Shown piece by piece: positions 1 to 64,000 of a DNA stretch of 64,000 nucleotides. The stretch is taken from positions 21,145-85,144 of IMG/VR virus record IMGVR_UViG_3300045740_000123. One strand, written 5' to 3'. The position numbers and the translations under genes are program-made. This DNA is from a virus. Below the pieces are notes generated by a model. It searched no databases, was not told where the DNA came from, and saw only the letters and a program-made list of their open reading frames with translations. How positions within the stretch are numbered: position 1 is the stretch's first letter; every line of letters starts with the position of its first letter.

Positions 1-148
1 CTGTTTTTTTAGTTGATTTGTACTTACGTGCTTTATCTAAAGCAGCCTTACGCTTTTCTTTATCACTCATCTCAGAACCATCTGCGTTCTTGGCTTCCTT
101 TTTGCGGAAGTGTTCAAGAAGCTGAGGAGGCATTTTGCCTTTTGCCAT
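1..148 (-). CDS. small basic hypothetical protein, runs off the window edge
   Basis: ATG at 146-148 (minus) reads MAKGKMPPQLLEHFRKKEAK...; same strand as the neighbouring block; not in the ORF track. Confidence 0.6.
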   Translation of the reverse strand, partial: MAKGKMPPQLLEHFRKKEAKNADGSEMSDKEKRKAALDKARKYKSTKKT

Positions 149-179
149 GACAGTTGTTTTTCTTTATTTTAACTTATTT

Positions 180-716
180 TTATTCTTCTAATTGCATACG
201 AGCCCAGACACTCATTGTTGCTTCATGTAGTGGGGCTTCGATGGGATCATCTTTGAAGATGAACATCAACTCACGAATGGCGCGATCTGCTCCAGCCATT
301 AGAAGGCCCTTACGATCTTTGCCGGATGTATATTGTTCAACTTGATTGATGGTTCCACGTAATTCTTTTTGCATGGCAGCAATACGCGCCACGCCAGAAT
401 CACGTTTCACGGCAAGGTTCTCAATGTCATCCCTAAGACGACGAATATCCTCTCGCATCTGCTCAATCTCATCTAAGAGCATTTTGCGGTGGTCTGGCTT
501 TGGATACCGTTCTTCTATCCAGGTTTCACAGGAAGGGATGCTTCCTACATAACCAAGGAATCTGGCATAAAGGAACGTCTCAATGACAGAGTAATTTTCT
601 TTAGCAAAAGAATGGAAGGATTCCTGGACGCTTTTATCCAGGGAATCCAACCACTCTTGAAAACATTCAGAAGAAGTCAAAGCAGAGCTTTGCCTTTTAG
701 TTGAAAATTTTAGCAT
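180..716 (-). CDS. hypothetical phage protein with coiled-coil segment
   Basis: 178-aa ORF abutting the upstream gene; no motif recognised. Confidence 0.75.
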   Translation of the reverse strand: MLKFSTKRQSSALTSSECFQEWLDSLDKSVQESFHSFAKENYSVIETFLYARFLGYVGSIPSCETWIEERYPKPDHRKMLLDEIEQMREDIRRLRDDIENLAVKRDSGVARIAAMQKELRGTINQVEQYTSGKDRKGLLMAGADRAIRELMFIFKDDPIEAPLHEATMSVWARMQLEE

Positions 717-1576
717 CAGAAACGATATGCACCTGCTGCTTTCAAATAATCTCGGCTGCGATCACGCTCAGAGAATTCCTGAAGCTGCTGCTTTTGTTCT
801 TCTTGAGAAGTCTGGAGTTTCTGCAGAAGGTCGGTAAACAGTTTCGGATCAAAAGCAGTTGATGCGTTTTGTTGTTGCAGATAACCTGCCAAATCAAACG
901 AAGGTTCTGGAGGAGCCGGAGGCTCCTGACCACCTTGTTCCTTAAGTGCCTTCATTTCTTCTGTCAAACTCTCAAAGAGTGTCTTGAGTTCGTCCAGCTG
1001 TGTCGGCTCTGTTGCCACCTCTGTTGTTGTGGTAGTTTTAGGAGGGGCAGCTTCAGGCGTTTCAATGGCAGGAGTCTTGGTTTTGTTTTTGCGAACAAAG
1101 TCACGAACGCGCTGCAATTCTTTCTTGCTGTCGATTTTTCCAAAACCTAAAGTCTTGGCTGCATCTAAGTAAGCAGGATTTTTATTTGCATCTCTTAAAT
1201 TTTTATTTAAACCGTCTTTACCTGCTTTGCCTATTGGGAGGCCAATACCCGGTAAAGTTTTTGGTGTTTTGTTTTGTTTTGATTGAGTTGAAGCCGCTTG
1301 CTTAGCCTTGCCTGGTTTTGTTCCTTGCAGAACATTCAGGATGGATTTATAAGTTTTAGGGTTTGTTACGGAAGCTTTGGCCGGGGCAGCTCCAGGGATG
1401 GTGTTCCTGGCAGTTCCCGTCGCAGCCGGAGAGCTTGCTTTTGCTGCTGGAGCACTTGCACGTGCTGCGGGGGCTGAAGCCTTGGCACCACCTCCTGCCT
1501 TAGCGCCACCTCCTCCCTTGGCACCGCCGCCTCCCTTGGCACCACCACCGCCTTTTCCGCCGCCGCCTTTAGCCAT
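716..1576 (-). CDS. Lys/Gly/Ala-rich hypothetical protein (basic N-terminus, acidic C-terminus)
   Basis: 286-aa ORF with (GGGAKG)n N-terminal repeats. Confidence 0.75.
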   Translation of the reverse strand: MAKGGGGKGGGGAKGGGGAKGGGGAKAGGGAKASAPAARASAPAAKASSPAATGTARNTIPGAAPAKASVTNPKTYKSILNVLQGTKPGKAKQAASTQSKQNKTPKTLPGIGLPIGKAGKDGLNKNLRDANKNPAYLDAAKTLGFGKIDSKKELQRVRDFVRKNKTKTPAIETPEAAPPKTTTTTEVATEPTQLDELKTLFESLTEEMKALKEQGGQEPPAPPEPSFDLAGYLQQQNASTAFDPKLFTDLLQKLQTSQEEQKQQLQEFSERDRSRDYLKAAGAYRF

Positions 1577-1595
1577 GTCTCTTAGGGATTATGGG

Positions 1596-1742
1596 TCAAT
1601 AAGAAGATTGGGTATCGGGTACGTTTTTAAGTTGTTCCCGAGATTTTTTTAGTTGCTCCAGGAGAACTTTAAAGTTCTGCGGATCAAAGGGTGCATTGAT
1701 GGGAGACCCTGGTTTAACAAAAGAAGAAACGGTTTCTTCCAT
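1596..1742 (-). CDS. small hypothetical protein (48 aa)
   Basis: MEETVSSFVKPGSP...QSSY read by hand; fills the gap between two minus-strand genes; TATAAT just upstream. Confidence 0.5.
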   Translation of the reverse strand: MEETVSSFVKPGSPINAPFDPQNFKVLLEQLKKSREQLKNVPDTQSSY

Positions 1743-1776
1743 CTTTAGCAATGGTTTAATTATAACAGTTTAGATA

Positions 1777-2496
1777 TCAAGTAAATGCGTAGCCGATCAA
1801 GCCATATAACGCATTTGCTTGCTGCGTTTGTGCAAGATCTTTTGATGTTTTAGCAGAGATTAAAGCTTGCTCACGCGCAGACTTGGCTTGGATCTTATAA
1901 GGATCAATCTGAGTGGCGTACTCCATCTCAGCAATTGTAGAACCCTGTGCGCTATCTGGGCTTAACCCTGATAAGAAATCTTTGATGGAGGAAACAGGGT
2001 AACCGAAAGGTGACGTAGAAGATTGTTCGCCAGTCTGAGTAACTGTAGGAGTGGTCTTAACGTATTTACCGGTGGCTGGATCAGCTTTGTAGCGACCAGA
2101 TTCGCCAAGAAAACGAGAGACTTGGCCAGATAGCTGCTTACCTAAAAATGTTTGAGCAAGGTAATCTTGTACGTCTTCTTTTGAATAACCTTGACTGGCG
2201 GCTTTTTTAACAGCTTCTGAACTGATGGGGCGACCATAATACCCATCAAACTCAGCAAAACCTGCTTTTTCAAACGCAGATTTTACTTTGCCTGTTAAAG
2301 CAGAAACAGGAACTGCGCCAGAAACTCGGTTTAAGTATTTTTCAAAGCTTTCCCCTTTTTTACCTTTTGTTGCTTTACGAAATTCTTTGTTGCTTATTAC
2401 ATCGTTGGGGCCACGATAACCAACGGATTTACCAATCTTGGCTTGTTTTGCAGAAGAAGGTTTTGCACCTGTTCTAAAAAGTTGTTCTAAACTCAT
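1777..2496 (-). CDS. hypothetical protein, putative virion protein
   Basis: 239-aa ORF in the co-oriented minus-strand block. Confidence 0.7.
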   Translation of the reverse strand: MSLEQLFRTGAKPSSAKQAKIGKSVGYRGPNDVISNKEFRKATKGKKGESFEKYLNRVSGAVPVSALTGKVKSAFEKAGFAEFDGYYGRPISSEAVKKAASQGYSKEDVQDYLAQTFLGKQLSGQVSRFLGESGRYKADPATGKYVKTTPTVTQTGEQSSTSPFGYPVSSIKDFLSGLSPDSAQGSTIAEMEYATQIDPYKIQAKSAREQALISAKTSKDLAQTQQANALYGLIGYAFT

Positions 2497-2542
2497 TGCT
2501 GTCTACCGTGCTACTTATAAGTATAAGATTAGAAAACAAAGA

Positions 2543-3310
2543 TCAGTAATTTAAAGCCGAGGATGGGGTGCTCCGGTTAAAGCGGAATGTACCGGTCATT
2601 GCACCATCAGCTGTGCGATAAGGCATCCCGTACTTGCCGCCATAAGGAAGATTGGCCATGAATGCAAGAGGATTAGAACGAATATATTCTGGGGAACTCA
2701 TCAAAGCAGTGCCAAGGAATTCAGAGAATGCTTCAGGCGTTGCTGCTTTACCAACAGCTTGAGCTGCTTTTTCGTATCCTTGTAATTGACTTTCGCTTAA
2801 TTGGCCCAGGCCAAGTTGTTGCGCAGCAAATTGAGTGAAAGGACGATAGCTTTGTACGGTGCTGGTCGGAGTAATGCCACGGGTTGTTGAAGCAATCTGC
2901 CCTGCCACCTTAAATGTCTCAGGCAGTTTGTAAGCAAGTCCAAAATCTTCAAAACGAGAAGATGCTTCTTGAGGACTTAAGCGACCAGCCCCGACTTGAT
3001 CCGTCAGATATTGAGCGTAATCTCCTGCCTGGCTAAAAATATTTTCTTCCCCTTTGCGTATATCAAATAAAGCACTTAAACCAGTCTCGCTAAGACGCTT
3101 AATCTGTTCCTGGGAAGATGTGCCACCAGATTTAATTTCCCCGGTAGGGAAACCAAACTGATCTAAACGTGGCCTTCCATAAAATTCGGAAGTGCCGCCA
3201 GATTTATCTTTAGCGTCTTTTTCTTGAAAGTAGGAAGAAAGTCCAGGTGCCGCTGGCATTTGGGACTTACTGCCGGAAGTGGGAAAATATGACTTAACAG
3301 GTGCTGGCAT
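2543..3310 (-). CDS. hypothetical protein, putative virion protein
   Basis: 255-aa ORF in the co-oriented block. Confidence 0.7.
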   Translation of the reverse strand: MPAPVKSYFPTSGSKSQMPAAPGLSSYFQEKDAKDKSGGTSEFYGRPRLDQFGFPTGEIKSGGTSSQEQIKRLSETGLSALFDIRKGEENIFSQAGDYAQYLTDQVGAGRLSPQEASSRFEDFGLAYKLPETFKVAGQIASTTRGITPTSTVQSYRPFTQFAAQQLGLGQLSESQLQGYEKAAQAVGKAATPEAFSEFLGTALMSSPEYIRSNPLAFMANLPYGGKYGMPYRTADGAMTGTFRFNRSTPSSALNY

Positions 3311-3347
3311 TTTTTTTACTCAATAATTATTATTTTAACTGAGTAAA

Positions 3348-3857
3348 TTAAAAAAGATTTAACGGCGACACATAACCAGGCATTGCTGAAGATAGTTGTG
3401 CAGCATAATCTTGGACACGATCAAAGCGAGAAAGACCTCGATTGATTGCCATGGCTGGGTTATAGGCCTGGAATTCAGCTTCTTGCTGTGCTTGCTTGAA
3501 CGCATTCAAACGATTTGCGGCGCCACCGGCACCAGTGTTATAACGCTGCGTAAGGTAATCAAAACCAAAGCCAGCCCATTCTTTGGCAAGCTCGCGACGG
3601 GTCGCTTCTTTTGAAGCTTGTTTGGTTGCTTCTGCAGCTTTTTCAGCAGCTTGTTCAGTCGCACTGGCAGCTTTTGACGCACCAAAGATAGAACCAGCTG
3701 CAGAAATACCGGCTGCCGCAAGTGGAATAAGTGGGAAAGCCATGGAAGAACTAGAAGCTGATGTAGTGGTAAAAGGGTTTTTTGATAAAGAATCAGCTAC
3801 ACCAGAAAACTGACCTGCTGTATCTATACCAAAACCGCCATCAAAGGGACCTGCCAT
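3348..3857 (-). CDS. putative DNA pilot/ejection-type protein
   Basis: LIPLAAAGISAAGSIFGASKAASA followed by an Ala-rich helix, a pattern typical of internal virion proteins. Confidence 0.55.
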   Translation of the reverse strand: MAGPFDGGFGIDTAGQFSGVADSLSKNPFTTTSASSSSMAFPLIPLAAAGISAAGSIFGASKAASATEQAAEKAAEATKQASKEATRRELAKEWAGFGFDYLTQRYNTGAGGAANRLNAFKQAQQEAEFQAYNPAMAINRGLSRFDRVQDYAAQLSSAMPGYVSPLNLF

Positions 3858-3880
3858 GACTCAATTATAAAGGTAAAGAA

Positions 3881-4318
3881 TCAACCAAACGTCACACTAC
3901 GACGCACAGGGTTGAACGGAGTGGCACGATAAATATCGGCAATCTGTCCAGGAATGGAGGCCAGAATTTGTTGACGTTGTGGGTTGTAGATCATGGTTGC
4001 AACTGATTCGGCGGTCTTGGGAATCAGGTTGACCAGATCACGCTTCATTTGCATATCAAAAGCTTGCTTGGCTTCTTCGCCACGAAACTCTTTATATACA
4101 TTCATGAGTTCACGTAAACGATCGGGGTCGTTATACATGTCCTCTTTGCGTTGCATTTCAGTAACAAGCCAAGGAAGAATCTGTTTATCCGGATCGTAGG
4201 GGTTATCAGAACGTTCCTGTTGCTGCTGAAGCATTGAACCAAACACGCTTCCGTCCATACCGGAAGAACCTGGTTCATTACCAGCAAGATTGGTAAACGG
4301 TAAGGAGAAAGGTGCCAT
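3881..4318 (-). CDS. hypothetical protein
   Basis: 145-aa ORF in the co-oriented block. Confidence 0.7.
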   Translation of the reverse strand: MAPFSLPFTNLAGNEPGSSGMDGSVFGSMLQQQQERSDNPYDPDKQILPWLVTEMQRKEDMYNDPDRLRELMNVYKEFRGEEAKQAFDMQMKRDLVNLIPKTAESVATMIYNPQRQQILASIPGQIADIYRATPFNPVRRSVTFG

Positions 4319-4329
4319 TGTTATTTATT

Positions 4330-5253
4330 TCAACCGATAGAGATGTTTGGTGAACCTAATGCAACAACATAAGGATTGGTTGCAAGCGCTTGACGCATGG
4401 TAGCGCCACGCTCACGTTGTGCACCAAGAGCAAGGTTGGATTGAGCGCCGACCATCATCTGTTGCAGATAAGCATTGTTCTGGGTATTGATCAATGCTTG
4501 TGCACGAGTCAGCTGATCGTTTGCAAGTTTGGTGGTGATGGGAATCATCGCCCGCTGCATGTCGATCTCTTGCTGATTCTGGAACTGCGTCAAATCTTTA
4601 ATGTTTGACGTAGTCATGCCCATCATGGTGCCGTAATACTCAAGCTGACGCTTTTGGTTACGGTTATCAAAATCTTGTTGGGCAGCAGCATCATTAAGAT
4701 TGATGCGTCCCAGGGGAGTTTCAATGAAACGAGGAGGCTGTGCAACTTCCGTACCGGCTTTACCAGTAGGAGGTTTACCGGTGTAGGCAGAGACTGCAGC
4801 TTCTGCTGCACCGCCGCCAAGCATGCCGCCCAGAGCAGAGCCGGCAAGACCGCCGATTACCGTACCAACGCCAGGAAGCAGGGCAGTACCTAATGCAGCA
4901 CCAGCAGCACCACCTGCTGCGGAACCAACCAGGCCACCTGCTGCTTCAGCTGGACGACCTTCCATCAGGGAAGGGATTGCCATCAGCGCACCACCAGCCA
5001 AGCCACCGCGCAGGCCAGCACGCATTGGTTTATTACGGATATACTCTCCAGCGCCTTTAGCTTTTTCCTGCACAGACTCAAGAGCAGTGCCGGTACCAGC
5101 CTGAAGATTTGCCATGAAATCTTGCAAACCTTGTTGAGCCCGTGCACGGCGGCTCTGAGATGGAGCAGTGCCACCAACCTCCATTACTTCACCGGAGACT
5201 GGATCCCCCATGTAAGTCTTACCGGTGGATGGATCCGTAAAAATGCGAGCCAT
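4330..5253 (-). CDS. glycine-zipper protein, putative ejected/internal virion protein
   Basis: long GxxxG run (AGGAAGAALGTALLPGVGTVIGGLAGSALGG) followed by a Gln-rich helix. Confidence 0.65.
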   Translation of the reverse strand: MARIFTDPSTGKTYMGDPVSGEVMEVGGTAPSQSRRARAQQGLQDFMANLQAGTGTALESVQEKAKGAGEYIRNKPMRAGLRGGLAGGALMAIPSLMEGRPAEAAGGLVGSAAGGAAGAALGTALLPGVGTVIGGLAGSALGGMLGGGAAEAAVSAYTGKPPTGKAGTEVAQPPRFIETPLGRINLNDAAAQQDFDNRNQKRQLEYYGTMMGMTTSNIKDLTQFQNQQEIDMQRAMIPITTKLANDQLTRAQALINTQNNAYLQQMMVGAQSNLALGAQRERGATMRQALATNPYVVALGSPNISIG

Positions 5254-5275
5254 CTATTTGATTATTTCTTATATC

Positions 5276-6190
5276 TTAAATTTTATCAGTACTCATTTCG
5301 TATTCAGCAACTGTTGGTAATTTAGGACGATTACCAGCAGCAATTGCTTCGTTAACAACGTTGCCGGTGGTTACGCCAAGCACAGATCCAACTGCGCCAC
5401 CAATTGCCCCACGAATCGCACGTGTTTTAGGAGTACCTCCACCGGCAGCGGCAATCTTCGCGCCAGCTGTACCAGCAGCAAAACCTCCGACCATCGGAAG
5501 ACTTACAGGGAAACCAAGCATTCGAACTTCTGGATGACCCTGAAGATTCTCCATAGTTCCTTTGACGATACCAAGACCAAGAAGGCCTTTTTCGTTATAT
5601 AAGAAATTAAGGTAGTTACCATAGCGCTCAGGCGTTAAATCGGGAATCTCTTCTTTTGCAGTGGCATACTTTAAGGGGTCGCCAGTACGGCCAAGGAAGA
5701 AGCGTTCAAATAATTCCTGCACTGGTTGCGCAGTTTGTCGACGATCCTCTGCACCTTTTGGAGAATAGGTCTGAGCGTAACCTTCGGGACGAAACTGCTC
5801 TTCTGGATTAGTAATGTCATAGGTACCAGCGGCAGCAACGGCTGGTATGGCAATGGCAAGACCAGCTGCAGCACGGCCGGTAGGTGTGTCGATTTCTTTG
5901 ACGCCTACTTCAGCGGCACGTTGAGCGATAGCAAGAGGATGGTTCCAACGCCACCAGTAGGTTCGCGTGCCGTCGTTACCAACGTCAATCAACATACGTG
6001 AGGTATAAGCACCAAGAAACTGACCAGGGGTTTCACGCGCTGAAATACCTTTTGCTTTGATAGCTTCTTTAAAACGCGGATCTAAAACACTTTCACCATA
6101 TCCAAGTCCCTCACGGACCATACGGATCTGGGCGATGTCTGCTTTTTTAAAACCACGTTTATATTCTTTTAAAAAATTAAGAGGATTCAT
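5276..6190 (-). CDS. hypothetical protein with C-terminal glycine zipper
   Basis: 304-aa ORF with GAIGGAVGSVLG. Confidence 0.7.
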   Translation of the reverse strand: MNPLNFLKEYKRGFKKADIAQIRMVREGLGYGESVLDPRFKEAIKAKGISARETPGQFLGAYTSRMLIDVGNDGTRTYWWRWNHPLAIAQRAAEVGVKEIDTPTGRAAAGLAIAIPAVAAAGTYDITNPEEQFRPEGYAQTYSPKGAEDRRQTAQPVQELFERFFLGRTGDPLKYATAKEEIPDLTPERYGNYLNFLYNEKGLLGLGIVKGTMENLQGHPEVRMLGFPVSLPMVGGFAAGTAGAKIAAAGGGTPKTRAIRGAIGGAVGSVLGVTTGNVVNEAIAAGNRPKLPTVAEYEMSTDKI

Positions 6191-6762
6191 TAGCTTGCTC
6201 CTCCAGCCATAACAAGCTGATCAATGTAACCAGGGGGCAGATTGGGAAGCATCTTGGTTACTTGCTGACGGTAGTCATCAAGGAATGTTTGCTCAATACC
6301 TTGTGCCTGGAATTGTGTGCCAGGGGCAACAGCTTGTGGTACCTGCAGATTATTGATGCCCTGACGTTGCATCATCTGTTGCATGATCTGTTGTTCCTGC
6401 GAAACCTGCGTGGGTTCCACCATCGAAGGAGCAATCAACCTACCTGCAACAGCTTCCGTTACAAAAGGAGAGACTAAGGAACCGCCAAGATTGGCCGCAG
6501 TCTCCAGGCGGGAAGGGACAAGTTCTTCTTCAAACTTGCCTGGTGCCACCTCAACGCGACGTGACTTGGGTGGGCGTAGTTTACGTGCTGCTGCAGTCAG
6601 TGGTAATGCTGTCGCAATATCCCCGAGACCATAAGCCAGGCCCATGCCAGGGCCGCCGGCCATTGCTCCAAACCCTGCAGATAACGCACTGCCCGCTGCA
6701 ACGTTGCCTACAAGATCTTTATTGCGTTTAGCAAAGCTAAGGGCGCGAGCAAACGGGTTCAT
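6190..6762 (-). CDS. hypothetical protein with hydrophobic Gly/Ala N-terminus
   Basis: 190-aa ORF whose stop overlaps the next start. Confidence 0.7.
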   Translation of the reverse strand: MNPFARALSFAKRNKDLVGNVAAGSALSAGFGAMAGGPGMGLAYGLGDIATALPLTAAARKLRPPKSRRVEVAPGKFEEELVPSRLETAANLGGSLVSPFVTEAVAGRLIAPSMVEPTQVSQEQQIMQQMMQRQGINNLQVPQAVAPGTQFQAQGIEQTFLDDYRQQVTKMLPNLPPGYIDQLVMAGGAS

Positions 6763-6797
6763 ATCAATACTCTTTTCTTTATTTTAATTTGAGTAAC

Positions 6798-7331
6798 TCA
6801 AGAAATTTGCGTTCCGCTCTGCACTGTTTCATCTACAGCTGCAGGCAGTTCAGGAATCACCGGAGTGCCACCTTGCTGAACCATGGAACGTAAATAACCA
6901 AATGGATCCATATTGTCCTGACGAGGGAATGGATTTTTAGTTTTATCTTTAGGATCAATGATTGGACTTAAATTATAAAGTTCGTTCCAGGATGGATTGA
7001 AGTCTGGTTGCTGCTCTGGGAAGTTAGGTGTTTTGGGGCGTCCAATGAAAGGATCGTATTCAAAATCTGGAGAGAACCGTCCGAGATCAGGGAACTGAAC
7101 GTAAGGTTCAGCGTTAGGGTCTTCGGAAACAAAGTTGAGTTTATTGCGTGTTAAGCGTTTGTTTGCTACAGCACGCAGCAATTCCGCCTGACCCATGCGA
7201 GATGGTATCCAGGGTGTCTCGGCGGATTGTGGTTTGACTGCATACTGATCGACTAATTTACTTTTACTTTGGGAGTTGTCCGCAAAGTTAATGTAAATAT
7301 TAGGTGTAGTCTTGGGGCGATCTAGTTTCAT
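6798..7331 (-). CDS. Pro-rich hypothetical protein
   Basis: 177-aa ORF with 4-nt overlap to the upstream gene. Confidence 0.65.
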   Translation of the reverse strand: MKLDRPKTTPNIYINFADNSQSKSKLVDQYAVKPQSAETPWIPSRMGQAELLRAVANKRLTRNKLNFVSEDPNAEPYVQFPDLGRFSPDFEYDPFIGRPKTPNFPEQQPDFNPSWNELYNLSPIIDPKDKTKNPFPRQDNMDPFGYLRSMVQQGGTPVIPELPAAVDETVQSGTQIS

Positions 7332-7546
7332 TCAGCTTTTTTCTTCTTATGTAAACCTACAAGAGTTTTACGAAGATTAGCTTGCTTCACAGTTTTTTCA
7401 TCGTATTTATCTGGATTTGATAAAACGTTTTCTTGAAGCTGGGCTGGCGTGATGCCACGGGATTTAGCTTTAGCTGTGAAGGCACCTTCCTTCATCTCCA
7501 TCCCTTGGATCCATTTTTTATCTTTCTTCTTTTCAGCCATGATCAA
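7328..7546 (-). CDS. small basic phage protein
   Basis: KKWIQ...GAFTAKAK...KQANLRKTL; overlaps both neighbours by 4 nt. Confidence 0.7.
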   Translation of the reverse strand: MIMAEKKKDKKWIQGMEMKEGAFTAKAKSRGITPAQLQENVLSNPDKYDEKTVKQANLRKTLVGLHKKKKAE

Positions 7547-9414
7547 ATACCAATGCCAAACTGTTTAAGAACTGATTGGGGATCGCGTCCCTCAATTGTA
7601 GCTCGACGTAATGCTTCGCTTACTTCCAGGGAGCGGCGTTTTTGTTCTGGTGTCGATTTTATTGCCGTTTCAAATTCTGGGTAGCTACCACGGCGTAATG
7701 TCATCTTAGTTTCTTCGCGTTGTAAAGCAGTTGGACGAAGTTCAACATCAGCAATTGGAAAATCACGTGGCTCTACGCCATAAATACCAATGGAAGAACC
7801 AGTTTGAGATTCAGGGTCATACATTGCATAAGTACGGCCGCCACCCGTTTTTTGTTCTTCTAATTGAACGGCGGGACGACCGGTACGAATCTCAAGAGTT
7901 TCAGCAATGGGCTCGCCTGTAGCAGGGTTTATTTCAAAGAAGGGACGAATACCTTCTTGTTTTTGTAGTGGTTTGTACTGTGTGCCAAGTGCTTCCAGGG
8001 AACTCATCCGATCGCGAACATAAGCGCGTTCTGCAAGCGCATCACCTAAATCAACATCAATAGATTCTGGGTTAAGCGATTGCTTTTCATATAACATCTT
8101 ATTGAGCAACTTGGTATAATAACCACCTTGCTCAGGTTCATCCGCTGCAGCAAACCTTAACTGTGGTTCAAGCTGGTCAATTTCTTCCAGGCGGTTAGCA
8201 ATTGCTTGTTTTTGTTCTCCAAGCGCGGAGATGCGGTTGGTTAAATTAATATCTTCTTCAATTAAATCGCCAACAAACTCACCTTGGCCAGTAGGTTGAT
8301 AGAACTTACGGGTTGGAATAGTTTCTTCCAAGAGTTCTGTTTGAACGCGTGGTTGAACAACCAATGGGGATGACGGTGTTGCAGATAGGCGACTTAATAC
8401 GGCTGGATCACCTGTGGATGCATACAGCTCAACAGCTTCTGCAATGGATGGATCCATGCCCATGACACGTTCCCGGCGGTAACGCCCTGGGATAGTGGCA
8501 CCTAATTCTTCAAACTTCGTCTGAAGGAAAGATTGTGCCTGCTCACGAGGGCTAACAGCAGCAGCAGGAAGGAGGGGAATAGTTTGCTGCTGGTTAACTG
8601 CATCGGGAGGAACGGTTGCTTCGCCCCAGGGGTCAGCAATGTTGAGCTTTTTGATAACACGACCGGTCAGTTGATCTTCTCCAGATTCAACTGCGTTAAT
8701 GAATTGATCCGCTGCAGCGGGTGCCTGGATTTTTTGCAGATCAGTCAATGATGTTGATGTTGTCCCAAGGCGTTCAGCTGCACTAAGAAGATCTTGTTGA
8801 GCAGCGATGCGACGTGCAGCCTGCACTTCAGGAGATGGTGGATATTTCTTTTCGAATGCAGCAAGTGCGGCAGAGCGATAACCAGGCTCTGGTTGACGTT
8901 CCCGATAACCAACCCCATACACGCGAGAGGCGGCAGCAGGGAAATTTAACTCCTCTGCAGTGGGTTCAGGCAGTTTAGAAACTAACTGACGCTTATATTG
9001 CTCAAATGCTTCCTCCTCTGTCGGCATTACACTGCGACCAGCAACCTTCGATGGCGCAGGTGGTGGTGTAGAAGGTGCAGGTTCTGCAGCCACACGGCGA
9101 ACAGCCTGCTCCATGTCCGCAAGATTGGCTTGGCGTACACCAGCGGTTGCAGATTTGGCTGGACCTTTCGGGATTTGTTGCCGCCGACTCAGTAATGCCT
9201 TCGCACCAAACCCCGCACCAGCCAATGCACCTAAGCCAAGTGCTGCTGCACCCAGGGCTGCAAGAGGATTTGAGCTTTCTTGCTGTGGTTTAAGTTGATT
9301 ACGGCGAAATTCAAGCACTTCAGGCGCCATTTCCGCCCGTTCTTCCGGACTTTCGGGCACCGGAGCCCCTGTTGCACGGCTATAGGCGTAAAAATCAGCA
9401 GGAGACAGCGCCAT
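7543..9414 (-). CDS. large hypothetical protein, putative internal virion protein
   Basis: 623-aa ORF with one hydrophobic segment near the N-terminus. Confidence 0.75.
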   Translation of the reverse strand: MALSPADFYAYSRATGAPVPESPEERAEMAPEVLEFRRNQLKPQQESSNPLAALGAAALGLGALAGAGFGAKALLSRRQQIPKGPAKSATAGVRQANLADMEQAVRRVAAEPAPSTPPPAPSKVAGRSVMPTEEEAFEQYKRQLVSKLPEPTAEELNFPAAASRVYGVGYRERQPEPGYRSAALAAFEKKYPPSPEVQAARRIAAQQDLLSAAERLGTTSTSLTDLQKIQAPAAADQFINAVESGEDQLTGRVIKKLNIADPWGEATVPPDAVNQQQTIPLLPAAAVSPREQAQSFLQTKFEELGATIPGRYRRERVMGMDPSIAEAVELYASTGDPAVLSRLSATPSSPLVVQPRVQTELLEETIPTRKFYQPTGQGEFVGDLIEEDINLTNRISALGEQKQAIANRLEEIDQLEPQLRFAAADEPEQGGYYTKLLNKMLYEKQSLNPESIDVDLGDALAERAYVRDRMSSLEALGTQYKPLQKQEGIRPFFEINPATGEPIAETLEIRTGRPAVQLEEQKTGGGRTYAMYDPESQTGSSIGIYGVEPRDFPIADVELRPTALQREETKMTLRRGSYPEFETAIKSTPEQKRRSLEVSEALRRATIEGRDPQSVLKQFGIGI

Positions 9415-9534
9415 ATCCTTTAATTACTGAAAAATATTCCTTTTATTCTTTGTATTCTACCTTTTGTCGTTTAAAAAGAGTAAATGTCTTGTAAACTAAA
9501 GAGATATAAAACGTCAATGCGTTTATCAAGGTAA

Positions 9535-9747
9535 ATGGACGCCGAACTCCGAGGAAACCGCGACGCAGTAGAAGGTGCAATTGAGGAAAGCGCACGTAAA
9601 ATGCTGGCGAACGGTTCGAATCCTTTCGAAGTACAAAACTATCGGACGGAAAAGCGCCAGGAATTAGCTCGTGCTATACCTGATACACAGAAATATGCGC
9701 AGGCAACCAACCTTGCTGCACAATTTATTCAAAAGAAAGCAGCATAG
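9535..9747 (+). CDS. hypothetical protein
   Basis: 70-aa ORF with AAGG upstream, followed by a terminator. Confidence 0.65.
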   Translation: MDAELRGNRDAVEGAIEESARKMLANGSNPFEVQNYRTEKRQELARAIPDTQKYAQATNLAAQFIQKKAA

Positions 9748-9775
9748 TACATAACAAAACACATAAAACGTAAGC

Positions 9776-9801
9776 GCCGAGGGTAATACCTCGGCTTTTT
9801 T
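9776..9801 (+). terminator. intrinsic terminator
   Basis: GCCGAGG-gtaata-CCTCGGC followed by a T6 tract. Confidence 0.8.
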
Positions 9802-10220
9802 GTCTGAATTTTTGGGCTAACTAGGGAAAATCGGTACAAAATTAGGGTTTTAGCATTTTATTGGCTTTTTTGTTTAAAAGAATGGCCCCATAGCATCCAA
9901 ATAGGGTATAAAATTACCTGACGCTTCTCCCACCGCCCAACCGGCAGAGTTGCTGGAGAGAAAAAAGAAAGCGTGGGGTAGATTACCAAGGGTAAGCGAG
10001 AGTAACCTAATGAGTTTTTAATAGTGTGAATATAGAAGACGACGAATGTGGGCTGTAATCACACGAAACACCCACGAAACGTCGCTTAGTATACTATTAA
10101 CTACGGTAATTAGGTAGGAAATCCACGCGTTCTTAGTCTGCATATAAGACAGTGTGTATCTAACTGGATGATCGGGGGCTGCGCATCCGAACCACGCAGA
10201 CGTTCCACAGCAACTCAGCC

Positions 10221-10409
10221 ATGCTTTTCTACGTCACAACGTCAGATGTTTACTGCGACGACTTCGCACCTGAATACACCACCAAATTCTTCAGAACACG
10301 TGAGGCTCTTGAGGCTTACGTTGTGACTCTTGAAGATGATGAGGTGCATTCAATGGGCGAATTAACTGAGCAGCAGCAGGAGCATTACTCCCAGCTGATT
10401 CCATTCTGA
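10221..10409 (+). CDS. small acidic early protein
   Basis: first ORF of the long plus-strand small-gene run. Confidence 0.6.
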   Translation: MLFYVTTSDVYCDDFAPEYTTKFFRTREALEAYVVTLEDDEVHSMGELTEQQQEHYSQLIPF

Positions 10410-10464
10410 GTACCAGGCGTGATGCCGGGGGATCGAATCCCCCACTCAGCATTGCCACACTCAC

Positions 10465-10653
10465 GTGGCATCCACTCAACGCAACATGATTCGCCAGCGA
10501 TTGTCCCAGCTCCTTGCTGTCGCCGCAGTCAAGGTAGCTCAAGACCAAACTCCTGAGAAGATCAAAGCTCAGCTCAATGTGCGTCGTGAAGCATTGGCCG
10601 TCGAGGTCAATGGTTACCGCAACGCACTGGCCAACCTCATCGCAGCTAAATGA
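10465..10653 (+). CDS. small hypothetical protein
   Basis: 62-aa ORF; ATGA-type overlap with the next gene; start uncertain. Confidence 0.55.
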   Translation: MASTQRNMIRQRLSQLLAVAAVKVAQDQTPEKIKAQLNVRREALAVEVNGYRNALANLIAAK

Positions 10654-10916
10654 CCATGCAAGAAGCTATTAAGTCTCCAGTGATGATTTACGAGCCAGAA
10701 CGTCCACGGGGCTATCGAGTCACGTGGTATGGCGGTGAATCAACCTATCTGCATTTCGAACGTTACCGTTATCCTCAAGATGATTGGTATGAAGAGAGTG
10801 TACAGTCTCTGTGCATGAACTTCCCAACAGGCGTCAAGGAACTGTATCAAGCCATGCTTGAGTTTTATGACGCCTCAATCCTTGAGGAGATGGAGAAGTT
10901 CGCACGCAGAACATAA
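10650..10916 (+). CDS. hypothetical protein
   Basis: 88-aa ORF. Confidence 0.65.
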   Translation: MTMQEAIKSPVMIYEPERPRGYRVTWYGGESTYLHFERYRYPQDDWYEESVQSLCMNFPTGVKELYQAMLEFYDASILEEMEKFARRT

Positions 10917-10991
10917 GATTCTTGCTCTAAGGGGCTACGGCCCTTTACTGCAGGACTCAACTCCTGCTTCGTTCAACTCAACTCAAGTCAA

Positions 10992-11387
10992 ATGTCTGAC
11001 TACAAGAAGCTGCCTGACTTCCAGCAAACCGTACTGCACGGACGTATTGCTCACATGGAGGTGGCTGAGTACCAGGATCGCAAGTTCCTTGCTGTATCCC
11101 TGGTGCACACCATCTCCGAAACAGCAGATCTCCGTATCAAGTTCACCAACAGCAACGGGTTGCTTACGGCATACAACAATGGCACTCTTGTCGTAGGGCA
11201 AGAGCTGACCATCAGCGGTACCATCAGAGGCATTCGTGCCTTCTACATGAAGGAAGATGTCCTGACTCCGCTCAAGATGCCGGAAGTGCAATTCCGTTGC
11301 ATGAGTTATGCCTTTGGTTCCAAGCCTCAGCCCAAGGCAGAGGTCACACCAATGGCAGAACCTACGCTGGAAGAGATTCCCTTCTGA
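10992..11387 (+). CDS. putative single-stranded DNA-binding (OB-fold) protein
   Basis: beta-rich 131-aa protein with LVVGQELTISGTI and an SSB-like acidic tail EEIPF. Confidence 0.6.
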   Translation: MSDYKKLPDFQQTVLHGRIAHMEVAEYQDRKFLAVSLVHTISETADLRIKFTNSNGLLTAYNNGTLVVGQELTISGTIRGIRAFYMKEDVLTPLKMPEVQFRCMSYAFGSKPQPKAEVTPMAEPTLEEIPF

Positions 11388-11495
11388 CTGATCCCTGCAC
11401 TTAACCCTTCCTTCCTGATACGAATTCGTATCGGACGGTGGGTTTTCTGCAGGCATCTCGCCTGCTAGTCCACATTCCAACTCACATGACTCAAC

Positions 11496-11711
11496 ATGAA
11501 ACACACAACACGTCTTGGACCCAACCGTTACATCAGACTTGATTCTTACGGTGAGTCCCGTCAAAATCGCCGTACCAACTTCCTTTGCACACTCTTCATC
11601 ATTGCCATCGTGGCAATCACAGGTGGCGCAATGGTCGGCGTTGACATCACTGATCCAAACCTCTATCTCAACCAACAGAACAATGGGAATACACGTAGCC
11701 CTGGTCGCTGA
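11496..11711 (+). CDS. small membrane protein
   Basis: one hydrophobic helix LCTLFIIAIVAITGGAMVGV. Confidence 0.55.
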   Translation: MKHTTRLGPNRYIRLDSYGESRQNRRTNFLCTLFIIAIVAITGGAMVGVDITDPNLYLNQQNNGNTRSPGR

Positions 11712-11910
11712 TCAAAGCGGTCGTTACGCCCATGTCTGGGGCACTGCACGGACCTTCAATCAATTCCACGAGCAACTCGAAGACATTGGCTGCGAGGTGA
11801 TCGAGGATCAATCGAATGAATGGGACGGCTGCACCAGAGATGAAATTGCTGAGGACTGCCTGTCAGTGCATCAGCTGCTCAACGACTCGGACTTCATCCC
11901 GCACGACTGA
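11683..11910 (+). CDS. small acidic hypothetical protein
   Basis: likely starts at the internal ATG (MGIHVALVAD) of track ORF 11515..11910. Confidence 0.55.
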   Translation: MGIHVALVADQSGRYAHVWGTARTFNQFHEQLEDIGCEVIEDQSNEWDGCTRDEIAEDCLSVHQLLNDSDFIPHD

Positions 11911-12017
11911 CTACATCTGGTGTCCCGCAGACAGACCACGCTACGGCTGGTACTTGCATCCATGTATGTACCAGCTATTCTCTACCTGCATCCACTGCAC
12001 TCATCTCAACCAAAGAC

Positions 12018-12524
12018 ATGGAAGCTCTTAGCCAACTCGATGTCACTGCACCAGATCATGTCTCTGTCATTACCAGGGACGGCAAGGTGACGATCTCGGT
12101 GCTGAAGGATGGAACCTCAGTCACTCTGGGATTTCCTATCCGAACACCGTGGAATGAGTCAACTCCCCGTCCCCCTCTGCAGCAGACATCACCACAGGCT
12201 CAAGGCCGTGGGATGACCAAGGAAGAAGGCCTTGCTTATCTGCAGAAGCTCGCAGATCAAGATCGTGCAAAGGCTACGACAACCACACGGATCAAACCTG
12301 TGGGTGCTCCTGGTACTACACATACGCGTTATCGCGGTCCTGTACCAAAGCTCACACCCATTCATGTACGTGAGATCAAACAACTCATCAACGATGAGAA
12401 GTACATGGGTGGATGGACAAGCAAAACTCAGGCGTACCAAGCCATTGGTCGCCGTTACAACGTGACAGGCTGCGCGATCAGTAATATCGCACGCGGTATT
12501 GCCTGGAGCGATATCAAAGTCTGA
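12018..12524 (+). CDS. DNA-binding protein with C-terminal HTH
   Basis: KLTPIHVREIK...QAIGRRYNVTGCAISNIARGIAW resembles the HTH found at the end of HNH proteins; no nuclease motif seen. Confidence 0.6.
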   Translation: MEALSQLDVTAPDHVSVITRDGKVTISVLKDGTSVTLGFPIRTPWNESTPRPPLQQTSPQAQGRGMTKEEGLAYLQKLADQDRAKATTTTRIKPVGAPGTTHTRYRGPVPKLTPIHVREIKQLINDEKYMGGWTSKTQAYQAIGRRYNVTGCAISNIARGIAWSDIKV

Positions 12525-12628
12525 CACGCACAACCTGGGCCTCCACTCTTGAGAACTCTTCTCAATAAGTGGTATAAGTCCCAGGACAAACACTCACTTC
12601 ACTCAATTCAAACCATCACAAACATTGA

Positions 12629-12803
12629 CATGCTCCAAGAAGATGCCATGTTCCCTTGGCTTGCCGATGGATCAATGGCAGATCTTGACAACAACTACAA
12701 CGCAGACTTGCTCGATGCCATGGCTGATCAGTTCGAAGAACAAGAAGAAGCCATGCGTGAATCAGATCCACAAGAATGGGAGGGCTACGATGACGAATCG
12801 TAA
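12629..12803 (+). CDS. small highly acidic protein
   Basis: MLQEDAMFPW...YDDES; start chosen downstream of the ACTCAATTCA leader (approximate). Confidence 0.5.
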
Positions 12804-12878
12804 GCACGAGGATGACATCTTCATCCACATTCTTGTCATCATTTCAATCCTCATTGAAACATTCATCGACGCAATCAA

Positions 12879-13247
12879 ATGTCTTACATCTCTGAACTCC
12901 AAAAGTTCTACCCCAAAACCTACAAAGCTCGTCTCGCCATCCAGCGATACGACACCCACATCGAATGGGAACATGAAGTCCCAACGACTGTCACCGTCCA
13001 CGAAACCACGCTCAACTACGGCGGTCCAGAAGAAGGTGGTTGGTACTACCAAGCAGGACTCCCAGTCCTCACCCACTGCATCTTCTCCAAGAAGCAAGCG
13101 GTCCAAACCTTCATCCAATACTTCGACGAGTACGAGATCGCAGACCAGCCAAGCCTCGGGCTCTCGACGACGTACCACAACTACGAAGTCAACTTCGCCA
13201 ACGGATACGCTACTGTCTATCCCGAATCTAGACCTCACTACTGCTAA
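12879..13247 (+). CDS. conserved-looking phage hypothetical protein (YGGPEEGGWYY motif)
   Basis: 122-aa ORF; TAATG coupling to the next gene. Confidence 0.7.
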   Translation: MSYISELQKFYPKTYKARLAIQRYDTHIEWEHEVPTTVTVHETTLNYGGPEEGGWYYQAGLPVLTHCIFSKKQAVQTFIQYFDEYEIADQPSLGLSTTYHNYEVNFANGYATVYPESRPHYC

Positions 13248-13561
13248 TGGAAACAGCCGAAGGCTGCAATCAAATCATGGAAGCAGCATCGAAAGAAGAC
13301 GTGTTGACGATGCAGACAACACAATCATTGCCTCAGGTTCGAGGACTAACCATCAATCAACGCAACATTTATCTTTACTTCTTGGCACACAAGAAGAAGC
13401 ATAAGAACACTCCGTGTTATGTACCACGGTGTTCAACACAAGTATCTCGGCTTGATCAATATCTCAACGCATTGGTCAAGCTGGAACAATACGGTTTGAT
13501 GCGTGTAGACAGAACCAGTGATAACTACACTGGCTGGATCATGCTCGAACCAAAGAACTAA
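13247..13561 (+). CDS. putative winged-helix DNA-binding protein
   Basis: LTINQRNIYLYF...YLNALVKLEQYGLMRV. Confidence 0.5.
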   Translation: METAEGCNQIMEAASKEDVLTMQTTQSLPQVRGLTINQRNIYLYFLAHKKKHKNTPCYVPRCSTQVSRLDQYLNALVKLEQYGLMRVDRTSDNYTGWIMLEPKN

Positions 13562-13675
13562 TCCTCTACGTCATATAACACTTCCGTTATACAAGCAATA
13601 ATCAAACCTGGGCATCACCGACGTAAGTACTGTGTGTAAGTCCCAGGGTTTAATCCAACCTCCACTCAATTCATC

Positions 13676-13930
13676 ATGGATCAAAACGAGTATTACTACC
13701 TTGCAGAAGTTCACTCCATCTTGAAGAATGTGCTGGCTCGCGAGAGCAAGCGCCATGAGATGGACGAACATCTTGCACCACACGCCAAAGGTGTAGTCGA
13801 AGAGATCATCACCATGCTGGAGGAAGAACTCGACTATGACCCAACTCCAAATGAACCAGGTGAACCACCCATCACTGCTGCAGAAATGCACGCAGCTGCA
13901 TGGAAGGAGCACCAGGCTATGCACTCATAA
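13676..13930 (+). CDS. hypothetical protein
   Basis: 84-aa ORF with ACTCAATTCA leader. Confidence 0.7.
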   Translation: MDQNEYYYLAEVHSILKNVLARESKRHEMDEHLAPHAKGVVEEIITMLEEELDYDPTPNEPGEPPITAAEMHAAAWKEHQAMHS

Positions 13931-14079
13931 ATCAACTGATATCTAGGTCAGCCCCCTGGACCCCCGGAGGGGAGTACCAGGGGGATACCTTTAGTTCTAT
14001 AAGAAACTATTATCTATCAACCCTAAATCAATCCTTGACAACCCTGGTAGACTTCCATCACTAATCACCTACTCAACTC

Positions 14080-14286
14080 ATGTCTAACAACAAACCAATC
14101 ATCCCCAACTCCGTAGATCCTCAAAAGCTTCAGTTCATGCAACTGACTGCAAAGATGAAAGAATCTGCAGACAAATATGGCATGGGATTCATCGGGGGCT
14201 TTGTTGCCCCCGATGGAGAAGTCTTCTACATGTCAAATATGAATGATGAAGACACCCAGGCATTACTCCCTGATCAACTCAAATGA
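14080..14286 (+). CDS. hypothetical protein
   Basis: 68-aa ORF with ACTCAACTC leader. Confidence 0.7.
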   Translation: MSNNKPIIPNSVDPQKLQFMQLTAKMKESADKYGMGFIGGFVAPDGEVFYMSNMNDEDTQALLPDQLK

Positions 14287-14449
14287 AACAAGTTATTTAC
14301 AAGGAGATCATTAGTATTGATGGCAGGGAATATACAGTTAGCAACTGTGATTATTCCGAATCAATTTATGAACTAATCCATGACAATATCTTGGAAGATG
14401 ATAACCAAGAAATTGTCAATCACATTGTTGATGACATTGTTAATTCACA

Positions 14450-14647
14450 ATGACTAAACGATCCATCATCAGTTTTGATCGCACTATCCATGGTGTGAAC
14501 ATCACCGAACACGGTGTTAAATCACTGACTAAAGCAATCAAGCTTGGGCCATTCCAACTGACACTCAATGCCAATCCCAATGGCATCAAAGGATCAGTCA
14601 GTATCCCTGGCACTGGACTAAGTATTCCAAACATTAAATTAATCTAA
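14450..14647 (+). CDS. DUF4236-like small protein
   Basis: KAIKLGPFQLTLN and SVSIPGTGLS motifs. Confidence 0.5.
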   Translation: MTKRSIISFDRTIHGVNITEHGVKSLTKAIKLGPFQLTLNANPNGIKGSVSIPGTGLSIPNIKLI

Positions 14648-14734
14648 AGAACTGGGCGTCTGTACTTGTTGTGCAAACAGCACAGAAGGAGGCAGTATAA
14701 GTCCCAGCTTCTGTCCACCTACTCAACTCAAACC

Positions 14735-14920
14735 ATGTCACTTTATCTCGACGAACTCACTCTGTTTGATCGCATCAACCTCGCTGCCTGCGCCATGCGC
14801 AGAGCATCGGAGAACACACTTGACGGCGATCGATTTCATGGAGAGTACAACAGTGCTCGTGCATGGAACAAGTACAAGTGTGTCATCACCAAAACGTATT
14901 CCTACGTGGATGAAGACTAA
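14735..14920 (+). CDS. hypothetical protein
   Basis: ATG after ACTCAACTCA leader; TAATG coupling to the next gene. Confidence 0.6.
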   Translation: MSLYLDELTLFDRINLAACAMRRASENTLDGDRFHGEYNSARAWNKYKCVITKTYSYVDED

Positions 14921-15180
14921 TGACTAATCACTGTTCAGTACTTGCCATCGAAGATGCTCAATTCACTGACACTCATGTCACAGTTACAGCTCTTGTTGAC
15001 GAAATGCGCCTACTCTATCGGGCGACTCGCTTCGATCCTGAAGAGTGGGCTCCTGCATTGTGTACAGCAACTGTCGAACTGGATCCAGAGGAACCAATCC
15101 CTCTTGATGAAGATGGCTTCTGTACCTATCTTGATCACCTCGATCCTCAATGGCAACTCGTTGACATGAGTGACGACTAA
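14920..15180 (+). CDS. acidic hypothetical protein
   Basis: 86-aa ORF. Confidence 0.7.
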   Translation: MTNHCSVLAIEDAQFTDTHVTVTALVDEMRLLYRATRFDPEEWAPALCTATVELDPEEPIPLDEDGFCTYLDHLDPQWQLVDMSDD

Positions 15181-15203
15181 TCAACTCACTCTAAATTAAA
15201 CCT

Positions 15204-15231
15204 ACGTCCTGGACATGACGTTAAACTGTCC
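15204..15231 (+). promoter_or_regulatory. repeated 5-prime-UTR pseudoknot motif, copy 1 (others at 16671, 25621, 28790, 29900, 33950)
   Basis: ACGTC-CT-GGACA-T-GACGT-TAAAC-TGTCC; compensatory changes among six copies. Confidence 0.75.
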
Positions 15232-15251
15232 ATTTACTTTAGCTATCAATC

Positions 15252-15521
15252 ATGAAACACCTGCTTTCATTGCTTGCACTCAACTTCCTTGTTGTACTGC
15301 CAGCTAATGCACAATGGGCCATGACATGTACCAGGGACCCAAACTCATCTGTCAACCTACGCAACGGTCCATCCAAGAACAACACCATCATCGCCTCCAT
15401 TCCAAACAGTCAATACCTCCGCGCATTGGACTGGGTATGGGGCGGTGATCAAGTCCGTTGGTACCGTGTCGAATACAACGGTCTTGTTGGTTGGATGCGT
15501 TCTGATTACCTCTGCCGATGA
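15252..15521 (+). CDS. secreted SH3b-domain protein
   Basis: signal peptide ending ANA, VNLRNGPS and WYRVEYNGLVGWMRSDYL. Confidence 0.85.
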   Translation: MKHLLSLLALNFLVVLPANAQWAMTCTRDPNSSVNLRNGPSKNNTIIASIPNSQYLRALDWVWGGDQVRWYRVEYNGLVGWMRSDYLCR

Positions 15522-15919
15522 CAAAGAAGATCATTCTTGGTATCGCTGTCTTCATTGGTTTCATCATTGCTTGCGCTGGTGTAGCAACTATGCAAATGGT
15601 CATGGGTTCTTTGATACCCAATAACCAGCCTGATCCAGACGGCAAGCTTGAACCTGATCCTCAGGAGAAATCCAAACAGGAATGGGAAACCAAGCTCAAA
15701 GAAGACGGACAATCAGAGTCATCCACTAAACAGGAGCCAACACCACAACCAACGGAATCCACACCGCAACAAACACCACTTGTTGTTGAGCAGCCTGTTG
15801 CACCGCAACCAGTTCCTGCTCCGCCACCACCACGTGCCCTGACAACAGGTCCTGGTAACTTTGATGCACCTCCTGCATACTACGCACCGTCTGGCGCCAC
15901 TGGCCCAGGCAATATGTAA
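15518..15919 (+). CDS. membrane-anchored Pro-rich protein
   Basis: N-terminal TM helix, low-complexity remainder, two GPGN motifs. Confidence 0.65.
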   Translation: MTKKIILGIAVFIGFIIACAGVATMQMVMGSLIPNNQPDPDGKLEPDPQEKSKQEWETKLKEDGQSESSTKQEPTPQPTESTPQQTPLVVEQPVAPQPVPAPPPPRALTTGPGNFDAPPAYYAPSGATGPGNM

Positions 15920-15922
15920 CTC

Positions 15923-16663
15923 ATGAAACTCAGAATGATTGCACTCATCTCAGCCATTGTTGGCAGCAGTTCTGCTGTTGCAGTACATACTGTCAACAAC
16001 ATGATTGCTCATCACAATGAACAGCAAGATCACCTGCGTTCATTGATGTATGCACAACCACTGGAGCAAGGGCCTGGTGACATGGCTCTCGCCGTACCAG
16101 ATGGGATGCTTCCCCTGGATGCAACACCCACTCCTGGTGCGCCTCCTGAGCCAGGCTCCGAGCGACCTGTCATTCAATTCAAGAACAACATCATCCTGCC
16201 AACGCCAAGCAAGCGGCCATCCGCAAAGCTGCTGCTGATTCGCACCAATGAAACCGTTAAGCAAACCAAGGATCCAATCTGGAAACTACAGTTGGTTGCC
16301 AACGGTCAAGTCCTGGACAGCATGCCTGCATTAACAGGACGTGCCTCGAAGCAAACAGCGAATCGCAACATTGCTGGCAACAAATCACCATTGCCTAAAG
16401 GCACATACTCCATCGATCGGTACGGCATTGCCCGTGCACCATTCGATGATCCAGAACTTGGTAAAGGATTCTGGGTACCAGTGATTCCTTTGTTCAACAC
16501 CAATCGTTCAGCCCTTGGCTTCCACCAAGATCCAAGCTGGGGCAAACTCAATGGTGAGTCCGGTACCAGTGGATGCATTGGTCTGGAATCACCTGAGGCC
16601 ACAGCAAAGCTGGTTGAATGGATCAAACATTACAACATTCAATTGTTAACAGTTGAATCGTAA
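15923..16663 (+). CDS. L,D-transpeptidase (YkuD-like) domain protein
   Basis: signal peptide; PLPKGTY, ALGFH and TSGCI (His...Cys catalytic motif). Confidence 0.75.
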   Translation: MKLRMIALISAIVGSSSAVAVHTVNNMIAHHNEQQDHLRSLMYAQPLEQGPGDMALAVPDGMLPLDATPTPGAPPEPGSERPVIQFKNNIILPTPSKRPSAKLLLIRTNETVKQTKDPIWKLQLVANGQVLDSMPALTGRASKQTANRNIAGNKSPLPKGTYSIDRYGIARAPFDDPELGKGFWVPVIPLFNTNRSALGFHQDPSWGKLNGESGTSGCIGLESPEATAKLVEWIKHYNIQLLTVES

Positions 16664-16728
16664 TGTCATCACGTCCTGAGCACGACGTTAAACTGCTCAC
16701 CACTACGAACCAACTACGAACTCAACTC

Positions 16729-18456
16729 ATGCATTTCCAACTTCCCTCTCATCTTCAACAAGAACTCCTGGCTTATGACCCAAAGCTCAAGGCTTTGGTG
16801 CGTGAGCAATCACCTAACAAGCCAACCAAGAAAGCAAAGTATCCACTCGGCAACATCCCGCATCTCATCCCACATAACGTGGTGCGTGAATCAGATCAGC
16901 AAGCTGCGATTGATCACATCAACCAGCAGCTAGCACCAAATCGTTACCGGATATTTACCACGCCTGTGGACGTAGCAACTCCTCAGGCCAGACTTAAAGT
17001 TATTGCCATCTTGTATCACTATGAACAAGTATGGTACGCAGCATGGCTGCCTCCGAAGAAAGAAGCTGATCAGTATGTGTATGGCCATGCCTACGCATTC
17101 AAGAACACATCAGCTGCTGCTAAAACTGCACCCCATCACATCTGGACCAGCAAAGACAAGTGCATCGAGCACGAAGGTGCTCGTGGTGTCCAGACCTTTA
17201 TTTACTCAATGAACATCACCAAAGGTGATATTGAATCAAGTGAAGGCAGTGGCTGGCGTGCCTATCAGTGGCAAGCAGCTAACCTTCACTGCCAAAAGGG
17301 ACGCGAGATCCTTGAGCATTGCGTCCGTCCATATGAAGCAAGCCTACGGGAAGACATGCCCACATGGTCTGACTCTCGTGGATTATTTGATCGTATTCGC
17401 TGCAAGAACATCTTTGATGCAGCTGATATGCCTCCGATGATGACTAAATGCCTGGATATAGAGCAAGGCTTAACTGTTGATAACTTACTTAATGCAGCAA
17501 TTGAATTCAACAAGAACCCTAACTTTCCATCATCAACGTTTTGTGTACTGGAAAGAATCAGTCATATCATTTCCAAGCCAGCAATCAAGAAGCTGTTGCA
17601 AGCAGAGCTTGATCGTTGCACCCTTGCATACAATGACCCAAGTAATACTGAGCGCAAGCCAATTACTCAAGGCTTTAGAACATTTATTCATGTCATTGAT
17701 TCCATTGATTGGATCAACAAAGTATGGCTTGACTGCCCACTTGATTACTACCAAACCTATTACAAAGAACTTCGTTATATCAGACTGAGTCAAGTACGTA
17801 CAAGCAGCATCAGCACCAACTCAAATGCATTTGTTGGTTGGCTACGTCAGCACATGCCTGTTGCATCGTTGTTCACAATGCTGCGTAAATATCTTGAAAC
17901 TTATACACTCAAAGGTATTGATTCAGAAGTTGGTTATCCACGCGTTGGATTCTATGAACTGAATGACACATTCTCCATGGCAATCCGCATCCTTGACCAT
18001 GGCAATGAACTCACGCCACCCAAACGGTGGCGCATCAATGAGTTCCATGACTATGTGCAAGCCGAGTCCTGGAAGATTCAGAATCCCAACGAATCATTGC
18101 GTCAAGATCTATTCCCTGAACCCATCAGGGTTACACGCAATGGTGAGACCTGGTCATTCTTCCAGCCTGTTGATACACATCAGTTGGCTATGTGGGGTCA
18201 GGCCGTACGCAACTGCGTCGGCTCTGCATCACACTATGCCGATGACATCAAGAAGCGTAAACACTTCATCGTGCTATGCATGATTGATGGCAAGCCCACA
18301 TTCACCATCCAGCTGGTGGTTGATATGGGTCTGATGTCAGTCAAGCAAATTGCTGGCGTTGCTAACCAGCGATTGACTGACGAGCAACGTGAAGCTTACA
18401 CAGAAGCTTTCCGTGAGGTCTTGCAACAACGGGAGAAGCAGCTACAATCTGCCTGA
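16729..18456 (+). CDS. PcfJ-like domain protein
   Basis: C-terminal EFHD...LAMWGQAVRNCVGS..Y...FTIQL...VKQIAGVANQ; start moved to the ATG after the pseudoknot and ACTCAACTC leader. Confidence 0.75.
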   Translation: MHFQLPSHLQQELLAYDPKLKALVREQSPNKPTKKAKYPLGNIPHLIPHNVVRESDQQAAIDHINQQLAPNRYRIFTTPVDVATPQARLKVIAILYHYEQVWYAAWLPPKKEADQYVYGHAYAFKNTSAAAKTAPHHIWTSKDKCIEHEGARGVQTFIYSMNITKGDIESSEGSGWRAYQWQAANLHCQKGREILEHCVRPYEASLREDMPTWSDSRGLFDRIRCKNIFDAADMPPMMTKCLDIEQGLTVDNLLNAAIEFNKNPNFPSSTFCVLERISHIISKPAIKKLLQAELDRCTLAYNDPSNTERKPITQGFRTFIHVIDSIDWINKVWLDCPLDYYQTYYKELRYIRLSQVRTSSISTNSNAFVGWLRQHMPVASLFTMLRKYLETYTLKGIDSEVGYPRVGFYELNDTFSMAIRILDHGNELTPPKRWRINEFHDYVQAESWKIQNPNESLRQDLFPEPIRVTRNGETWSFFQPVDTHQLAMWGQAVRNCVGSASHYADDIKKRKHFIVLCMIDGKPTFTIQLVVDMGLMSVKQIAGVANQRLTDEQREAYTEAFREVLQQREKQLQSA

Positions 18457-18506
18457 GCCCGCACGGTTTACCAGCCTTAGCCTCGATACTAGGGCTGGTT
18501 TCAACT

Positions 18507-18725
18507 ATGACCGACTACACCGATGATCAGCTACTCGCCATGGCTATGGCCAACATTGGCGAGTACATCACCGACAACTCACCTCAGTACATCTTGATTG
18601 AAGACGATCCTCGCAATGAGGATGACTACGACACATGGGAGTACGGCACTGAGCCGTTACCTCAAGACCACACTTGGCACTCCACATCGATTGATGTAGA
18701 GGTAAGTCCAAGTGAGGCCGACTAG
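18507..18725 (+). CDS. small acidic hypothetical protein
   Basis: 72-aa ORF; its stop lies in the displaced tRNA fragment. Confidence 0.6.
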   Translation: MTDYTDDQLLAMAMANIGEYITDNSPQYILIEDDPRNEDDYDTWEYGTEPLPQDHTWHSTSIDVEVSPSEAD

Positions 18726-18744
18726 CCCAACGGCAGAGGCAAGC
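18716..18744 (+). pseudogene. displaced 5-prime fragment of tRNA-Leu
   Basis: GGCCGACTAGCCCAACGGCAGAGGCAAGC matches the start of the tRNA at 19114 (acceptor strand, D-arm, start of anticodon stem). Confidence 0.85.
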
Positions 18745-19131
18745 ATGAAACTCTATGGCCCATACACTCGCAAAGATGGCAGACAACATGTCATTCTTTA
18801 CGAAAATGGCAAACGCAAAACAGTAAGCTATCCCAAGTATTTACTTGAGACAAAGCTTGGTCGATCCCTTTTGCCTCATGAAACCTGTGATCACATTGAT
18901 GGCAATCCTTTAAACAATTCTTTAGATAACTTGCAACTGCTATCCAGAGCGGATAACATACGCAAGCACGCAGCTCTTTTACCTGCAGAGCTGGGAACTT
19001 TCACTTGTCCTATTTGTTTGTGTTCATTTACAAAACGAATGCATAACACTAGGCACAATCGAAAGCAAGGAAAACGTGGACCTTATTGTTCACGTTCATG
19101 TGCAGGTAAAGCTGGCCGACTAGCCCAATAG
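18745..19131 (+). mobile_element. free-standing HNH homing endonuclease inserted in tRNA-Leu
   Basis: CDHIDGNPLNNSLDNLQLLSRADN; C-terminal CxxC and YCSRSC; flanked by duplicated tRNA 5-prime ends. Confidence 0.85.
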
Positions 19132-19191
19132 GAAGCAGGCAAGCGACTTAAAATCGCTCAAGTCCCGGTTCGAATCCGGGGTCGGCTACCA
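19114..19191 (+). tRNA. tRNA-Leu(UAA) with encoded CCA
   Basis: acceptor GGCCGAC/GTCGGCT, anticodon arm AGCGA-CTTAAAA-TCGCT, T arm CCCGG-TTCGAAT-CCGGG, ACCA end; short variable loop. Confidence 0.92.
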
Positions 19192-19212
19192 ACCCAAACT
19201 CAATTCAAACCC

Positions 19213-19575
19213 ATGCAATTCTTTGCTGCTTTCAAGTCCCTCATCCCTGAGTTCCATGCCTACTCAGATGAGGACAATCGCTACAATCTTGGTGCCACCT
19301 GGACTGCAGCCGATGGCCTGAAGGACTATCACAACCTGGAGCTACGGTACATCCGTAACTCAGAGCGTCTTGCTCTCCAGGGTGAGCCCTGTCCTGATGG
19401 CAGCTGGCGCTACGTCGAGCCCAATGGTGCTGTCCATACCATCAGTCCTGAACGTGCCAAGCACTTCATGGAGCAAACCCAAGCTCATGCCACACTCATG
19501 GTTGGCATGCTTGATAAGTTACGGGATGCTGGCATCCTGGATCAGATGGTGGACACCACGGCAGAACCTGCCTAA
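19213..19575 (+). CDS. hypothetical protein
   Basis: 120-aa ORF with ACTCAATTCA leader. Confidence 0.75.
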   Translation: MQFFAAFKSLIPEFHAYSDEDNRYNLGATWTAADGLKDYHNLELRYIRNSERLALQGEPCPDGSWRYVEPNGAVHTISPERAKHFMEQTQAHATLMVGMLDKLRDAGILDQMVDTTAEPA

Positions 19576-19623
19576 GATCACTGCGGAATGTTCGGCCCCT
19601 GCATGTGCGGGGGTCTTTTCTTC

Positions 19624-19953
19624 ATGATCACTCCAGCTCAGTCAGAGATAGTTACAGATGTAACTGAACTCATTGCAGATTGCATCCCTGATTCCGAATG
19701 GGATCGGGTGCGTCAAGCAATTGTCGAACGCATTGTTGACAACATGCCATCACAAGTCATGATGCAACTAACTAACAGCGTTGACAACTTTGATTTTGCT
19801 GAGCTGGTACTCAACACTCACTACAAAGAAGCACCAAACCTTGAGTTGATTGTCGATGCATTCAAACTCATTGGTGCTGAACAAACTGCTGACCTGCTTG
19901 ATTCACTAAACATTCAACAAGAGAATGGCATTCCAGAAGCCAATCCTTCCTGA
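19624..19953 (+). CDS. hypothetical protein
   Basis: start at MITPAQSE, downstream of a terminator-like hairpin near 19595-19622. Confidence 0.65.
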   Translation: MITPAQSEIVTDVTELIADCIPDSEWDRVRQAIVERIVDNMPSQVMMQLTNSVDNFDFAELVLNTHYKEAPNLELIVDAFKLIGAEQTADLLDSLNIQQENGIPEANPS

Positions 19954-20329
19954 CTGTCCTCAATGCAATCAACCTGAACTCAAAGTTATTGAATCCAGGA
20001 AGACTGGTCTATCAACAAGACGCCGTAAGAAATGCGGTTGCTGTGGCTACAAGGTTACAACCCATGAAGTTACAGCAGACTTCTTTGAAGAAGCCAAGCG
20101 CAATCTTTATCTTGTTGAGCAGCTCCACAAACTCATGGCAAATCAACCACTCACATCCGGGGTGGTTCCACCCCCATCTGGGGTGAGTCCATCTGAGTTC
20201 AAAGCACTCAACAAATGCAGTGACTGCCAGCACAACAAAGATGGTTGTTACTGCGCTTTTGATTTCCCTGAGTACGACACTGCTGAGTCGTACGATTGCA
20301 ATCACTTTCAACTCTGGAAATCCAAATGA
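19925..20329 (+). CDS. NrdR-like zinc-ribbon protein without ATP cone
   Basis: CPQC...KVIESR...RRRKKCGCCGYKVTTHE matches the NrdR N-terminal pattern; second Cys cluster at the C-terminus. Confidence 0.65.
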   Translation: MAFQKPILPDCPQCNQPELKVIESRKTGLSTRRRKKCGCCGYKVTTHEVTADFFEEAKRNLYLVEQLHKLMANQPLTSGVVPPPSGVSPSEFKALNKCSDCQHNKDGCYCAFDFPEYDTAESYDCNHFQLWKSK

Positions 20330-20673
20330 CACAACAACATCCCATCACCCCATCTCCCGAGCTAATACAGCAGTGGATTGATCAATCTTTACTTGCTATC
20401 AATTATGACCATTGTATTGCTATCCGGGCCGCCCAATGGGGCGCAGACCAAGAGCTGGAGGCTTGCTGTGAATGGATTGCTGATTGGTACGGACATGGAT
20501 GCAATGAGGTAATTGACAATCTCCGCACCTCACGCCGCCCCAAGCAGCCGAGCTTGAAGGAGCAGGCGCTGAAAGAACTGGCATGGGTTGACGAGCATCT
20601 CGACATGCCGCTGCACAACCACTGCAACGCTATTCACGCAATCCGCCGCGCACTGGAGCAGCTCGATGACTAA
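20326..20673 (+). CDS. MTQQHPITP-family repeated small protein
   Basis: paralog of 24558..24908 (AQWGADQELEACCEW, LKEQAL, IRRALEQL). Confidence 0.75.
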   Translation: MTQQHPITPSPELIQQWIDQSLLAINYDHCIAIRAAQWGADQELEACCEWIADWYGHGCNEVIDNLRTSRRPKQPSLKEQALKELAWVDEHLDMPLHNHCNAIHAIRRALEQLDD

Positions 20674-20908
20674 CTTCCAAGCACTTTGCGCTGAACTGGT
20701 GAAACAACTGGAAGGATGGCAGTGCTATGCGAGCCCGGATGGCCCCAACGCTAAGGTGCTGGACCGCGCCCGAGCCGCCCTATCCCAGCCCAAGCCGCCG
20801 AGTTTGAAGGAGCAGGCGCTAGAGGCGTTAGCTCACATTCTCAATAACAGCTCTACTCAACTTGGTGCAGACACCATCCGCCGCGCACTTGAACAACTCC
20901 CTGATTAA
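20666..20908 (+). CDS. small protein sharing the PKPPSLKEQAL...IRRALEQL module
   Basis: ATG at 20666 overlaps the previous stop; shares its C-terminal module. Confidence 0.7.
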   Translation: MTNFQALCAELVKQLEGWQCYASPDGPNAKVLDRARAALSQPKPPSLKEQALEALAHILNNSSTQLGADTIRRALEQLPD

Positions 20909-20912
20909 TTCA

Positions 20913-21215
20913 ATGACAACCAAACGCCAGTACGACTACACCATTGGTGATCGCGTAGCAGAGCGTCCCAAATCCCATGGTATCTTTGCTGTACGCAATG
21001 AAACCAAAGATCGTATTCAGCAGTACAGGTCCCAGCGCTATGGCACTGTTGTTGGTATTAATCTGAAACCAAACAAGTCAGGTGCTAAGCAGAAGTTCTT
21101 GCTGATCAGGTGGGATCATTTGCAGACTCCCACGGAACATGCACAGATGAGGATCTGTCCTGCTGATCAACTCCAGCGTTTACAATCTGAGGGTTATGGA
21201 TTCGAAGTCGAATGA
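20913..21215 (+). CDS. hypothetical protein
   Basis: MTTKRQYDYTIGDRV...; SH3-barrel-like pattern. Confidence 0.65.
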   Translation: MTTKRQYDYTIGDRVAERPKSHGIFAVRNETKDRIQQYRSQRYGTVVGINLKPNKSGAKQKFLLIRWDHLQTPTEHAQMRICPADQLQRLQSEGYGFEVE

Positions 21216-21568
21216 AAGTCGACAAGCCATGGGGTTGGTACAACACACTGACCCCAGAACAAACCTCATTGTTCCGTGGCTACCTCGTTAAAGAACTACA
21301 CATCAACAAAGGCCATCGCCTTAGCCTTCAGCGCCATCAACACCGGTGTGAACACTGGATTGTTGTCAATGGCGAAGGATTGTTTGAGTGTGATGGCCGC
21401 ACACAAATTGTTAATGAAGGTACTCACTTGTACATTCCAAAGCAATCAGTCCATCGCCTCACTGCAACAAACCAAGACATTCGCATTGTCGAAGTTCAAT
21501 GCGGTGAAGTAATCTCTGAAGACGACATCGAACGTTTAGAAGATGATTATGAACGATCACAGAACTAG
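21212..21568 (+). CDS. cupin, mannose-6-phosphate isomerase type II C-terminal-like
   Basis: KPWGWY, LSLQRHQHRCEHWIVV, HRL, IVEVQCG, EDDIERLEDDYER. Confidence 0.88.
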   Translation: MKVDKPWGWYNTLTPEQTSLFRGYLVKELHINKGHRLSLQRHQHRCEHWIVVNGEGLFECDGRTQIVNEGTHLYIPKQSVHRLTATNQDIRIVEVQCGEVISEDDIERLEDDYERSQN

Positions 21569-21758
21569 CATGATTCTTCAGTCTATTGTCTGGGGTTTAA
21601 TCTTTGGAACATTCATTGTACTTTTCATCGCAATGATCTTTGATACGCCAGAAACAACTAGAGAGAAATTCAAAGTTGTTGACAACTACAAAGGTTGCGA
21701 TGTTGTTCAGTACAATGATCCATCACAACGCTATCAGTACTTCTTGCACTGCTCATGA
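21543..21758 (+). CDS. small membrane protein
   Basis: TM helix then FKVVDNYKGCDVVQY. Confidence 0.65.
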   Translation: MIMNDHRTSMILQSIVWGLIFGTFIVLFIAMIFDTPETTREKFKVVDNYKGCDVVQYNDPSQRYQYFLHCS

Positions 21759-22393
21759 ACGTTGACTTAACTTGGGTAACGCCCAATGCTGAAGAACTCA
21801 TCGTTAAGATGGCACGGGTCTCAGCACCTAAGAACCAAGACAACATGGAGACAGCTCCAAAGTTGTTGCGTTACTTGATCAAGCACAAGCACTGGTCGCC
21901 ATTTGAAATGGCAAACATGTGCGTAGAAATCGAGACGACGCGTGCAATCTCACCACAGATTCTTCGTCATCGTTCGTTTAGCTTCCAGGAATTTAGTCAG
22001 CGTTATGCAGACACAAATGAACTGGGCTCAGCTGTTATTCCGCATCTACGTAGACAAGATCAGAAGAACAGGCAAAACAGTATTGATGACTTATCTTCTG
22101 ATCTTGTTGGTACTTATTATCGACGCATCAGTGAACTGTATGAGAACGCAGAACATCTGTATCGCGAGATGGTAAGCAATGGTATTGCCAAGGAATGTGC
22201 CCGTTCCATTCTGCCGCTATCGACACAGACCCGTCTCTTCATGAACGGTACACTTAGGTCTTATATACATTATTTACAAGTGCGAACTGACCCAAGTACT
22301 CAGCTTGAGCATCGACAAATTGCCTTGGAAATCAAAAAGATTTTTTGCCAACAGTTTCCAATTATTGGTGAGGCTGTATTTAGTGATCAATGA
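21755..22393 (+). CDS. thyX: flavin-dependent thymidylate synthase
   Basis: HWSPFE and the RHRSFSFQEFSQRY ThyX motif, AKECARSILP. Confidence 0.95.
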   Translation: MNVDLTWVTPNAEELIVKMARVSAPKNQDNMETAPKLLRYLIKHKHWSPFEMANMCVEIETTRAISPQILRHRSFSFQEFSQRYADTNELGSAVIPHLRRQDQKNRQNSIDDLSSDLVGTYYRRISELYENAEHLYREMVSNGIAKECARSILPLSTQTRLFMNGTLRSYIHYLQVRTDPSTQLEHRQIALEIKKIFCQQFPIIGEAVFSDQ

Positions 22394-22851
22394 TTAAGCA
22401 TTGTCGTTATTGTGAGCAGGATAAACCTTCTGCTCACTTTTCTCCACACCCACATACAACTGATCGTTTAAGTAACAAATGCAAAGACTGTGTCAGTGTT
22501 TACAACAAACTTCGACATTCAAAAAGAACCAGAAAAGAACTGGATTTAATCAATGCAAAACGAAGAGCAAACAGAAACACATGGAAAACCGATAGGAAAA
22601 AACATTTCAAAAGAGCATATGGAATTACTGTTGAAGACTATGAGGTAATGCTGGTTAACCAAAATAGTGTTTGCAAGATTTGCAATAAACCATGCAAGTC
22701 AGGTAAAAGTTTAGCTGTTGATCATTGCCATGAAACCGGAAAGGTCCGAGGTTTACTGTGTGCAAAATGCAACACAAATCTTGGACGTATCGAAGCATAC
22801 CTTCGTGATCCTAAACCATGGGATGATTATCTTAAATCCTACGAACCTTAA
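22390..22851 (+). mobile_element. Endonuclease VII-type homing endonuclease inserted at the thyX 3-prime end
   Basis: YGITVEDY...CKIC...LAVDHCHETGKVRGLLCAKCNTNLG; displaced thyX tail at 23617. Confidence 0.88.
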
Positions 22852-22870
22852 CCATTACCACTAATCACCC

Positions 22871-23086
22871 ATGCCCGTAACAACAATCAAACGCTGTCAA
22901 TATGAATCCGAGTGGTGGTGGACAGTTGAAGACTGCGTTGCCGAGTACGACGTAGAGCCTGGCTCTGGCCTCACCATCAAGTATCACGACGACAATGATC
23001 AAGTGGGTGAGATAAAGCTAAGCCTTAGCAAGGAAGACGCTCTTCTCATTCGTGATGCAATCAATCAGCTTTATCCGCCCTCTTAG
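22871..23086 (+). CDS. small cassette-like hypothetical protein
   Basis: bounded by conserved stop-junction-start motifs. Confidence 0.65.
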   Translation: MPVTTIKRCQYESEWWWTVEDCVAEYDVEPGSGLTIKYHDDNDQVGEIKLSLSKEDALLIRDAINQLYPPS

Positions 23087-23105
23087 CCGCTTCTACTAAT
23101 CACCT

Positions 23106-23342
23106 ATGACACAACAACATCCCATCACCCCGTCTAACCTTTCACCACAAGCCTGGGTTGTATTAGAAGCAGCCTATCAAGCACCTGACGGTAGGAACGC
23201 CACTCGCCAATGCGTTGCCGCCGCCCTGCGAGCTGCTGCGAATGAATTGGGCTATCGCATCATCTACGACGACGGTGACACCGAGTACAGGATTGATGTC
23301 ACTGATCTGCTAGCCATTGCCGCCGAGCTTGAAGCCCAGTAG
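23106..23342 (+). CDS. chimeric MTQQHPITP / LSPxA-family small protein
   Basis: N-terminus identical to 20326 and 24558; body paralogous to 25068..25313. Confidence 0.7.
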   Translation: MTQQHPITPSNLSPQAWVVLEAAYQAPDGRNATRQCVAAALRAAANELGYRIIYDDGDTEYRIDVTDLLAIAAELEAQ

Positions 23343-23356
23343 TCACCTTCACTTCT

Positions 23357-23590
23357 ATGTCTGACAAGAAATCAACCAAGAAAATCGAGCGTTACAAGCT
23401 CGAAGCAGCATTCGTCTCCCTGGCGGACTACGACGTAACCACCAAAGGCGACGACTTCATGGAAGTGTCCATGTGGCACAACGGTGAGGGCTTCGATGTC
23501 ATCGTCAACAGCAATGGCGAACAACGCTTTTGCCTGACATGGGGGCAGTACAAGGCGCTCAAGACGCTCGTAAAAGAGCTGGACGGCTAA
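23357..23590 (+). CDS. small hypothetical protein flanked by direct repeats
   Basis: DFMEVSMWHNGEGFDV; AGCCCAGTAGTCACCTTC on both sides. Confidence 0.75.
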   Translation: MSDKKSTKKIERYKLEAAFVSLADYDVTTKGDDFMEVSMWHNGEGFDVIVNSNGEQRFCLTWGQYKALKTLVKELDG

Positions 23591-23616
23591 GCCCAGTAGT
23601 CACCTTCCCTAAATGA

Positions 23617-23745
23617 ATCCACTACCTTGATCTCCGCTGCTCCAATGGAACTCAACTCGAGCACCAACAAATTGCCAGAGCAATCAGAAAAATCTTCTGT
23701 GAACAATTCCCAATCATTGGAGAAGCTGTGTTCTCAGCAGATTAA
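23617..23745 (+). pseudogene. displaced original 3-prime end of thyX
   Basis: translates to IHYLDLRCSNGTQLEHQQIARAIRKIFCEQFPIIGEAVFSAD*, 29/42 identical to the last 42 aa of ThyX. Confidence 0.9.
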
Positions 23746-23887
23746 TGACTTGATTGAAAAGTACGAGGAGCCCGAGCAAGCCCGTCAGTTTTTAATGAAG
23801 GCTGGCGTCATTGATGAAGACGGTAATCTAATGCCTCCATGCCAAAAGACCCCAGAGAAAACTCAGGGGCCATTGGATGAATGGAGA

Positions 23888-24004
23888 TCAGAAGGTCGCG
23901 GCGCTTTGTTTTTTTAATTCAGTAACAGCATGCTTGGACTCCACATCCTTGCGCGTCTGCTTCTTCCGTTTGTCTACCAGGTAGACGATCAGTGCTTTGT
24001 TCAT
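23888..24004 (-). CDS. small basic protein (38 aa)
   Basis: MNKALIVYLVDKRKK... read by hand; ATGA overlap with the DUF4278 gene. Confidence 0.5.
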   Translation of the reverse strand: MNKALIVYLVDKRKKQTRKDVESKHAVTELKKQSAATF

Positions 24005-24153
24005 TTGATTTGACCTCCGGTGACAAAGGGAAAGTAGCAAACGTTACGGTAGGTCAGACAGAGCCAGGGACGGTGGGCTAAGTTCCACCAGGCTTTGTCT
24101 GCCTTGGCCTGATCCTCTTGGTTGTATTTGCAACCACGATACGTTAACGTCAT
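24001..24153 (-). CDS. DUF4278-family small protein
   Basis: two LTYRGxxY-type repeats (LTYRGCKY, LTYRNVCY), typical of cyanobacteria and cyanophages. Confidence 0.75.
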   Translation of the reverse strand: MTLTYRGCKYNQEDQAKADKAWWNLAHRPWLCLTYRNVCYFPFVTGGQIK

Positions 24154-24234
24154 GGGTTTTGTATCTATTGATACGGAAACTATATGACGATTGATGTATA
24201 TGATGTCGTTCACCTGGTAACACAACTCAAAAGT

Positions 24235-24534
24235 TTAATGAAAGGTTTTGGTTCAACTCAACAACCAACAAAGTCAGCAGCGTATTGGATAGCTGCTTAT
24301 GCCAAAGACAACGAAGATGAACCACTTGGTGTGGTTAAGAAAGTCTTGACCTATAAACCAGGACAGGACAAAGAACTCTTGATGATTCGTTACTGCAATT
24401 CAGTAATGAAAATCAACCGAAACATATGGGAGATGTTGGTCCACCAAGGACCAACTGAGATTCCAGACTCTGGTGACCAAATTGTTTTACGATTATCCAG
24501 GGAAAAGTTCAAGGGTTCTGCTCAAGTAAACTGA
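24235..24534 (+). CDS. hypothetical protein
   Basis: track ORF 24184..24534; likely start near MKGFG (approximate). Confidence 0.6.
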   Translation, partial: LMKGFGSTQQPTKSAAYWIAAYAKDNEDEPLGVVKKVLTYKPGQDKELLMIRYCNSVMKINRNIWEMLVHQGPTEIPDSGDQIVLRLSREKFKGSAQVN

Positions 24535-24557
24535 CTAGCCATTACCACTAATCACCC

Positions 24558-24908
24558 ATGACACAACAACATCCCATCACCCCACCGCAGGAGCTGATTG
24601 AACAATGGGTGGACGAGTACATACATACCAAGCCAGACTGCACTGCTCCGCAGCTTGTTGCCGCCCGCTCCGCCCAATGGGGCGCAGACCAAGAGCTGGA
24701 GGCGTGCTGTGAGTGGCTGGAGCAGCAGACTCTGTGTGGCCACCAAGACTTGCTTCCTTCATTCCGCGCCGCCCGCCGCCCCAAGCCGCCGAACTTGAAG
24801 GAACAGGCGCTTGAAATCGTGAGGAAAACTCCAGTCAACAGCGCCGCACTTTATTCCTATGAGCACGTAGAAATCATCCGCCGTGCACTGGAGCAACTCA
24901 ATGACTGA
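24558..24908 (+). CDS. MTQQHPITP-family repeated small protein
   Basis: paralog of 20326..20673. Confidence 0.75.
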   Translation: MTQQHPITPPQELIEQWVDEYIHTKPDCTAPQLVAARSAQWGADQELEACCEWLEQQTLCGHQDLLPSFRAARRPKPPNLKEQALEIVRKTPVNSAALYSYEHVEIIRRALEQLND

Positions 24909-25053
24909 ACTACAGCACACTGACGAGGATCTTGATGAGTTTGCCACCTTCTGGTGGCGACCGGAAACAGATGACCTCACCGTTGCCACAGCAATCGAAA
25001 ACGGCCAAATGACGGCGTTTGTTAGGGCTGTAGCTACATGGCTTACCGAATAG
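24901..25053 (+). CDS. small hypothetical protein (50 aa)
   Basis: MTELQHTDEDLDEFATFWW...; overlaps the previous stop and ends in the junction motif. Confidence 0.55.
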   Translation: MTELQHTDEDLDEFATFWWRPETDDLTVATAIENGQMTAFVRAVATWLTE

Positions 25054-25067
25054 TCGCTTCCACTTCT

Positions 25068-25313
25068 ATGTCTGATCTTTCACCCGCTGCAGAAGCAGTT
25101 CTAAATGCCTACATGGATAACTGTGGCTGGCTAGATGGCCCTCTGCAAAGGGATTATCAATGCGTTGCCACCACCCTGCGAGCTGCTGCGGATCAGGTGG
25201 TGCCGGAGGAGCCGCTTTACGGGGGTGATCAGCGCTGGATGTTTGAGCGCGATGCCCGCCAGGATTGTCGTAAGAAACTCCTCGCAATCGCTGATGAGCT
25301 TGAAACCCAGTAG
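25068..25313 (+). CDS. LSPAAxAVL-family small protein
   Basis: paralog of the body of 23106..23342 (CVAxxLRAAA, LLAIAxELExQ). Confidence 0.7.
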   Translation: MSDLSPAAEAVLNAYMDNCGWLDGPLQRDYQCVATTLRAAADQVVPEEPLYGGDQRWMFERDARQDCRKKLLAIADELETQ

Positions 25314-25359
25314 TCACCTTTATTAAAAGCTAAGCCGTGTGTGGAACCACGGCTCTATG

Positions 25360-25566
25360 CTCTCCAGCTCAGACCAAGCTTCACGAGGCAAGGCCCTGAC
25401 CGTTGCTGGTTACGGGTAACGCCCATGAAGTACAAAGGGCTTCCAAATCCTACATAAATGTTTTATATTTGCACTGGTTCTGCAGACCACTCGTGGCCAC
25501 GAGTTAACCAGGAGGTGCAGAGTGGAAGCTGCACCTTTGACAAAAACGATGAAGCAAGCTGGGGAG
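25360..25566 (+). ncRNA. candidate large structured ncRNA
   Basis: nested long-range stems CTCTCCAGCT/AGCTGGGGAG and GCTTCA/TGAAGC, inner hairpins and a possible pseudoknot; no convincing ORF. Confidence 0.6.
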
Positions 25567-25682
25567 TAAGGGCCGACCCTTACTTAAAATCCGTGAACGG
25601 GATCCCTAGCCCTTCATCACTGGACCTGAGCAAGTCCATAAACTACTCATAAGCTCAGCTTATCAATCAACTCAACTCAACC

Positions 25683-26453
25683 ATGAAACTTCTCAAGTTC
25701 TCCAAAGGCAATGGGAAGCTCAGCAACCGTCTGATCTTTAGCTTGCCTGCTGGCTACTCATGCCCACACGCTGGTGTGTGCAAGACCTTTGCTGATCGCA
25801 CCACTGGTGCCATCACTGACCTGCCTCAGTACACAGGTGTGACAGCTGAACGGGACTTCCGTTGCTTTGCTGCCATGGCAGAGGTACGGCCTAACGTACG
25901 GGAAGCACGTTGGCACAATTGGGATCTGCTGCGTGAAACCATTCACATGAATGGGAATCAAGCCATGTTGATCCGTGATCTGATCGACCTCTCACTCTTG
26001 ATGCAGCCGCCGAAAGATCTGATCCGCATCCATGAGTCTGGTGACTTCTGGACTGAGAACTACATGAAGGCTTGGATGATGGTTGCTCAAGGCAGACCCG
26101 AGCAGAGGTTCTATGCCTACACCAAATCCCTTGGGATGTGGTACAACCTGCGTGACATGATCCCATCCAACTTCTATCTCACTGCATCGCACGGTGGTAC
26201 GCTCGACTACTTGATGGACAAGTATCCTGAGGTATTCACCAGGGTTGCTCACGTTGTGTACACAGAAGAACAAGCCGCAGAGCTTGGTCTTGAGATTGAC
26301 CATGACGACAGCCACTGCCTTGGCGACAAGCCCTTCGCACTGCTGGTCCATGGCTCCCAGAGGGCTGGCTCTGAGGCAAGCAAGGCCCTTGCTCAACGTA
26401 AGAAGGATGGTGGATTTGTGGGATACAACAAAGCAAAACAGAAGACAACTTGA
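25683..26453 (+). CDS. Gp88-like phage protein
   Basis: GNGKL, FSLPAGYSCP, CFA, RIHESGDF and FYAYTK motifs. Confidence 0.8.
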   Translation: MKLLKFSKGNGKLSNRLIFSLPAGYSCPHAGVCKTFADRTTGAITDLPQYTGVTAERDFRCFAAMAEVRPNVREARWHNWDLLRETIHMNGNQAMLIRDLIDLSLLMQPPKDLIRIHESGDFWTENYMKAWMMVAQGRPEQRFYAYTKSLGMWYNLRDMIPSNFYLTASHGGTLDYLMDKYPEVFTRVAHVVYTEEQAAELGLEIDHDDSHCLGDKPFALLVHGSQRAGSEASKALAQRKKDGGFVGYNKAKQKTT

Positions 26454-26508
26454 AGAACCTTGACGGGAATGAAAGATCGGATAGCATCTGTCCGTCTTTC
26501 ATTCTTTT

Positions 26509-26736
26509 ATGTCTTACATCATTGCCACTTGGAAAAATGGCAGGCCATTTGCCATTACTGCGGCAACCACTCAATTCGAATTAATTCCGTTAGATTCAGA
26601 TGTAGCACTTAACAAGATCTTCTCTCATCCCTACAGGGCTGGAGCACAACAGATCTTGTCTTGGATTAATAAAAATGACACGGACCTTGCCACTGAACAA
26701 CTCGAAGTTCGAGATGAAGCCCAGTTCCGTAAATGA
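26509..26736 (+). CDS. hypothetical protein
   Basis: 75-aa ORF overlapping the polA start. Confidence 0.65.
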   Translation: MSYIIATWKNGRPFAITAATTQFELIPLDSDVALNKIFSHPYRAGAQQILSWINKNDTDLATEQLEVRDEAQFRK

Positions 26737-28540
26737 CAAGTGGTATGTCTTTGACATTGAGACGGATGGACTTTATGACAAAGCTTCCAAAGTTCACTGC
26801 ATTGTCCTCTATGAGGTCAACAGTAACAGCGTTTTGTCTTTTGGTCCTGACGGCATTGACAATGCTCTTGAGTATCTGCGTAACGCTGATGTTCTTATTG
26901 GGCATAACATCTGCTTTTACGACATCCCAGTCTTAAAGAAATTATTCCCAGACTTTGAAACTAAAGCACGCATCATCGACACTCTCATTTGTTCACGTTT
27001 GATCTGGCCCAAGGAGGTTCTCTATGAGCTTGACATCGAACAATATCCGGAAGTTCCAAAGGCAAACCGTGGATCCCCATCACTTAAGGCATGGGGATGG
27101 CGATTGGCCAGTCATAAAATCGACTTCAAGGACTTCACGGAATACTCCCAGGAGATGCTCGACTACTGCATCCAGGACGTGGCAGTTACCTTTAACCTAT
27201 GGCAACTCATTGCTTCTCAAAACTATGCAGACTCCGCCCTTCTCTTGGAGCATGACTTTGCTCTGGCGATTAACCGACAAATTAGATCAGGTGTTCCTTT
27301 CGATTTGGATGCTGCTCTTGATTTGGTGGATGGCCTCCGAGCAAAAGAAGCAGAACTTGAAGCACACCTAAAACAAATCTTCCCACCAATCAAACATGAA
27401 ACAACATTCATTCCAAAAGTAAATAATAAAAATCGTGGTTATGTCAAAGGAGAACCTTTCACTAAGGTCAGCTATGAAGAGTTCAATCCTGGATCTCGTC
27501 AGCAGATTGCTGATCGACTGCGCAAAAAGTACGGATGGACTCCAGAGAAAACAACTGAGAAAGGAAATCCAAGTATTGATGATGAAGTATTAGAACGGCT
27601 TCCGTATCCAGAAGCTAAGCCATTGGCAGAATATATGTTGATTAAGAAACGTCTTGGTCAAATTGCTGATGGTAACAATGCTTGGATCAAACTATTCAAC
27701 AACGACACTGGTCGTGTACACGGCGACCTTATTACTAACGGTTGCATTACTGGGCGCTGTGCACACCGCAATCCAAACATGGGTCAGGTCCCAGCAGGTT
27801 ACTCCCCTTATGGAAAAGAGTGCCGAAGTTTGTTCGTTCCTCCTGACGGGTGGGATCTCATTGGCATTGACGCTAAAGCACTTGAGCTACGTTGCCTTGC
27901 TGGATATCTCGCCTACTGGGATGATGGTGAATACGCAAAGCTGGTAACAGATGAATCAATTGATATCCATACCTACAACCAAAAACAATTTGGTGTAGAG
28001 ACCAGGGACATCAGCAAGCGTTTGCTCTATGGCATGCTCTATGGATGCGGCTCTGTAAAAGCTGGATCAATCATTGATCCCAATCTTAAAGATGAAGATG
28101 AACTGCGCATTCTTGGTCGTGATGCCATCGATGGTTTTATGCGTGGGGTGCCTGCACTAAAAGCACTCAAGATGGAAATCGATAAAACCATTGGCCTACG
28201 TGGTTATCTCATTGGTCTTGATCGTCGTCAGTTGTATTGTCGTTCTGCATTTAAAGGACTAAATGTATTACTGCAATCAGCGGGCGCTATCTTAATGAAG
28301 CAAGTTGTTATTAACATCCAGAACAACATCAAAACAAACCTTGGTTTGGAATACGATCACGACTGGCAACAACTGTTGATGGTGCATGATGAAGTGCAGC
28401 TAGCTTGCAAACCTGAATACACCGAAGCCATCCGGGAGCAGGCCATGCTTGCTTTCCCGCAAGCACAGGAATTCTTTGGATTCCGTTGCAGTATTGAGGG
28501 GGATTCCAGGGTAGGATCCGACTGGTCGCAGACCCACTGA
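26714..28540 (+). CDS. polA: family A DNA polymerase, T7-like (3-5 exonuclease plus polymerase; Tyr at the 762-equivalent position)
   Basis: FDIETDG exo I, GHNI..YD, TGR, DAKALELR motif A, KRLLYGMLYG motif B, VHDE motif C; start uncertain (26675 or 26714). Confidence 0.95.
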   Translation: MKPSSVNDKWYVFDIETDGLYDKASKVHCIVLYEVNSNSVLSFGPDGIDNALEYLRNADVLIGHNICFYDIPVLKKLFPDFETKARIIDTLICSRLIWPKEVLYELDIEQYPEVPKANRGSPSLKAWGWRLASHKIDFKDFTEYSQEMLDYCIQDVAVTFNLWQLIASQNYADSALLLEHDFALAINRQIRSGVPFDLDAALDLVDGLRAKEAELEAHLKQIFPPIKHETTFIPKVNNKNRGYVKGEPFTKVSYEEFNPGSRQQIADRLRKKYGWTPEKTTEKGNPSIDDEVLERLPYPEAKPLAEYMLIKKRLGQIADGNNAWIKLFNNDTGRVHGDLITNGCITGRCAHRNPNMGQVPAGYSPYGKECRSLFVPPDGWDLIGIDAKALELRCLAGYLAYWDDGEYAKLVTDESIDIHTYNQKQFGVETRDISKRLLYGMLYGCGSVKAGSIIDPNLKDEDELRILGRDAIDGFMRGVPALKALKMEIDKTIGLRGYLIGLDRRQLYCRSAFKGLNVLLQSAGAILMKQVVINIQNNIKTNLGLEYDHDWQQLLMVHDEVQLACKPEYTEAIREQAMLAFPQAQEFFGFRCSIEGDSRVGSDWSQTH

Positions 28541-28803
28541 TGGATTACCTTGACATCACCAAAGTAGAGCAGTGTCCGGCCTGTGAAGTCAGCTGGATTC
28601 ATTCCTATATTCCTCAAGAATCAATCGATAAAGGTTATTATTCACCTGATTCGAAATTCTTTAGCCGTGTTATTGGTGTGGAGTATTTGGGCACTGACCG
28701 TGTTAATCATTATCAGTGTCCTGATTGTGGTAAATGTTGGAATCGAAAAGGTGAGATGATTGAAGTTAAACATAAACCAGTTGATCTCTCGTCCTTGAGG
28801 TAA
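28540..28803 (+). CDS. small zinc-finger protein
   Basis: CPAC...SRVIGVE...CPDC. Confidence 0.7.
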   Translation: MDYLDITKVEQCPACEVSWIHSYIPQESIDKGYYSPDSKFFSRVIGVEYLGTDRVNHYQCPDCGKCWNRKGEMIEVKHKPVDLSSLR

Positions 28804-28840
28804 GACGTTAAACTGCCTCTCACACAAACTGTTTGAATCC

Positions 28841-29653
28841 ATGAACCAAGTCTTTGTTTGCGCTGAAACTACTGAACAGCCCCGCGAGGTTTACACCTCA
28901 GCAACCTCAACTGCAATTCGATGCAATGTAATGTTGCCTCCTGTTGGCAACAAAGCAGCAACACCAATCGAACTTAACGTCTACGGCAAAAACTCTGAGC
29001 GTTTTGCACGTACACCTAAGGGTTCTCAGATTTACATCCATGGTGCAAAGCTTCGTTTTGATCTAGAGACCAGGACTTATTCGTTGCATGGTGGCATCAT
29101 TGCTCCTGTTAACGAATCTTTCCCCATCTTTAATACAGTCATCCTCTCTGGACGCTGCGTTAAAGACATCAGTCAAGATGATTCGCGTGCCTTTAAGGCA
29201 ACGGCTGATGGCCTGATGATCTGCAATCAAACCCTCTCCGTTAACACCGGACGTAATCAAGCAGATCTCTTTAACTTCTACGCCATCAACTCAACAGATG
29301 ACAAGTTAAACAATGCAGAACTGCTTGTTAACTTCACCCGTAAGGGCACTGGTCTGACGATCCAAGGTCGTCTGGTTACAGATTCCTGGACGGATAAAGA
29401 AACCAAGGAACGTCGTATTGCAACCAAGATTCAATTGGTTTCGATGACGCTTGCTCCCAAGGTGGGAGATGGTGCTGCCAAAACGGTAACCAATCAGACA
29501 ACCGTGACCTCTGATGACAAAGTAACCTCCCTCTGGGGTGGTCGCCGTGCAGAAGAAGCTGGTGACCCATGGACCCAGGCATCTGGTGGTGGTCTGCCTG
29601 ATCTGCCAGGTCACTACGGTGCAGCACCAGATATGGAAGAGGTTCCATTCTGA
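28841..29653 (+). CDS. ssb: single-stranded DNA-binding protein with two OB folds
   Basis: NTVILSGR, KGTGLTIQGRLVTDSWTDKET; tail EEVPF. Confidence 0.8.
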   Translation: MNQVFVCAETTEQPREVYTSATSTAIRCNVMLPPVGNKAATPIELNVYGKNSERFARTPKGSQIYIHGAKLRFDLETRTYSLHGGIIAPVNESFPIFNTVILSGRCVKDISQDDSRAFKATADGLMICNQTLSVNTGRNQADLFNFYAINSTDDKLNNAELLVNFTRKGTGLTIQGRLVTDSWTDKETKERRIATKIQLVSMTLAPKVGDGAAKTVTNQTTVTSDDKVTSLWGGRRAEEAGDPWTQASGGGLPDLPGHYGAAPDMEEVPF

Positions 29654-29895
29654 TGACAACTCCAACTCACGATCAATTCACTCTGCTCTACGAAGATGAA
29701 GACACCAAGGTTCTTCATGAATTCAAAGGGGTCGTCGCTGACGATGTGATTCAACACATGATTGATTTCCTCAAAGGGTGTGGGTACATGGAAGGCAGCA
29801 TCTTTGAAACCATGAAGGAGCTGTCTGAGATGTACTTCGATTCATTAAGTACTCAGCAGTACGTGATGAAATGGGACAAGACTGAGGCAGAATGA
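29653..29895 (+). CDS. hypothetical protein
   Basis: 80-aa ORF, DFLKGCGY. Confidence 0.7.
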   Translation: MTTPTHDQFTLLYEDEDTKVLHEFKGVVADDVIQHMIDFLKGCGYMEGSIFETMKELSEMYFDSLSTQQYVMKWDKTEAE

Positions 29896-29948
29896 GGCCA
29901 CGTCCTGGGATGACGTTAAACTCATCCACCTCTGACTACGAAACAACC

Positions 29949-30965
29949 ATGACTTCTTCCATGACCACCAAGAAAACTGCTGCGCTTGCAACCCGTGGAC
30001 TCGACTCCTTCCGGATGTTTCAGTCCAAAGAATTTGTATCTGGTTACCAGAACCTCGTCACCATTCAACCCCTAAACAAATCAAAAGTACGCGGATGGTT
30101 CATCCGTAAATCTGATCTTGATACCTGCGGTTGGACTGCAACTGAAGATCAGTTTGCTAAAGGTTCTGTCATTTGGGATTACAAGCAAACCTTTGGCATG
30201 GCTCCCAATACTTCCGTTGAAGAAGGCCTTAACTTCACTGAGCCACGCATTCAAATCCTGCTGCGTTCTCCTCTGATGGTTGAAGAAACCACAGGGATGC
30301 GTCAAACGATTGGTACCTTTGAACACCCAGAGGTCAAGGAATTATTTGATGCTGACAAGATTGCAGCCGACCTTGCCAACAGCAAGGGCGAGATGTACAA
30401 GCGTAAGTACAGCGTGCGCACTAAGTACCTCATCTACATCGTGACTGAGGACAACAAGCGTGCCCATAAGATCCCGATGGTCCTTACCCTCAAAGGTCTG
30501 AACGGCACTGATGTGTCCGATAAAGTCAAGATGTACGAGAAGGAAATGTCCAAGTGCCTGAGCAAGGCTCTGGATTCCGAAGTGCCCCTTGCCTTCAATG
30601 AAAAGTTCTACGCCACTACCGTATTTGCTCCGGTACTTGCCAATGAAATGCGTGGAGCCAACAACGTTGAGATCTGCGCAATTGAATCTTTTGACATCCC
30701 TGATTACAGCGACCAAGATGCCGCCATCGAATCGCTGAGCCGCATGTCGATTCCTGATGAAGATCGCGAATCAACCTGGAAGTTTCAGGAAATGTTTGGT
30801 GATTACATCAACCAGCATGCACGGCAGGATGCAGAGAAACTTGGCGGTGCTTATGGCATCAAGCAAGGCGTGGAGATCCTGCCCGTCTCCCGCACCACCG
30901 ATGCAGTCGATGTGAAAGCACTGCCTGCTCGTGATCCCCTCACCGGAGAGGACGATTCACTTTGA
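29949..30965 (+). CDS. cyanobacterial/cyanophage protein, DUF5895-like
   Basis: GLNFTEPRIQIL.RSPL and KYLIYIVTEDNK..HKIP; start after the pseudoknot motif; family name tentative. Confidence 0.6.
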   Translation: MTSSMTTKKTAALATRGLDSFRMFQSKEFVSGYQNLVTIQPLNKSKVRGWFIRKSDLDTCGWTATEDQFAKGSVIWDYKQTFGMAPNTSVEEGLNFTEPRIQILLRSPLMVEETTGMRQTIGTFEHPEVKELFDADKIAADLANSKGEMYKRKYSVRTKYLIYIVTEDNKRAHKIPMVLTLKGLNGTDVSDKVKMYEKEMSKCLSKALDSEVPLAFNEKFYATTVFAPVLANEMRGANNVEICAIESFDIPDYSDQDAAIESLSRMSIPDEDRESTWKFQEMFGDYINQHARQDAEKLGGAYGIKQGVEILPVSRTTDAVDVKALPARDPLTGEDDSL

Positions 30966-31217
30966 TGTAATGTCGGGGTTTCCCAAGTCGTTTTGTTCAA
31001 CAGCTACGTTGTTGAAGATAAACATATCTTGGACTAAACCCCGTATTACGCCTTGACGTTGAGTGGCAATCCTCGCCAAGAGGGTTGCCATTTCTCGTAA
31101 CGTACTAACCGAATCACATTCTTGAATGGAACGTTTGATTTTTTCTTCCCAAAACTTATCATCAAGACTCGGTTCTATTTGAAATCTAGTTAAAGGTACG
31201 TATTTAATTTCGTCCAT
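30957..31217 (-). CDS. NblA-like phycobilisome degradation protein
   Basis: SLDDKF..EKIKRSIQE..SVSTLREMATLL.R....RQGVIRGLV resembles the NblA two-helix pattern. Confidence 0.5.
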   Translation of the reverse strand: MDEIKYVPLTRFQIEPSLDDKFWEEKIKRSIQECDSVSTLREMATLLARIATQRQGVIRGLVQDMFIFNNVAVEQNDLGNPDITSK

Positions 31218-31298
31218 TTTGTATTAAATTGTTACGCTTATTCTAATGCCTCAGTAAAAACCATTTCCAAACTTTACAAAGTATCAAGATTTACAGTC

Positions 31299-31511
31299 AT
31301 GGACAACCCTGAAAAAGCTGCAGTTAAAGAAGGACTAACTACAGCTGTTATCGGCAGTGTTGCTGCCACACTCCTTGCTAATCCTGTTTGCTGGGCTGCT
31401 GTTATCTATGGAACGTATCGGATGGGTAAGGCAGCTTACCGGCGGGCCAAGATCAATGCTAAGATCAAGGCGAACAAAGCGCTGGAGGACACGTCCTTCT
31501 GGCACGTTTGA
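31299..31511 (+). CDS. small membrane protein
   Basis: hydrophobic middle, basic tail. Confidence 0.6.
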   Translation: MDNPEKAAVKEGLTTAVIGSVAATLLANPVCWAAVIYGTYRMGKAAYRRAKINAKIKANKALEDTSFWHV

Positions 31512-31541
31512 TTCCCACTCAACTCAATCCAACTCAAACCA

Positions 31542-32486
31542 ATGTCCGTCCAACATCAGACTGAACTCAACTCGGCGCAAGCTCTTATTTATTCTCGCTC
31601 CAACATCCGGCGGGCGTATCCGGAATTTGATGACACCTCAATCGCTGGCATTTATCTGCGAGGCGATCATTGTCTTGTGGTGCGTCATGATGGCACTGAG
31701 CAAATCTACGACCGGTCACTAATCAAGACCGCGTTTCAGTCTTACACAAACCGTCTCAAAGATTTCTTTTCTTACCTTGGTCCCAATTACCGTGGCCCTA
31801 GTGTATGGCATAACAATGCTTACATTCTTTTTAAGGGCTGGAACTACTCGCACGCACTCGGACACCTGACTTCCAATGCCAAGCTTCAGGCGCACTGGGC
31901 AGATAAATTCATACATGTATCAGACCCCGAAAAGATCAAAGTGCTCCTTCAGTCTGACCAAACGGACTTGGGCCATTTGGTGGCGCCTGACGGACTTCGG
32001 CTTCCGAATCGGCCACTTGATATGGACGGTGAATTGGATGATGTGCAAGAACAACAGTCCTCGTTTGGTGAACCTAGTTGTTCATGTGGGTCCTTTCAAC
32101 GCCAGCTTTCAAATCTATCTGCTTTCCAAGAAGAGATCCAAGGCTTTAAACCATGGTGCATCCACCTGACGTGGTTTAACAAATACAGGGAACTGCTGTG
32201 CAAGCGCACAGATGTACGGAATGCGAGTCCCAGCGGCACACCAGATAAGTGTGTTGCCTGGTGGTATGCACCGCCCGCTGATCACATCAGTGATGGACGC
32301 TTTGTTCTGCTCCATACCAAGTCCGGTGCTCAAGCTCCCCTCTCCCACTGGCGTACCTACAAACCACAAGAGGTGTTCACACAACACCATGCCTGGGATC
32401 TTTTCTTCAATATGATGGAGGCTGGTTACACACCATTCCCTGGTGTCTCATTGCCACAACTCAAAGCTGCTGTTAAAAAGCAATGA
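31542..32486 (+). CDS. SWIM zinc-finger protein
   Basis: CSCGSF...WCIH (CxC...CxH). Confidence 0.7.
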   Translation: MSVQHQTELNSAQALIYSRSNIRRAYPEFDDTSIAGIYLRGDHCLVVRHDGTEQIYDRSLIKTAFQSYTNRLKDFFSYLGPNYRGPSVWHNNAYILFKGWNYSHALGHLTSNAKLQAHWADKFIHVSDPEKIKVLLQSDQTDLGHLVAPDGLRLPNRPLDMDGELDDVQEQQSSFGEPSCSCGSFQRQLSNLSAFQEEIQGFKPWCIHLTWFNKYRELLCKRTDVRNASPSGTPDKCVAWWYAPPADHISDGRFVLLHTKSGAQAPLSHWRTYKPQEVFTQHHAWDLFFNMMEAGYTPFPGVSLPQLKAAVKKQ

Positions 32487-32713
32487 CGGACGAAGAGTTG
32501 TACGAGCATGCACTATCACTTGCTATGAAAGTATCCGAGCAACCCATGATGTTGTCCAACGGCAAATACTCTTTGCACCTTGAGGTTGATGAAGACACCT
32601 ACTGGGGTCTGATTAAACTTGGCGCAGAGATCAGGACTGATTGTGAAACCTATGCAGAAAACATCCTCATTGGGCATGTCGAATCCGGACTCGATCGACA
32701 AGCTACAGATTGA
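32483..32713 (+). CDS. hypothetical protein
   Basis: 76-aa ORF with ATGA overlap. Confidence 0.6.
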   Translation: MTDEELYEHALSLAMKVSEQPMMLSNGKYSLHLEVDEDTYWGLIKLGAEIRTDCETYAENILIGHVESGLDRQATD

Positions 32714-32864
32714 ATGCATTGATGAAGAGGATGGTTCCGCAACCATCCGTATTGATTGGGATGAAACAGATCCTGATCTCCAATGGTGGACCGACTTGGG
32801 TCCAGAAGGACAAGAAACGTTTATGATTGATGCGCTAACAAACGCACTCGATTCTTACTCTTAG
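32676..32864 (+). CDS. small acidic protein
   Basis: MSNPDSIDKLQIECIDEEDGSATIRIDWD. Confidence 0.6.
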   Translation: MSNPDSIDKLQIECIDEEDGSATIRIDWDETDPDLQWWTDLGPEGQETFMIDALTNALDSYS

Positions 32865-32867
32865 GTT

Positions 32868-33503
32868 ATGGCCTTCCAAAGCGTCTGGTATGAGACTGAA
32901 CTTCCTTCTGAAGTCATCAGGCTTGTTGAATCTGTACTCGAAGAAAAGTATGACGAAGATCTAATCAACTCTGTTGTTGGTGAAGGGGGCGGCGGTGTCA
33001 TTAATGAAAAGGTTCGCAAAGCAAAAAATGCTTGGCTTCCTGCCAGCCATTGGGTTGCAGGTTTTGTTATGCATTATGTCAACTTAGCTAACCTCCAAAA
33101 CTTCCGTTATGACATCATTGGTCTGGATGGTCAATCTGCTCAGTACACCGTCTATGACAAAGGTGAGTTCTACAACTGGCATGTAGATCAAGGCATCTCA
33201 TCTTTCTATAAACCTGAACATAACAATGGTCATGGTTTTAGTGAAGAAGTTATTAAGGATGACATCATCCCCAAAGGTGAGCTGGTCCGTAAACTTTCGT
33301 TCTCTCTTCAGTTATCTGATGAAGATGAGTACAAAGGTGGTGATCTACAAATCATGGATGAAGGTGAATCAATGTATGACGTTCCCAAAAAGAAGGGACT
33401 TCTGGTTTGCTTTGACTCCAGGGCTCGTCACCGCGTTACAAAAGTAACGTCTGGTCGCCGTAAATCCTTGGTAGGCTGGGTCGTTGGACCTCGTTGGCGT
33501 TGA
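32868..33503 (+). CDS. 2OG-Fe(II) oxygenase (PKHD-type hydroxylase-like)
   Basis: YNWHVD, RKLSFSLQLS, YKGGDL, HRVTKVTSGRRKSLVGW. Confidence 0.9.
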   Translation: MAFQSVWYETELPSEVIRLVESVLEEKYDEDLINSVVGEGGGGVINEKVRKAKNAWLPASHWVAGFVMHYVNLANLQNFRYDIIGLDGQSAQYTVYDKGEFYNWHVDQGISSFYKPEHNNGHGFSEEVIKDDIIPKGELVRKLSFSLQLSDEDEYKGGDLQIMDEGESMYDVPKKKGLLVCFDSRARHRVTKVTSGRRKSLVGWVVGPRWR

Positions 33504-33517
33504 CCTTTCTTCGAATC

Positions 33518-33913
33518 ATGGCATTTGATACCTACGGACTTAGTACTGAACAGTACGTAAAGTTCTTCAAAGACAACGTCAGGCTTTCTGCCAGGCTTTA
33601 TCTGGATACTTGCAACATCCTTTCTGCTGAAGGTGCTGGCAATGTTGATTTCAAAACAGTTCTTGATATGTATCAAGAAGCTGTCTATGCCGCTAACGAT
33701 GACTGTCGCAAGTACCAAAAGATCAACAACCCTGAAGCCATCAAGGACAATGACATCTTTGGCTTGACCCCTTCCAGGGAAGAGCTGATGGAGGAAATCA
33801 AGTCTGTTAACGCCAAGGTCGAAGCCTTGACTGACTACATTGCTGAGTTGGTCAAGGTCACAGCCAATGGTCTCAACGGCTTGGCCGAAACCTTTGATGA
33901 GGCACTGACTTGA
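33518..33913 (+). CDS. hypothetical protein
   Basis: MAFDTYGLS...; C-terminal coiled coil. Confidence 0.7.
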   Translation: MAFDTYGLSTEQYVKFFKDNVRLSARLYLDTCNILSAEGAGNVDFKTVLDMYQEAVYAANDDCRKYQKINNPEAIKDNDIFGLTPSREELMEEIKSVNAKVEALTDYIAELVKVTANGLNGLAETFDEALT

Positions 33914-34001
33914 CAGGCCTGGTAGACTGACGGTTCCCACCGGGAGTGGGCGTCCTGGTCATGACGTAAAACTGACCACACCTTCTAATCAAATTCAACT
34001 C

Positions 34002-34121
34002 ATGTTTGAAACTTTTCTTGGCGCTCTTATTCCTGTTGTTAAAGATTTACTTTGGGCAGCGGCAGGCATGCTGCTGACCTACGCAATCAACAAAATTCAA
34101 TCTCACTTCCAACACATCTGA
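34002..34121 (+). CDS. small membrane peptide (39 aa)
   Basis: MFETFLGALIPVVKDLLWAAAGMLLTYAINK...; preceded by the pseudoknot motif and ATTCAACTC leader. Confidence 0.6.
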   Translation: MFETFLGALIPVVKDLLWAAAGMLLTYAINKIQSHFQHI

Positions 34122-34124
34122 GTC

Positions 34125-34838
34125 ATGTCTCAAATCACCAAGACTAAGCTTGAGGACCTTAACGTCATCAAGCTGTACGAGCACTATGGTGCCCTGGAGC
34201 GCTCTCTTCCTCTCCTCACTCCTGAGTCCCAAGAACTGGCAAAAGCTGAGCTGGAAGCTTGTGCCGACCTGCGTTCAGAAAAGATTGATCGCATTTACTA
34301 CGCAATGGCAGCGCACGAAGATGCCTTGGAGCGTATTAAAAAAGAATCTGATCTAATCACACAGGCTAAGAGGCATCACGAATCACAACTACAGTCTCTT
34401 AAAAATCTATTAAGCTGGCTGAGGCGGGTGCTTCCGTTGGACACCAGCCGTATTCAAGGCAAAAATTATGAGTTTGTCCTCAGCAAGAAAAAGGAACTCA
34501 CGGTCGAGATCACGTCAGATCCAGAGTTTTGGCACTCTGACGAAAGAAAACTTTATTGCATTGAACAAGAAACAACCACAACCAAACGAGTCGTGGTACG
34601 TTCAATGTCGGGAACAGTCATCTCAGAAAGAACTGAACCCAAAACTAAACTCGAAGTACTCCCAAATCTCGATGCAATCCGTAATGCCTATCAAGAAGGA
34701 CGCCCCATCCCGCACGGTGTCAAAGTGGAACAGCAATATGCAGTCCGAAAAAACAGAATCTTCACCACTAAGCGGATGGCCGCACAAGCACCCGAATATA
34801 TCGGAGAACTTCTATCAGAACCTGACGGCGCCGAATGA
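34125..34838 (+). CDS. Siphovirus Gp157-like protein
   Basis: EKIDRI...coiled coil...LKNLL, PNLDAIRNAYQEG.PIPHGV. Confidence 0.7.
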   Translation: MSQITKTKLEDLNVIKLYEHYGALERSLPLLTPESQELAKAELEACADLRSEKIDRIYYAMAAHEDALERIKKESDLITQAKRHHESQLQSLKNLLSWLRRVLPLDTSRIQGKNYEFVLSKKKELTVEITSDPEFWHSDERKLYCIEQETTTTKRVVVRSMSGTVISERTEPKTKLEVLPNLDAIRNAYQEGRPIPHGVKVEQQYAVRKNRIFTTKRMAAQAPEYIGELLSEPDGAE

Positions 34839-35079
34839 TCTGGAAGATGCTCACATCCTTATGTCCTGCTACCAGCAGGCAGTAGACGACTTCCGTCTAC
34901 AAATTCAAATGGTTGAGATGGAACTCTCCATGCTTTGCCAAGGAGAAGAGCCACCTGCTTACCTGGAATCCAAGGTGGATGAGCTTGAATCTAAAAAACT
35001 CAAGCTCATGAGCGGTATGCGGTACAACCAGAATGCACGCAATGCTTATTGGTATGTCACCGCACGGGGCAATAAATAA
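34738..35079 (+). CDS. hypothetical coiled-coil protein
   Basis: C-terminal part of track ORF 34468..35079; start uncertain. Confidence 0.5.
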   Translation: MQSEKTESSPLSGWPHKHPNISENFYQNLTAPNDLEDAHILMSCYQQAVDDFRLQIQMVEMELSMLCQGEEPPAYLESKVDELESKKLKLMSGMRYNQNARNAYWYVTARGNK

Positions 35080-35114
35080 ACTGCAATACAATAAGTAGAT
35101 GCAAGAGGAGTCCC

Positions 35115-35372
35115 ATGGGCGGCGATCCAGTTCTGAACAAGTTAATTGCTGGGTTTACCAACGATGGGACTCCTTTAGCTGCAACCATTGGTTCAAAGAT
35201 TGAGAATGGTGTCGTCATCTTGACGGCAGCCATGCTTGCTAATGAAAACCTTGCAGCTTCCATGGATGCAGAAGAAATGGTAGATGCTGCAATCAATTAT
35301 TACAACATCATTCAAGAACGCATTGGTTACTACGAAAGTACCAAAGTTCAATCTTTAGAGCGTCTAATCTGA
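35115..35372 (+). CDS. hypothetical protein
   Basis: GAGGAG Shine-Dalgarno before the ATG. Confidence 0.75.
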   Translation: MGGDPVLNKLIAGFTNDGTPLAATIGSKIENGVVILTAAMLANENLAASMDAEEMVDAAINYYNIIQERIGYYESTKVQSLERLI

Positions 35373-35414
35373 TTAAAGTTTGCTGCTAAAGTATTTTGGT
35401 CTTCAATGGTTTAG

Positions 35415-35612
35415 ATGGAACCGGTAACTGTGCCTAAGTTGACTGTCTCGTTTGCAGTTGACGTTGATGTGGAGTACAACTCCTTTGGCGGCAAAACAGC
35501 AGATGAGATTGCAGAGGCCTTGCAAGATGGTCTTGATGACCTTTTGTTTGAACTCTCACCTAACGTCAAAGGTGTCTATACTTCTGTCACAGCGGTGAAT
35601 TTCAATGACTGA
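35415..35612 (+). CDS. hypothetical protein
   Basis: 65-aa ORF. Confidence 0.65.
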   Translation: MEPVTVPKLTVSFAVDVDVEYNSFGGKTADEIAEALQDGLDDLLFELSPNVKGVYTSVTAVNFND

Positions 35613-35904
35613 CGACCTTGCTAAAAAACTGAAAACTGCTGGTGCTTTTGATACGCCCTGGCTGAAAGAACAACTTCTCAACTGGGATGTTAAGGCTGAG
35701 CAGAAGAAAGCTGATTTCATGGAACACATGTATCAGTGTTCTGCACGTACCAATGGTCTTTACACTGGTCTGTGGCAAGACTTCTGCCTTAAAGAGGCAG
35801 GTCCCTACTGCCGAGATGAATTCTATAATCGCATTGAATTCATTGAAAAACTAAAGGCTGGAGAGTTTGATGATCAGGAAATGCAAATTCCTTTGACTGT
35901 TTAA
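35605..35904 (+). CDS. hypothetical cyanophage-type protein
   Basis: KADFMEHMYQC...GLYTGLWQDF. Confidence 0.7.
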   Translation: MTDDLAKKLKTAGAFDTPWLKEQLLNWDVKAEQKKADFMEHMYQCSARTNGLYTGLWQDFCLKEAGPYCRDEFYNRIEFIEKLKAGEFDDQEMQIPLTV

Positions 35905-36119
35905 ACAACATTCGTTTTTAGAATAGAAGGACGCGATCAAGCGTCTTTTTTATTTTTATATGGACTCCCGCAGCTCAATCGATTTACTGCGTCAACTTGA
36001 TATCAACTACATCATTTACGTCGCATTGTCACATGATGACAAATGTAAAGATCCCGTTTCCGCCGAATGGCTTCAGGGTTATCATCAAGCAGTAAATGAT
36101 GCCTCTGAATTCCTGCGCA

Positions 36120-36437
36120 ATGGCAAACCTTGAAGACGTTTACGCACAAGCTTCTGAACTGTTCCCCAGTAAAAGGTTGGCCCAGGAGACGGCAAATAAA
36201 ATCTTTAACGAGTCCAAGCAGTCGGCAAAGAACAGACTAGAAGAGTACCTGGGTGATACCATTTCTGAATTCGTTGATACCAATTGCCTGACTGGTGAGG
36301 AGTTCTACGAGGTTCTCGTGGACTGTGTTCGTAAGAACTGGGAGTACTACCAGCGCAATGCTGACTGCAATAAAAACCTTCTTAATCTATTGAAACCACA
36401 ATCTTCTGTTGAACTAGAAGAATACACAAAGAAATAA
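36120..36437 (+). CDS. hypothetical protein
   Basis: track ORF 36096..36437; followed by a terminator. Confidence 0.65.
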   Translation: MANLEDVYAQASELFPSKRLAQETANKIFNESKQSAKNRLEEYLGDTISEFVDTNCLTGEEFYEVLVDCVRKNWEYYQRNADCNKNLLNLLKPQSSVELEEYTKK

Positions 36438-36453
36438 ATTTTGTTTTGTGTTG

Positions 36454-36483
36454 CATCCGTCTCGATCAGAGGCGGATGTTTTT
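36454..36483 (+). terminator. intrinsic terminator
   Basis: CATCCGTCT-cgatc-AGAGGCGGATG-like hairpin followed by a T tract. Confidence 0.65.
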
Positions 36484-36526
36484 GTTTGTCTATACAAAGT
36501 AGAATAATAAAAACGAATTAATAGAC

Positions 36527-37846
36527 ATGCCTGTATATAGAGACCCTACAGATAAAAACCTGTATCACGTCCATAAGGTACAGACTTGTAGTGGTCGGCC
36601 GTTAGAAGTAACGACGGCAAGTGGCAACATTGTTCAGGTAACAACTGCTGGCACAACTGCAGGTGATGCTTTTGGTCGTACTCGTGTATCCGAACCATTA
36701 ACGCTCTTTGATTCCAGCCATCGTTATAGCGATAATGGACTGTGGGCAACTGCGACAGGTGTTGGATCTGACGCAACGTTTAATGCTAACGCTGGCCTTG
36801 TTGAATTAAATGTACCAACAACATCTGGTGGTTACGTTAAGCGTGAAACCAAAAAGGTTTTTGCGTATCAGCCAGGGAAATCCTTGTTGGTCCTTTCGAC
36901 TTTTACATTGAGTCCTGCTAAGACTAACCTGCGTCAGCGGGTTGGTTATTTTAATGATGACAATGGACTTTATATTCAATTAAATAATTCGACCCTTGGT
37001 TTTGTTGAGCGTAATTCCGTAACTGGAACCCTAGAAGAAACAGTTGTTAATCAAGCCGATTGGAATATAGACAAGCTGGATGGCACCGGACCATCCGGTA
37101 TAACACTTGATATCACCAAGGCTCAAATCTTTTGGATGGATATTGAATGGTTAGGACTTGGAACAGTGCGTCTTGGTTTTGTGATCAATGGCGTATTTAT
37201 TCATTGCCACTCTTTCCACCATGCAAACTTAATTACGAGTACCTATATCACCACGGCATGCCTACCGTTGCGGTATGAGATCGAAAACCTTGATACAACC
37301 TCAAGCAACAGCACATTAAAACAAGTATGTTCCACCGTTATTTCAGAGGGTGGATACGAGTTGCGGGGTCGGCAAAATGCTATCGGAACCCCAATTAATT
37401 CACCACGAACCTTGACTTCTACTGAAGTTGTTTATCCAATTGCTTCCATCCGACTTAAAACAAGCCCTGACCGTCTTGATGCAATTGTCATTCCGACTGC
37501 CGCAAGCATACTTGGTTCTGGTAACAATGCATACTTTGAATGGCGCCTGCAAAGCCATGCCACAACATCGGGTGGTACTTGGACCAGTGCAGGGGCCGAT
37601 TCTTCTGTTGAGTACAACCTCAGCGGAGTTAGTACCAGTGGAGGAACTACCCTTGCTAAAGGTTACATCTCGTCCACAACACAAAGCAATAACTCCATCA
37701 ATATCTTGAAAGCTGCTCTGTTTCAATTCCAGCTGCAGCGCAATGGGCTGATTGGTACTCCAGAAGAATTCAGTCTTTTGGTTCAAACTGCAGACGCTAA
37801 TAGTCAAGTATATGCATCAATTGACTGGGAAGAAATTTCTCTTTGA
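36527..37846 (+). CDS. beta-rich phage protein, putative structural
   Basis: DAFGRTRVSEPLTLFDS, YQPGKS, WNIDKLDGTGPSG, DIEWLGLG. Confidence 0.7.
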   Translation: MPVYRDPTDKNLYHVHKVQTCSGRPLEVTTASGNIVQVTTAGTTAGDAFGRTRVSEPLTLFDSSHRYSDNGLWATATGVGSDATFNANAGLVELNVPTTSGGYVKRETKKVFAYQPGKSLLVLSTFTLSPAKTNLRQRVGYFNDDNGLYIQLNNSTLGFVERNSVTGTLEETVVNQADWNIDKLDGTGPSGITLDITKAQIFWMDIEWLGLGTVRLGFVINGVFIHCHSFHHANLITSTYITTACLPLRYEIENLDTTSSNSTLKQVCSTVISEGGYELRGRQNAIGTPINSPRTLTSTEVVYPIASIRLKTSPDRLDAIVIPTAASILGSGNNAYFEWRLQSHATTSGGTWTSAGADSSVEYNLSGVSTSGGTTLAKGYISSTTQSNNSINILKAALFQFQLQRNGLIGTPEEFSLLVQTADANSQVYASIDWEEISL

Positions 37847-37872
37847 TAGACTGGTACCACTGATTAAAAGCT

Positions 37873-38424
37873 ATGTATACTCCTGGTCCTCAAGTGGTTC
37901 CTGCGCCTGAAGCAGCGCCAATGCAGCCTGTTCCAGAACCTCAGGCAAAGCCAAAAGGCCCTGCCCGTTCAAAGAATGGTGATGTCGGGGCCTTTATCCA
38001 GCAGTGCATCTCCTTGGCTTCTTACCTCAAGGAACTTCAGACACAAGCCCATCTTATTCACCTGAACTACGAGGGGTCGAACTTCCTCGGGGTGCATGCT
38101 TTCCTTGGAGATCAGTACGAGGCTCATCAGACTCAATTTGATACGTTGTCGGAATTCATCAGGTCTATGGATTACCTGATGCCTATGTGTGCCAGGGGTC
38201 TAGCCGATGCTGGTCCTGGCATCCAGCACGTTACCAGCTACAAGGGAAGCGATCAGCTCACCACGTACTACAAAAACCTGGAAGAGCTGGGCATGAAGAC
38301 CAAGAAGCTGGAGCCTATTGCTGCCAAGGTGGGTGCTATTGATATCCAGAACTACATGGCTGAGCTGTGTGGTCAAGCCTTTAAGGCTGCTTGGCAAATC
38401 AAAGCTACACTTAGGACTTCTTAA
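37873..38424 (+). CDS. dps: Dps/ferritin-like protein
   Basis: AHLIHLNYEGSNFLGVHAFLGDQYE...FDTLSEFIR resembles the Dps ferroxidase motif. Confidence 0.8.
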   Translation: MYTPGPQVVPAPEAAPMQPVPEPQAKPKGPARSKNGDVGAFIQQCISLASYLKELQTQAHLIHLNYEGSNFLGVHAFLGDQYEAHQTQFDTLSEFIRSMDYLMPMCARGLADAGPGIQHVTSYKGSDQLTTYYKNLEELGMKTKKLEPIAAKVGAIDIQNYMAELCGQAFKAAWQIKATLRTS

Positions 38425-38869
38425 ATTTTTGCCCTGGAATAACTGGTTGCATTACTGCGTCGTAATGTGACCAACCAAGTTTTAATCGTCGTTCAATAGT
38501 CTGACGTTTAAGGCCTATTTCTAGCGCCCATTCTTTAACTGTTTGGCATTTGCCATCAATGGTTATATAAATACACATTGAACGATTTCTGTTTTGTTCA
38601 ATGCGTGTTGCCCATTTGCAATTATCTGGAGAATAACCTTTGCTTAAATTAATGCGTTCAATAGAGTATTCTTTACCAGGTCGTTCTCCCATGTCCATTA
38701 AAAAGTTTTCAAAACTATTCCATCTATCACAAACTTTAATTCCTTTTGCACCATATCTTTCGTAGGCTTTTGTATTTGGATTATTACATCTTGAGCGCAT
38801 ATTATGCCAAGTAGAATGAGTCAAAGAACGAATACCGTTTGTCGAATGGCCATGTCGTTGAGCGCTCAT
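38411..38869 (-). mobile_element. free-standing HNH-type homing endonuclease inserted antisense in the dps 3-prime end
   Basis: WHNMRSRCNNPN...YGAKGIKVCDRW..FENFLMDMGERP..SIERI...YSPDNCKWAT..EQNRN; displaced dps end at 38900. Confidence 0.85.
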
Positions 38870-38899
38870 TGCCAAGGTTGCGGAAGTAACCAGTCTAAC

Positions 38900-38923
38900 A
38901 AAGCCACGTTGCGCAATGGCTGA
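38900..38923 (+). pseudogene. displaced original last codons of dps
   Basis: AAA GCC ACG TTG CGC AAT GGC TGA = KATLRNG*, versus KATLRTS* at 38401-38424. Confidence 0.7.
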
Positions 38924-39783
38924 TGCCAAACATCTTTCAAAACTTTCTTAACCAAGTAACTTCTGGTTATCGCCAAGCAGATAAACAGTTGGGTGGATGG
39001 TTGCCAGGGGGTGGCACTGCTTCTCCTGTGACGCGTATAGTATTCCCTCCTCAAAGCTTTCCTGCCAGAAGCAAAGAGCTTCAACAAATGACAGGCGTCA
39101 AAGGACGTTTTGTAGATATTGATAAAACCCCGACAATTACGCGACAAATTGCACAAACAGTGGCTCCACTGTGGGGATCGCAGCCCTATGCAAACCCTTT
39201 GATTGGCGAGGTTGGCGCCCCCGGTTATAGGGGAGGAGCAACACCAAGAGAAAGACACTTAGAAATTCATGAGCTTGGTCATTTAAATCCAGCCGATAAA
39301 GGCATCTATAGTTATTTAGGCGTAGCTGGAAGATACTTGCAAGGACTTAGCAACAGCACTGGTAACTTACCTGTTGTTGATCTTTTGGCTGGTAAACTAA
39401 TGAAACATTTTGATGCACAGGAGGAAGACCGTGCAGAACGTTTTGCAGCTCGTTTTGCAACCCAAGGAAATTATCCTGCTCCTCAAATAAACCCTGAAGG
39501 AACCTCTGCCTATGGAGATCGGCTAAGAAAAGAAGGTAGTGAGATGAGCGAAAATGCTGTTAGTAGAATGCTTAATCCTTGGGGAATCCCTGAAAAAATA
39601 ACCGGGCTTGTAAATCAACAACGGGCATCTATTCTACAAAATGAATTATCACGCTCACTTCCTATTTATCGGGAACGTTTTGGAGGGGAAACCGAGCTTT
39701 CTCCAGAAAATTTAAAAGAAACAGAACGTCTTAACAATTTGGCAAAGCAAATAGAAGCTTTAGGAATTCAACCAAGGTACTAA
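38923..39783 (+). CDS. hypothetical protein with HExxH zincin-like motif
   Basis: IHELGH and a downstream EEDRAERFA. Confidence 0.65.
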   Translation: MPNIFQNFLNQVTSGYRQADKQLGGWLPGGGTASPVTRIVFPPQSFPARSKELQQMTGVKGRFVDIDKTPTITRQIAQTVAPLWGSQPYANPLIGEVGAPGYRGGATPRERHLEIHELGHLNPADKGIYSYLGVAGRYLQGLSNSTGNLPVVDLLAGKLMKHFDAQEEDRAERFAARFATQGNYPAPQINPEGTSAYGDRLRKEGSEMSENAVSRMLNPWGIPEKITGLVNQQRASILQNELSRSLPIYRERFGGETELSPENLKETERLNNLAKQIEALGIQPRY

Positions 39784-40037
39784 GTTACTGACCAGTGCTC
39801 AAGCCTGTGGCAATTGCAGCATAACGGGATGCACTTGCTGATCTCTTCTTCTACTCGGCCCCAGCCGTAGCCATGGTTCACCATGTCAGATATGTTGTTA
39901 TCCTTGTCTCCAATGTGGTGAAACTCTAAGACACGGTGATCATCCAACCCACACTTCTTGCACTGCAGAGTCTTCTTGTACTCCAGAAGCTTCTGTCGAT
40001 TCTTGTTGATACGTTCCTTGGATTGACTCCAGGGCAT
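39780..40037 (-). CDS. small HNH endonuclease
   Basis: CKKCG..LEFHH...EEISKCIPLCCNCHRLEH. Confidence 0.85.
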   Translation of the reverse strand: MPWSQSKERINKNRQKLLEYKKTLQCKKCGLDDHRVLEFHHIGDKDNNISDMVNHGYGWGRVEEEISKCIPLCCNCHRLEHWSVT

Positions 40038-40089
40038 TCATAGCTTTATTGGTGTAATTAATATAACGCTTTTATTGGAATTGTTGATA

Positions 40090-40126
40090 TCGGAGATGCA
40101 GGATTCGAACCTGCGACCCTCTGCTC
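40090..40126 (-). pseudogene. 3-prime half of the disrupted original tRNA-Pro
   Basis: minus strand GA-GCAGA-GGGTC-GCAGG-TTCGAAT-CCTGC-ATCTCCG-A; pairs with the half at 40612-40644. Confidence 0.9.
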
Positions 40127-40518
40127 TATTTAGCTTTTTGTTTCTTCACCTCTCTTTGCTTTTTACCCGCCTGGCTTTTTGCTGTTTTGCACAAATCACA
40201 CCGACATCCATATTTGGAATACGACCAAACTGTCCCATGTGTTTGTCGTTTTTCGTTGGTCCAGCCTTTACCATAACTTCCTTCTTCTAAAGTCTTAATG
40301 TGATGACAGGGTTTGCAAAGTAACTGACACTTTTTAAGTTCTGTTTCTAATGTATCCCAATGGGTTGACCACTTGCAGCTAATATCAAAACTTTTAGAAG
40401 TGTGATCTATGTGGTCAATATGCAACAAATCAGAACAGCCGCATTTAATGCAAACACCCCCAAGAAAATCAATCATCTCTTGGCGACGTTTTTTGTAATC
40501 AGAAATTTTTGAAACCAT
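40126..40518 (-). mobile_element. HNH homing endonuclease of the tRNA-Pro replacement cassette
   Basis: LGGVCIKCG..LHIDHID...ELKKCQLLCKPCH..K and C-terminal HGT..Y...CRCDLC; ATG at 40518. Confidence 0.88.
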
Positions 40519-40523
40519 AAAAA

Positions 40524-40594
40524 TCGGGGTGGAAGGTACTGCCCCTTCTCCTCCGCCTCCCAAAGACGGCGTGATACTTTTCTACTACACCCCG
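40524..40594 (-). tRNA. atypical tRNA-Pro(UGG), replacement copy
   Basis: acceptor CGGGGTG/CACCCCG plus A73, anticodon arm CCGTC-TTTGGGA-GGCGG, T stem GAAGG/CCTTC with non-canonical loop GGCAGTA, weak D arm. Confidence 0.8.
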
Positions 40595-40611
40595 AGGGGT
40601 CCGATCAATTT

Positions 40612-40644
40612 AGCAGATGCGCTACCAAACTGCGCTAATCCCCG
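40612..40644 (-). pseudogene. 5-prime half of the disrupted original tRNA-Pro
   Basis: CGGGGAT-TA-GCGC-AGTTTGGTA-GCGC-A-TCTGC-T. Confidence 0.9.
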
Positions 40645-40652
40645 GTGTTAGG

Positions 40653-40761
40653 GCGAGAGTGTCTGCCTACGATGATCTACGATGCAGCCGAGGGGACTCT
40701 TCGTTTAATACGACGTTCCTTGTCGTACCCTTTGCAGCCCCATCGGAAAGAGAGGGGGTAC
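40653..40761 (-). ncRNA. candidate pseudoknotted structured RNA upstream of tRNA-Pro
   Basis: stems GTACCC/GGGTAC, AGAGT/ACTCT, CTGC/GCAG and loop pairing CCGA(T)GGGG/CCCCTCGG. Confidence 0.5.
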
Positions 40762-40768
40762 TTATTTA

Positions 40769-41317
40769 TTATACAGATTCATTGGGTGTTTTCCAGAAAT
40801 AATCATCGCATTCTCCAAGCCGACCCCACTTCTCTTCCCGATAATCAATATCTTTAGTTAAAAAATCAATAGCGTTTTTCAATATTTGGATATTGTCTTT
40901 GGCGTGGCCAAGCATTGTATTGCATCTATGGCATAAAAGCCCTCTAACCTTGCCTGTTTCATGGCAATGATCTACACAAAATGTTTTCTTTGGAGCGGGA
41001 CTGTTTGTTTTGCATATGGCGCAACAACCTTTTTGAATTTCCAGAATTTGTTTGTATCTACCCCTAGGTAAACCATAGGAACGCAAACGATCAAGATCAT
41101 TAGCGTGTTCTAAATTGTTTTGGCGCCATCGATTGTAATTTTCTTGATGGCGCTTTTTGTTTTTTCTTGACCATTCCCGGCTGTACTCGTTTGTACAAAC
41201 ACGGCACCAAGTATTTAAACCATCTTTGTTTTTCTTTGCTTTGTTAAAAGCATCCTTGGATTTAATCTCTAGGCATTTGGTGCATTTTTTCGTTGGGAGT
41301 TTGCCAGAAATAGTCAT
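40769..41317 (-). mobile_element. Endonuclease VII-type homing endonuclease fused to the displaced C-terminus of its target gene
   Basis: CAIC...FCVDHCHETGKVRGLLCHRCNTMLG; ends KWGRLGECDDYFWKTPNESV. Confidence 0.88.
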
Positions 41318-41951
41318 CGCACTCGCCTAGGCGCCCCCATTTTAACGCTTTTTCAGAGTCAAAGTATCGAGTCGATACCTTAAAGTCTGGTGTCTTTAGA
41401 TCGTGGTTGGTGAGCGATGGATCAACCATTCGACAACGATTGTTGGGATAAGCGCCAATTTGACCGTTGTCCAAAGCCACAATGTTGTGGGACTTATGCT
41501 CGTCAGGAAATTCCGCAAAGTAAAAATCCGGTTCGTTCCTATGAGGATGATAATTGTCAACCGTAAATAGGTATGTGCCTTTCATTACACCTGCACTACG
41601 TGTCATAACTTGAAACTCCATATTGAAGATCAAGTTCTTTTCGACAACCGTAAGACCATGATCAAATCCATTCCAGAACTGCAGGTCAGTTAGCTCTAGG
41701 TCAGGAGTGGGTGCTTGAGGTTTGTCCGGATAATCTGGATCCCATGCCAGGAATGCACTGATGGGAAGCTTGTCGTAAAGGGCTCCGTACTCAGTAAGAT
41801 AAGTCTCAAACTGAAGTGCTCTACCAGTTAAAGATTTACAACTTACCCAATAACCAGGCGTATATTCACCATGACCGTCTCTTAGGTCACGTAAGTATTC
41901 ACGCCTTACCCAAACCTTGACGGGCGGGACATTGGCCACAAGAGTTGTCAC
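41262..41951 (-). CDS. conserved phage hypothetical protein (endonuclease target)
   Basis: ANVPPVKVWVRREYL, GALYDKLPISAF, EHKSHN...NGQ..AYPNNR; GTG start. Confidence 0.8.
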   Translation of the reverse strand: MTTLVANVPPVKVWVRREYLRDLRDGHGEYTPGYWVSCKSLTGRALQFETYLTEYGALYDKLPISAFLAWDPDYPDKPQAPTPDLELTDLQFWNGFDHGLTVVEKNLIFNMEFQVMTRSAGVMKGTYLFTVDNYHPHRNEPDFYFAEFPDEHKSHNIVALDNGQIGAYPNNRCRMVDPSLTNHDLKTPDFKVSTRYFDSEKALKWGRLGECDDYFWQTPNEKMHQMPRD

Positions 41952-42077
41952 AAAAAATCCCGGTGTATCATGCCGGGATCATAGCTTCCTTCCACGCTCT
42001 TGTGAGCACCACGTTCGTAACGTGGAGGGGTTTTCGACTATTACCCCTAGAGCGGTATTGCTCCGCCTGTCAGCATA
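41952..42077 (-). ncRNA. candidate multi-hairpin RNA or leader ending in an intrinsic terminator
   Basis: four adjacent hairpins, then ATCCCGG/CCGGGAT and T6 immediately before the GTG start. Confidence 0.5.
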
Positions 42078-42284
42078 TCAGGATTTACTTCTTTGATAAC
42101 GCCTTGCTGCGCGTCCAGCAAGTTTTGCTTTTCTGGTGTTTGGTACAAATTGTTTGCCTTCGCGGCTAGCCTCGCGTTTCTTTTGGTCAGTCTCTTGCCG
42201 TTCTTCTTTAGATAATGAGGCCCAGGCAGACTCAGGTAGATAACGTTTGGTGTATCCCTTTTGAATTGCTTTATCTGCCATCAT
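42078..42284 (-). CDS. small basic protein, partner of the DUF5872-like gene
   Basis: TKRYLPESAWASLSKEER..TDQKKR....GKQFVPNT. Confidence 0.75.
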   Translation of the reverse strand: MMADKAIQKGYTKRYLPESAWASLSKEERQETDQKKREASREGKQFVPNTRKAKLAGRAARRYQRSKS

Positions 42285-42592
42285 TTACTATCCTTGTATT
42301 TCTTTGCAGCTTCTTTAGCTTTACCGCGCTTTTCATACTCATCTTTCGTCATCCATTTCTCCTTGCCCCACTTCTCCAGGGACTTCTGCTTCTCACCTTT
42401 ACCTCCTTTGTATCCACCGCCTGCACTCTTGTATTCCTGTGCCACAAGCTGAGCTTTTCTAGCCGAAATAATTAGTTAGCCTTACGGCTACGACCATTCT
42501 CCTGGTTTACCGCCACGGCCTTCACGCATAACTTTGTTTTTGATGCGCTCACGCAGGTCTGGTTTTGTGTACTTGCTTTTATCTTCAGCCAT
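42281..42592 (-). CDS. DUF5872-like protein interrupted by a candidate 27-nt ribosomal bypass element
   Basis: MAEDKSKYTKPDLRERIK...GGKPGEWS, gap, ARKAQLVAQEYKSAGGGY...; skipping from TCG to TCG restores the WSARKAQ motif; absent from the ORF track because of in-frame stops. Confidence 0.75.
42464..42493 (-). other. putative programmed translational bypass (hop) element
   Basis: TCG TAG CCG TAA GGC TAA CTA ATT ATT TCG: matched codons, stop after take-off, hairpin TAGCC-GTAA-GGCTA. Confidence 0.7.
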
Positions 42593-43232
42593 AACTTCCT
42601 CGCTCTTTAAGATAAGTGACTGCGTTTGTCAATACATCTATATTATCACCAAATAAACCTAAGGCTCTATTGCACTCTTTGCATAATAAACCTCTGAACT
42701 CATTGGTTTGATGATTATGGTCCATGGCTAAAGATTGTTTATCCTTGGGAGGCTCTTGGCAAATTGCGCATAAACCTTCCTGGGACTCAAACACAATGTC
42801 GTATTGCTCTTTTGTTATCCCTCTGCGTTCGTATTTTTTGTGATTATGATGCAATAAATCTTGCCCTTGTTTTTTAACTTTCTGATAATGCTCCTTATTA
42901 TTGTTTACCCATTTATCCCAACTTAACTTATTGCAAGTTTTACATGAAGAATGAAGGTATAATTTACCGTCTTGCTTTCTTCTTCTAAAGCAATCCCAAT
43001 CTAAATAATGAGCACATTTAGAGCATTGTTTTTGACCGTCTGCTCCATACAATAATCTAAATCGACGGTTGATCAAAGATCTACAATCTTTGCATACGCT
43101 GTCTCTTTTTATATTACCAGCAGAGTTATACCCTTTGTTCCCAAAATTTTCATGCGGCTTTCGGGTTCCGCATTCTCGGCAAAGCTTTTGCATTGGTTGG
43201 TTTGTGCTTTTCTTACAATAGCACAAAATCAC
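42585..43232 (-). mobile_element. Endonuclease VII-type homing endonuclease inserted in the DUF5872-like gene
   Basis: two N-terminal CxxC modules, GITKEQY...CAIC...LAMDHNHQTNEFRGLLCKECNRALG; the start may be the internal MQKLC. Confidence 0.88.
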
Positions 43233-43324
43233 TGCCCAGGCTTGCCGCCTTTAGAACCAGCCATTACGCGATCTTTAATCCTCTCGCGTAACTCCGGTTT
43301 CGTGTATTTGTTTTCCTGAGATAT
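43229..43324 (-). pseudogene. displaced original 5-prime part of the DUF5872-like gene
   Basis: (ATA)SQENKYTKPELRERIKDRVMAGSKGGKPGQ*; homologous to 42491-42592; no ATG at the start-equivalent position. Confidence 0.88.
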
Positions 43325-43478
43325 CAGGATTATTTTTTCTTTCTTCTAATATTTTAGCCCACTTACATGGCTTAGCATTCACTGCCCAGTTTCGTGGGGG
43401 TTCCGGAATTAAATGATTAAGCTGGCGAAAGTATGCCGCCAGCCTTTCTTCTTCACTCGATCCTCTATTCTTGGCCAA
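43275..43478 (-). CDS. small hypothetical protein
   Basis: 67-aa ORF with TTG start; reads into the displaced fragment in another frame. Confidence 0.45.
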   Translation of the reverse strand: MAKNRGSSEEERLAAYFRQLNHLIPEPPRNWAVNAKPCKWAKILEERKNNPDISGKQIHETGVTRED

Positions 43479-43686
43479 GGTTTAAGTTTGGTGTTTTGTT
43501 TTTGCTCATTGAACCATACTTCTCCATAATCTCATCCATGGATTCGATTGATTCACATCTAATCAAAAGATCAGAAATGGCACTAATCGTTACAGGATGC
43601 TCGGATCTTGCCGCAAAAGCTAGGGCCTCACGCAAATGAATCGTTGCCTGATTCACTGCTTCCTTGACTTGATTCGATAAGGCCAT
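43465..43686 (-). CDS. hypothetical cyanophage-type protein
   Basis: MALSNQVKEAV..A..HLREALAFAARSE. Confidence 0.7.
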   Translation of the reverse strand: MALSNQVKEAVNQATIHLREALAFAARSEHPVTISAISDLLIRCESIESMDEIMEKYGSMSKNKTPNLNLGQE

Positions 43687-43871
43687 CTGAGATTCCGTTG
43701 GTTGCCTCAGTATAAACGTTGTTAGCATTATCTTTGGATAGTAATAAACTCTTTAGGACATTGTTGTGATTTTGTAGGAACTGACGCCCCTGCTCAATCA
43801 CATCTACGTATTGTGGCAGTTTTTCCATGATTCAAAAAGGGTAGTGGCCGTAAAGAAAAGTTGGGTTTACT

Positions 43872-44597
43872 CTAATTCCCCAGGTGGATCAGCGGCATTT
43901 TATACAAAGAGATCTTGGTGTACCCCCTTTGAATAAACTCACCGCAGATATTGGTGGTGTCACAGTCCCAGTGTTGCGTGATCGGGTTGACGCCAGAGAA
44001 ACGGGCGCCTTCTATAAAAGGTTGGGCGCGGTACACACAAAAACAATTAAAGGTTGACTGCACCGGAAGCACATCTGGCATTTCAAAGATGCGCGGACCT
44101 TTAAAGATGTCATCCTCAATGTTTAGGCGTGTTGCCCAGCTGTCATAGATCCAGCGGTGATTTTGGTATTCAACTGGGTGCAGACTATAGGGCGAACAGA
44201 TGTCGTCATCTGTATACAACAACTGACTTAGCTCGGCTGGATTGAAGTTAATATCTGGCTCTATAAAAAGAACCTTGTCATAAACACTAAGGTCAACCTG
44301 GTCCAGGGTTTTGTTTCGGGCCGAAGCCAGTAACGCAACCCTTTCTTCGTCACGAACGGAGCCAAAGTAAGGTTTGTTTTCAGATAAAGAAGTAATGCAA
44401 ACCTTGTTTAGTTCTGACTCTAGTTCTGGAGCAATGCTTTGCAAATACTCCTTGGTGCCATCGGTTGAATCGTTCTCATAGACGGAGAGGTCAAATGTGG
44501 TTCCTGGGTTTTCATCCATTAAACACAGGATTAAATCCTTCCACCCAAACAAGAAATCCTTGCGGTTGCGGATGATGCTGCAGATCAATACATGCAT
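43872..44597 (-). CDS. GT-A-fold glycosyltransferase-like protein
   Basis: YENDSTDGT, LASARNKTL, IEPD, YDSWATR, VQSTFNCFCVY. Confidence 0.7.
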   Translation of the reverse strand: MHVLICSIIRNRKDFLFGWKDLILCLMDENPGTTFDLSVYENDSTDGTKEYLQSIAPELESELNKVCITSLSENKPYFGSVRDEERVALLASARNKTLDQVDLSVYDKVLFIEPDINFNPAELSQLLYTDDDICSPYSLHPVEYQNHRWIYDSWATRLNIEDDIFKGPRIFEMPDVLPVQSTFNCFCVYRAQPFIEGARFSGVNPITQHWDCDTTNICGEFIQRGYTKISLYKMPLIHLGN

Positions 44598-45760
44598 TTG
44601 TCCAGCTCCTTCGACAGTTTGCGGATATCATCTGAAGTAACAAAATGATTGTTACCGATATAAAAAGAATTTGTATCCATCCGTTCTGTGTTCGGTAAGG
44701 GAATTACAGATTGATAATCCTTCATGAACGGTTGCTTCAGCAAGTTGCCGACCAGGAACGGGCGAGTTTCGACCCCGATTAGGTTGAGGAATTTTTTGAC
44801 CTCCTTGGCAACATCCTCTCTTGTGCAATGGAATGGCAGCGTCATCGCTGAATTCCCCACATAAGAAGCCGCTGTTTCGATCCAGGATTTGGAGAGCATC
44901 TCCTGGCAGAATACTTCGTAGTTTTTGGCGCGTTGTGCATTCCACTTGTCAAGTTTCTTGAGCTGCACTCGACCAATCACTGCACCGCTCTCAACGTTTC
45001 GGAAGTTATATCCTTTGGTTGGGAACAAGAAGGTCGGATCAATTGTTGGGTTTTCGCTTTCGATGACCTTCTTGTAAGACGGCAGCATCTCCCTGGATAA
45101 ACCATGGGAACGCTTGGCACGCAATAAGTTGTACAACTTTTCGTCATTGATGCACACCATGCCGCCTTCCACGGTCGTCATGTGGTGACCAAAGTAGAAG
45201 GAGAAGGTTGAGCCAATGCCTGTATTGCCGACTTTCACACCCGTATTTCGGTCGCGTGCGCCATGGGATTCGCAGCAATCTTCAATGATGGCGGCATGGG
45301 GCCAAAGTTCCTGCACCTTCGTCATGTCATTGGAGATGCCAAGGACATGGGTCACGTAGACAACGTCTGGAACTAAACCTTTAAAGAACAGGTTGTTGGC
45401 TGAAGCGAGAGTGGGGCTATAAGTTTCGTAATCAATGTCATAAAAATACACATCATGTTTCTGCTGGCAGAACGTTGCGATATTGGTGGCCCAGTTAATG
45501 GCTGGCGCAAAAATAGTTAAGCGTTCTTTATCGGGAAAATATAGTTCCTTGACAGCGTCAAGCAAAAGGAAGTTGGCGACTGATCCGTTGGCTACATACA
45601 ACGAATGATCACAGCCCTGCCACTCAGACCACTCATCTTCAAAGGCGCGACACTGAGGACCATTGGTAAAACGGTCTTCAAAGGCAAAAAACTTCAGAAG
45701 AGCAAGCCGTTCCTTCCAGCCGATGGTGTTCTTTTGAAGCGGCCAAGAAAACAAGGTCAT
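44585..45760 (-). CDS. DegT/DnrJ-family PLP enzyme, ColD/E1-type 3-dehydratase
   Basis: ANGSVAN, IEDCCESHGA, SFYFGHHMTTVEGG (His at the usual catalytic Lys position), GYNFR. Confidence 0.85.
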   Translation of the reverse strand: MTLFSWPLQKNTIGWKERLALLKFFAFEDRFTNGPQCRAFEDEWSEWQGCDHSLYVANGSVANFLLLDAVKELYFPDKERLTIFAPAINWATNIATFCQQKHDVYFYDIDYETYSPTLASANNLFFKGLVPDVVYVTHVLGISNDMTKVQELWPHAAIIEDCCESHGARDRNTGVKVGNTGIGSTFSFYFGHHMTTVEGGMVCINDEKLYNLLRAKRSHGLSREMLPSYKKVIESENPTIDPTFLFPTKGYNFRNVESGAVIGRVQLKKLDKWNAQRAKNYEVFCQEMLSKSWIETAASYVGNSAMTLPFHCTREDVAKEVKKFLNLIGVETRPFLVGNLLKQPFMKDYQSVIPLPNTERMDTNSFYIGNNHFVTSDDIRKLSKELDKCMY

Positions 45761-45809
45761 TCCTTTTGATAGGTTTAGTGGTTATACTTTAACCACAAAA
45801 GGCAAAACA

Positions 45810-46832
45810 ATGAAACGGGCGTTAGTAACTGGTATCACTGGCCAAGATGGTTCCTATCTTGCACGTAACCTCGTTGAGAATGGCTATATAATCTGCGGCG
45901 TCGTTAGGAATCACACGCAACCCAACCATCTCGAAAAACTGAAATGGGTATTTGGCGGTGAAATTCCCAGTCAAGTCCAGATTGAATACTCTGATCTGAC
46001 TGATGCACCCTCTTTGACCAGGGTGATCCAGGACTTTGCTCCTGATGAAGTGTATAATCTGGCCGCTCAAAGCCATGTTGGGGTCAGCTTTAAATCTCCA
46101 GTGAGCACAGCAGCGGCTAATGCCATTGGCGTCATGAATGTTTTGGAGGCATGTCGGGCTGGTTCCATTAACCCACGCTTTTACCAAGCCTCTACTTCTG
46201 AGATGTTTGGTAAGGTTCAATCATTTCCGCAAAACGAAGAGACTGGCTTCTACCCACGCAGCCCATACGGTGTTGCAAAGCTGTTTGGTTATTGGCTGAC
46301 TGTCAATTACCGCGAAAGCTATGACATGTTTGGTGCCAACGGAATCCTCTTTAATCATGAGAGCCCGATCCGTGGTGATAACTTCGTCACAAAGAAGATC
46401 ACCAAGGGATTAGTTTCGGTTATTAAAGGAAAAATTCCTGTTTTAGAGCTGGGCAACCTAGAAGCCAAACGTGATTGGGGCCACGCGAAAGATTATGTGG
46501 AGGCCATGCGTTTGATTTTGCAGCAATCAATGCCTAAAGACTATGTGATTGCCAGTGGTATTCAACACAGTGTTCGGCAATTCTGTGAGATTGCTGCTGA
46601 CTATTTGGATCTTGGCTTGGAATGGCAAGGAGAAGGCGTGAATGAAGTCGGCTACAGTACCAAATTGGGGGAAATCGTAATTAAAATCAACCCACAGTTT
46701 TATCGTCCGGCAGAGGTTGATACTCTCCTGGGTGATTGCACCAAGGCTCATCGAGAGTTGGGCTGGGAGCCTCGCATCACCTTTGAAGATATGGTGAAAG
46801 AGATGATCACCTACGATCTGGCAACCGTCTAG
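45810..46832 (+). CDS. gmd: GDP-mannose 4,6-dehydratase
   Basis: ALVTGITGQDGSYLA, YNLAAQSHV, FYQASTSEMFG, PRSPYGVAK, FNHESP, RDWGHAKDYV. Confidence 0.95.
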   Translation: MKRALVTGITGQDGSYLARNLVENGYIICGVVRNHTQPNHLEKLKWVFGGEIPSQVQIEYSDLTDAPSLTRVIQDFAPDEVYNLAAQSHVGVSFKSPVSTAAANAIGVMNVLEACRAGSINPRFYQASTSEMFGKVQSFPQNEETGFYPRSPYGVAKLFGYWLTVNYRESYDMFGANGILFNHESPIRGDNFVTKKITKGLVSVIKGKIPVLELGNLEAKRDWGHAKDYVEAMRLILQQSMPKDYVIASGIQHSVRQFCEIAADYLDLGLEWQGEGVNEVGYSTKLGEIVIKINPQFYRPAEVDTLLGDCTKAHRELGWEPRITFEDMVKEMITYDLATV

Positions 46833-47104
46833 AGATCAACACGTAAGTAAAGCTCGCCTTCTTGGATCAACCGGTCTTCGAAGGCGTTTGCTTCTACTGT
46901 CTCTATATCATCAAAGGCAACACCATTGCGGCTGCGTTGCTCAAGCTTTATGAATGATTTGAGATCAATGTCTGGATCACAGTAATAGAAACGAGTAATG
47001 TTACAAGCCATACTAAAATCACTTCCCAATTCAGCTTGATGCAAGTCCAAAAAATTTGTGCCAGTACGCCCAGGCAGCTCCACCAGCCCTGAACGCCAAG
47101 CCAA
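46829..47104 (-). CDS. small hypothetical protein
   Basis: acidic ORF; the true start is probably the internal MACNITRFYY. Confidence 0.45.
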   Translation of the reverse strand: MAWRSGLVELPGRTGTNFLDLHQAELGSDFSMACNITRFYYCDPDIDLKSFIKLEQRSRNGVAFDDIETVEANAFEDRLIQEGELYLRVDL

Positions 47105-47248
47105 AAGCGTGTCAATGGATCCAATGGGGGATTAACTCGATACTCACGGTGACAAGCATAGCTAACAGTATCGTCAATATAATCGCCCTGAATTCATCCA
47201 TACCACGGTTAAAACCTGCTACATTGTAGCTAATATACAAAACCTTTA

Positions 47249-48103
47249 ATGGTTGCTAGAATCGATACATCAGATCCTTGGATTAAAGCCAAGGATGAGC
47301 AACCAGAAGTTATGCGGTCGATTAATCGGACCGCAGCCAGAATTACGCTTAACGGAAAACGTCACTACACAACTCCGTTACCCACTGGACCTGCGCCGTC
47401 CGTAACCACTATCATTAGCGAGACAGCTTCCGAAGCAAATAAACGGAAGCTTGAAATGTGGTCGAAAGCAAATCCAGGTGTCAAAGAACAAGCAGCCGAG
47501 CGGGGCACTGCCATTCACTATGGTATGGAGCAGTACCTCAAAGGGAATAAAACACCGGAAATCAAAGAGGAATATGCAGACTTTTGGGCAGGCATGCCGT
47601 CAATCCTGGATCAGTTCCAGGAAGTCCTTTGGGCCGAATCCCCTGTTCTGGATAAGTTTGACTTCACTATTGGTGCTGATGACGTTGCACGTGTTTGGGG
47701 TTGCGACGACGAAGGACGTGCTTGGGCTGGTGCCCCTGATATTATTGCCGTCGCTAATAACAAACTTACGCTCGCGGACTTAAAGACCAGCGTTAAACCC
47801 TACAGCCGTAAGTGGCCAAAAGACCTGGAGAAAGGTTCGCCTGAATGGCGTGATCTCCTCGGTGGTCATATGAAATTCAAGAAGACATGTAAACAGCTCG
47901 CGGCATATGACATTGCCATCGAGCAGACATTAGGTATGAAAGTACAACAGGCGGCAATTTTAGTTTCGACGCCTGTACGTACTCAAGTTTTTAAGATCTC
48001 CAGGAACTTCTTGGATTCCTTAAGAGAAGATTGGTTGAAGATCGTAGCCGAATACTATTCCCAAATTGAAAATTGCAACGTCTACGATCCTGATCTCATC
48101 TAA
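47249..48103 (+). CDS. PD-(D/E)XK exonuclease (Cas4/mitochondrial genome maintenance exonuclease-like)
   Basis: PSVTTII, RGTAIH, AGAPD, ADLKTS, QLAAY. Confidence 0.85.
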   Translation: MVARIDTSDPWIKAKDEQPEVMRSINRTAARITLNGKRHYTTPLPTGPAPSVTTIISETASEANKRKLEMWSKANPGVKEQAAERGTAIHYGMEQYLKGNKTPEIKEEYADFWAGMPSILDQFQEVLWAESPVLDKFDFTIGADDVARVWGCDDEGRAWAGAPDIIAVANNKLTLADLKTSVKPYSRKWPKDLEKGSPEWRDLLGGHMKFKKTCKQLAAYDIAIEQTLGMKVQQAAILVSTPVRTQVFKISRNFLDSLREDWLKIVAEYYSQIENCNVYDPDLI

Positions 48104-48647
48104 ATTTAGATGGTTTTTTAGGGGCCTTAAGCGGTTTAATGGGACGCGTAGGCGGTAATGTTACTGGAGCTACATACCCAGGAACCTGAGATGCACTGGC
48201 AGGTCCTGGCGGTAAAGACACAGGGCCAGGAACGAAAGAAGGCGGTGGAACCGGAGCCCGACTAGGAACTACAGGCTTGGCTGAGCCAACAGCAGGGGTC
48301 GACGTTGCTTTTGGTACAAAAGAAGGGGCTGGAGCCGAAGGTGGAGTAGGAACCACAGGCTTGGCTGAGCCAACAGCAGAAGGTCCTTTTGGTACAAAAG
48401 AAGGTCCTGTAGGTACAGCTGAAGGTCCTTTTGGTACAAAAGAAGGTCCTGTAGGTACAGCTGAAGGTCCTTTTGGTACAAAAGAAGGTCCTGCAGTTGG
48501 ACGAGATGCTGCTTTCGCTTTTGACCGTTCAGATGGTGCTCCAGCGCCACTGCTCTTTTGAGCTTTACTGGATTTTAGTTCTTTTAACACACCTCGATAA
48601 GTAGCTAAATCAGCTGAAGGTTTCGAGGCGCCGGCTTGTTTTTTCAT
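48096..48647 (-). CDS. basic Pro-rich repeat protein
   Basis: PSFVPK repeated; tandem PTGPSFVPKGPSAV. Confidence 0.65.
   Translation of the reverse strand: MKKQAGASKPSADLATYRGVLKELKSSKAQKSSGAGAPSERSKAKAASRPTAGPSFVPKGPSAVPTGPSFVPKGPSAVPTGPSFVPKGPSAVGSAKPVVPTPPSAPAPSFVPKATSTPAVGSAKPVVPSRAPVPPPSFVPGPVSLPPGPASASQVPGYVAPVTLPPTRPIKPLKAPKKPSKFR
48379..48493. repeat. 42-bp coding tandem repeat, about 2.7 copies
   Basis: GAAGGTCCTTTTGGTACAAAAGAAGGTCCTGTAGGTACAGCT units start at 48379, 48421 and 48463. Confidence 0.9.
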
Positions 48648-48668
48648 TTTTTTATTTGTTTAATTTAT

Positions 48669-49247
48669 TCAGTAAGACCGGCGCCGGCTACGGCTGCTAG
48701 TCGCTGGATTGGTGAAGCTTGGTGGGGTGCCGCCAAAGGGAACAGATGCTGGATAATTCGGGCCAGACATTCCAACAAAAGGCGTATTTTGTGTGCCGGC
48801 AAAGGGAGTTGATGCTGAGTAATTGGGACCCGACATCCCACCAAACGGTTGTGTTGGGGTGGGATATGCAGATGGCACCGCAGGAACTCCAACCGTTGGT
48901 GTAGAAGTCGTTGGTGTAGAAGGAGTTGGGGTAGAAGGTAATGAAGTTGGAGTGGAATAATTTGGACCGCTATAAGCCGGAGTTGGGGTTGGGGTTGGTG
49001 CAGTAGGCGTTGGCCGAGAAGGAGTTCTCCGAGTGCTTGGTGTATACGATGCGCGTTTTTGTTCCGCAACAGAAGTTGGCTTATTCTTTGCAGCTAAACC
49101 AGTGCGTTGTGCAGGTTTTTCTGCTGTTTTTTTAGTTGCTGAAGTCCGGGTCTTAGGTGCAGAAGCCTGAAGCTTGGCACTTTTTGGAGCCTTCGAACCG
49201 CCAGCTTTTGCACCGCCTTTACCAGCGGCACCACCCTTAGCTTTCAT
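48669..49247 (-). CDS. basic, Pro/Thr-rich low-complexity protein
   Basis: MKAKGGAAGKGG N-terminus; three SGPNY motifs. Confidence 0.65.
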   Translation of the reverse strand: MKAKGGAAGKGGAKAGGSKAPKSAKLQASAPKTRTSATKKTAEKPAQRTGLAAKNKPTSVAEQKRASYTPSTRRTPSRPTPTAPTPTPTPAYSGPNYSTPTSLPSTPTPSTPTTSTPTVGVPAVPSAYPTPTQPFGGMSGPNYSASTPFAGTQNTPFVGMSGPNYPASVPFGGTPPSFTNPATSSRSRRRSY

Positions 49248-49391
49248 GTTTAAATATTTAACTTCTTCCATTTTACTTAAAGTTACTTAACCTTTTTATG
49301 GGTCTCGTGCGTCTCAAATAAATTCACGAAATCATAATGGCCTCCTGGATCAGGAGCCGTAGGATGGTATGACACCCGAAAGCCAACCCCT

Positions 49392-49573
49392 ATGGAAATT
49401 TATATTTCCGTAGGTGAGTGGATGAATACTCTCCAAGACCGCATGACCACTGCGGTTGATGGGGATTGTTTTTGTCTGCCCACCGATATGCATCTTCATG
49501 CATTTTGGCTCATTAAAAACTCAATGTTCCCTGAACGAAACTTTAAAGTAGAGGTTCACCAAGAGCGGTAATA
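49392..49573 (+). CDS. small hypothetical protein
   Basis: MEIYISVGEWMNTLQDRM... read by hand, directly upstream of the primase; end approximate. Confidence 0.5.
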
Positions 49574-49576
49574 CAC

Positions 49577-52210
49577 ATGGCAAACACCCATCAACAAGCA
49601 CTTAAGCCAGGCGAGATCAGGCTCGACTACCTCCCGGTCGACTGGCCTCTCACTCCTCTTGGTAAAAATAAAGATCCATACGTAGCTGGTTGGCAGAACA
49701 AACCTTTTAGTGTCCGTGAAATTGAAGAAGAAGTCATCGGCGGCAAATGTAAAGCGGTCGGTTTGCTTGGCGGCCCTGTCTACAACCATCCCTATGGTCT
49801 TATTTGGGTTGATGTTGATGGTCCAACTGTCTACTCCCTCATCGAATCACTTGCAGATCAACCATTCGATGACGCACTTCCCAATACCCTGACAATTCTC
49901 AGCGGTAAAGAAGGGCGTGAACGCAAGCTATACCGCCTCGATCGCGAAAAACACAAGCATATCGTCCGTAATAAATACACCTGGCAAGCGGAAGGAGAAA
50001 AAGAAAAACTTGAAATTCTCTGGAAGCGGCACCAGGGTGTTCTCATGGGCCTCCACCCTGAGACTGATGGTTACTACACCGCTGCAGAACAAGGTTTTGA
50101 GTGGATTGAATCCCTGCCTGAGTTCCCGGATTGGTTGCTGAACGCAATCATCAACAAAAACGTCAAGCAAGGGATACCCGCAAAAGAAAAGACACGAATC
50201 GTTGGTCCTTCTTTTGCAATCAACACAGAAATTTCCCTTGATCGGGACATGCAGCTGGCAACGGAAGCCATGTGGGCTCTGCCTCCAGAAGCTGCTGATG
50301 ACTACGACGTTTGGATCACTGTTGGACAGTCACTCCATTCGTTGGATGAATCGTTACTTGATGATTGGGATGAATGGTCCAAGCAATCTGAAAAGTATCA
50401 GGCTGGTGAATGCCGTAGACGTTGGCTTTCCTTCTCAAAAGGTGGCGGTCGTGGGATTGGTTCCCTTATTCACATCGCTCAGGAAAACGGTTGGAAGCCC
50501 TCCCAGGATCACAAGGCTATGAATGTTGACGATCTCACGCTTGATCATGTGTCCAAACTGCTGGAGGAACTGGAGCAAGATCTATTTCCTGAAGTTGCAT
50601 CTGATGCGACTCCTCTTGCAGATACCGTAGAGCCACTGGTTGCATCTCGTGGTAAAACACGGAACCTGCGCATGCAAGGAAAAGGTAAAGACCAGAAGCC
50701 ACGTAATCCTTCATCCGACATCGTCGCAGATATTCTCGGGCAAATGTACCAGGGGAATCTGCGTTACAGCCAAGCTCAAAACAGTTTCTTTATCTATGAG
50801 TTCAAGGGGCATGGCCTTTGGTCTCAAGTGTCTGAATATGAGATGAAGGGTGACATCAAAGATAAGCTGGATCAAATCAAGAAGGAGGTGCTGCCCAACG
50901 GTTACTCGATGAACCTGGTGGGTGACATCCTTGAGCAGCTTCGTATTTCCTTCATCTTTGATGACTGGTATGAAGACAACGACTACCTGCTTTTCACCAA
51001 CGGTGTGCTGGATGTAAATACCAGGGAGCTGCTTCCTTTTGACCGTGAGCTGTACATCACACAACAACTGCCTTACGACTACGACCCTTACGCAACCTGT
51101 GAAGAAATCATTAAATGGCTGAAGCATTCACAGAACGACAGCTGGGGTCGTGTTCAAGTTCTGCGTGCATGGCTCCGTGCCGTGCTGCTCAGTCACTCTG
51201 AAATCCAAAAGTTTGTTGAAATTGTCGGCCCAGGTAAATCGGGTAAGTCCACCTACAGCAACCTTGCTCACGCACTTGTTGGTGATGACAACGCCATGAT
51301 CTCCTCCCTGGAGCATCTGGAGAAAAACCGATTTGAAACCGCCAACCTATATAAAAAGAAACTGTTGCTCTTCAATGATGTAGAGCGTTACGGTGGATCT
51401 GTCTCCGTATTAAAAGCAATTACTGGGCGAGATCTGATTCGTAATGAAAGAAAGTTCCAGGCGGGCAGTCAAAAGCCCTTTAAATTCAATGGTCTCGTCA
51501 TCATCACCGCCAACGAACCTATTCAAACGACTGACCCGACCAGTGGTTTGGCTCGTCGGCGTCTTACTATTCCTTTTGATCGTCCGTTTACTGGATCTTC
51601 TGCAGAACAGAAAACTCTCATCGACATGGATGACCGTGGTCGTCCCTTTGGAGAATTTGCTGCTCTTCTGCCTGGATTGGTGAACTGGGTCCTTGATATG
51701 TCAGAAGCGGAAATGAGGGAATACCTCATGGAAACCAACGAAAAAGTACCCTTCTTTGCCAAGCATCACAGGGAACAGATCCTTAAATCCAACCAGATCC
51801 TTGATTGGATGCAGCACTGTGTGGTCTTTGACCCAGGTATTGCTTCTCCTGTTGGCCTAGCAAAACATGCCCCAGGTGGTGCATCAAACCTTTATATCAA
51901 TTGGGATAAATGGCTCTATGCCAGTTACTGCGAGTTCAGCCGCAGTTCCAATGGCAACATCCTGGGCCGCAGTCGATTTGAAACCCTTCTGATGGACGTA
52001 TGTGTGCATCAGCTCAAGCTAAACATCTATCAATTTAAAAATAGTCGTGGCATGCGGGTGGTCAACATCGCACTCAGGGCTTCATCTCCTAAGTACGATT
52101 CGTATCCATCTCTGGTTGAAGTGGGTTTGAACAAAAATGAATGGCGTGAATTCTATGGAAATGTCTTGGATAAGAAATCTTCTGAGACAATGGAAGCTGA
52201 AGAGGAATAA
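49577..52210 (+). CDS. primase-polymerase / PriCT-2 / D5-like SF3 helicase
   Basis: Prim-Pol N-terminus (WVDVDG), DDYDVWITVGQSLH...WDEWSKQSEKY (PriCT-2), FTNGVLD, Walker A GPGKSGKST, LKAITGRD. Confidence 0.92.
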   Translation: MANTHQQALKPGEIRLDYLPVDWPLTPLGKNKDPYVAGWQNKPFSVREIEEEVIGGKCKAVGLLGGPVYNHPYGLIWVDVDGPTVYSLIESLADQPFDDALPNTLTILSGKEGRERKLYRLDREKHKHIVRNKYTWQAEGEKEKLEILWKRHQGVLMGLHPETDGYYTAAEQGFEWIESLPEFPDWLLNAIINKNVKQGIPAKEKTRIVGPSFAINTEISLDRDMQLATEAMWALPPEAADDYDVWITVGQSLHSLDESLLDDWDEWSKQSEKYQAGECRRRWLSFSKGGGRGIGSLIHIAQENGWKPSQDHKAMNVDDLTLDHVSKLLEELEQDLFPEVASDATPLADTVEPLVASRGKTRNLRMQGKGKDQKPRNPSSDIVADILGQMYQGNLRYSQAQNSFFIYEFKGHGLWSQVSEYEMKGDIKDKLDQIKKEVLPNGYSMNLVGDILEQLRISFIFDDWYEDNDYLLFTNGVLDVNTRELLPFDRELYITQQLPYDYDPYATCEEIIKWLKHSQNDSWGRVQVLRAWLRAVLLSHSEIQKFVEIVGPGKSGKSTYSNLAHALVGDDNAMISSLEHLEKNRFETANLYKKKLLLFNDVERYGGSVSVLKAITGRDLIRNERKFQAGSQKPFKFNGLVIITANEPIQTTDPTSGLARRRLTIPFDRPFTGSSAEQKTLIDMDDRGRPFGEFAALLPGLVNWVLDMSEAEMREYLMETNEKVPFFAKHHREQILKSNQILDWMQHCVVFDPGIASPVGLAKHAPGGASNLYINWDKWLYASYCEFSRSSNGNILGRSRFETLLMDVCVHQLKLNIYQFKNSRGMRVVNIALRASSPKYDSYPSLVEVGLNKNEWREFYGNVLDKKSSETMEAEEE

Positions 52211-52212
52211 CC

Positions 52213-52572
52213 ATGAGCAATGGGCGCCACTTAATTCTTGATCTCTATGACTGTGATCAGGAAATCCTGAATGATTACGATGAACTCCAGCGGCTCCTTG
52301 AAGCGTCGCTGGTTATGGCAAAGGCGTCCATTCTTCGGATCATCGGTGAAAAATTTGAACCGCAAGGTGTAACGCTGGTTGCATTACTGGCTGAATCACA
52401 TGCCTCCATACACTCCTGGCCGGAGATTGGATATGCAGCAGTTGATTTCTATACCTGTGGCGATACAACGAATACTCATAAGGCAGCTGAGTTCCTCAAG
52501 AAAAAACTAAAAGCTAAAATTAGCGAGGAGAAAGAACTCACGCGATCAATAACTCCAACAACTTATGTATAG
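52213..52572 (+). CDS. speD: S-adenosylmethionine decarboxylase proenzyme
   Basis: GRHLILDLYDC, FEPQGVT, LAESHASIHSWPE, DFYTCG. Confidence 0.93.
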   Translation: MSNGRHLILDLYDCDQEILNDYDELQRLLEASLVMAKASILRIIGEKFEPQGVTLVALLAESHASIHSWPEIGYAAVDFYTCGDTTNTHKAAEFLKKKLKAKISEEKELTRSITPTTYV

Positions 52573-52595
52573 TTAGACGAGATATCATCGGCTAA

Positions 52596-53855
52596 ATGTC
52601 TGAAAAACCAAAACTCCTATGGGTCGGCGACATTGTCGCAATGACCGGATTTGCGCGTGTAACAGAGAACGTCCTTGCTCGTATCAAAGATCGGTACGAC
52701 ATTTATGTCCTGGGTTGTAATTGGCATGGCGATCCCTCCCCGCTGCAGGCCGAATATCAAATGTTCCCTGCTTCCAATGCCTACCAAACAGCTCCCTTTG
52801 GTGAAGCACGGATTCGTGAAATCACAGAGCACGTCAAGCCTGATGTGATCTTTACGATCAATGACTGCTGGATCATCAATAACCAGTGGGCTCAGATTCG
52901 TGATCTACGGGAACAAATCGGCTTTAAGTTCGTGGGCTACTTCCCCATGGACTCCTACGGCTGGTATGGCTGTCTTAATGACACCATGGAAGAGTGGGAT
53001 GCAGCAATCTGCTACACCAAATTTGGTGCAGAAGAAACACTCAATGCAGGTGTCAAGAAGCCAATCTGGGTGATCCCCCATGGCGTTACCCCAGGTCAGT
53101 TCTATCCCAAGGACAAGGCTGAGTGCCGTAAGCAGCTGAACCTGGATCCAAATGATTTCATTGTTTTCAACGGCAACCGCAACCAATTCCGCAAACGTAT
53201 TGACCTAACGATTTCGGCATTTGCAAAATTTGCAGTCAATCGACCTGATGCCAAGCTCTACCTCCATATGGGGCAGAAAGATCAAGGTTGGGACATCATG
53301 CCCCTCTTCGCCCGTGAGATGAACCGCCAGGGCCTTGATCCAAACGGTCGCATCATCATGAGTACGCCCACCAACGGCGGACCCAACGTGCCTGTCGACC
53401 TGTTGAACACCATCTACAACTGCGCTGACGTTGGCATCAATACGTGCAAAGGGGAAGGCTGGGGTCTGGTCAACTTTGAACACGCTGCCTGCCGTGTCGC
53501 CCAGGTGGTGCCTGATCACACTTCCTGTAAGGAGATCTTCGATGGCTACGGAAAACTGATCCGCAACCTGCACGCTGACGTTGATACCAACTTTGGCCGC
53601 ATCATGCCCTGCCCCGACGACAATCACCTGGCCCAAATCCTTGGTGAGCTGTACCAAGACCGTGCTGAACTCGATCGTGTGGCGCAGGCTTGCTACGAGC
53701 GGGTGACAGATCCTTGCTTCAACTGGGACACGGTGTCTTCTGATTTTGTTGAGGTCTTTACTGAGGTTCTGGCCCAGAAGGAAGGGGATCCGATTACGGA
53801 AAGTAAGCGGAAGAACAAGAAGGCAGCGGAAGTTAAGGAACCTGCTACCGTCTGA
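52596..53855 (+). CDS. GT-B (GT4-like) glycosyltransferase
   Basis: TGFARV, IPHGV, NRNQFRKRIDL, GEGWGLVNFE. Confidence 0.85.
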   Translation: MSEKPKLLWVGDIVAMTGFARVTENVLARIKDRYDIYVLGCNWHGDPSPLQAEYQMFPASNAYQTAPFGEARIREITEHVKPDVIFTINDCWIINNQWAQIRDLREQIGFKFVGYFPMDSYGWYGCLNDTMEEWDAAICYTKFGAEETLNAGVKKPIWVIPHGVTPGQFYPKDKAECRKQLNLDPNDFIVFNGNRNQFRKRIDLTISAFAKFAVNRPDAKLYLHMGQKDQGWDIMPLFAREMNRQGLDPNGRIIMSTPTNGGPNVPVDLLNTIYNCADVGINTCKGEGWGLVNFEHAACRVAQVVPDHTSCKEIFDGYGKLIRNLHADVDTNFGRIMPCPDDNHLAQILGELYQDRAELDRVAQACYERVTDPCFNWDTVSSDFVEVFTEVLAQKEGDPITESKRKNKKAAEVKEPATV

Positions 53856-53870
53856 GCGGAGATGTGACGG

Positions 53871-53892
53871 AGCCCCGAAAGGGGCTTTTTTA
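53871..53892 (+). terminator. intrinsic terminator
   Basis: AGCCCC-GAAA-GGGGCT followed by a T tract. Confidence 0.85.
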
Positions 53893-54151
53893 TTGGCAAG
53901 TTGATCTCATTGTGAGACCAAGGTGCCGGTACAGAGAACACAGAATCAGACCCCGTTTATTCTTAGCGCATAGTTAAACGACACTTTGAAAGCGGCGTAC
54001 CTAGTACAGGCGTTCGGATGCAGGGGGCGCAGGGGTGGCGAGGACCGACTAAGGTAGGTACACTGTTGAAGCGGCGTACTTTGGGTCTAATAAAGAAAAA
54101 ATTAACCCCATTTCTGCATTCTCTGCATCTCACCTGAGTCTCAAAACACCC

Positions 54152-54814
54152 ATGGCTAACGTCCGAAGATCCGTTCGCATCCTCGATGAGCAAGCTTCAC
54201 TCCGTTATCTGGCGGATATTGACAAGCTCAGCAAGGAACAGCTGCTAGAACATAATTACTACATTGGTTTTCCATGTGTGCACGGGCATGTCATCCGCGA
54301 TGCCACGTACCACTGGTGCTACCACTGTGCCCGCAAGATTTCCAGCAACCGCTGCGGCTTTGACATCAACTACTTGCACGTTGATTACAAAACCAAGTAT
54401 TTCCGTCTGTGGGGCAAGGTCAAAATCTCTAATCCAGAGGAATGCTGGACAATTCAAACCAAGGGTGATCAGGCTCCAAGCCGGATTCACATGCCGTCTT
54501 ACCGATCGGAATACAGTGCCCAGAAATGTGAGCACGTTTCCTTCCACAAAGCGTTGTATCAGTGCGCCTGGGGAGATGTCGGCAAGCTTGTCGTCACACG
54601 AACCTGCGGAAATCCATGGTGCGGCAACCCTCTTCACATGACATCCAGCTGGAATCGCTCGTATCCACCGCAGAAGGTTTATCCGATGGCAACGGAGTTC
54701 GAAGCGGAGAAGCTAATGCTCTACGGAAGATTAAAAAATAATGAAATTATCTCCAATATTGGCTTTCGTATGTCCATTACAAACCCACTGGAGTCCAAAG
54801 AAACCGAAGAGTAA
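54152..54814 (+). CDS. His-Me finger / HNH-like zinc-binding protein
   Basis: CVHGH...CYHC, ECW, HKALY...VTRTCGNPWCGNPLH; catalytic residues possibly degenerate. Confidence 0.6.
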   Translation: MANVRRSVRILDEQASLRYLADIDKLSKEQLLEHNYYIGFPCVHGHVIRDATYHWCYHCARKISSNRCGFDINYLHVDYKTKYFRLWGKVKISNPEECWTIQTKGDQAPSRIHMPSYRSEYSAQKCEHVSFHKALYQCAWGDVGKLVVTRTCGNPWCGNPLHMTSSWNRSYPPQKVYPMATEFEAEKLMLYGRLKNNEIISNIGFRMSITNPLESKETEE

Positions 54815-54841
54815 AATAGTGATATTAATCAAGGAATATAA

Positions 54842-55588
54842 ATGCCCCGTACTGGTACGTCGCAACGGCAACGCACGCAAGATAATCCGTTAAACCTTGG
54901 AACATTCAGCCAATTAGCGGTACGTAAACTGCACGGCAGCCTTGGTCCCGTCAACCAACTCGTTGGTCGGAGCGATACAAGTCAAACGTCAAACGGTGGT
55001 TATGGCGGAGGAGCTTATAACCACTGGTTTCGTATTGGCATTGATTCTCCCGCCTGGATTATTGTTGCCAAAGGAGGGCCACGCCCTAAATACATCCAAA
55101 CGTCTGTCTACGACCTTAATCAAAATCCCATCCAGGGTCGGATGATTTTCCAGAGGGACAGCATTGCTACCAATGTGAATGGAACAACGTATTACCCGTA
55201 TAACGATCATGTGATGGGGGCGCCATCTGATCTATATAACGAGTTTGATCCAAGGCGCTTAGACGAAGGTAACTCACTGTATTTCCCCTTGGAAAGAGGT
55301 TCTTATTTGTTGTGCGTTTCAACGACACGCAATGAACCACTGGAATATAACGTCGCATTTGTTGTTGAATTTCCAACAGGTGAGTTTGAGTTATTGCTAG
55401 AGGACTATACTTATCTATTGTTGGAGGACACAACGACCAGTTATTTTGAGGCTGACATCACCGAAAACTATCGAGGCCAAGATTTCCACAGTCACTCTCT
55501 CACCGAATGGACAGATGCCTGGAAGCGTGAGCACCAAGAGTATGACGTGTTTCCGACTGAGCTTGTTCCCCTTGCAACACAACCATGA
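54842..55588 (+). CDS. hypothetical protein, possibly structural
   Basis: 248-aa beta-rich ORF with LLLED repeats. Confidence 0.7.
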   Translation: MPRTGTSQRQRTQDNPLNLGTFSQLAVRKLHGSLGPVNQLVGRSDTSQTSNGGYGGGAYNHWFRIGIDSPAWIIVAKGGPRPKYIQTSVYDLNQNPIQGRMIFQRDSIATNVNGTTYYPYNDHVMGAPSDLYNEFDPRRLDEGNSLYFPLERGSYLLCVSTTRNEPLEYNVAFVVEFPTGEFELLLEDYTYLLLEDTTTSYFEADITENYRGQDFHSHSLTEWTDAWKREHQEYDVFPTELVPLATQP

Positions 55589-55722
55589 TGAAGTTCTATA
55601 ACTGGCTTGTCTGTAAGTTATTCAAACGTTGTCACGTCTATTTCCCCAAGGAACCGTTCTCTTTCGAAAAATATTGTAAAGATAATCCCAGTGCTCCGCA
55701 TTGTCGTATCTACGAAGACTGA
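55585..55722 (+). CDS. short CP12-like protein (45 aa)
   Basis: ends FEKYCKDNPSAPHCRIYED, the CP12 C-terminal Cys pair; below the ORF-track cutoff. Confidence 0.75.
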   Translation: MMKFYNWLVCKLFKRCHVYFPKEPFSFEKYCKDNPSAPHCRIYED

Positions 55723-55757
55723 AGGGAATAGAATATAAATAACTGCAGGAGGTATCC

Positions 55758-55922
55758 ATGCACAAACTCAATGAATATCTAGAAGTTGCCCTTGCTGTAC
55801 ATGCAGCATGTTCTGCAATTTGCGCTTTAACCCCTACTCCAAAAGACGATCAGTTTGCTCGTAAGCTGTATCGCGTAATCGAAATCGGTGGCCTTCTGGT
55901 CGGCCGTGCAAAAATGCGTTGA
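55758..55922 (+). CDS. putative holin-like small membrane protein (54 aa)
   Basis: AGGAGG Shine-Dalgarno; ACSAICALTPTPKDD...LYRVIE; next to the endolysin. Confidence 0.55.
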   Translation: MHKLNEYLEVALAVHAACSAICALTPTPKDDQFARKLYRVIEIGGLLVGRAKMR

Positions 55923-56080
55923 TTAATCAGGAAGTGCCTGGAACCACCAGACGCTTCCGTCATTCTTTTCAACCCAAGCTCTTGTTGCGTAAGCCTCTTC
56001 TTTACTGAGGGTTGCGCATTTTTTTTCGTCGCCAACTTCCCAGCACATATTAACCCTAATCTTTGGATCTTTATTCTTTT

Positions 56081-57199
56081 TCACTTTGATACCAAGATCG
56101 CCCAGCCTGTATTCTTACCGTCACATTCCCAACGGCGAAGCCAATTCTTCTTGCTGTATTTAACTCCCTTACCAGCAGATGCTTTGTTATTGACGTAACC
56201 GCCATTTACCATGTCGGCTTCTCCATTGGGATCATTAAATACGAAGGAATCAGACGTAAAACCAATGCAACAAGTCCAATGACCACCACCTGTTGGATAA
56301 CTAACAGAGCCATGATGAAGCCAGCCGACAGCAACGGGTCGTCCTTGTCTGATTTCATTTTCTAAAAGTGCGGAATTACCGTTGGTAATAAACCTTGCAT
56401 TAAGTCCCAGGTAGCGTAATGCTGCTATTTGTGCATTGCGATCGGTTGTATCACCGTACCTTGCCCTGATTTGATTATATTCATCATCGCCTTTTACTTT
56501 TCCATAGAACTCGGCAATCATGGCACAAGTACTGGAGAAGCACTCGCGATATCCGGTTCCTGATTGATTGTCTAGTTGATACTCATAAGGAACATTTAGT
56601 ATCTTTTGCGACACGTAGTCATCTGTATTACCCCCTGGCGTACCAAGGTGCTTGTCCATTATCTGGATTAATTTACTACTATATGCGGGATCTGTAGCGT
56701 AACCCTCTTTTACTAAAAGTTGAGCGCATTCGTTCCTATTTTTAGCGCGATTAACCCCTTGGAAATTTTTAAAGTCTTTATACCAACGATCAACAAGGTA
56801 GCAAACACAGGTATAAAGATCAGGGAAATCAAGGAAACCCGCTTTGATTGTGATCCATTTTCCGTTGATGAATTCTTGCGTATCAACGGAAGTACCTGTG
56901 CCTTTTAAACCAAAATAATTGTGTTTACCATCAGCAGGTAAATGCTGGCCGTAGCCCGACTCTAACGCCCATTGTGCTGCGACACATTCAGGCCAGCGGC
57001 TGCCCGCTGCTTTTGCCGCAGCCACAACACCATCCCAGGTATTGGGAAACTGATCAATTGGCTTGGGAACAGTTCGATACTTTTCAGCAAATAAACCCAA
57101 GGTATCTGCTGAGATCTTTTTCTCGAGCCACTCCCAAGCCTCTCGCTGGTGCGGAAGCTCTTTGTAGTACTTTGCCGCATCAACGAGTTTGATTGTCAT
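56081..57199 (-). CDS. endolysin: GH73-like glucosaminidase plus C39-like peptidase
   Basis: AAQWALESGYG, NYFGLKG, YATDPAY; RECFSSTCAM...GGHW...DP. Confidence 0.85.
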   Translation of the reverse strand: MTIKLVDAAKYYKELPHQREAWEWLEKKISADTLGLFAEKYRTVPKPIDQFPNTWDGVVAAAKAAGSRWPECVAAQWALESGYGQHLPADGKHNYFGLKGTGTSVDTQEFINGKWITIKAGFLDFPDLYTCVCYLVDRWYKDFKNFQGVNRAKNRNECAQLLVKEGYATDPAYSSKLIQIMDKHLGTPGGNTDDYVSQKILNVPYEYQLDNQSGTGYRECFSSTCAMIAEFYGKVKGDDEYNQIRARYGDTTDRNAQIAALRYLGLNARFITNGNSALLENEIRQGRPVAVGWLHHGSVSYPTGGGHWTCCIGFTSDSFVFNDPNGEADMVNGGYVNNKASAGKGVKYSKKNWLRRWECDGKNTGWAILVSK

Positions 57200-57204
57200 T
57201 GACC

Positions 57205-57603
57205 TTATGCACCAGGCATTTGTACTTCAACCCAAGACTGAGTTGCTTCGTCCCACTCATACATTTTCCCATCGGTGGGATAAGGCACCGGAGCATCCCA
57301 GAGACCAGTGGTTGTATTCAGCAACCAAGATGGGTAGGGCTTGGGGGGAATGAAACCATCAATGATTTCATCGTAGGTGTAACCAATGCCAGCGTAGTTT
57401 TTACGAAACGCTTTGGATTGGTCAGGGCCAGGGGTGTTGCTATTTGGTAGGTAATACACACCGCCACGGGTGTTGTAGCTGGTTTGTTTGTATACCTGAC
57501 CAGTGCGAGCGCTCAGCTCTGCCTCTTTGCCGTCGTCTTCATCACGACCAACGGTAACAAAAGTGACGATGTTGTTTTCGTCGAGAAGTGCGAAGTGTGC
57601 CAT
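57205..57603 (-). CDS. tail-fibre-associated small protein
   Basis: MAHFALLDENNIV, QTSYNT, FRKNYAGIGYTYD, PKPYPSW; a family usually found next to glycine-rich proteins. Confidence 0.75.
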   Translation of the reverse strand: MAHFALLDENNIVTFVTVGRDEDDGKEAELSARTGQVYKQTSYNTRGGVYYLPNSNTPGPDQSKAFRKNYAGIGYTYDEIIDGFIPPKPYPSWLLNTTTGLWDAPVPYPTDGKMYEWDEATQSWVEVQMPGA

Positions 57604-58584
57604 TTAGCTAAACGTTACGGTTTCAGAAGTGGTCGAGGTTGCAGTAATAGTATAAATCTTAAATCCTGCAACAGATGTAGAAAGCGAACTTGTTACACCA
57701 CCGGAGAAAGTAGCTGTCCTTGTATCTGGGATTTTAATAATAACAACACCAGATCCACCATTTGCAGCTGTTACGTTATATGCGCCGCCGCCACCGCCGC
57801 CAGTATTAGCGGTACCTGCAACTGCAGCAGGTGTATTTGGTTGGGTCGCACCTGCGCCGCCGCCACCTGCTCCACCAGTTCCTGCTGTTGAAGCACCGGA
57901 ACCTCCGCCGCCACCAGCGCGAGTTACAGATGAACCTGTAATAGAGGAGGCAACGCCATTACCACCGTTACCACCAACGCCATTCGTAACAGCAGCTGCG
58001 CCAATTTGACCAGCGCCGCCGCCACCACCAAAAGCATTTGCGAAGGATGTTATACCGGCGCCGCCTGCATAACCTTGATTCGCGGTACCTGGTCCGCCAG
58101 CTCCGGCCGCGTATCCAGGAGCCGCTCCAAGACCTCCGCCACCACCTGAGCCACCAGAAAGACCATCCAATACAACGGCACCAAAAGCACCGGCTCCACC
58201 ACCGCCTGTCGAAGTTACCGTACTGAAAACAGAGTTATTTCCGCTAGTCCCTCGAGTTGCGCCACCACCTGTTGCGCCACCACCTCCAACCGTAACTGTA
58301 TAGGCGATTCCAGTATATGCCGTAATAGTACTTTCAGCGGATGCGCCGCCGCCTGATGGTCCGGCAGAAGTTCTGTACCCGCCTCCACCGCCACCGCCAA
58401 ATGATCCTCCCCCACCACCGGCAATAACTAAGTAATCAACTGTGAACGAAGGAGGAATAATCTGAGGCCACTGTCCATCTTTCCTCAGTTTAAAAACCTG
58501 ACCAAGATCCCATTCACCAGGGCGAACACCACTGGTCCATGTCGGAGTATTACCTAAATAACCACCAAGAGGACGTGGTGCCAT
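57604..58584 (-). CDS. glycine-rich putative receptor-binding/tail protein (one module)
   Basis: DYLVIAGGGGG...NTGGGGGG...GGSGVVIIK. Confidence 0.8.
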   Translation of the reverse strand: MAPRPLGGYLGNTPTWTSGVRPGEWDLGQVFKLRKDGQWPQIIPPSFTVDYLVIAGGGGGSFGGGGGGGYRTSAGPSGGGASAESTITAYTGIAYTVTVGGGGATGGGATRGTSGNNSVFSTVTSTGGGGAGAFGAVVLDGLSGGSGGGGGLGAAPGYAAGAGGPGTANQGYAGGAGITSFANAFGGGGGAGQIGAAAVTNGVGGNGGNGVASSITGSSVTRAGGGGGSGASTAGTGGAGGGGAGATQPNTPAAVAGTANTGGGGGGAYNVTAANGGSGVVIIKIPDTRTATFSGGVTSSLSTSVAGFKIYTITATSTTSETVTFS

Positions 58585-58627
58585 GCTTTTATCTTCTAAT
58601 CAAGCGCTTGTTTAAATTATAAGTTAC

Positions 58628-60475
58628 TTAGCTAAAAGTAACTGTTTCACTGGTTGTTGATGTTGCTGTAACGGTGTAAATGTTAAATCCCGCAACGGCT
58701 GTAGACAGAGAACTTGTCACACCAACAGAGAAAGTGGCGGTCACTGTATCTGGGACTTTAATAATCACCACTCCAGATCCCCCAGCGCCACCGGTACCTG
58801 TTGTGTCTACATTGCCATGTCCACCGCCACCGCCGCCTGTATTTGCAGTGCCACTTGTTCCTGTTTTACCTGTATCGCTACCACCGGGGCCTCCACCACC
58901 AGGACCTCCTGTTCCGCCGGGCGCAGTGCCACTACCACCACCGCCGCCGCCGCCACCGCCGGCGCGGGTTACTGAGGTACCTGTAATTGACGATGCAGTA
59001 CCTGTTCCTCCAGGTTGTCCAGGTTGTCCTGTACTAGCAGTGCCTGCTGCTCCAGCACCACCGCCGCCTGCACCGCCTGCACCGCCGCTTGCGGCACTAC
59101 CGCCTGGATTACCCTGTGAAGGAGACGTTGATGGTGTATTTCCACCGCCGCCATAACCGTAAGATGGGCCACAATAACCAGCGCCGCCGCCACCTGAACC
59201 ACCAGCCTGGCCGTCACCTGCACTGCTGTTGTTATTAGAACCGCCGCCGCCGCCCCGTGCGGCTGTAATCGAACCAAATACAGAGTTAGAGCCGTTTGAT
59301 CCTTGTCCAGTATTCGTTGTAGCTCCGGCGCCACCTGCGCCAACAGTGACGGTATAGGCTTGGTTTTTAACCAAACCTCCAGAAGTAAATTCCCTATACC
59401 CACCGGCACCACCGCCGCCTGCTGTTCTAACTCCGCCACCGCCACCGCCGGCAATGACTAAGTAATCAGCCTCAAAACCGACTTGGAAAGTGACTGTTTC
59501 TGATGTAGTAGATGTAGCGGTAACGGTGTAGATTTTATACCCCGCAACAGCTGTAGATAAAGAACTTGTTACACCACTAGAGAATAATGCGACATATCGA
59601 TCGGGAATTTTTAAAATAACAGCACCAGATCCGCCTGCCCCACCTGCGAGGCCTCCGCTGTTATAGCCACCGCCGCCACCGCCGCCACCAGTATTAGCAG
59701 TACCTGCCGTACTTGCAGGTGCACTGGGGCCACCACCAGCAGGGCCACCGCCGCCAGAGCCACCTGTGCCACCGGGGCCACCATAACTACTACCAGCGCC
59801 GCCTCCAGCGCGGGTTACGGAAGAGCCAGTAATAGATGATGCAACACCTGTGCCACCATTACCACCGTTCGTTGTTCCATTAGCGCCTACTGCACCAGCG
59901 CCACCCCCACCGCCGGCGCCAGCATTAACAGTGCCCTCACCAGCGCCGCCAGCATAACCTTGGTCAGCAGTACCCGCTGCTCCAACACCAGCGCCACTTC
60001 CGCGACCGCCTCCAGAACCACCCGTAGCGCCTGCGCCGTTGTATCCACCGCCTCCGCCACCGCCTCCTGTAGATGTAATAGTAGAAAAAACACTATTGGA
60101 GCCAGATGTTCCAGTAGCACCCGGAGATGGGCCAGCCGGTGCTCCTGCGCCACCTGCGCCGACCGTGATTGTATATGCAGTGCCCGTACTTAAGGTTGTA
60201 AGGGTCGATTCTGCACTTGCACCACCGCCCGATGGTCCTGCAGATGTGCGATAACCTCCCGCACCACCGCCGCCTCCAATATATCCGCCGCCGCCTGCAC
60301 CACCTGCAACAACTAAGTAATCAACTGTTAACGGTGCTACGTACCCAGCTATTGGCCATGTACCTTGGCGTTGATACGTCAATGCATTCCGCAAACTCCA
60401 CATCCCTGGACGAGACGCGAACGACCAACTACTGGGTGTTGACCCTAAATATCCGCCTTCCCTCTTCTTACCCAT
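58628..60475 (-). CDS. glycine-rich putative receptor-binding/tail protein (two modules)
   Basis: two copies of the same module, each ending TATSTTSETVTF. Confidence 0.8.
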   Translation of the reverse strand: MGKKREGGYLGSTPSSWSFASRPGMWSLRNALTYQRQGTWPIAGYVAPLTVDYLVVAGGAGGGGYIGGGGGAGGYRTSAGPSGGGASAESTLTTLSTGTAYTITVGAGGAGAPAGPSPGATGTSGSNSVFSTITSTGGGGGGGGYNGAGATGGSGGGRGSGAGVGAAGTADQGYAGGAGEGTVNAGAGGGGGAGAVGANGTTNGGNGGTGVASSITGSSVTRAGGGAGSSYGGPGGTGGSGGGGPAGGGPSAPASTAGTANTGGGGGGGGYNSGGLAGGAGGSGAVILKIPDRYVALFSSGVTSSLSTAVAGYKIYTVTATSTTSETVTFQVGFEADYLVIAGGGGGGVRTAGGGGAGGYREFTSGGLVKNQAYTVTVGAGGAGATTNTGQGSNGSNSVFGSITAARGGGGGSNNNSSAGDGQAGGSGGGGAGYCGPSYGYGGGGNTPSTSPSQGNPGGSAASGGAGGAGGGGAGAAGTASTGQPGQPGGTGTASSITGTSVTRAGGGGGGGGGSGTAPGGTGGPGGGGPGGSDTGKTGTSGTANTGGGGGGHGNVDTTGTGGAGGSGVVIIKVPDTVTATFSVGVTSSLSTAVAGFNIYTVTATSTTSETVTFS

Positions 60476-60509
60476 TGGGACTTACTTCAGCGTATTTCTA
60501 TAATAACAA

Positions 60510-60902
60510 TTAAGGCTGAATATCAACAGCAGAAACAGTAAATACAACACCTGAGGCGGCACCTGCTAATGCACGCAGTTTGCTGCCATAAGGAACGTTA
60601 GCTTTGTTAACAATCAGTTCAAGTGATGCACCCGATGGTACGGTGATGCCACGTGCCATGTAGAAGCTAGTGGCCTCTCCACTGACTGTTGCCACATCAG
60701 TACTGGTAGATCCCGTTGCCGTTGTGAACAATGTTACTGCGACATCACCAGTTGCTTGGATGTTAGAAGCCAAAACAGACAAAATGACCGATGTCCCACT
60801 GGCATTGGTGAGATTGCCGTCTTGACCAGAGGTTGGGTTGTAGATGTCAGTAACACCAGTCGTTGTTAGCTTGGTGCCCTTAAATTCAAAATACTCGGCC
60901 AT
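60510..60902 (-). CDS. putative tail protein
   Basis: beta-rich 130-aa ORF in the tail cluster. Confidence 0.65.
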   Translation of the reverse strand: MAEYFEFKGTKLTTTGVTDIYNPTSGQDGNLTNASGTSVILSVLASNIQATGDVAVTLFTTATGSTSTDVATVSGEATSFYMARGITVPSGASLELIVNKANVPYGSKLRALAGAASGVVFTVSAVDIQP

Positions 60903-60939
60903 TTTTAAACTCTTTTCTACTGATTATAAGATCAAGTAA

Positions 60940-61641
60940 TTAACCGCCAAGTGCGATTACAAGACCCAAGCTGACCCCTGCAGTTGCTGCGGTTGTTTGG
61001 GTCGTCCCATCTGGGAACCTAAATCCACCTGTAGTGGATTGAATGATCCCTGAGGTCAACAATCCGGAAGCAAAATTACCACTGGAGAACACACCAGTTG
61101 TTGCTCGAACAGTTACGCCAGAGACAGTTCCTGCAGAAGTTACATTACCGCTGGCATTTACGTTACCGGTAATCGTGAGATTGGTTTTGGTAATTCCAGT
61201 CTCAACAATCGCTGTAATAGCGTTAATAGTTGTGAAATTACCTGTGGTTCCGGTAATTGTGGTTCCACTTAACCGATCCGTGAAAACACCGCTGACGCCA
61301 GTAATGTTGGCGCCCTGGATGGCGTTACCAGTAATCGTTGCACCGCTGAGTTGAGTTGTAAAAATACCCGTAACACCGGTATAAGTTGTACCAAGTACAA
61401 CATCACCAGTGATGGTGGCACCGCTCAGGCGGGTTGTAAAGATACCGCTGACACCACTGATTGTGCTACCAAGGACAACGTTGCCTGTGATCGTTGCACC
61501 TGAAAGGTTGCTGGTAAAAATACCAGAGGCACCGGAGATAACAGGGGAGCCAATGTAGGTAATCCCGCTAACAGGGAAGTTAACATCCCCAGTTATCGTT
61601 GAGTAAATGAGTGTATCGACCTTTACTGATCCGTATGCCAT
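60940..61641 (-). CDS. tail-fibre-like repeat protein
   Basis: repeated FTxxLSGATITG; FPDGTTQTTAA; ends GLVIALG. Confidence 0.75.
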   Translation of the reverse strand: MAYGSVKVDTLIYSTITGDVNFPVSGITYIGSPVISGASGIFTSNLSGATITGNVVLGSTISGVSGIFTTRLSGATITGDVVLGTTYTGVTGIFTTQLSGATITGNAIQGANITGVSGVFTDRLSGTTITGTTGNFTTINAITAIVETGITKTNLTITGNVNASGNVTSAGTVSGVTVRATTGVFSSGNFASGLLTSGIIQSTTGGFRFPDGTTQTTAATAGVSLGLVIALGG

Positions 61642-61689
61642 TGTTTACAACACCTTATTCATCTAGTTTAAGACAGATACGTTCAACTG

Positions 61690-63669
61690 TTAAAGTATTG
61701 CCCAGTTTGAACCGGAGGGAACAGTGACGATAATTCCAGATGCAATTTCTACCGGAGATACCGAAGCTCCATTGTAACCAACTCCGATTGCATAGTTGGT
61801 ATCAATAACAATCTTGGTTTCTGCAATAATGTTCGTCGTTAAAACTCCTGTGGCCGTAGCAACAGCCCACGCTGTGGTGCCATCACCAAGAGTTGTCAGG
61901 ACGTAACCGGACGTACCTGGGCTTGGTGGGAATGAGAACTGGTTGAACGGACGAACATCACCGGCACCAGATGCAAAGATGACGCCGCCAGCGACAAAAA
62001 CGCTACCAGTAACCCGATTGAATAAACCAGTTGCAACACGAAGGCTATTGCCTGTGATGGTATCACCAGATAACGAGGTGAATTGTCCGCTAACCGTTGT
62101 TAAGTTCGCGAACTGACCAGTGATTCCAGTGATCGTTGCGCCTGAAACACGTGTGAAATTACCCGTGCCAACCGTCAGCAGTGGGAATAAACCTGTCGCT
62201 CCTGTAACGGTTGCACCAGAAACAAGATTAAAGACGCCTGTTGCAAAAGTTCCAAACGTACCGCTGATGTTATTGCCGGTAATTGTGGCGCCACTCAGTA
62301 CGGAAGTAAAAACACCCGTAACTCCAGTAATGTTTGTTCCAAGAAGTGCATTACCTGTGATGGTGGGAGCCGAGATGATCGTGCCACCAACAATGCCATT
62401 ACCGCTAACAGTATCAAAAGCGCCAACATCACCAGTAACAGTGATGCCAGAGATAGTGCCATTGACCCTAAGGCCACTTGCGATGGTGCCACTACCACCA
62501 ATCGTTAAATCACCACTGGCTGAAATGTTACCAGTCGTCGAAATCGTGGTGACGTTGATTTGATCGGTAAATGTACCGGTCGCAGCTGTCAGCGTGGTAA
62601 ATAAACCAGTGACGCCTGTAATAGTTTGGCCGGAAAGCGAAGATGTAAAGACGCCAGAAGCACCGGTTAATGTTGTGAACTGTCCGGTGTCACCTGTTAC
62701 AACACCACCTGATACTTGGTAAAGAAAAACGCCTGATAAACCAGCAACTAAATCAATGACACCAGTCTGGAAGGTTGCGGTAAGACCAGAAACCTGAGTG
62801 GTTCCAGTGACATAAGTTGCGGTGAGGCTTGTAAACTGCCCGGTCGCACCAGTGACTGTGGTTCCAGACAGCGAAGTAAACTGCCCAGTTACACCATTGA
62901 GTTGTGTGAATTGACCCGTGACACCGGTGATAACTGCACCAGAGAGTCTCGAAGTAAAGGTACCAGAGACACCAGTGGTGTTGGCTAATAAAGCCGTATC
63001 ACCGGTAATGGTTGCACCTGATAAACGGGTGGTGAACGTACCGGAAACACCAGTCAGGTTCGTGAAACGCCCAGTGTTGCCTGTTACAACAGCACCGGAA
63101 ACACTTGTGGTGAAGACACCAGTGACACCTGTTAAGGTCGTGATGTTCCCATTGATTGCATGGATGACATCACCACTGATTGTTTGACCGGTGATGCCAC
63201 TTGCACGGATGGTGTTACCCGTGATCGTGCCGCCGCTAAACGTCGTAATGCGTGCTGCATCAATCGTTGCGTTAACAGCTTGCAGGTCAACAAAGTAACC
63301 GTTGTTGCCGTTGACATTAACGCCCTGAACACTTTGACCAGTGATCGTATTACCACTGATCGTGCCAGTTGCAATTAAGTTATTAAGAGTTAAGGTTGCA
63401 AACGTACCCGTACCCAGAATGTTGAGGTTCCCACGAACCGTTGCATCTCCAGATACGTTTAAATTATTGCTGACCGTAAGGGTGGTGATTGTGCCACCCG
63501 TCAGCTGAAGATAGTAATTATTAAGGTATGCCTTGTGCTCACTAACGGTAAATTTCTTGTTCTTGAGCCCAGGATCAACCTCTGCTACATGGACAACAGT
63601 AAACAGGTCGGCATCATTAATGTCGACCGCACTGATAGCTGGTAACTCAGATATCCGCCTATTGGCCAC
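61690..63669 (-). CDS. tail-fibre-like beta-repeat protein
   Basis: MANRRISELP N-terminus; many GxFTxxSGxTITG repeats; C-terminal VTVPSGSNW. Confidence 0.8.
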   Translation of the reverse strand: MANRRISELPAISAVDINDADLFTVVHVAEVDPGLKNKKFTVSEHKAYLNNYYLQLTGGTITTLTVSNNLNVSGDATVRGNLNILGTGTFATLTLNNLIATGTISGNTITGQSVQGVNVNGNNGYFVDLQAVNATIDAARITTFSGGTITGNTIRASGITGQTISGDVIHAINGNITTLTGVTGVFTTSVSGAVVTGNTGRFTNLTGVSGTFTTRLSGATITGDTALLANTTGVSGTFTSRLSGAVITGVTGQFTQLNGVTGQFTSLSGTTVTGATGQFTSLTATYVTGTTQVSGLTATFQTGVIDLVAGLSGVFLYQVSGGVVTGDTGQFTTLTGASGVFTSSLSGQTITGVTGLFTTLTAATGTFTDQINVTTISTTGNISASGDLTIGGSGTIASGLRVNGTISGITVTGDVGAFDTVSGNGIVGGTIISAPTITGNALLGTNITGVTGVFTSVLSGATITGNNISGTFGTFATGVFNLVSGATVTGATGLFPLLTVGTGNFTRVSGATITGITGQFANLTTVSGQFTSLSGDTITGNSLRVATGLFNRVTGSVFVAGGVIFASGAGDVRPFNQFSFPPSPGTSGYVLTTLGDGTTAWAVATATGVLTTNIIAETKIVIDTNYAIGVGYNGASVSPVEIASGIIVTVPSGSNWAIL

Positions 63670-63719
63670 CTATTAACTCGCAAATCCTATAACTAAAATT
63701 ATAGTTTAGGTTTGCTCAG

Positions 63720-64000
63720 TCATTTTACCTTGACTTCGATTCGTGGCAGTAGGTTAGAAGCAAATCCCCAACCTGCTTGCAAGCCGACGACAAGACCACA
63801 GGACAAGGCAAAAACTAAAATTAATTCAGCCACCGTTAAGTTACGGCGAACATAAACCACTCGCTGGGAAGGGACGACAGTTTGCGATGGTGCTGGCACC
63901 GTTTGCTTTTGTTGTTCCAGGGTCGTTTGGATGGCGCGTTCTCGCGCAAAAGCCTTGAGCTGCTCAATCTGCTCAGGAGTCAACGACGCAAGGCTAAAGC
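63720..64000 (-). CDS. membrane-anchored hypothetical protein, start probably outside the window
   Basis: VVYVRRNLTVAELILVFALS; the frame appears open to the window edge. Confidence 0.6.
   Translation of the reverse strand, partial: FSLASLTPEQIEQLKAFARERAIQTTLEQQKQTVPAPSQTVVPSQRVVYVRRNLTVAELILVFALSCGLVVGLQAGWGFASNLLPRIEVKVK

Follow-up and report, generated by a model that had tools for sequence, protein, structure and literature searches.

The T4 MobA element, or gene 60 mobile element, was reportedly described by Bonocora et al. in 2011. Paquin et al. reportedly found, in 1994, a mobile endonuclease ORF with a C-terminal gene duplication at atp6 of the fungus Allomyces, in the mitochondrial genome. 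The MobA insert encodes a homologous replacement, HomR (bioRxiv 10.1101/2022.08.31.505936, Manning and Atkins). In fungal mitochondria, C-terminal gene duplications lie beside nuclease ORFs (PMC6279837). The free-standing Seg and Mob endonucleases of T-even phages home without introns (PMC2988022), and SegB lies in a tRNA cluster (PMC2330249). F-CphI of cyanophage S-PM2 is a free-standing homing endonuclease with an EndoVII motif (PMC6083498).

Here, we analysed a window of 64,000 nucleotides from a complete 85,144-bp cyanophage genome, a relative of Synechococcus phage S-EIVl. The comparison set was about 80 relatives, and nuclease-free relatives were taken from IMG/VR. Six nuclease genes, none of them in an intron, interrupt four protein-coding genes and two tRNA genes, with a substitute copy (patch) of the displaced part at each. 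A sequence-only reading had proposed six such duplications. All are present, exactly where proposed or a few bases away, and the patches overlap nuclease start or stop codons in the way it described, with the 5-nt spacing at tRNA-Pro likewise confirmed. Two of the six pairs were significant in whole-window self-BLAST (thyX and the PurM-like tail). The remaining four (tRNA-Leu, dps, tRNA-Pro and DUF5872) are too short for statistics and were established via homologues. In a test set beforehand, the uninterrupted allele of nuclease-free relatives equalled the flank joined to the stranded fragment at 6/6 sites. At each site, these relatives matched the stranded fragment rather than the patch, which is a diverged replacement next to the nuclease. 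We consider it probable that the window holds six homing-endonuclease cassettes without introns, in which a nuclease gene is combined with a substitute for the displaced part of its target. Sequence comparison established the anatomy, the agreement of native alleles with remnants, the joint travel of nuclease and patch, and the constraint on patches. The genome has two further HNH genes outside the window; no flanking duplications were found at either.

The tRNA-Leu site comprises:
18716-18744, + strand: 5' end of the resident tRNA-Leu(UAA), 29 nt, stranded; the HNH ATG comes directly after
18745-19131, + strand: HNH (HNH_3) homing endonuclease gene (Pfam PF13392, phrog_14913)
19114-19191, + strand: intact tRNA-Leu(UAA) (ARAGORN; Rfam 53 bits)

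The stranded segment is identical to nucleotides 1-29 of the intact tRNA-Leu in nuclease-free L085, which lies in the same context, after orf72. The final codons and stop of the HNH gene fall within the 5' end of the new tRNA. The patch corresponds to about nucleotides 1-31 (19114-19144) and has a different D-loop, equal to that of the natural L087 allele. L220 and L221, with 95% relatives of the HNH, show the same arrangement; their patch D-loop is identical to that in the window, and a compensatory pair distinguishes their resident anticodon stem. Another phage, L225, encodes an HNH with 50% identity inside a group I intron, which interrupts a homologous tRNA-Leu at U34/A35. Hence, this nuclease lineage targets tRNA-Leu by either strategy, intron or patch. 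Related HNH proteins and a homologous tRNA-Leu(UAA) target are common to both. Unlike L225, the window has no intron; the nuclease is inserted ~5 nt upstream of U34/A35 and a new tRNA 5' end is supplied.

The thyX site is larger:
21755-22393, + strand: chimeric thyX (Pfam Thy1); the patch is the last 129 nt, 22265-22393
22390-22851, + strand: EndoVII-motif nuclease gene (Pfam PF02945, Endonuclease_7, 1e-21)
22871-23590, + strand: three small ORFs between nuclease and stranded thyX tail (ORF list; repeat families D2, D3, D5, D6)
23617-23745, + strand: native tail of thyX, stranded; 42 codons and their stop, with a further stop codon just ahead

The repeat (22298-22380 versus 23650-23732) is 76% identical (E 2e-9). 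The 5' part of thyX is 77-90% identical to L084, and the stranded tail has 89% DNA identity to the L084 thyX tail. For the patch, identity is 77% with S-EIVl and 60% with L084; it also includes an S-EIVl-like junction between the thyX stop and the next-gene start. Its GC content is 0.36, like that of its nuclease, whose ATG overlaps the thyX stop (ATGA). The stranded tail, not the patch, is closer in 7/9 nuclease-free thyX relatives. This nuclease was absent from all nine thyX-carrying relatives, and its closest relative is only 48% identical. The three small ORFs (720 bp), which tblastn did not find in the thyX-carrying relatives, could be either cargo or a later insertion. The cassette was found in this genome only, with no second example.

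At dps, the 3' end is duplicated:
37873-38424, + strand: dps (ferritin-like; Pfam Ferritin); the patch is the last 24 nt, 38401-38424, encoding KATLRTS and a stop
38411-38869, - strand: HNH nuclease gene (PHROGs phrog_3377, 1.5e-49)
38900-38923, + strand: stranded native dps end, KATLRNG and a stop; the TGA overlaps the next-gene ATG (38923)

The HNH 3' end overlaps the patch on the opposite strand. The KATLRNG end with its overlapping next-gene ATG is the native junction in L004, L016 and most other relatives, which are nuclease-free. Relatives of the HNH (76-83%) occupy the same dps site in six contigs, L314-L319. In these, dps ends similarly to the patch, with KATLRSS, KASLRSS or KAVLRSS.

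At the second tRNA target, the resident gene is split:
40090-40124, - strand: stranded 3' half of the resident tRNA-Pro, nearly identical to the L011 tRNA-Pro(UGG) 3' half
40126-40518, - strand: HNH nuclease gene (PHROGs phrog_4234, 6e-32)
40524-40594, - strand: substitute tRNA-Pro(UGG) (Rfam tRNA 37.5 bits, threshold 29)
40613-40644, - strand: stranded 5' half of the resident tRNA-Pro, identical to nucleotides 1-32 of L011, L012 and L017 tRNA-Pro

Halves around a new tRNA had been proposed and are present, but we corrected their boundaries to 40124 and 40613. Joined, they give the intact tRNA-Pro(UGG) known from L011 and others, except that the 7 nt of the anticodon loop are missing. The 3' half differs from L011 at one T-loop base, and the downstream flank matches too. 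L031 carries a 92% relative of the HNH at the same position. There, the substitute tRNA is identical at 71/71 positions, and the flanking halves are another tRNA-Pro type. The substitute has non-canonical D and T loops and received no ARAGORN call. Without the usual D/T-loop elbow bases, it may function poorly.

The next target had been read as a hypothetical gene. The duplication is real, but the gene is the conserved phrog_3704, annotated PurM in S-EIVl:
40769-41317, - strand: EndoVII-motif nuclease gene (Pfam PF02945, Endonuclease_7, 3e-25)
41262-41951, - strand: PurM-like (phrog_3704) gene, 86% identical to S-EIVl 'PurM', residues 1-223

The patch consists of 41283-41342 plus a new 6-codon end, and the nuclease ATG lies inside it. 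The repeat (40778-40831 versus 41289-41342) is 81% identical (E 3e-7). The last 20 nuclease codons (40772-40831) are the stranded PurM-like native tail, fused in frame. This tail equals native gene ends in relatives, for example L011. Patch and stranded copy are no more different than natural alleles are among themselves. L004 has a 91% relative of the nuclease and a 98% identical patch; the window and L004 are ~90% identical across the region, so shared descent explains this pair as well as transfer.

In the DUF5872-like gene, the N-terminal part is duplicated:
42281-42463, - strand: resident C-terminal part of the DUF5872-like gene (weak DUF5872 match)
42464-42490, - strand: 27-nt coding gap; UAG, UAGCC-GUAA-GGCUA hairpin, A/U-rich spacer, landing codon UCG
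42491-42592, - strand: patch, the new N-terminal part; 34 codons, the last being the take-off codon UCG
42585-43232, - strand: EndoVII-motif nuclease gene (Pfam PF02945, Endonuclease_7, 1e-22)
43229-43324, - strand: stranded native N-terminal part, start codon mutated to ATA

The proposed duplicate was confirmed here, but no single open frame is restored; the gap contains three stops. The stranded part matches the N-terminal part of a continuous DUF5872 gene in about 40 relatives, and the C-terminal part is 85-98% identical to the same part of relatives' continuous genes. Each of the 29 natural alleles resembles the stranded copy more than the patch (mean 0.81 versus 0.61). The patch ATG overlaps the nuclease stop. 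The patch-gap arrangement recurs in 50 viral contigs and 77/80 metagenome matches (>100 contigs). In most of the 50, the nuclease lies upstream of the gap; in some it is a remnant or lost. Between the window and L026, the block of nuclease, patch and gap is 87-98% identical, versus about 40-80% for the flanks. The stranded part decays independently, by ATG to ATA in the window and by a frameshift in L026.

Most likely, ribosomes would hop the 23-33-nt gap in the manner of T4 gene 60, with UCG as both take-off and landing codon. Gap length among DUF5872 sequences is not a multiple of 3 in 15/51. All 51 sequences have UCG at take-off; at landing, 49 have UCG and 2 have UCU, against UCG in that position in 0/29 gap-free alleles. 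The gap sequences are related, so such counts overstate independence. The hairpin shares its entire stem sequence with T4 gene 60. Its loops are GNRA throughout the viral set and UUAG in a few metagenome contigs, and the spacer is 86% A+U. We found no covariation in the gap hairpin stem and no Shine-Dalgarno-like triplet before the landing codon. For this site, a reading without bypass, in which the gene is dead or its two parts are translated as separate polypeptides, is unlikely. Nuclease-split genes can work as two chains, as with T4 gp39/gp60 and Aeh1 NrdA (PMC2988022). However, the C part has no conserved start codon or ribosome-binding site ahead of it, and several gap variants put stops directly before the landing codon, in the landing frame. 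Furthermore, change is mainly at third codon positions in both parts, including among patch copies, and the C-part ORF is intact in 50/50 complete cases. Only UCG, UCU and UCA occur at the landing position; AGY and UCC, which account for 14/29 gap-free alleles, were never seen there.

For five sites (tRNA-Leu, dps, tRNA-Pro, PurM-like and DUF5872), other genomes also carry the nuclease along with its patch and a local remnant, and cassettes are distributed sporadically among the relatives. GC content is 0.36-0.41 for the nucleases and the thyX patch, versus 0.47 for the window. The expectation that patches restore function is consistent with intact ORFs, mainly third-position differences and a substitute tRNA above the Rfam threshold, but for DUF5872 it holds only with bypass. 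The patches are not demonstrably recoded. At least three came along with the nuclease as natural alleles from other lineages: tRNA-Leu (equal to L087), thyX (S-EIVl-like) and PurM-like. Hence, selection for divergence need not be invoked for these.

The replacement is packed tightly against the nuclease, across its start or stop codon, and the displaced native part is kept beyond the nuclease as a decaying remnant rather than deleted. In the mechanism that we propose, the nuclease would cut the naive allele, probably near the junction. Repair would copy nuclease and replacement from a cassette-bearing genome, with homology in the gene body on one side and in the stranded fragment and sequence beyond on the other. 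The replacement would keep the gene functional, so that splicing-free insertion in a conserved gene or tRNA is tolerated. Originally, it may have been the donor's own allele, captured by one-side-only homologous repair. Cleavage sites and transfer direction we infer from sequence; likewise, the patch may remove the nuclease cut site or give immunity.

Neutral repair scars would be another account. Free-standing nucleases would have arrived from a diverged donor and one-sided repair would have left accidental duplications, with no evolving or mobile unit. The three patches resembling other lineages' natural alleles fit this, and the thyX patch even carries the S-EIVl-like stop/next-start junction. 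Segmental amplifications in T-even phages are also reported to result from nuclease-induced breaks (PMC13096335). We nevertheless judge it quite improbable. The nuclease-plus-patch unit recurs at five sites in different genomic backgrounds, junctions are exact with overlapping codons, and the DUF5872 patch and substitute tRNA-Pro are unlike any natural allele found. Moreover, patch and gap stay under constraint after nuclease loss. Repair scars explain origin well, but not persistence and spread.

Local tandem duplication, with a nuclease entering the spacer later and unrelated patch and nuclease histories, is very improbable. It is conceivable at thyX, where other ORFs separate nuclease and remnant. 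However, where measurable, the copies share 59-81% DNA identity, far more diverged than predicted, close relatives match the remnant rather than the patch, and GC of the thyX patch follows the nuclease. Self-splicing introns, inteins or assembly chimeras have a negligible chance: although group I introns classically occur in tRNA-Leu(UAA) and L225 has a related intron-borne HNH, Rfam intron models gave no match in the window at E up to 1, bearing out the claim of intron-less insertion, the nucleases use other frames or the opposite strand, splicing could not restore the old tRNA-Pro because its anticodon loop is absent, and the recurrence of nuclease with patch in independent assemblies at five sites rules out chimeras, a worry raised by the sequence-only reading.

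The cassette combination had been thought not described as a general system. This is partly right, but the principle has precedents in T4 MobA HomR and fungal mitochondrial C-terminal duplications. As we propose for the window cassettes, the free-standing Seg and Mob nucleases of T-even phages cleave a nuclease-free allele and spread with co-conversion of flanking markers, and tRNA regions are among their targets. Seg and Mob genes, unlike the window cassettes, are intergenic or leave the invaded gene as two functional chains. The review of the field that was searched (PMC2988022) mentions no replacement segment accompanied by a stranded piece of the native gene. The likeness to F-CphI is that of a cyanophage free-standing nuclease with an Endonuclease VII catalytic motif. 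The F-CphI gene adjoins its target gene, whereas the window nucleases lie within theirs and bring a patch.

In the fungal cases, a free-standing nuclease ORF adjoins a gene whose 3' end occurs twice, as functional copy and downstream remnant. However, these involve an organelle genome, LAGLIDADG or GIY-YIG nucleases and only protein-gene 3' ends, with no tRNA targets, 5'-end replacement or bypass. Nor are they presented as a multi-site system in one genome (PMC6279837).

Like the window cassettes, the T4 MobA element places a free-standing nuclease inside an ORF without an intron, and the insert carries a diverged homologue of the target segment (HomR) overlapping the nuclease ORF. Shared with the DUF5872 site are a bypass cassette at the insert 3' edge and a gap kept where the nuclease is lost. 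The putative bypass resembles that of T4 gene 60 in that the codons at take-off and landing are matched, wobble variants included, a UAG follows take-off, the UAGCC-loop-GGCUA hairpin varies between GNRA and UUAG loops, and the 3' spacer is A/U-rich. It differs in its UCG/UCG codon pair, the lack of a mini Shine-Dalgarno sequence and a gap of 23-33 nt versus about 50. MobA deletes the native segment, whereas the window cassettes keep it as a remnant. MobA also splits topoisomerase into two chains with added tails, while the DUF5872 gene would stay single. Finally, MobA-type elements are reported only in myovirus Topo2L, with MobA-type HNH nucleases (some replaced by GIY-YIG or VSR); the gap described here belongs to S-EIVl-like cyanophages, where the host is a DUF5872-like gene and the nuclease has an EndoVII motif.

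To persist, homing endonucleases are thought to rely on introns, inteins or intergenic sites. In the window, six nuclease genes instead lie at breakpoints inside other genes. We use "patch" for the substitute copy of the displaced gene part beside each nuclease, and "remnant" for the native part stranded beyond it. Judged from their sequences, the six cassettes are best read as mobile units comprising a nuclease and a replacement part. The nuclease genes, identified using Pfam or PHROGs, are as follows.

Nuclease genes at the six target sites
18745-19131, plus strand, HNH nuclease gene at the tRNA-Leu site
22390-22851, plus strand, Endonuclease VII-type gene at the thyX site
38411-38869, minus strand, HNH nuclease gene at the dps site
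40126-40518, minus strand, HNH nuclease gene at the tRNA-Pro site
40769-41317, minus strand, Endonuclease VII-type gene at the PurM-like (phrog_3704) site
42585-43232, minus strand, Endonuclease VII-type gene at the DUF5872 site

All six encode a known homing-endonuclease fold (Pfam HNH_3 or Endonuclease_7, or PHROG HNH families). Their GC content is 0.36-0.41, compared with 0.47 in the window. The virus record is complete (85,144 bp, with terminal repeats), and the window covers its positions 21145-85144. Among GenBank phages the only named relative was Synechococcus phage S-EIVl, which is distant (70-78% DNA identity, in places). Hence, our comparative tests rest on IMG/VR loci, denoted by L and a number; these supplied about 80 relatives that are syntenic at the PurM-like gene, and a few for the thyX region. 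Each nuclease was carried by at most three of the ~80 fetched relatives, at exactly the same junction, and targeted searches identified additional carriers. Self-BLAST of the whole window detected only the thyX and PurM-like duplicate pairs. The other four pairs are too short for this approach and so were demonstrated using relatives. The sequence-only reading held that each uninterrupted allele should equal the flank joined to the stranded fragment. This was borne out; nuclease-free relatives match the remnant, for example L085 at tRNA-Leu, L084 at thyX and L011 at tRNA-Pro.

Inteins are ruled out by incompatible frames and strands. Introns were also rejected, in agreement with the initial description of the nucleases as intron-less. 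Rfam searches of positions 17000-45000, at E up to 1, returned no intron model, only two tRNAs and two chance hits. Two further HNH genes lie outside the window, at genome positions 5230-5703 (minus strand) and 14566-15147 (plus strand), with matches to Pfam HNH and HNH_3. No flanking duplication was detected for either using blastn or tblastx. Self-comparison also identified diverged tandem paralogues at 57604-60333 and 61250-61524 (64-80% DNA identity), unrelated to the nucleases.

At the tRNA-Leu site, the 29 nt 5' of the HNH ATG exactly match nt 1-29 of intact tRNA-Leu(UAA) in nuclease-free L085, and share its context. The final HNH codons contain the start of the working tRNA-Leu (19114-19191), whose D-loop differs from that of the remnant and equals the natural allele of L087. 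Contigs L220 and L221 encode a 95%-identical HNH with the same tRNA-Leu patch; here, the remnant is mutated and the resident anticodon stem differs from that of the window by a compensatory pair. More distant relatives of the HNH likewise adjoin tRNA-Leu genes. Contig L225 encodes a 50%-identical HNH inside a group I intron, which scores 64.8 bits in Rfam and interrupts a homologous tRNA-Leu at the canonical U34/A35 position. Together, the intron-borne and patch-borne genes indicate that one HNH lineage can occupy the same tRNA with either an intron or a patch, at sites ~5 nt apart. This provides a natural control, in which one phage has the lineage in an intron and another has it with a patch. 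Separately, we noted that tRNA-Leu(UAA) at 19114-19191, and its counterparts in L085-L087, have a short variable loop and are class I-like (76-78 nt). At the same position, L084 and L098 encode a conventional long-arm tRNA-Leu(UAA).

The thyX gene is a chimera. Over its first 510 nt, identity to L084 is 77-90%. Over its last 129 nt, identity is 60% to L084 and 77% to S-EIVl, and the thyX stop meets the start of the following gene in an S-EIVl-like junction. The stranded copy of the tail (23617-23745) shares 89% identity with that of L084 and retains native downstream context. Three small ORFs separate the nuclease from this remnant. They are among paralogous small ORFs at 20326-20908, 23084-23349 and 24536-25320; across 22849-25335, a stop-junction-start motif recurs between small genes (repeat families D2, D3, D5 and D6). 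No second thyX cassette was found, IMG/VR contains no close relative of the nuclease (best match 48%) and thyX is uninterrupted in five near-complete relatives. Hence, evidence for nuclease and patch travelling together is confined to the other five sites.

The dps duplication spans only seven codons. In relatives, dps ends KATLRNG and its stop overlaps the start codon (ATG) of the downstream gene. This arrangement is that of the stranded fragment at 38900-38923, with the start at 38923. In six other contigs, an HNH with 76-83% identity is likewise inverted at this position in dps, each time with a similar patch. Four of these contigs have a native-type remnant ~30 nt from the start of the nuclease; in the other two, the remnant is degraded. 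Despite the short duplication, this pattern makes a clear case for a cassette at dps.

The two tRNA-Pro halves correspond to the intact tRNA-Pro(UGG) of L011 and others, except for one T-loop base. The insert replaces the 7-nt anticodon loop of the resident tRNA and consists of a very different tRNA-Pro(UGG), a 5-nt spacer and the HNH gene. The substitute folds as a cloverleaf (37.5 bits; Rfam tRNA threshold 29) with anticodon UGG. Its elbow is non-canonical, having a GGCAGUA T loop and a D loop without GG, and it was not called by ARAGORN. Contig L031 contains the same insert, with an identical substitute tRNA (71/71 nt), in a tRNA-Pro of another sequence type. Adjacent to the insert, the anticodon stem is of the donor type, which looks like a co-conversion tract. 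A search with the exact anticodon-arm sequence of the substitute recovered one further contig, the already-known L031. Beside the tRNA-Pro site, at 39780-40037 (minus strand), is an 85-aa HNH-like ORF with weak similarity to the tRNA-Pro nuclease. It looks resident, not mobile, and is conserved beside this site in most relatives. Between the PurM-like gene and orf85 is an apparent islet of variable tRNAs, with different ones (Pro, Thr, Cys or oddly called) in L023, L024, L027, L033-L038 and L061.

The PurM-like gene ends in the patch, within which the nuclease start codon lies. Fused in frame to the nuclease end is the native tail, KWGRLGECDDYFWKTPNESV followed by a stop. Native ends of relatives were closer to the remnant in 54 cases and to the patch in 14. 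The cassette is shared with L004. However, L004 and the window are close throughout this region, and their identity profile has no sharp cassette block. The patch had been described as recoded. Comparison with relatives did not support this; patch and remnant are 0.75 identical, within the range of natural alleles (0.65-0.85), and we discarded near-saturating synonymous recoding as a special signal. In tblastn searches, the PurM-site nuclease also gave 38-44% matches from inside the PurM-like 3' end in L017, L019, L028, L035, L036 and L061, around positions 10480-10520 of those relatives. These may reflect either another nuclease occupying this site or just the tail they share.

The DUF5872 cassette is the most important of the six. 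The DUF5872-like gene is continuous in ~40 relatives, and its N-terminal part matches the stranded copy (43229-43324). All 29 distinct natural alleles are closer to this copy than to the patch. The patch (42491-42592) has its own ATG, overlapping the nuclease stop. Between the window and L026, the block of nuclease, patch and adjacent gap is 87-98% identical, while flanks are ~40-80% identical. Remnants have decayed by different routes in different genomes. A gap of 27 nt, with three in-frame stops, separates the patch from the resident C-terminal part. The patch ends in UCG; the gap then comprises UAG, a UAGCC-GUAA-GGCUA hairpin, of which UAG is the first triplet, an A/U-rich spacer and a second UCG.

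We compared this gap in 50 viral contigs and the window (51 sequences, 42 haplotypes). The take-off codon was UCG in 51/51 and the landing codon UCG in 49 and UCU in two. All hairpin loops were GNRA (UAGCC-GNRA-GGCUA). Gaps were 23-33 nt long, with two to four in-frame stops. Despite 15 of the 51 gaps not being multiples of three, the C-terminal ORF was intact in all 50 complete cases, and changes were mainly at third codon positions. Spacers were 86% A+U, with G at 9 of 401 nt. None of the Shine-Dalgarno-like triplets GAG, GGG, GGA or AGG occurred 5-7 nt before the landing codon. In a metagenome search that fixed only UCG-UAG, the hairpin stem was retained in 74 of 77 sequences, with a few UUAG loops; landing codons were mostly UCG, with UCU in three and UCA in two. 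In gap-free alleles, this serine is encoded by UCU, AGU, AGC or UCC, never UCG. As the sequences are related, our Fisher tests overstate their independence. We found no compensatory change in the stem. Consistent with bypassing, where ribosomes hop over a coding gap, the codons are matched such that one tRNA could read both, a stop follows take-off inside a hairpin, and the gap is unreadable, so that frame would be kept only via a hop.

Some contigs retain the gap after the nuclease shrank or vanished. Gap-bearing genes with the Endonuclease VII-type nuclease cut to its last 20-60 codons, or absent, occur in L166, L168, L185, L189, L191, L193, L195, L207 and L217, and in L177, L194 and L213. 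In the minimum-energy fold of 42455-42500 (minus strand), the take-off region UGGUCG pairs with the landing region CGGCUA around the hairpin. This predicted pairing would draw the two UCG codons together.

The replacement part probably began as the donor's own allele, which fits tRNA-Leu, thyX and perhaps the PurM-like gene. The DUF5872 and tRNA-Pro replacements are far diverged from any natural allele found. The remnant would be a repair scar that also provides homology for later homing. The cassette represents a compact alternative to an intron, intein or intergenic site, used six times in one genome. The strategy is common to HNH and EndoVII-motif nucleases, and to tRNA and protein gene targets. 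Such anatomy accounts for the chimeric genes and orphaned fragments of genes that phage genomes contain, and indicates the likely recognition sites. An annotation rule also emerges, namely a nuclease gene flanked by a diverged partial duplicate. The genome is an unusually rich single display of these units, and the bypass cassette is the component of high interest.

Our joint reading, which we consider reasonably probable, has two parts. First, the nucleases as a guild would bring their own replacement part and so, in addition to introns and inteins, have a third way of entering essential genes and tRNAs. Second, one member would bear a second, independently placed family of compact gene-60-type hopping cassettes (23-33 nt), in another gene, with another nuclease family and in cyanophages. 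If so, programmed bypassing is no curiosity of one gene but a portable module. With a second family that is short, abundant and variable, the rules of bypassing could be tested directly, namely codon matching, the hairpin, the spacer and Shine-Dalgarno absence.

The cassette anatomy was absent from a survey of phage nuclease genes, and our literature search found nothing linking bypassing with cyanophages or DUF5872. Precedents include the homologous replacement segment (HomR) of the MobA element, the mobile element of T4 gene 60 (bioRxiv 10.1101/2022.08.31.505936), C-terminal gene duplications in mitochondria (PMC6279837) and split genes in T-even phages (PMC2988022). Gene 60-type bypass elements have been stated to be exclusive to topoisomerase genes of myoviruses (bioRxiv 10.1101/2022.08.31.505936). 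The MobA element places a MobA-type HNH in Topo2L, whereas here an Endonuclease_7-type nuclease occupies a DUF5872-like gene. The mini Shine-Dalgarno of MobA cassettes is also missing from the DUF5872 gap. Other listed features are shared, namely GNRA/UUAG loop variants, wobble-matched codons and a short-gap clade. In T4 gene 60, GGA is followed by UAGCC-UUCG-GGCUA, and AUUAUU precedes the landing GGA; the stem is identical to that of the DUF5872 gap. Similarly, reduction or loss of the DUF5872 nuclease mirrors the decay of mobA in T4.

Follow-up and report, generated by a model that had tools for sequence, protein, structure and literature searches.

The 64,000-nt stretch of viral DNA analysed here, referred to throughout as the window, probably carries a selfish cassette in the anticodon loop of a resident tRNA-Pro(UGG) gene, consisting of an HNH endonuclease gene and a complete replacement tRNA. 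The initial annotation had proposed such a destroy-and-replace element, with a cargo tRNA rendered immune to the nuclease by its departure from the conserved tRNA sequence. Comparison with related contigs upholds insertion, mobility, selection on both the HNH gene and the cargo tRNA, and replacement of the ordinary gene, so that this reading is partly supported overall, the proposed basis of immunity being the part that lacks support.

The source record is a complete 85,144-bp virus with terminal repeats, of which the window forms part. The few DNA matches of the window to cultured phages are mostly to Synechococcus phages, and the sequencing runs in which the stretch occurs come mostly from freshwater, lake, sediment and drinking-water metagenomes, with no RNA run among those listed. 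Additionally, three further studies of freshwater or drinking water include contigs that match parts of the cassette with 0-3 differences. Related viral contigs are cited below by L numbers. The features of the locus are as follows:

40090-40644, minus strand: resident tRNA-Pro(UGG) gene of the ordinary type, interrupted (running from 40644 to 40090; sequence reading)
40613-40644, minus strand: 5' half of the resident tRNA-Pro, bases 1-31, with C1 at 40644 and C31 at 40613 (sequence; ARAGORN join)
40127-40611, minus strand: inserted cassette, 485 bp, replacing resident bases 33-36 (TTGG) (comparison with the unbroken alleles of L003-L011)
40595-40611, minus strand: cassette leader, 17 nt, from the left junction to the cargo tRNA (alignment of cassettes)
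40524-40594, minus strand: cargo tRNA-Pro(UGG), 71 nt, called the cargo tRNA below (Rfam tRNA model, 37.5 bits; covariation)
40126-40518, minus strand: HNH endonuclease gene, 130 aa (PHROG 4234, E 4.4e-32)
40090-40126, minus strand: 3' half of the resident tRNA-Pro, from G37 at 40126 to A73 at 40090 (sequence; acceptor and T stems fully paired)
40651-40733, minus strand: candidate conserved non-coding RNA, about 80 nt, adjoining the tRNA-Pro slot on its upstream side (sequence matches)
39780-40037, minus strand: second HNH gene, 85 aa, about 50 nt downstream of the tRNA-Pro slot (PHROG 2255 and 3106, E 1.7e-20)

The two outermost features belong to the surroundings of the slot rather than to the cassette. 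The RNA candidate is 80-87% identical to unannotated inter-tRNA stretches of the Synechococcus phages S-CREM1 and DSL-LC03 and also lies upstream in L010, L013, L014 and L018; it has no Rfam match at E values up to 10. The 85-aa HNH gene adjoins broken and unbroken alleles alike, and a homologue follows both the unbroken L010 gene and the L039 gene, where the cargo tRNA stands alone. A scan for promoters and terminators returned two minus-strand sites resembling promoters (40795-40768 and 40087-40060), no more than expected by chance.

The resident gene is preserved in two parts that ARAGORN, when long introns are allowed, joins into one cloverleaf; in normal mode it reports neither tRNA-Pro of the window. 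The 5' half supplies the acceptor strand CGGGGAT, a D arm with the stem GCGC/GCGC and the anticodon-stem strand TCTGC, followed by T32 at 40612. The 3' half resumes at G37 and A38 (40125) and continues with GCAGA, the variable loop GGGTC, the T arm GCAGG-TTCGAAT-CCTGC and the acceptor strand ATCTCCG. The break thus falls after loop base T32, and the TTGG lost in the window includes the anticodon. An exact match to the 31-nt 5' half occurs in nine viral contigs (L003-L011), all nine of which have an unbroken gene with the stem TCTGC, the loop TTTGGGA and the stem GCAGA; therefore, TTGG is truly missing from the window, and the halves are no chance match. One of these genes, in L010, scores 68.2 bits with the Rfam tRNA model and has both flanks in common with the window, namely the RNA motif upstream and, downstream, sequence that includes the 85-aa HNH gene. 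With empty-site alleles in existence and the anticodon deleted, the comparison indicates that the cassette is an insertion and not the ancestral layout. The report of canonical halves 485 nt apart, with the anticodon lost, is accordingly confirmed by both the reading of the sequence and the nine unbroken alleles, and the HNH stop codon (TAG, 40128-40126) does supply the remaining loop G, at position 37. Two other observations were set aside. A 7-nt GCTAAAT found at both junctions of the window was considered as a target duplication, and its absence from the empty site, from L013 and from type 2 cassettes (see below) marks it as chance. Joints that skip about 490-500 nt, considered as further empty alleles, have short sides and probably represent tRNA-Pro genes of other organisms.

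Inside the break lies the second, complete tRNA, with the acceptor CGGGGTG/CACCCCG, the loop TTTGGGA, the anticodon UGG, C1-G72 and A73. In bacteria, C1-G72 and A73 together with the UGG loop are the proline identity marks recognised by ProRS. CCA is the commonest proline codon of the window (36%). The universal tRNA elbow is built from G18-G19 in the D loop and from T54-psi55-C56 and A58 in the T loop. The cargo tRNA does not follow this plan: its D loop, AAAAGTA, has a single G and no G18-G19, and its T loop, GGCAGTA or GGCGGTA, departs from the T54/psi55/A58 pattern, with C56 alone fitting. The elbow of this molecule, to judge from these two loops, must consequently be built in a different manner. 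All of this agrees with the first description of the inner tRNA, which gave C1-G72 and A73, the T loop GGCAGTA, no GG in the D loop and an HNH ATG 5 nt on, and which predicted that standard tRNA finders may miss it. Indeed, ARAGORN misses the cargo tRNA in the window and in every related locus, and an Rfam run over the whole window with standard filters also passes it over. In a permissive 5-kb search with the Rfam tRNA model it scores 37.5 bits, over a cut-off of 29, as against the 68.2 bits of the unbroken L010 gene.

The 130-aa protein encoded behind the cargo tRNA matches PHROG 4234 ('HNH endonuclease') over residues 8-128, and a CxxC...DH...CxxCH pattern is visible in all HNH copies. Its match to Pfam HNH, at 11.6 bits, is below the cut-off of 21.4; all family matches are to HNH families, and no GIY-YIG domain was found. 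Five relatives of the protein in cultured phages were inspected (Marzo, Catera, TunaTartare, Myrna and BUCTxx99), and each lies within a tRNA array. The closest is that of Stenotrophomonas phage Marzo, which is 57% identical and sits directly upstream of a tRNA-Pro(UGG) gene, the first 24 nt of which its reading frame overlaps. This nuclease is absent from sister phages of Marzo such as Moby. An annotated 'tRNA-Arg' upstream in Myrna was considered as a second deviant cargo and rejected, as that site has no Rfam match at E values up to 1.

Relatives were sought with both the HNH protein and short stretches of the cargo tRNA. Eleven more contigs, drawn from many metagenomes, proved to have this arrangement with an identical junction (T32, cassette, G37), which answers the call of the initial annotation to look for the tRNA and HNH pair in other phages. 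The locus is hence polymorphic, with nine unbroken alleles against 12 cassette-bearing contigs. Three types of cassette can be told apart: type 1, with the 130-aa HNH protein, in the window and only two other contigs (L013 and L027); type 2, with a 120-aa HNH protein that is 69% identical, in nine contigs; and type 3, with a 128-aa HNH protein and without the 5' half, in L028 and L036. Aside from the cargo tRNA and the HNH reading frame, the window's insert holds just 22 nt of non-coding sequence. The 17-nt leader is conserved in type 1 and differs in type 2, and a TTTTT spacer (5 nt) separates the cargo tRNA from the HNH ATG at 40518. When introns of up to 1200 nt were allowed, ARAGORN found no further split tRNAs at any of the loci, its other hits having joined neighbouring tRNAs. 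L045, a candidate split-tRNA locus, proved on inspection to have no split gene.

Cassettes are found in at least four outer tRNA-Pro alleles, and also between unrelated flanks: the outer acceptors begin with CGGGGAT, with CGGGATA (L015) or with CGAGATG (L027), and L013 has a different D arm. Overall, cassettes are 94-99% identical as against 59-88% for the flanks. For example, the cassettes of the window and L027 are 99.4% identical, compared with 88% upstream and 88-90% in the halves, whose acceptor stems are different. Likewise, the cassettes of L014 and L015 are 94.8% identical, compared with 59% and 76% outside, and their flanks are essentially unrelated. Furthermore, the broken gene of L014 and the unbroken gene of L003 have the same downstream flank and come from one metagenome. 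These patterns support the view that the cassette moved, or was moved, between different tRNA-Pro alleles and phage backgrounds.

The related contigs can also be lined up as stages of a replacement in three flank contexts. In the first context, with the RNA motif upstream and TATCAACAAT... downstream, the gene is unbroken in L010, holds the cassette in the window, L013 and L027, and is represented by the cargo tRNA alone in L018 and L047. In the second, recognised by ...GGGGGTCACT upstream and/or TCACCTGG... downstream, the gene is unbroken in L003, the cassette is present in L014, L034 and L037, and the cargo tRNA stands alone in L042, L048, L049 and L059. The third context, located after tRNA-Leu(UAA) and with TTAATCAG... 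downstream, comprises the cassette in L015, the cargo tRNA followed by the HNH gene and the 3' half in L028 and L036, and the cargo tRNA alone in L016, L024, L031 and L033. Where it stands alone, the cargo tRNA sits exactly in the former slot of the ordinary gene, which supports the conclusion that it has fully replaced the ordinary tRNA-Pro gene in many contigs. At their ends, the cargo tRNA and the resident gene have CGG... and ...CCCGA in common, which offers short homology for clean deletions.

On our preferred reading, the element would work in four steps. The tRNA cluster would be transcribed from the minus strand, and processing of the 3' end of the cargo tRNA would leave a 5-nt leader on the HNH message. 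During co-infection, the HNH protein would then cut the unbroken tRNA-Pro gene of a related phage in or near the anticodon arm. Repair would take the genome with the cassette as its template, pairing through the tRNA halves and flanks, and would copy the cassette into the cut gene, with the loss of bases 33-36; the resulting site, physically disrupted as it is in the window, could no longer be cut. Finally, and with support from the comparison of contigs, the cargo tRNA would take over the tRNA-Pro(UGG) function, and deletions between the short matching acceptor ends would remove the 5' half and subsequently the HNH gene with the 3' half, until the cargo tRNA remains exactly at the place of the old gene. 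Since a phage tRNA-Pro is an accessory gene, rescue may not be strictly needed for the cassette to persist.

What the nuclease recognises, and why the cargo tRNA escapes it, can be approached through two very distant phage groups. In an alignment, the anticodon arm of Moby (CCTGC-TTTGGGA-GCAGG) and that of Marzo (CTGCT-TTTGGGA-AGCAG) differ by a one-base shift of the stem, and the same shift separates the cyanophage resident gene (TCTGC-TTTGGGA-GCAGA) from most cargo tRNAs (CTGCT-TTTGGGA-AGCAG). The nuclease-free alleles, in the cyanophage contigs and Moby, share CTGCTTTGGGAGCAG, whereas the nuclease-linked alleles, in Marzo and most cargo tRNAs, read CTGCTTTTGGGAAGCAG. Because CTGCTTTGGGAGCAG is found in the nuclease-free and not in the nuclease-linked alleles of both groups, we infer that the cut made by this nuclease family in tRNA-Pro(UGG) genes falls at the anticodon arm, the place of the cassette, and that changes in the arm confer immunity. 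The cargo tRNA is presumably left uncut, since its sequence around the anticodon arm differs. If the determinant of immunity is the anticodon arm, as it may be, the odd T and D loops are then unexplained. The tRNAs beside the HNH relatives in TunaTartare, BUCTxx99 and Marzo have ordinary loops, and odd loops are therefore no general feature of the cargo of this nuclease family. The idea that abandonment of the T and D loops is the cause of immunity is not supported and may be wrong.

These loops leave room for an alternative in which the nuclease merely hitch-hikes, and the cargo tRNA spreads as its deviant body escapes something else, for example a tRNA-cleaving defence of the host or other tRNA-gene nucleases that read the conserved T arm. 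The T-arm motif GGTTCRANTCC read by the nuclease SegB (see below) is missing from the cargo tRNA, GIY-YIG and other HNH genes (the 85-aa HNH gene among them) occur in the tRNA clusters of cyanophages, and the cargo tRNA alone is commoner than the cassette. Moreover, the tRNA-Pro linked to the nuclease in Marzo has ordinary loops, so protection from this HNH family does not call for odd ones. However, hitch-hiking leaves the precise split at the anticodon, with the nuclease inside it, unexplained, and we know of no tRNA-Pro-cleaving defence. This alternative is unlikely, although it is compatible with the main explanation and both can hold.

A second alternative treats the cassette as a one-off illegitimate insertion that has since been inherited vertically, with an HNH protein that does not target tRNA-Pro and with flanks reshuffled by ordinary mosaic recombination among phages. 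The single junction in all copies does suggest one founding event, phage tRNA regions are mosaic, and part of the identity pattern could also arise from mosaic recombination in the flanks of a cassette that is passed on vertically. Against this stands, to begin with, the pairing of the 99.4% identical cassettes of the window and L027 with halves that differ by 10-12% and have different acceptor stems. In addition, the outer halves have the look of recent rather than decayed sequence: in nearly all cassette-bearing copies the stems of the acceptor, the D arm and the T arm are fully paired, with one or two mismatches of the anticodon stem in most type 2 copies and L027, and the halves are less diverged than the synonymous sites of the HNH gene. 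Such well-kept halves fit frequent fresh homing into working genes, and they also fit some remaining function of the halves themselves. The HNH reading frame is open in 10 of 10 copies examined, with dN/dS of 0.04-0.23, which supports purifying selection on the gene, and it is on these grounds read as encoding a working protein. Lastly, the nearest cultured relative is again tied to tRNA-Pro(UGG), in Marzo and not in its sisters. Taken with this evidence, a single insertion without homing is improbable, and a mobile cassette that homes into tRNA-Pro genes is preferred.

It might further be argued that the cargo tRNA does not decode at all and serves the nuclease message as a tRNA-shaped signal for processing or expression, or has some other non-translational role. 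Its altered elbow, its rejection by ARAGORN and the HNH ATG that follows after 5 nt, with no ribosome-binding site, would be in keeping with this. Selection on the molecule points elsewhere. Among 12 distinct variants of the cargo tRNA, compensatory changes occur in three acceptor and three anticodon-stem pairs (15 cells, 94.8% paired), a result equalled in none of 500 shuffles, with slid controls giving at most one such pair. The loop TTTGGGA with U33, UGG and G37, as well as C1-G72 and A73, is invariant in all 12 variants. The D arm is also invariant, including an A12.C23 mismatch, as is the T stem except for one G-to-T change in L040, and the variable region measures 4 nt. The T loop is the same in loci found through the D arm alone and is thus no artefact of the search pattern. 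Among type 2 cassettes, all 71 of 71 positions are identical in the cargo tRNA, with adjoining HNH genes that differ by dS of 0.2-0.35. About 19 contigs, including the 134-kb L058 and the 279-kb L045, keep the cargo tRNA with its sequence unchanged and without an adjoining nuclease, and it occupies the exact former site of the ordinary gene. The cargo tRNA therefore looks like a working tRNA-Pro, its cloverleaf fold and proline identity marks being kept by strong selection, and a purely non-decoding role is very improbable. No match to it was found in cultured phages, nor to its pattern in 185,579 cellular genomes.

The remaining alternative, in which the 485 nt form a self-splicing, group I-like intron with a homing endonuclease and the halves are spliced into a working tRNA, matches known intron layouts in its anticodon-loop position and internal endonuclease gene, and the 555-nt stretch as a whole has a somewhat more stable fold than its shuffled versions (z = -3.0), but it is rejected as next to impossible, since the DNA, against nine unbroken alleles, lacks TTGG and with it the anticodon, no pair of splice sites yields a 7-nt loop that has both U33 and UGG, neither group I nor any other intron family gives a match at E values up to 10 between 38000 and 43000, the 22 nt outside the cargo tRNA and the HNH reading frame are all that is left over, and the outer anticodon stem is mismatched at one or two positions in most type 2 copies and L027; with the anticodon deleted and no ribozyme found, splicing cannot rebuild the loop.

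The proposed cassette shares traits with several known systems, the nearest of those described being the intronless homing of nucleases in tRNA clusters of phages. SegB of phages T4 and T6 cuts tRNA genes of phages that lack SegB, reading the T-arm motif named above, and is inherited preferentially together with neighbouring tRNA genes, while the tRNA cluster of phage T5 contains HNH enzymes (PMC2330249; PMC13096335). As with SegB, the nuclease gene of the window is free-standing, with no intron, within a phage tRNA cluster, and its presence varies among sister phages. SegB differs in being a GIY-YIG enzyme that is encoded between tRNA genes and reads the T arm, whereas the element of the window is an HNH gene inside a tRNA gene, whose anticodon it removes. 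Furthermore, SegB leaves no gene in halves and delivers no deviant isoacceptor, whereas the cassette does both. By analogy, the element appears to work like SegB while not being a member of the SegB family.

Mobile group I introns provide a second comparison. They interrupt tRNA-Leu(UAA), as well as tRNA-fMet, where an endonuclease lies in the anticodon region, and the damage is undone by RNA splicing. Mobile introns of this group occur in the anticodon loops of cyanobacterial tRNAs (PMC3984707). The cassette of the window likewise is an endonuclease-bearing mobile element in a tRNA anticodon loop from the cyanobacterial world; it differs in having no ribozyme, in the deletion of the anticodon and in supplying the function through a second, complete tRNA.

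The strategy is shared by homing endonucleases that bring a recoded or duplicated patch, which destroy or displace their target stretch and carry a working version of it that has ceased to match the site of the nuclease. The endonuclease VII gene of the window (40769-41317) is such a case: it repeats the final 18 residues of the gene upstream of it and is absent from L010. Those cases concern the ends of protein genes, whereas the cassette of the window replaces a whole RNA gene, with a replacement that lies off the universal loop pattern. The Marzo locus is similar in linking a 57% identical nuclease to tRNA-Pro(UGG) with the shifted stem CTGCT/AGCAG seen in most cargo tRNAs, and dissimilar in that the nuclease gene precedes its one tRNA-Pro, whose T and D loops are ordinary, and that dead halves are absent. 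In design, the cassette is also reminiscent of a gene drive of the cut-and-rescue type. The literature searched yielded no account of a tRNA gene that is broken by a nuclease cassette with a replacement tRNA aboard. The window contributes all stages of the series, a non-standard tRNA body that is strongly conserved, and the pointer to the anticodon arm given by Marzo and Moby.

Homing endonucleases are thought to persist in essential or useful genes within self-splicing introns or inteins, or else to lie between genes. The cassette described here would add a third route for an RNA gene, namely to destroy the target and supply a replacement that the nuclease cannot cut. More broadly, though only as a tentative proposal to which we give a little less than even confidence, modules of nuclease and tRNA could form a general class of selfish elements that wreck ordinary tRNA genes, install nuclease-proof isoacceptors and so drive phage tRNAs off the universal pattern. 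The related contigs appear to preserve the whole cycle, from the empty site through invasion, decay of the debris and loss of the nuclease to the replaced gene, which makes the cycle directly testable. Under the broader proposal of a general class, the cargo tRNA would be a working tRNA of a bacterial system without the canonical elbow of T and D loops, and one that by now outnumbers the ordinary allele among these lake phages. Replacement of this kind may also explain tRNAs of phage clusters that standard finders miss. Moreover, as a natural and strongly conserved tRNA-Pro whose elbow is non-standard, the cargo tRNA would allow the actual requirements of RNase P, the CCA-adding enzyme, ProRS, EF-Tu and the ribosome to be probed.

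Nuclease genes also lie on both sides of the tRNA-Pro slot, the ordinary tRNA-Pro(UGG) gene that the cassette splits.

Features adjoining the tRNA-Pro slot (window coordinates)
39780-40037, minus strand: HNH gene of 85 aa, ~50 nt after the slot
40651-40733, minus strand: conserved RNA candidate of ~80 nt, just upstream of the slot
40769-41317, minus strand: endonuclease VII gene (Pfam PF02945, E 2.7e-25)
41262-41951, minus strand: PHROG 3704 gene, preceding the endonuclease VII gene

The 85-aa HNH gene adjoins all three allele states, namely the unbroken gene (L010), the broken gene (the window and L013, cassette type 1) and the Pro*-only state (L039), Pro* being the deviant cargo tRNA-Pro(UGG) of the cassette. 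Sharing ~28% identity with the cassette HNH, it may represent an older tRNA-linked nuclease module that has since been invaded by the cassette. On the other side, the last 18 residues of the PHROG 3704 gene recur as a near-copy at the end of the endonuclease VII gene (KWGRLGECDDYFW.TPNE), and L010 carries the PHROG 3704 gene with the same tail while lacking the endonuclease VII gene, which makes the endonuclease VII gene a second nuclease insertion in the window, with a duplicated gene end.

In Synechococcus phages S-CREM1 and DSL-LC03, the RNA candidate is conserved at 80-87% in stretches that separate tRNA genes, and it is also conserved across many metagenome contigs; a search of Rfam at E values up to 10 returned no matches to it. 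Copies in L013 and L018 (Pro* alone) carry an insert of ~45 nt in the middle of the motif. Just upstream of this motif, relatives encode a weak tRNA-like gene (1260-1329 in L010, 31.3 bits; also in L013 and in L014, cassette type 2), which is absent from the window and whose S-CREM1 counterpart is called tRNA-His with anticodon AUG by ARAGORN.

Among cultured phages, Stenotrophomonas phage Marzo has gained an HNH gene relative to its sister phage Moby. Their tRNA-Pro genes differ by a compensatory change at acceptor pair 4:69 and also in the D loop, anticodon stem and T loop; in addition, 86 nt of the interval from tRNA-Pro to tRNA-Leu are missing in Marzo. These differences around the nuclease gene form a co-conversion-like patch. 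In Mycobacterium phage Catera (1128-1662), what looks like a tRNA 5' part (acceptor, D arm and start of the anticodon stem) directly precedes the start of a relative of the cassette HNH, and the end of this HNH gene overlaps a tRNA recorded as the pseudogene 'tRNA-OTHER' and called tRNA-Thr(GGU) by ARAGORN. Cluster C mycobacteriophages may thus harbor a split comparable to that in the window.

Pro* itself occurs in other layouts. Nine loci (L019, L021, L022, L026, L032, L035, L040, L050 and L055) share the order tRNA-Leu(UAA), tRNA-Gly(UCC), second HNH gene and Pro*, in which the second HNH is 35-38% identical to the cassette HNH and its reading frame ends at TAGTAG within the Pro* D arm; this arrangement resembles a further tRNA-plus-HNH module that entered at the 5' edge of Pro*. 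Furthermore, a Pro* variant with variable region AATA lies in two very large phage contigs, in the company of several tRNA-like genes whose bodies are unusual (L045, 279 kb, 9080-10140, minus strand; L058, 134 kb), and the range of Pro* therefore extends beyond the phage group of the window.

Follow-up and report, generated by a model that had tools for sequence, protein, structure and literature searches.

Gene X, as we call a small, conserved, basic phage gene on the minus strand of the window (the whole stretch of 64,000 nucleotides that was analysed), is interrupted within its WSARKAQ motif by a short insert containing stop codons, and the locus raises the question of whether and how its two intact halves are joined into one protein. 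An earlier note on this DNA had proposed that ribosomes hop over the insert and that the hop element is linked to a homing endonuclease. The comparative data favour and support this proposal, as 22 natural versions of the gap are bridged from serine to serine and the rival explanations fit poorly. Programmed translational bypass of the gap is therefore the probable explanation. The rebuilt gene reads ...GAA TGG TCG [TAG CCG TAA GGC TAA CTA ATT ATT] TCG GCT AGA... on the minus strand, with the gap given in brackets, and the surrounding features are as follows.

43232..43324, minus strand: remnant of the original 5' part of gene X, 31 codons (ISQENKYTKPELRERIKDRVMAGSKGGKPGQ), now stranded and ending in ...GGKPGQ
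43229..43231, minus strand: TGA stop codon closing the stranded fragment at the left cassette junction (TAA in other cassettes)
43201..43227, minus strand: 8-bp hairpin TTTGTGCT / AGCACAAA, located after the junction and ahead of the start of the endonuclease gene
42585..43193, minus strand: homing endonuclease gene (HEG), 202 aa from ATG, with a C-terminal Endonuclease VII (His-Me finger) domain
42491..42592, minus strand: rebuilt, cassette-borne 5' part of gene X, 34 codons (MAEDKSKYTKPDLRERIKNKVMREGRGGKPGEWS)
42491-42493, minus strand: take-off codon UCG, the last codon of the rebuilt 5' part
42467..42490, minus strand: coding gap, 24 nt
42488-42490, minus strand: UAG stop, the first codon of the gap
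42477-42490, minus strand: gap hairpin UAGCC-GUAA-GGCUA, -7.1 kcal/mol
42467-42476, minus strand: A/U-rich gap spacer, ACTAATTATT as DNA and ACUAAUUAUU as RNA
42464..42466, minus strand: landing codon UCG, with no other UCN triplet in any register between it and take-off
42281..42463, minus strand: 3' part of gene X, the recipient's own sequence, 60 codons and stop (ARKAQLVAQEYK... / ARKAQLVAQEYKSAGGGYKGG...)

The matched TCG codons, the stop after take-off, the three in-frame stops (TAG, TAA and TAA) and the TAGCC-GTAA-GGCTA hairpin that the earlier note had described were all found in place on the minus strand. Both flanks are open, as it had said, and joining the 34-codon 5' part to the 60-codon 3' part would give a product of 94 aa. 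The insert had been given as 27 nt; it is indeed there, but the non-coding gap measures only 24 nt, the landing codon having been counted in the larger figure. The stranded 5' part also breaks off at the conserved motif, namely at its Trp codon: it runs from 43324 to 43232 and is followed by the TGA at 43231-43229. Its start codon is ATA, evidently a decayed form of the ATG found in relatives. The HEG and the rebuilt gene overlap at the stop of the former and the start of the latter (ATGGCTGA), and the AGGA Shine-Dalgarno sequence of the rebuilt gene lies within the 3' end of the HEG. The cassette, about 760 nt in size, comprises in order the stop codon, the 8-bp hairpin, the HEG, the 34-codon gene start and the 24-nt gap. 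In the 64-kb window, the gap hairpin motif TAGCCNNNNGGCTA was found a single time, where 0.03 occurrences are expected. As a structure it is short (5 bp, -7.1 kcal/mol, z-score of only -1.1), and the 91-nt context of the gap folds no better than shuffled sequence (z-score of +0.46).

Gene X matches phrog_17747 at 6e-22. Its resemblance to Pfam DUF5872 is sub-threshold, and this is what 'DUF5872-like' stands for: with a gathering threshold of 27.5 bits, the score is 24.9 bits for the uninterrupted homologue and 15.6 bits for the 3' part of the window gene. Uninterrupted homologues (S-EIVl and 57 unique IMG/VR contexts) read GQWSARK(A/S)Q and have no insert; among isolated phages, the uninterrupted homologue of S-EIVl was the only one found.

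The product of the HEG scores 79.9 bits (1.3e-22) against Pfam Endonuclease_7 (PF02945), for which the cut-off is 23.6 bits, and its PHROG matches are endonuclease VII families; its N-terminal region is Cys-rich. A search for the same insert elsewhere, which the earlier note had suggested, revealed the cassette at 110 public loci representing 76 unique contexts, and the matched codons and the hairpin are near-invariant in these relatives. The HEG is open and full-length in 49 of 62 upstream contexts and lost, with the gap kept, in 12. Among the IMG/VR contexts, a full HEG was found neither beside an uninterrupted gene nor without the gap, and IMG/VR yielded no gap-less cassette-type ('hit and run') alleles.

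The left junction has the form ...CAR T(G/A)A / TTTTGTGCT..., with the slash marking the junction. The distance from this point to take-off is 736 nt in the twelve measured cassettes, that of the window included, and the same offset was found in most cassettes of the wider set. The 8-bp hairpin between the junction and the HEG is kept in nearly all cassettes and may control HEG expression. There are 39 distinct recipient contexts, about 35 of which read ...G-Q in frame and are all truncated at the same junction point. Because the left junction is shared in this way and the cassette is 73-100% identical in most of these contexts, the HEG cassette appears to have spread site-specifically into diverse genomes, i.e. 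by homing. Every cassette carries its own version of the 5' part of the gene with the gap at its end. Judged by comparison across genomes, the element is a mobile homing cassette inserted at the codons for Trp-Ser in the WSARKAQ motif, in a gene of S-EIVl-like cyanophages.

The 22 intact versions of the gap are 20, 21, 24, 25, 26 or 30 nt long and contain two to four zero-frame stops each. Four of them, found in seven contexts, break the reading frame, and a Ser-to-Ser hop restores GEWS-ARKAQ in every version, the frame-breaking ones included. The take-off codon is UCG in all 58 haplotypes (although TCN or any codon was admitted at this position in the searches), and UAG follows it directly in all cassettes. 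Searches for TRR after any codon gave no further case with another stop after take-off, and the 12 extra matches with other take-off codons or stops were all unrelated. The landing codon is in every case the UCN nearest downstream of take-off, whatever the register, and it is TCG in 54 of the 58 haplotypes, TCT in three and TCA in one. It is never AGY, whereas AGY encodes the same serine in 25 of the 57 uninterrupted alleles (TCT 24, AGT 16, AGC 9, TCG 3, TCA 3 and TCC 2).

The stem UAGCC/GGCUA is near-invariant, with two exceptions: locus L101 has no GC stem and L286 has one mismatch. All loops are of the GNRA type and occur in five variants (GUAA, GUGA, GGGA, GCAA and GAGA), with positions 1 and 4 essentially fixed and positions 2 and 3 varying only inside GNRA. 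Across the 58 haplotypes, diversity is 0.56 at the four-fold sites of the cassette coding part, 0 at the third base of the take-off codon and 0-0.07 in the stem. No co-variation was seen in the stem across the gap versions, so its pairing is a prediction from the sequence. The spacers are 91% A/U (176 of 194 nt) and contain two G in 194 nt. A mini-Shine-Dalgarno sequence 5-7 nt 5' of the landing codon is absent, there being no G-rich triplet at -5 to -7, and the nearest AGG, formed by the loop and the 3' stem, lies 9-19 nt upstream of the landing codon. The earlier note had also pointed out that TAGCCG can pair with CGGCTA at the landing site. This pairing is present in the window, but only its GCCG:CGGC core recurs; the core follows automatically from the hairpin and UCG-GCN, and it is broken in the versions that land on TCT or TCA. 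A scan of viral contigs for the TAGCCGTRAGGCTAA hairpin returned, among the matches listed, ordinary coding sequence and otherwise further copies of the cassette.

Other readings of the gap were tried and rejected. Stop reassignment or readthrough is ruled out by the presence of TAG together with two TAA and by the four frame-breaking versions; the only tRNA of the window is tRNA-Leu(UAA). A single frameshift is possible only in the 20-nt version, whose +2 frame is open from ATG or GTG, and is excluded for the 25-, 26- and 30-nt versions. A consensus scan flags the hairpin with ACTAATTATT as an intrinsic terminator, but the T-rich tail is missing from most other versions.

The cassette could also simply destroy gene X, leaving a 34-aa peptide or nothing useful, and persist by super-Mendelian homing. 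Most stranded fragments are intact and the insertions young, the DUF5872 score of gene X is below the Pfam cut-off, and at locus L122 the gene has decayed, with the landing codon lost and the start codon and the stem likewise degraded, all of which would agree with a broken gene. Gene X can thus be lost and is possibly dispensable; that landing codon, start codon and stem are degraded together at L122 also speaks for the hop. A gene-killer, however, needs no translatable replacement for the 5' part, and such a replacement is kept: the cassette 5' part has ATG and TCG in 30 of 30 unique sequences, and its pN/pS is 0.15 at a pS of 0.51. The C-terminal part has a pN/pS of 0.18, and both halves are under purifying selection. 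This holds also for lineages without the HEG, which retain the frame-breaking gap unchanged. Loci L117 and L148 both lack the HEG and have an identical 26-nt frame-breaking gap, and in both gene halves they show synonymous differences of 29-32% and non-synonymous differences of only 4-7%. Furthermore, the gap signals vary far less than synonymous sites do, and the interrupted gene is the sole gene X copy in a complete genome of 85 kb, in which no other copy was found. Destruction of gene X is, in our opinion, an unlikely explanation. In the N-terminal part, where the nascent-peptide signal of a gene-60-type bypass would be expected, the cassettes have conserved residues of their own (..KNKVMREGRGGKPGE.., compared with ..KDRVMAGSKGGKPGQ.. 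in recipients). The downstream half is open to its own stop in 32 unique viral-contig contexts (47-62 aa); the wider set contains three shorter downstream readings (27, 42 and 57 aa), which may reflect contig ends. The genomes that carry the downstream halves were mostly invaded recently, 34 of the 39 stranded fragments still having their start codon, and the intactness of these halves alone is therefore weak evidence.

Removal of 24-27 nt from the mRNA, either as a mini-intron or by an endonuclease and a ligase, would explain the frame-independent gap lengths and the exact restoration of the motif equally well, and a group I intron (97 bits), whose ribozyme might serve a mini-intron, does exist in the same genome. 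That intron, however, lies in a different gene at a distance of 49 kb, beyond the window, and no Rfam intron was found in the window itself. According to the group I rule, the exon ends in U and the intron ends in G, but the registers allowed by the TCG repeat are G/U, U/U, C/C and G/G, none of which gives U/G exon-intron ends. There is neither a bulge-helix-bulge motif nor a second hairpin, and the stop after take-off and the restriction of landing to UCN would be left without a reason. Contigs from three RNA libraries of three studies span the gap with no deletion and no joined form, although they might derive from carried-over DNA and are silent on expression level and strand, and the RNA runs covered no more than small portions of the window. 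Excision at the RNA level is thus very improbable. It is harder still to believe that translation terminates at UAG and re-initiates nearby, for example at an in-frame AUU or AUA in the spacer, giving a separate C-terminal fragment that might or might not associate with the 34-aa peptide. In many of the 21- and 24-nt spacers, AUU or AUA does stand shortly ahead of the landing codon in the downstream frame, and an in-frame AUG or GUG lies nine codons upstream in the 20-nt version, but no such codon exists in the 25-, 26- and 30-nt and the ATTATTT versions. No conserved ATG, GTG or TTG was found for the downstream half, and several contexts (loci L004, L103 and L116) lack any canonical start within the first 42 codons of that half. 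The matched Ser codons, the avoidance of AGY landings and the purifying selection on the N-terminal part of the cassette, which is homologous to the gene's own N-terminus, would also remain unexplained.

For programmed bypass, we infer a sequence of steps that is modelled on T4 gene 60. The ribosome would read the 34 cassette codons and pause when UCG, paired with peptidyl-tRNA-Ser, occupies the P site and UAG the A site. Starting at this UAG, the 5-bp GNRA hairpin would fold within the A site and exclude the release factor. The peptidyl-tRNA would then release UCG, the ribosome would slide 20-30 nt over the unstructured A/U spacer, and the tRNA would re-pair at the first UCN, with decoding restarting at GCN (Ala). 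The outcome would be a full 94-aa protein with the GEWS-ARKAQ motif whole. Landings on UCU and UCA suggest that the hopping tRNA is the serine tRNA with the UGA anticodon. The gap would break the DNA target of the HEG in the invariant motif while leaving the protein unchanged, and the cassette-bearing genomes would therefore be immune to their own nuclease.

The bypass of T4 gene 60 is located in a MobA homing-endonuclease element (Huang 1988; Weiss 1990; Bonocora 2011; as summarised in PMC7026636). The T4 gap, GGA UAGCC UUCG GGCUA ... AUUAUU GGA, resembles that of the window. The stem UAGCC/GGCUA is identical to the tip of the T4 take-off stem and both carry a stable tetraloop, AUUAUU precedes the landing codon in both, and the 3' portion of the gap is AU-rich. 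Also in both, UAG follows directly after take-off, a single cassette combines the gap with the HEG and with a replacement N-terminal part that overlaps the HEG stop, the gap sits in a conserved motif at the HEG target, and it outlives HEG decay. Some published gene-60-type cassettes have GNRA loops, and the gap is 20 nt long in the Aeromonas clade (Manning & Atkins, bioRxiv 10.1101/2022.08.31.505936). On the other hand, the hop codons of the published family are Gly or Asp, whereas here the codon is Ser UCG; the gap is 20-30 nt here and mostly 50 nt in the T4 type; and the stem here has 5 bp with the take-off codon unpaired, compared with about 10 bp in T4. The matched codons, the stop, the stem-loop and the undecoded gap fit a gene-60-type bypass, whereas the mini-Shine-Dalgarno found 5-7 nt before landing in T4 has no counterpart here.

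The cassettes of the gene 60 type published so far are confined to topoisomerase genes (Topo2L) (Manning & Atkins, bioRxiv 10.1101/2022.08.31.505936). These MobA/Topo2L elements lie in the topoisomerase II large-subunit gene, with an HNH endonuclease of the MobA type, or GIY-YIG/VSR enzymes in its place, and CTE/NTE tails. The cassette described here is not of the Topo2L type: it is inserted into a DUF5872-like gene (94 aa) found in S-EIVl-like cyanophage relatives, and there is no CTE; the upstream fragment ends directly in a stop. The HEG is of the PF02945 Endonuclease VII type, whereas the T4 mobA remnant matches PF01844 HNH. In T4 the gene is split into two working subunits, whereas here the entire gene has been restored downstream and its former 5' part persists as a redundant remnant. 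The earlier note had considered the element to be independent of T4 gene 60. Its independent origin is uncertain, and common descent is possible because the stem UAGCC/GGCUA and AUUAUU are identical to those of the T4 gap. One might go further and regard the gap as a portable minimal hop module that shares its ancestry with the T4 gene 60 bypass and operates in an unrelated endonuclease family, gene and phage group, without a long stem, a mini-Shine-Dalgarno or a topoisomerase-specific nascent peptide; we put this forward tentatively and consider it rather doubtful.

Mitochondrial byp elements are 27-55 nt long, their take-off and landing codons match, and a stem-loop is present at take-off. 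The window gap is similar to them in all three respects, but byps belong to a eukaryotic organelle with another translation system, are present in dozens of copies per genome and have no link to homing endonucleases. They are known from Magnusiomyces capitatus as short non-coding inserts (Lang et al. 2014, as summarised in PMC7026636). Free-standing HEGs of phages also reside at conserved genes, for example T4 mobE, I-TevIII and the seg genes, and MobE in Aeh1 nrdA (Manning & Atkins, bioRxiv 10.1101/2022.08.31.505936). They share with the cassette a conserved coding target, co-conversion of the flanks and a donor that is immune through target-site differences. Their immunity is achieved by synonymous polymorphisms, or function is restored by introns, inteins or split subunits, and unlike the present cassette they have no stop-containing gap inside a reading frame.

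In our literature search we found no report of phage bypass outside Topo2L and nothing on DUF5872 in combination with bypass. To our knowledge, T4 gene 60 is the only case in which experiments have demonstrated a programmed bypass of this size, tens of nucleotides; for the yeast mitochondrial byps it has been inferred. What appears to be new here, relative to the published cassettes, is another gene, another nuclease family and 22 natural versions of the gap. These versions constitute a natural mutational series for what a ribosome hop needs: they differ in length (six values), in the GNRA loop (five) and in the landing codon (three), one lacks the hairpin, and the HEG accompanies some but not others. 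Gene callers would label such genes as split or as pseudogenes, and the frequency of bypass in phages is thus probably underestimated. A second gene and a second endonuclease family would make hopping a general solution for HEGs, by which their own target is disrupted in an invariant motif and the protein is unaltered. If a hop module of shared ancestry with T4 gene 60 did exist, a hop of 20-30 nt would need much simpler signals than one would expect from the T4 paradigm, and bypass would be an immunity device open to any HEG that targets an invariant protein motif.

The earlier note described this sequence accurately, and each element is present on the minus strand of the window in the following layout.

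43324..43232, minus: stranded 5' fragment of gene X (a small basic DUF5872-like gene), 31 codons, ending ...GGKPGQ with TGA directly after
Upstream of the stranded gene X fragment, minus: small gene, tail only
43201-43227, minus: 8-bp hairpin TTTGTGCT/AGCACAAA, separating the left junction of the cassette from the start codon of the homing endonuclease gene (HEG)
43193..42585, minus: HEG ORF, 202 aa, Endonuclease VII domain (Pfam PF02945, 79.9 bits)
42592..42491, minus: rebuilt 5' part of gene X, 34 codons, the last three GAA TGG TCG
Between take-off and landing TCG, minus: coding gap, TAG CCG TAA GGC TAA CTA ATT ATT
Down to 42281, minus: landing codon and 3' part of gene X, TCG GCT AGA AAA GCT CAG..., 60 open codons

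The 27-nt insert noted earlier does exist, but the non-coding gap is 24 nt long, as bases 25-27 are the landing codon. The rebuilt 5' part overlaps the HEG stop by 8 nt. The source record is a complete virus of 85 kb with terminal repeats, and it contains no second copy of gene X other than the stranded fragment. In the closest isolate, Synechococcus phage S-EIVl (neighbouring protein identity 86%), gene X is uninterrupted (...GQWSARKSQ...). Directly downstream of gene X lies a gene for a small, very basic protein (42078-42284, minus, phrog_14910, ...KRYLPxxAWASLSK.E...), which also accompanies gene X where the genome context is another one: in L011 (6753-6956) the two are placed between terminase and portal genes.

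The earlier note had proposed looking for the same insert beside Endonuclease VII in other phages, and the cassette was indeed recovered. The 35-nt junction matched 15 IMG/VR contigs exactly, and a protein-guided search gave 80 gene X loci, most of them uninterrupted and some with variant gaps. Together with three pattern scans, in which the gap was constrained to the stop only or, in metagenomes, left unconstrained past the Trp codon, all searches yielded 110 loci in 76 unique contexts with 22 intact gap types. The gaps measure 20, 21, 24, 25, 26 or 30 nt ahead of the landing codon. Four types (20, 25 and 26 nt; 7 contexts) break the frame, and joining the take-off Ser to the post-landing codon gives ...GEWS-ARKAQ... 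every time. The downstream frame is open for 47-62 aa in 32/32 unique viral-contig contexts; the wider locus set holds three shorter readings of 27, 42 and 57 aa (contig ends unchecked).

Conservation was calculated from 58 unique haplotypes of the cassette 5' part and gap. Diversity averages 0.56 over the four-fold degenerate sites of the 34 cassette codons, compared with 0 at the third take-off base (UCG throughout); UAG is invariant, and the ten stem positions range from 0 to 0.07. The loop has G at position 1 (0.03) and A at position 4 (0), and positions 2 and 3 vary inside GNRA only (GUAA, GUGA, GGGA, GCAA, GAGA). The spacer is variable in length and sequence, with 91% A/U and, over 194 nt, just two G. 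Landing takes place on UCG in 54 haplotypes, on UCU in 3 and on UCA in 1 by this reading; the same Ser in uninterrupted genes is TCT (24), AGT (16), AGC (9), TCG (3), TCA (3) or TCC (2). Evidently, a UCN landing codon is either supplied or selected by the cassette and AGY is never tolerated, which matches the requirement of re-pairing by one peptidyl-tRNA-Ser. In 22/22 gap types, no UCN triplet in any register comes between take-off and the landing codon.

Cassettes L122 and L101 depart from this pattern. L122 (IMGVR_UViG_3300049043_000164) is decayed as a whole: it has no HEG, its stem carries one mismatch (GGCCA), and it has lost the start codon, the landing codon and the open downstream frame. 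L101 (IMGVR_UViG_3300011114_000999) has a full HEG, both halves intact and a 21-nt gap, TAGCTATAATATTAAATAATT, in which the GC hairpin is missing; either hopping works there naturally with no hairpin, or the element may have been inactivated recently.

Stranded fragments occur in 39 different recipient contexts, about 35 of them still running in frame to ...G-Q at the same cut point. They close on a cassette-borne TGA or TAA followed by the hairpin, a counterpart of which is kept in almost all cassettes and which may control HEG expression. The start codon is still present in 34 of the 39, indicating that insertions are recent and repeated. Among the uninterrupted genes none has this HEG beside it, and IMG/VR holds no gap-less cassette-type allele. 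For MobA, the endonuclease linked to T4 gene 60, Bonocora et al. are cited as having shown a role of the gap in destroying the nuclease target. The present gap is 2-4 nt from the junction, a position that would fit destruction of the HEG's own target.

A second Endonuclease VII-type HEG (40769..41317, minus, Pfam 88.5 bits) overlaps the end of a 229-aa gene (41262..41951, minus, phrog_3704) with 86% identity to an S-EIVl protein annotated as PurM, and both ORFs end in KWGRLGECDDYFW[QK]TPNE. Positions 40769-41951 look like a mirror-image cassette, in which a rebuilt 3' end precedes the HEG and the stranded original 3' end follows, fused to the HEG in frame; no coding gap was seen there. A third, Cys/His-rich ORF (40126-40563, minus, 145 aa, ...CIKCGCSDLLHIDHIDH...CKPCHHIK...) resembles an HNH nuclease, with no Pfam match at E<=0.1. 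Outside the window, a capsid-like ORF of 379 aa is closely preceded by a group I intron (RF00028, 97 bits; G000:C1:14333-14574, minus; about 1501-1742 in L216), which is adjoined on the opposite strand by a 192-aa HNH-type ORF. The genome thus bears selfish elements of three kinds or more.

The comparative data support the first reading of the locus, and a 24-nt Ser-to-Ser ribosomal hop is the most likely mechanism. Readthrough or stop reassignment is ruled out by the frame-breaking gaps. It is also unlikely that the downstream half is initiated separately, as no canonical start codon is conserved, three contexts have none within 42 codons, and the spacers of several gap versions lack AUU or AUA in frame. 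Excision of the gap from the mRNA would likewise explain the exact restoration, and a group I intron is present in the same genome. That intron, however, lies beside the capsid-like gene at a distance of 49 kb; there is no Rfam intron within the window, the TCG repeat fits the exon-end-U/intron-end-G rule in no register, and the stop codon and the UCN-restricted landing codon would be left unexplained. Contigs from three metatranscriptome libraries/studies also cross the gap without deletion or joint, a weak argument given possible DNA carry-over. Overall, excision appears very improbable.

There is a somewhat larger, still small, chance that the cassette simply destroys gene X, which would leave unexplained why a selfish cassette upholds a translatable, selected replacement of the N-terminus. 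The cassette's 34 codons have a pN/pS of 0.15 at pS 0.51, with ATG in 30/30 sequences, and the downstream 42 codons a pN/pS of 0.18. Because most downstream halves sit in freshly invaded genomes, we examined lineages unable to home. The HEG is full in 49 of the 62 upstream contexts, reduced to a remnant of 19-62 aa in 7 and absent from 6. In a divergent clade comprising L117, L148, L190 and L114 (HEG absent or remnant only), L063 (full HEG) and L139, both halves show pS of 0.3-1.0 versus pN of 0.04-0.28. In L117 and L148 the 26-nt frame-breaking gap is the same base for base, against ~30% synonymous divergence on either side. As it is kept without the nuclease, target immunity cannot be the reason, and its conservation points to a role in expression.

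The gap in the window, UCG UAGCC GUAA GGCUA ACUAAUUAUU UCG, resembles that of T4 gene 60, GGA UAGCC UUCG GGCUA UCUAUAGAAAUACCUCAUAAUUAAGAGAUUAUU GGA, in its identical stem tip, a stable tetraloop and AUUAUU ahead of the landing codon. Good solutions for a stop-initiated, GC-closed tetraloop hairpin are few; the common stem could reflect either descent or convergence. Our literature searches found no report of bypass in gene X. Manning & Atkins (bioRxiv 10.1101/2022.08.31.505936) describe dozens of gene-60-type cassettes, of which some have GNRA loops and one clade a gap of 20 nt; by their account insertion is exclusively in Topo2L of Myoviridae, and they term the bypass cassette unique. The gene X element differs in its target gene and HEG family, in using Ser rather than Gly or Asp codons, in a 5-bp stem that excludes the take-off codon, and in lacking a mini-SD and split-subunit tails. 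Judged by its sequence, it would work like the gene-60-type family while standing outside its membership.
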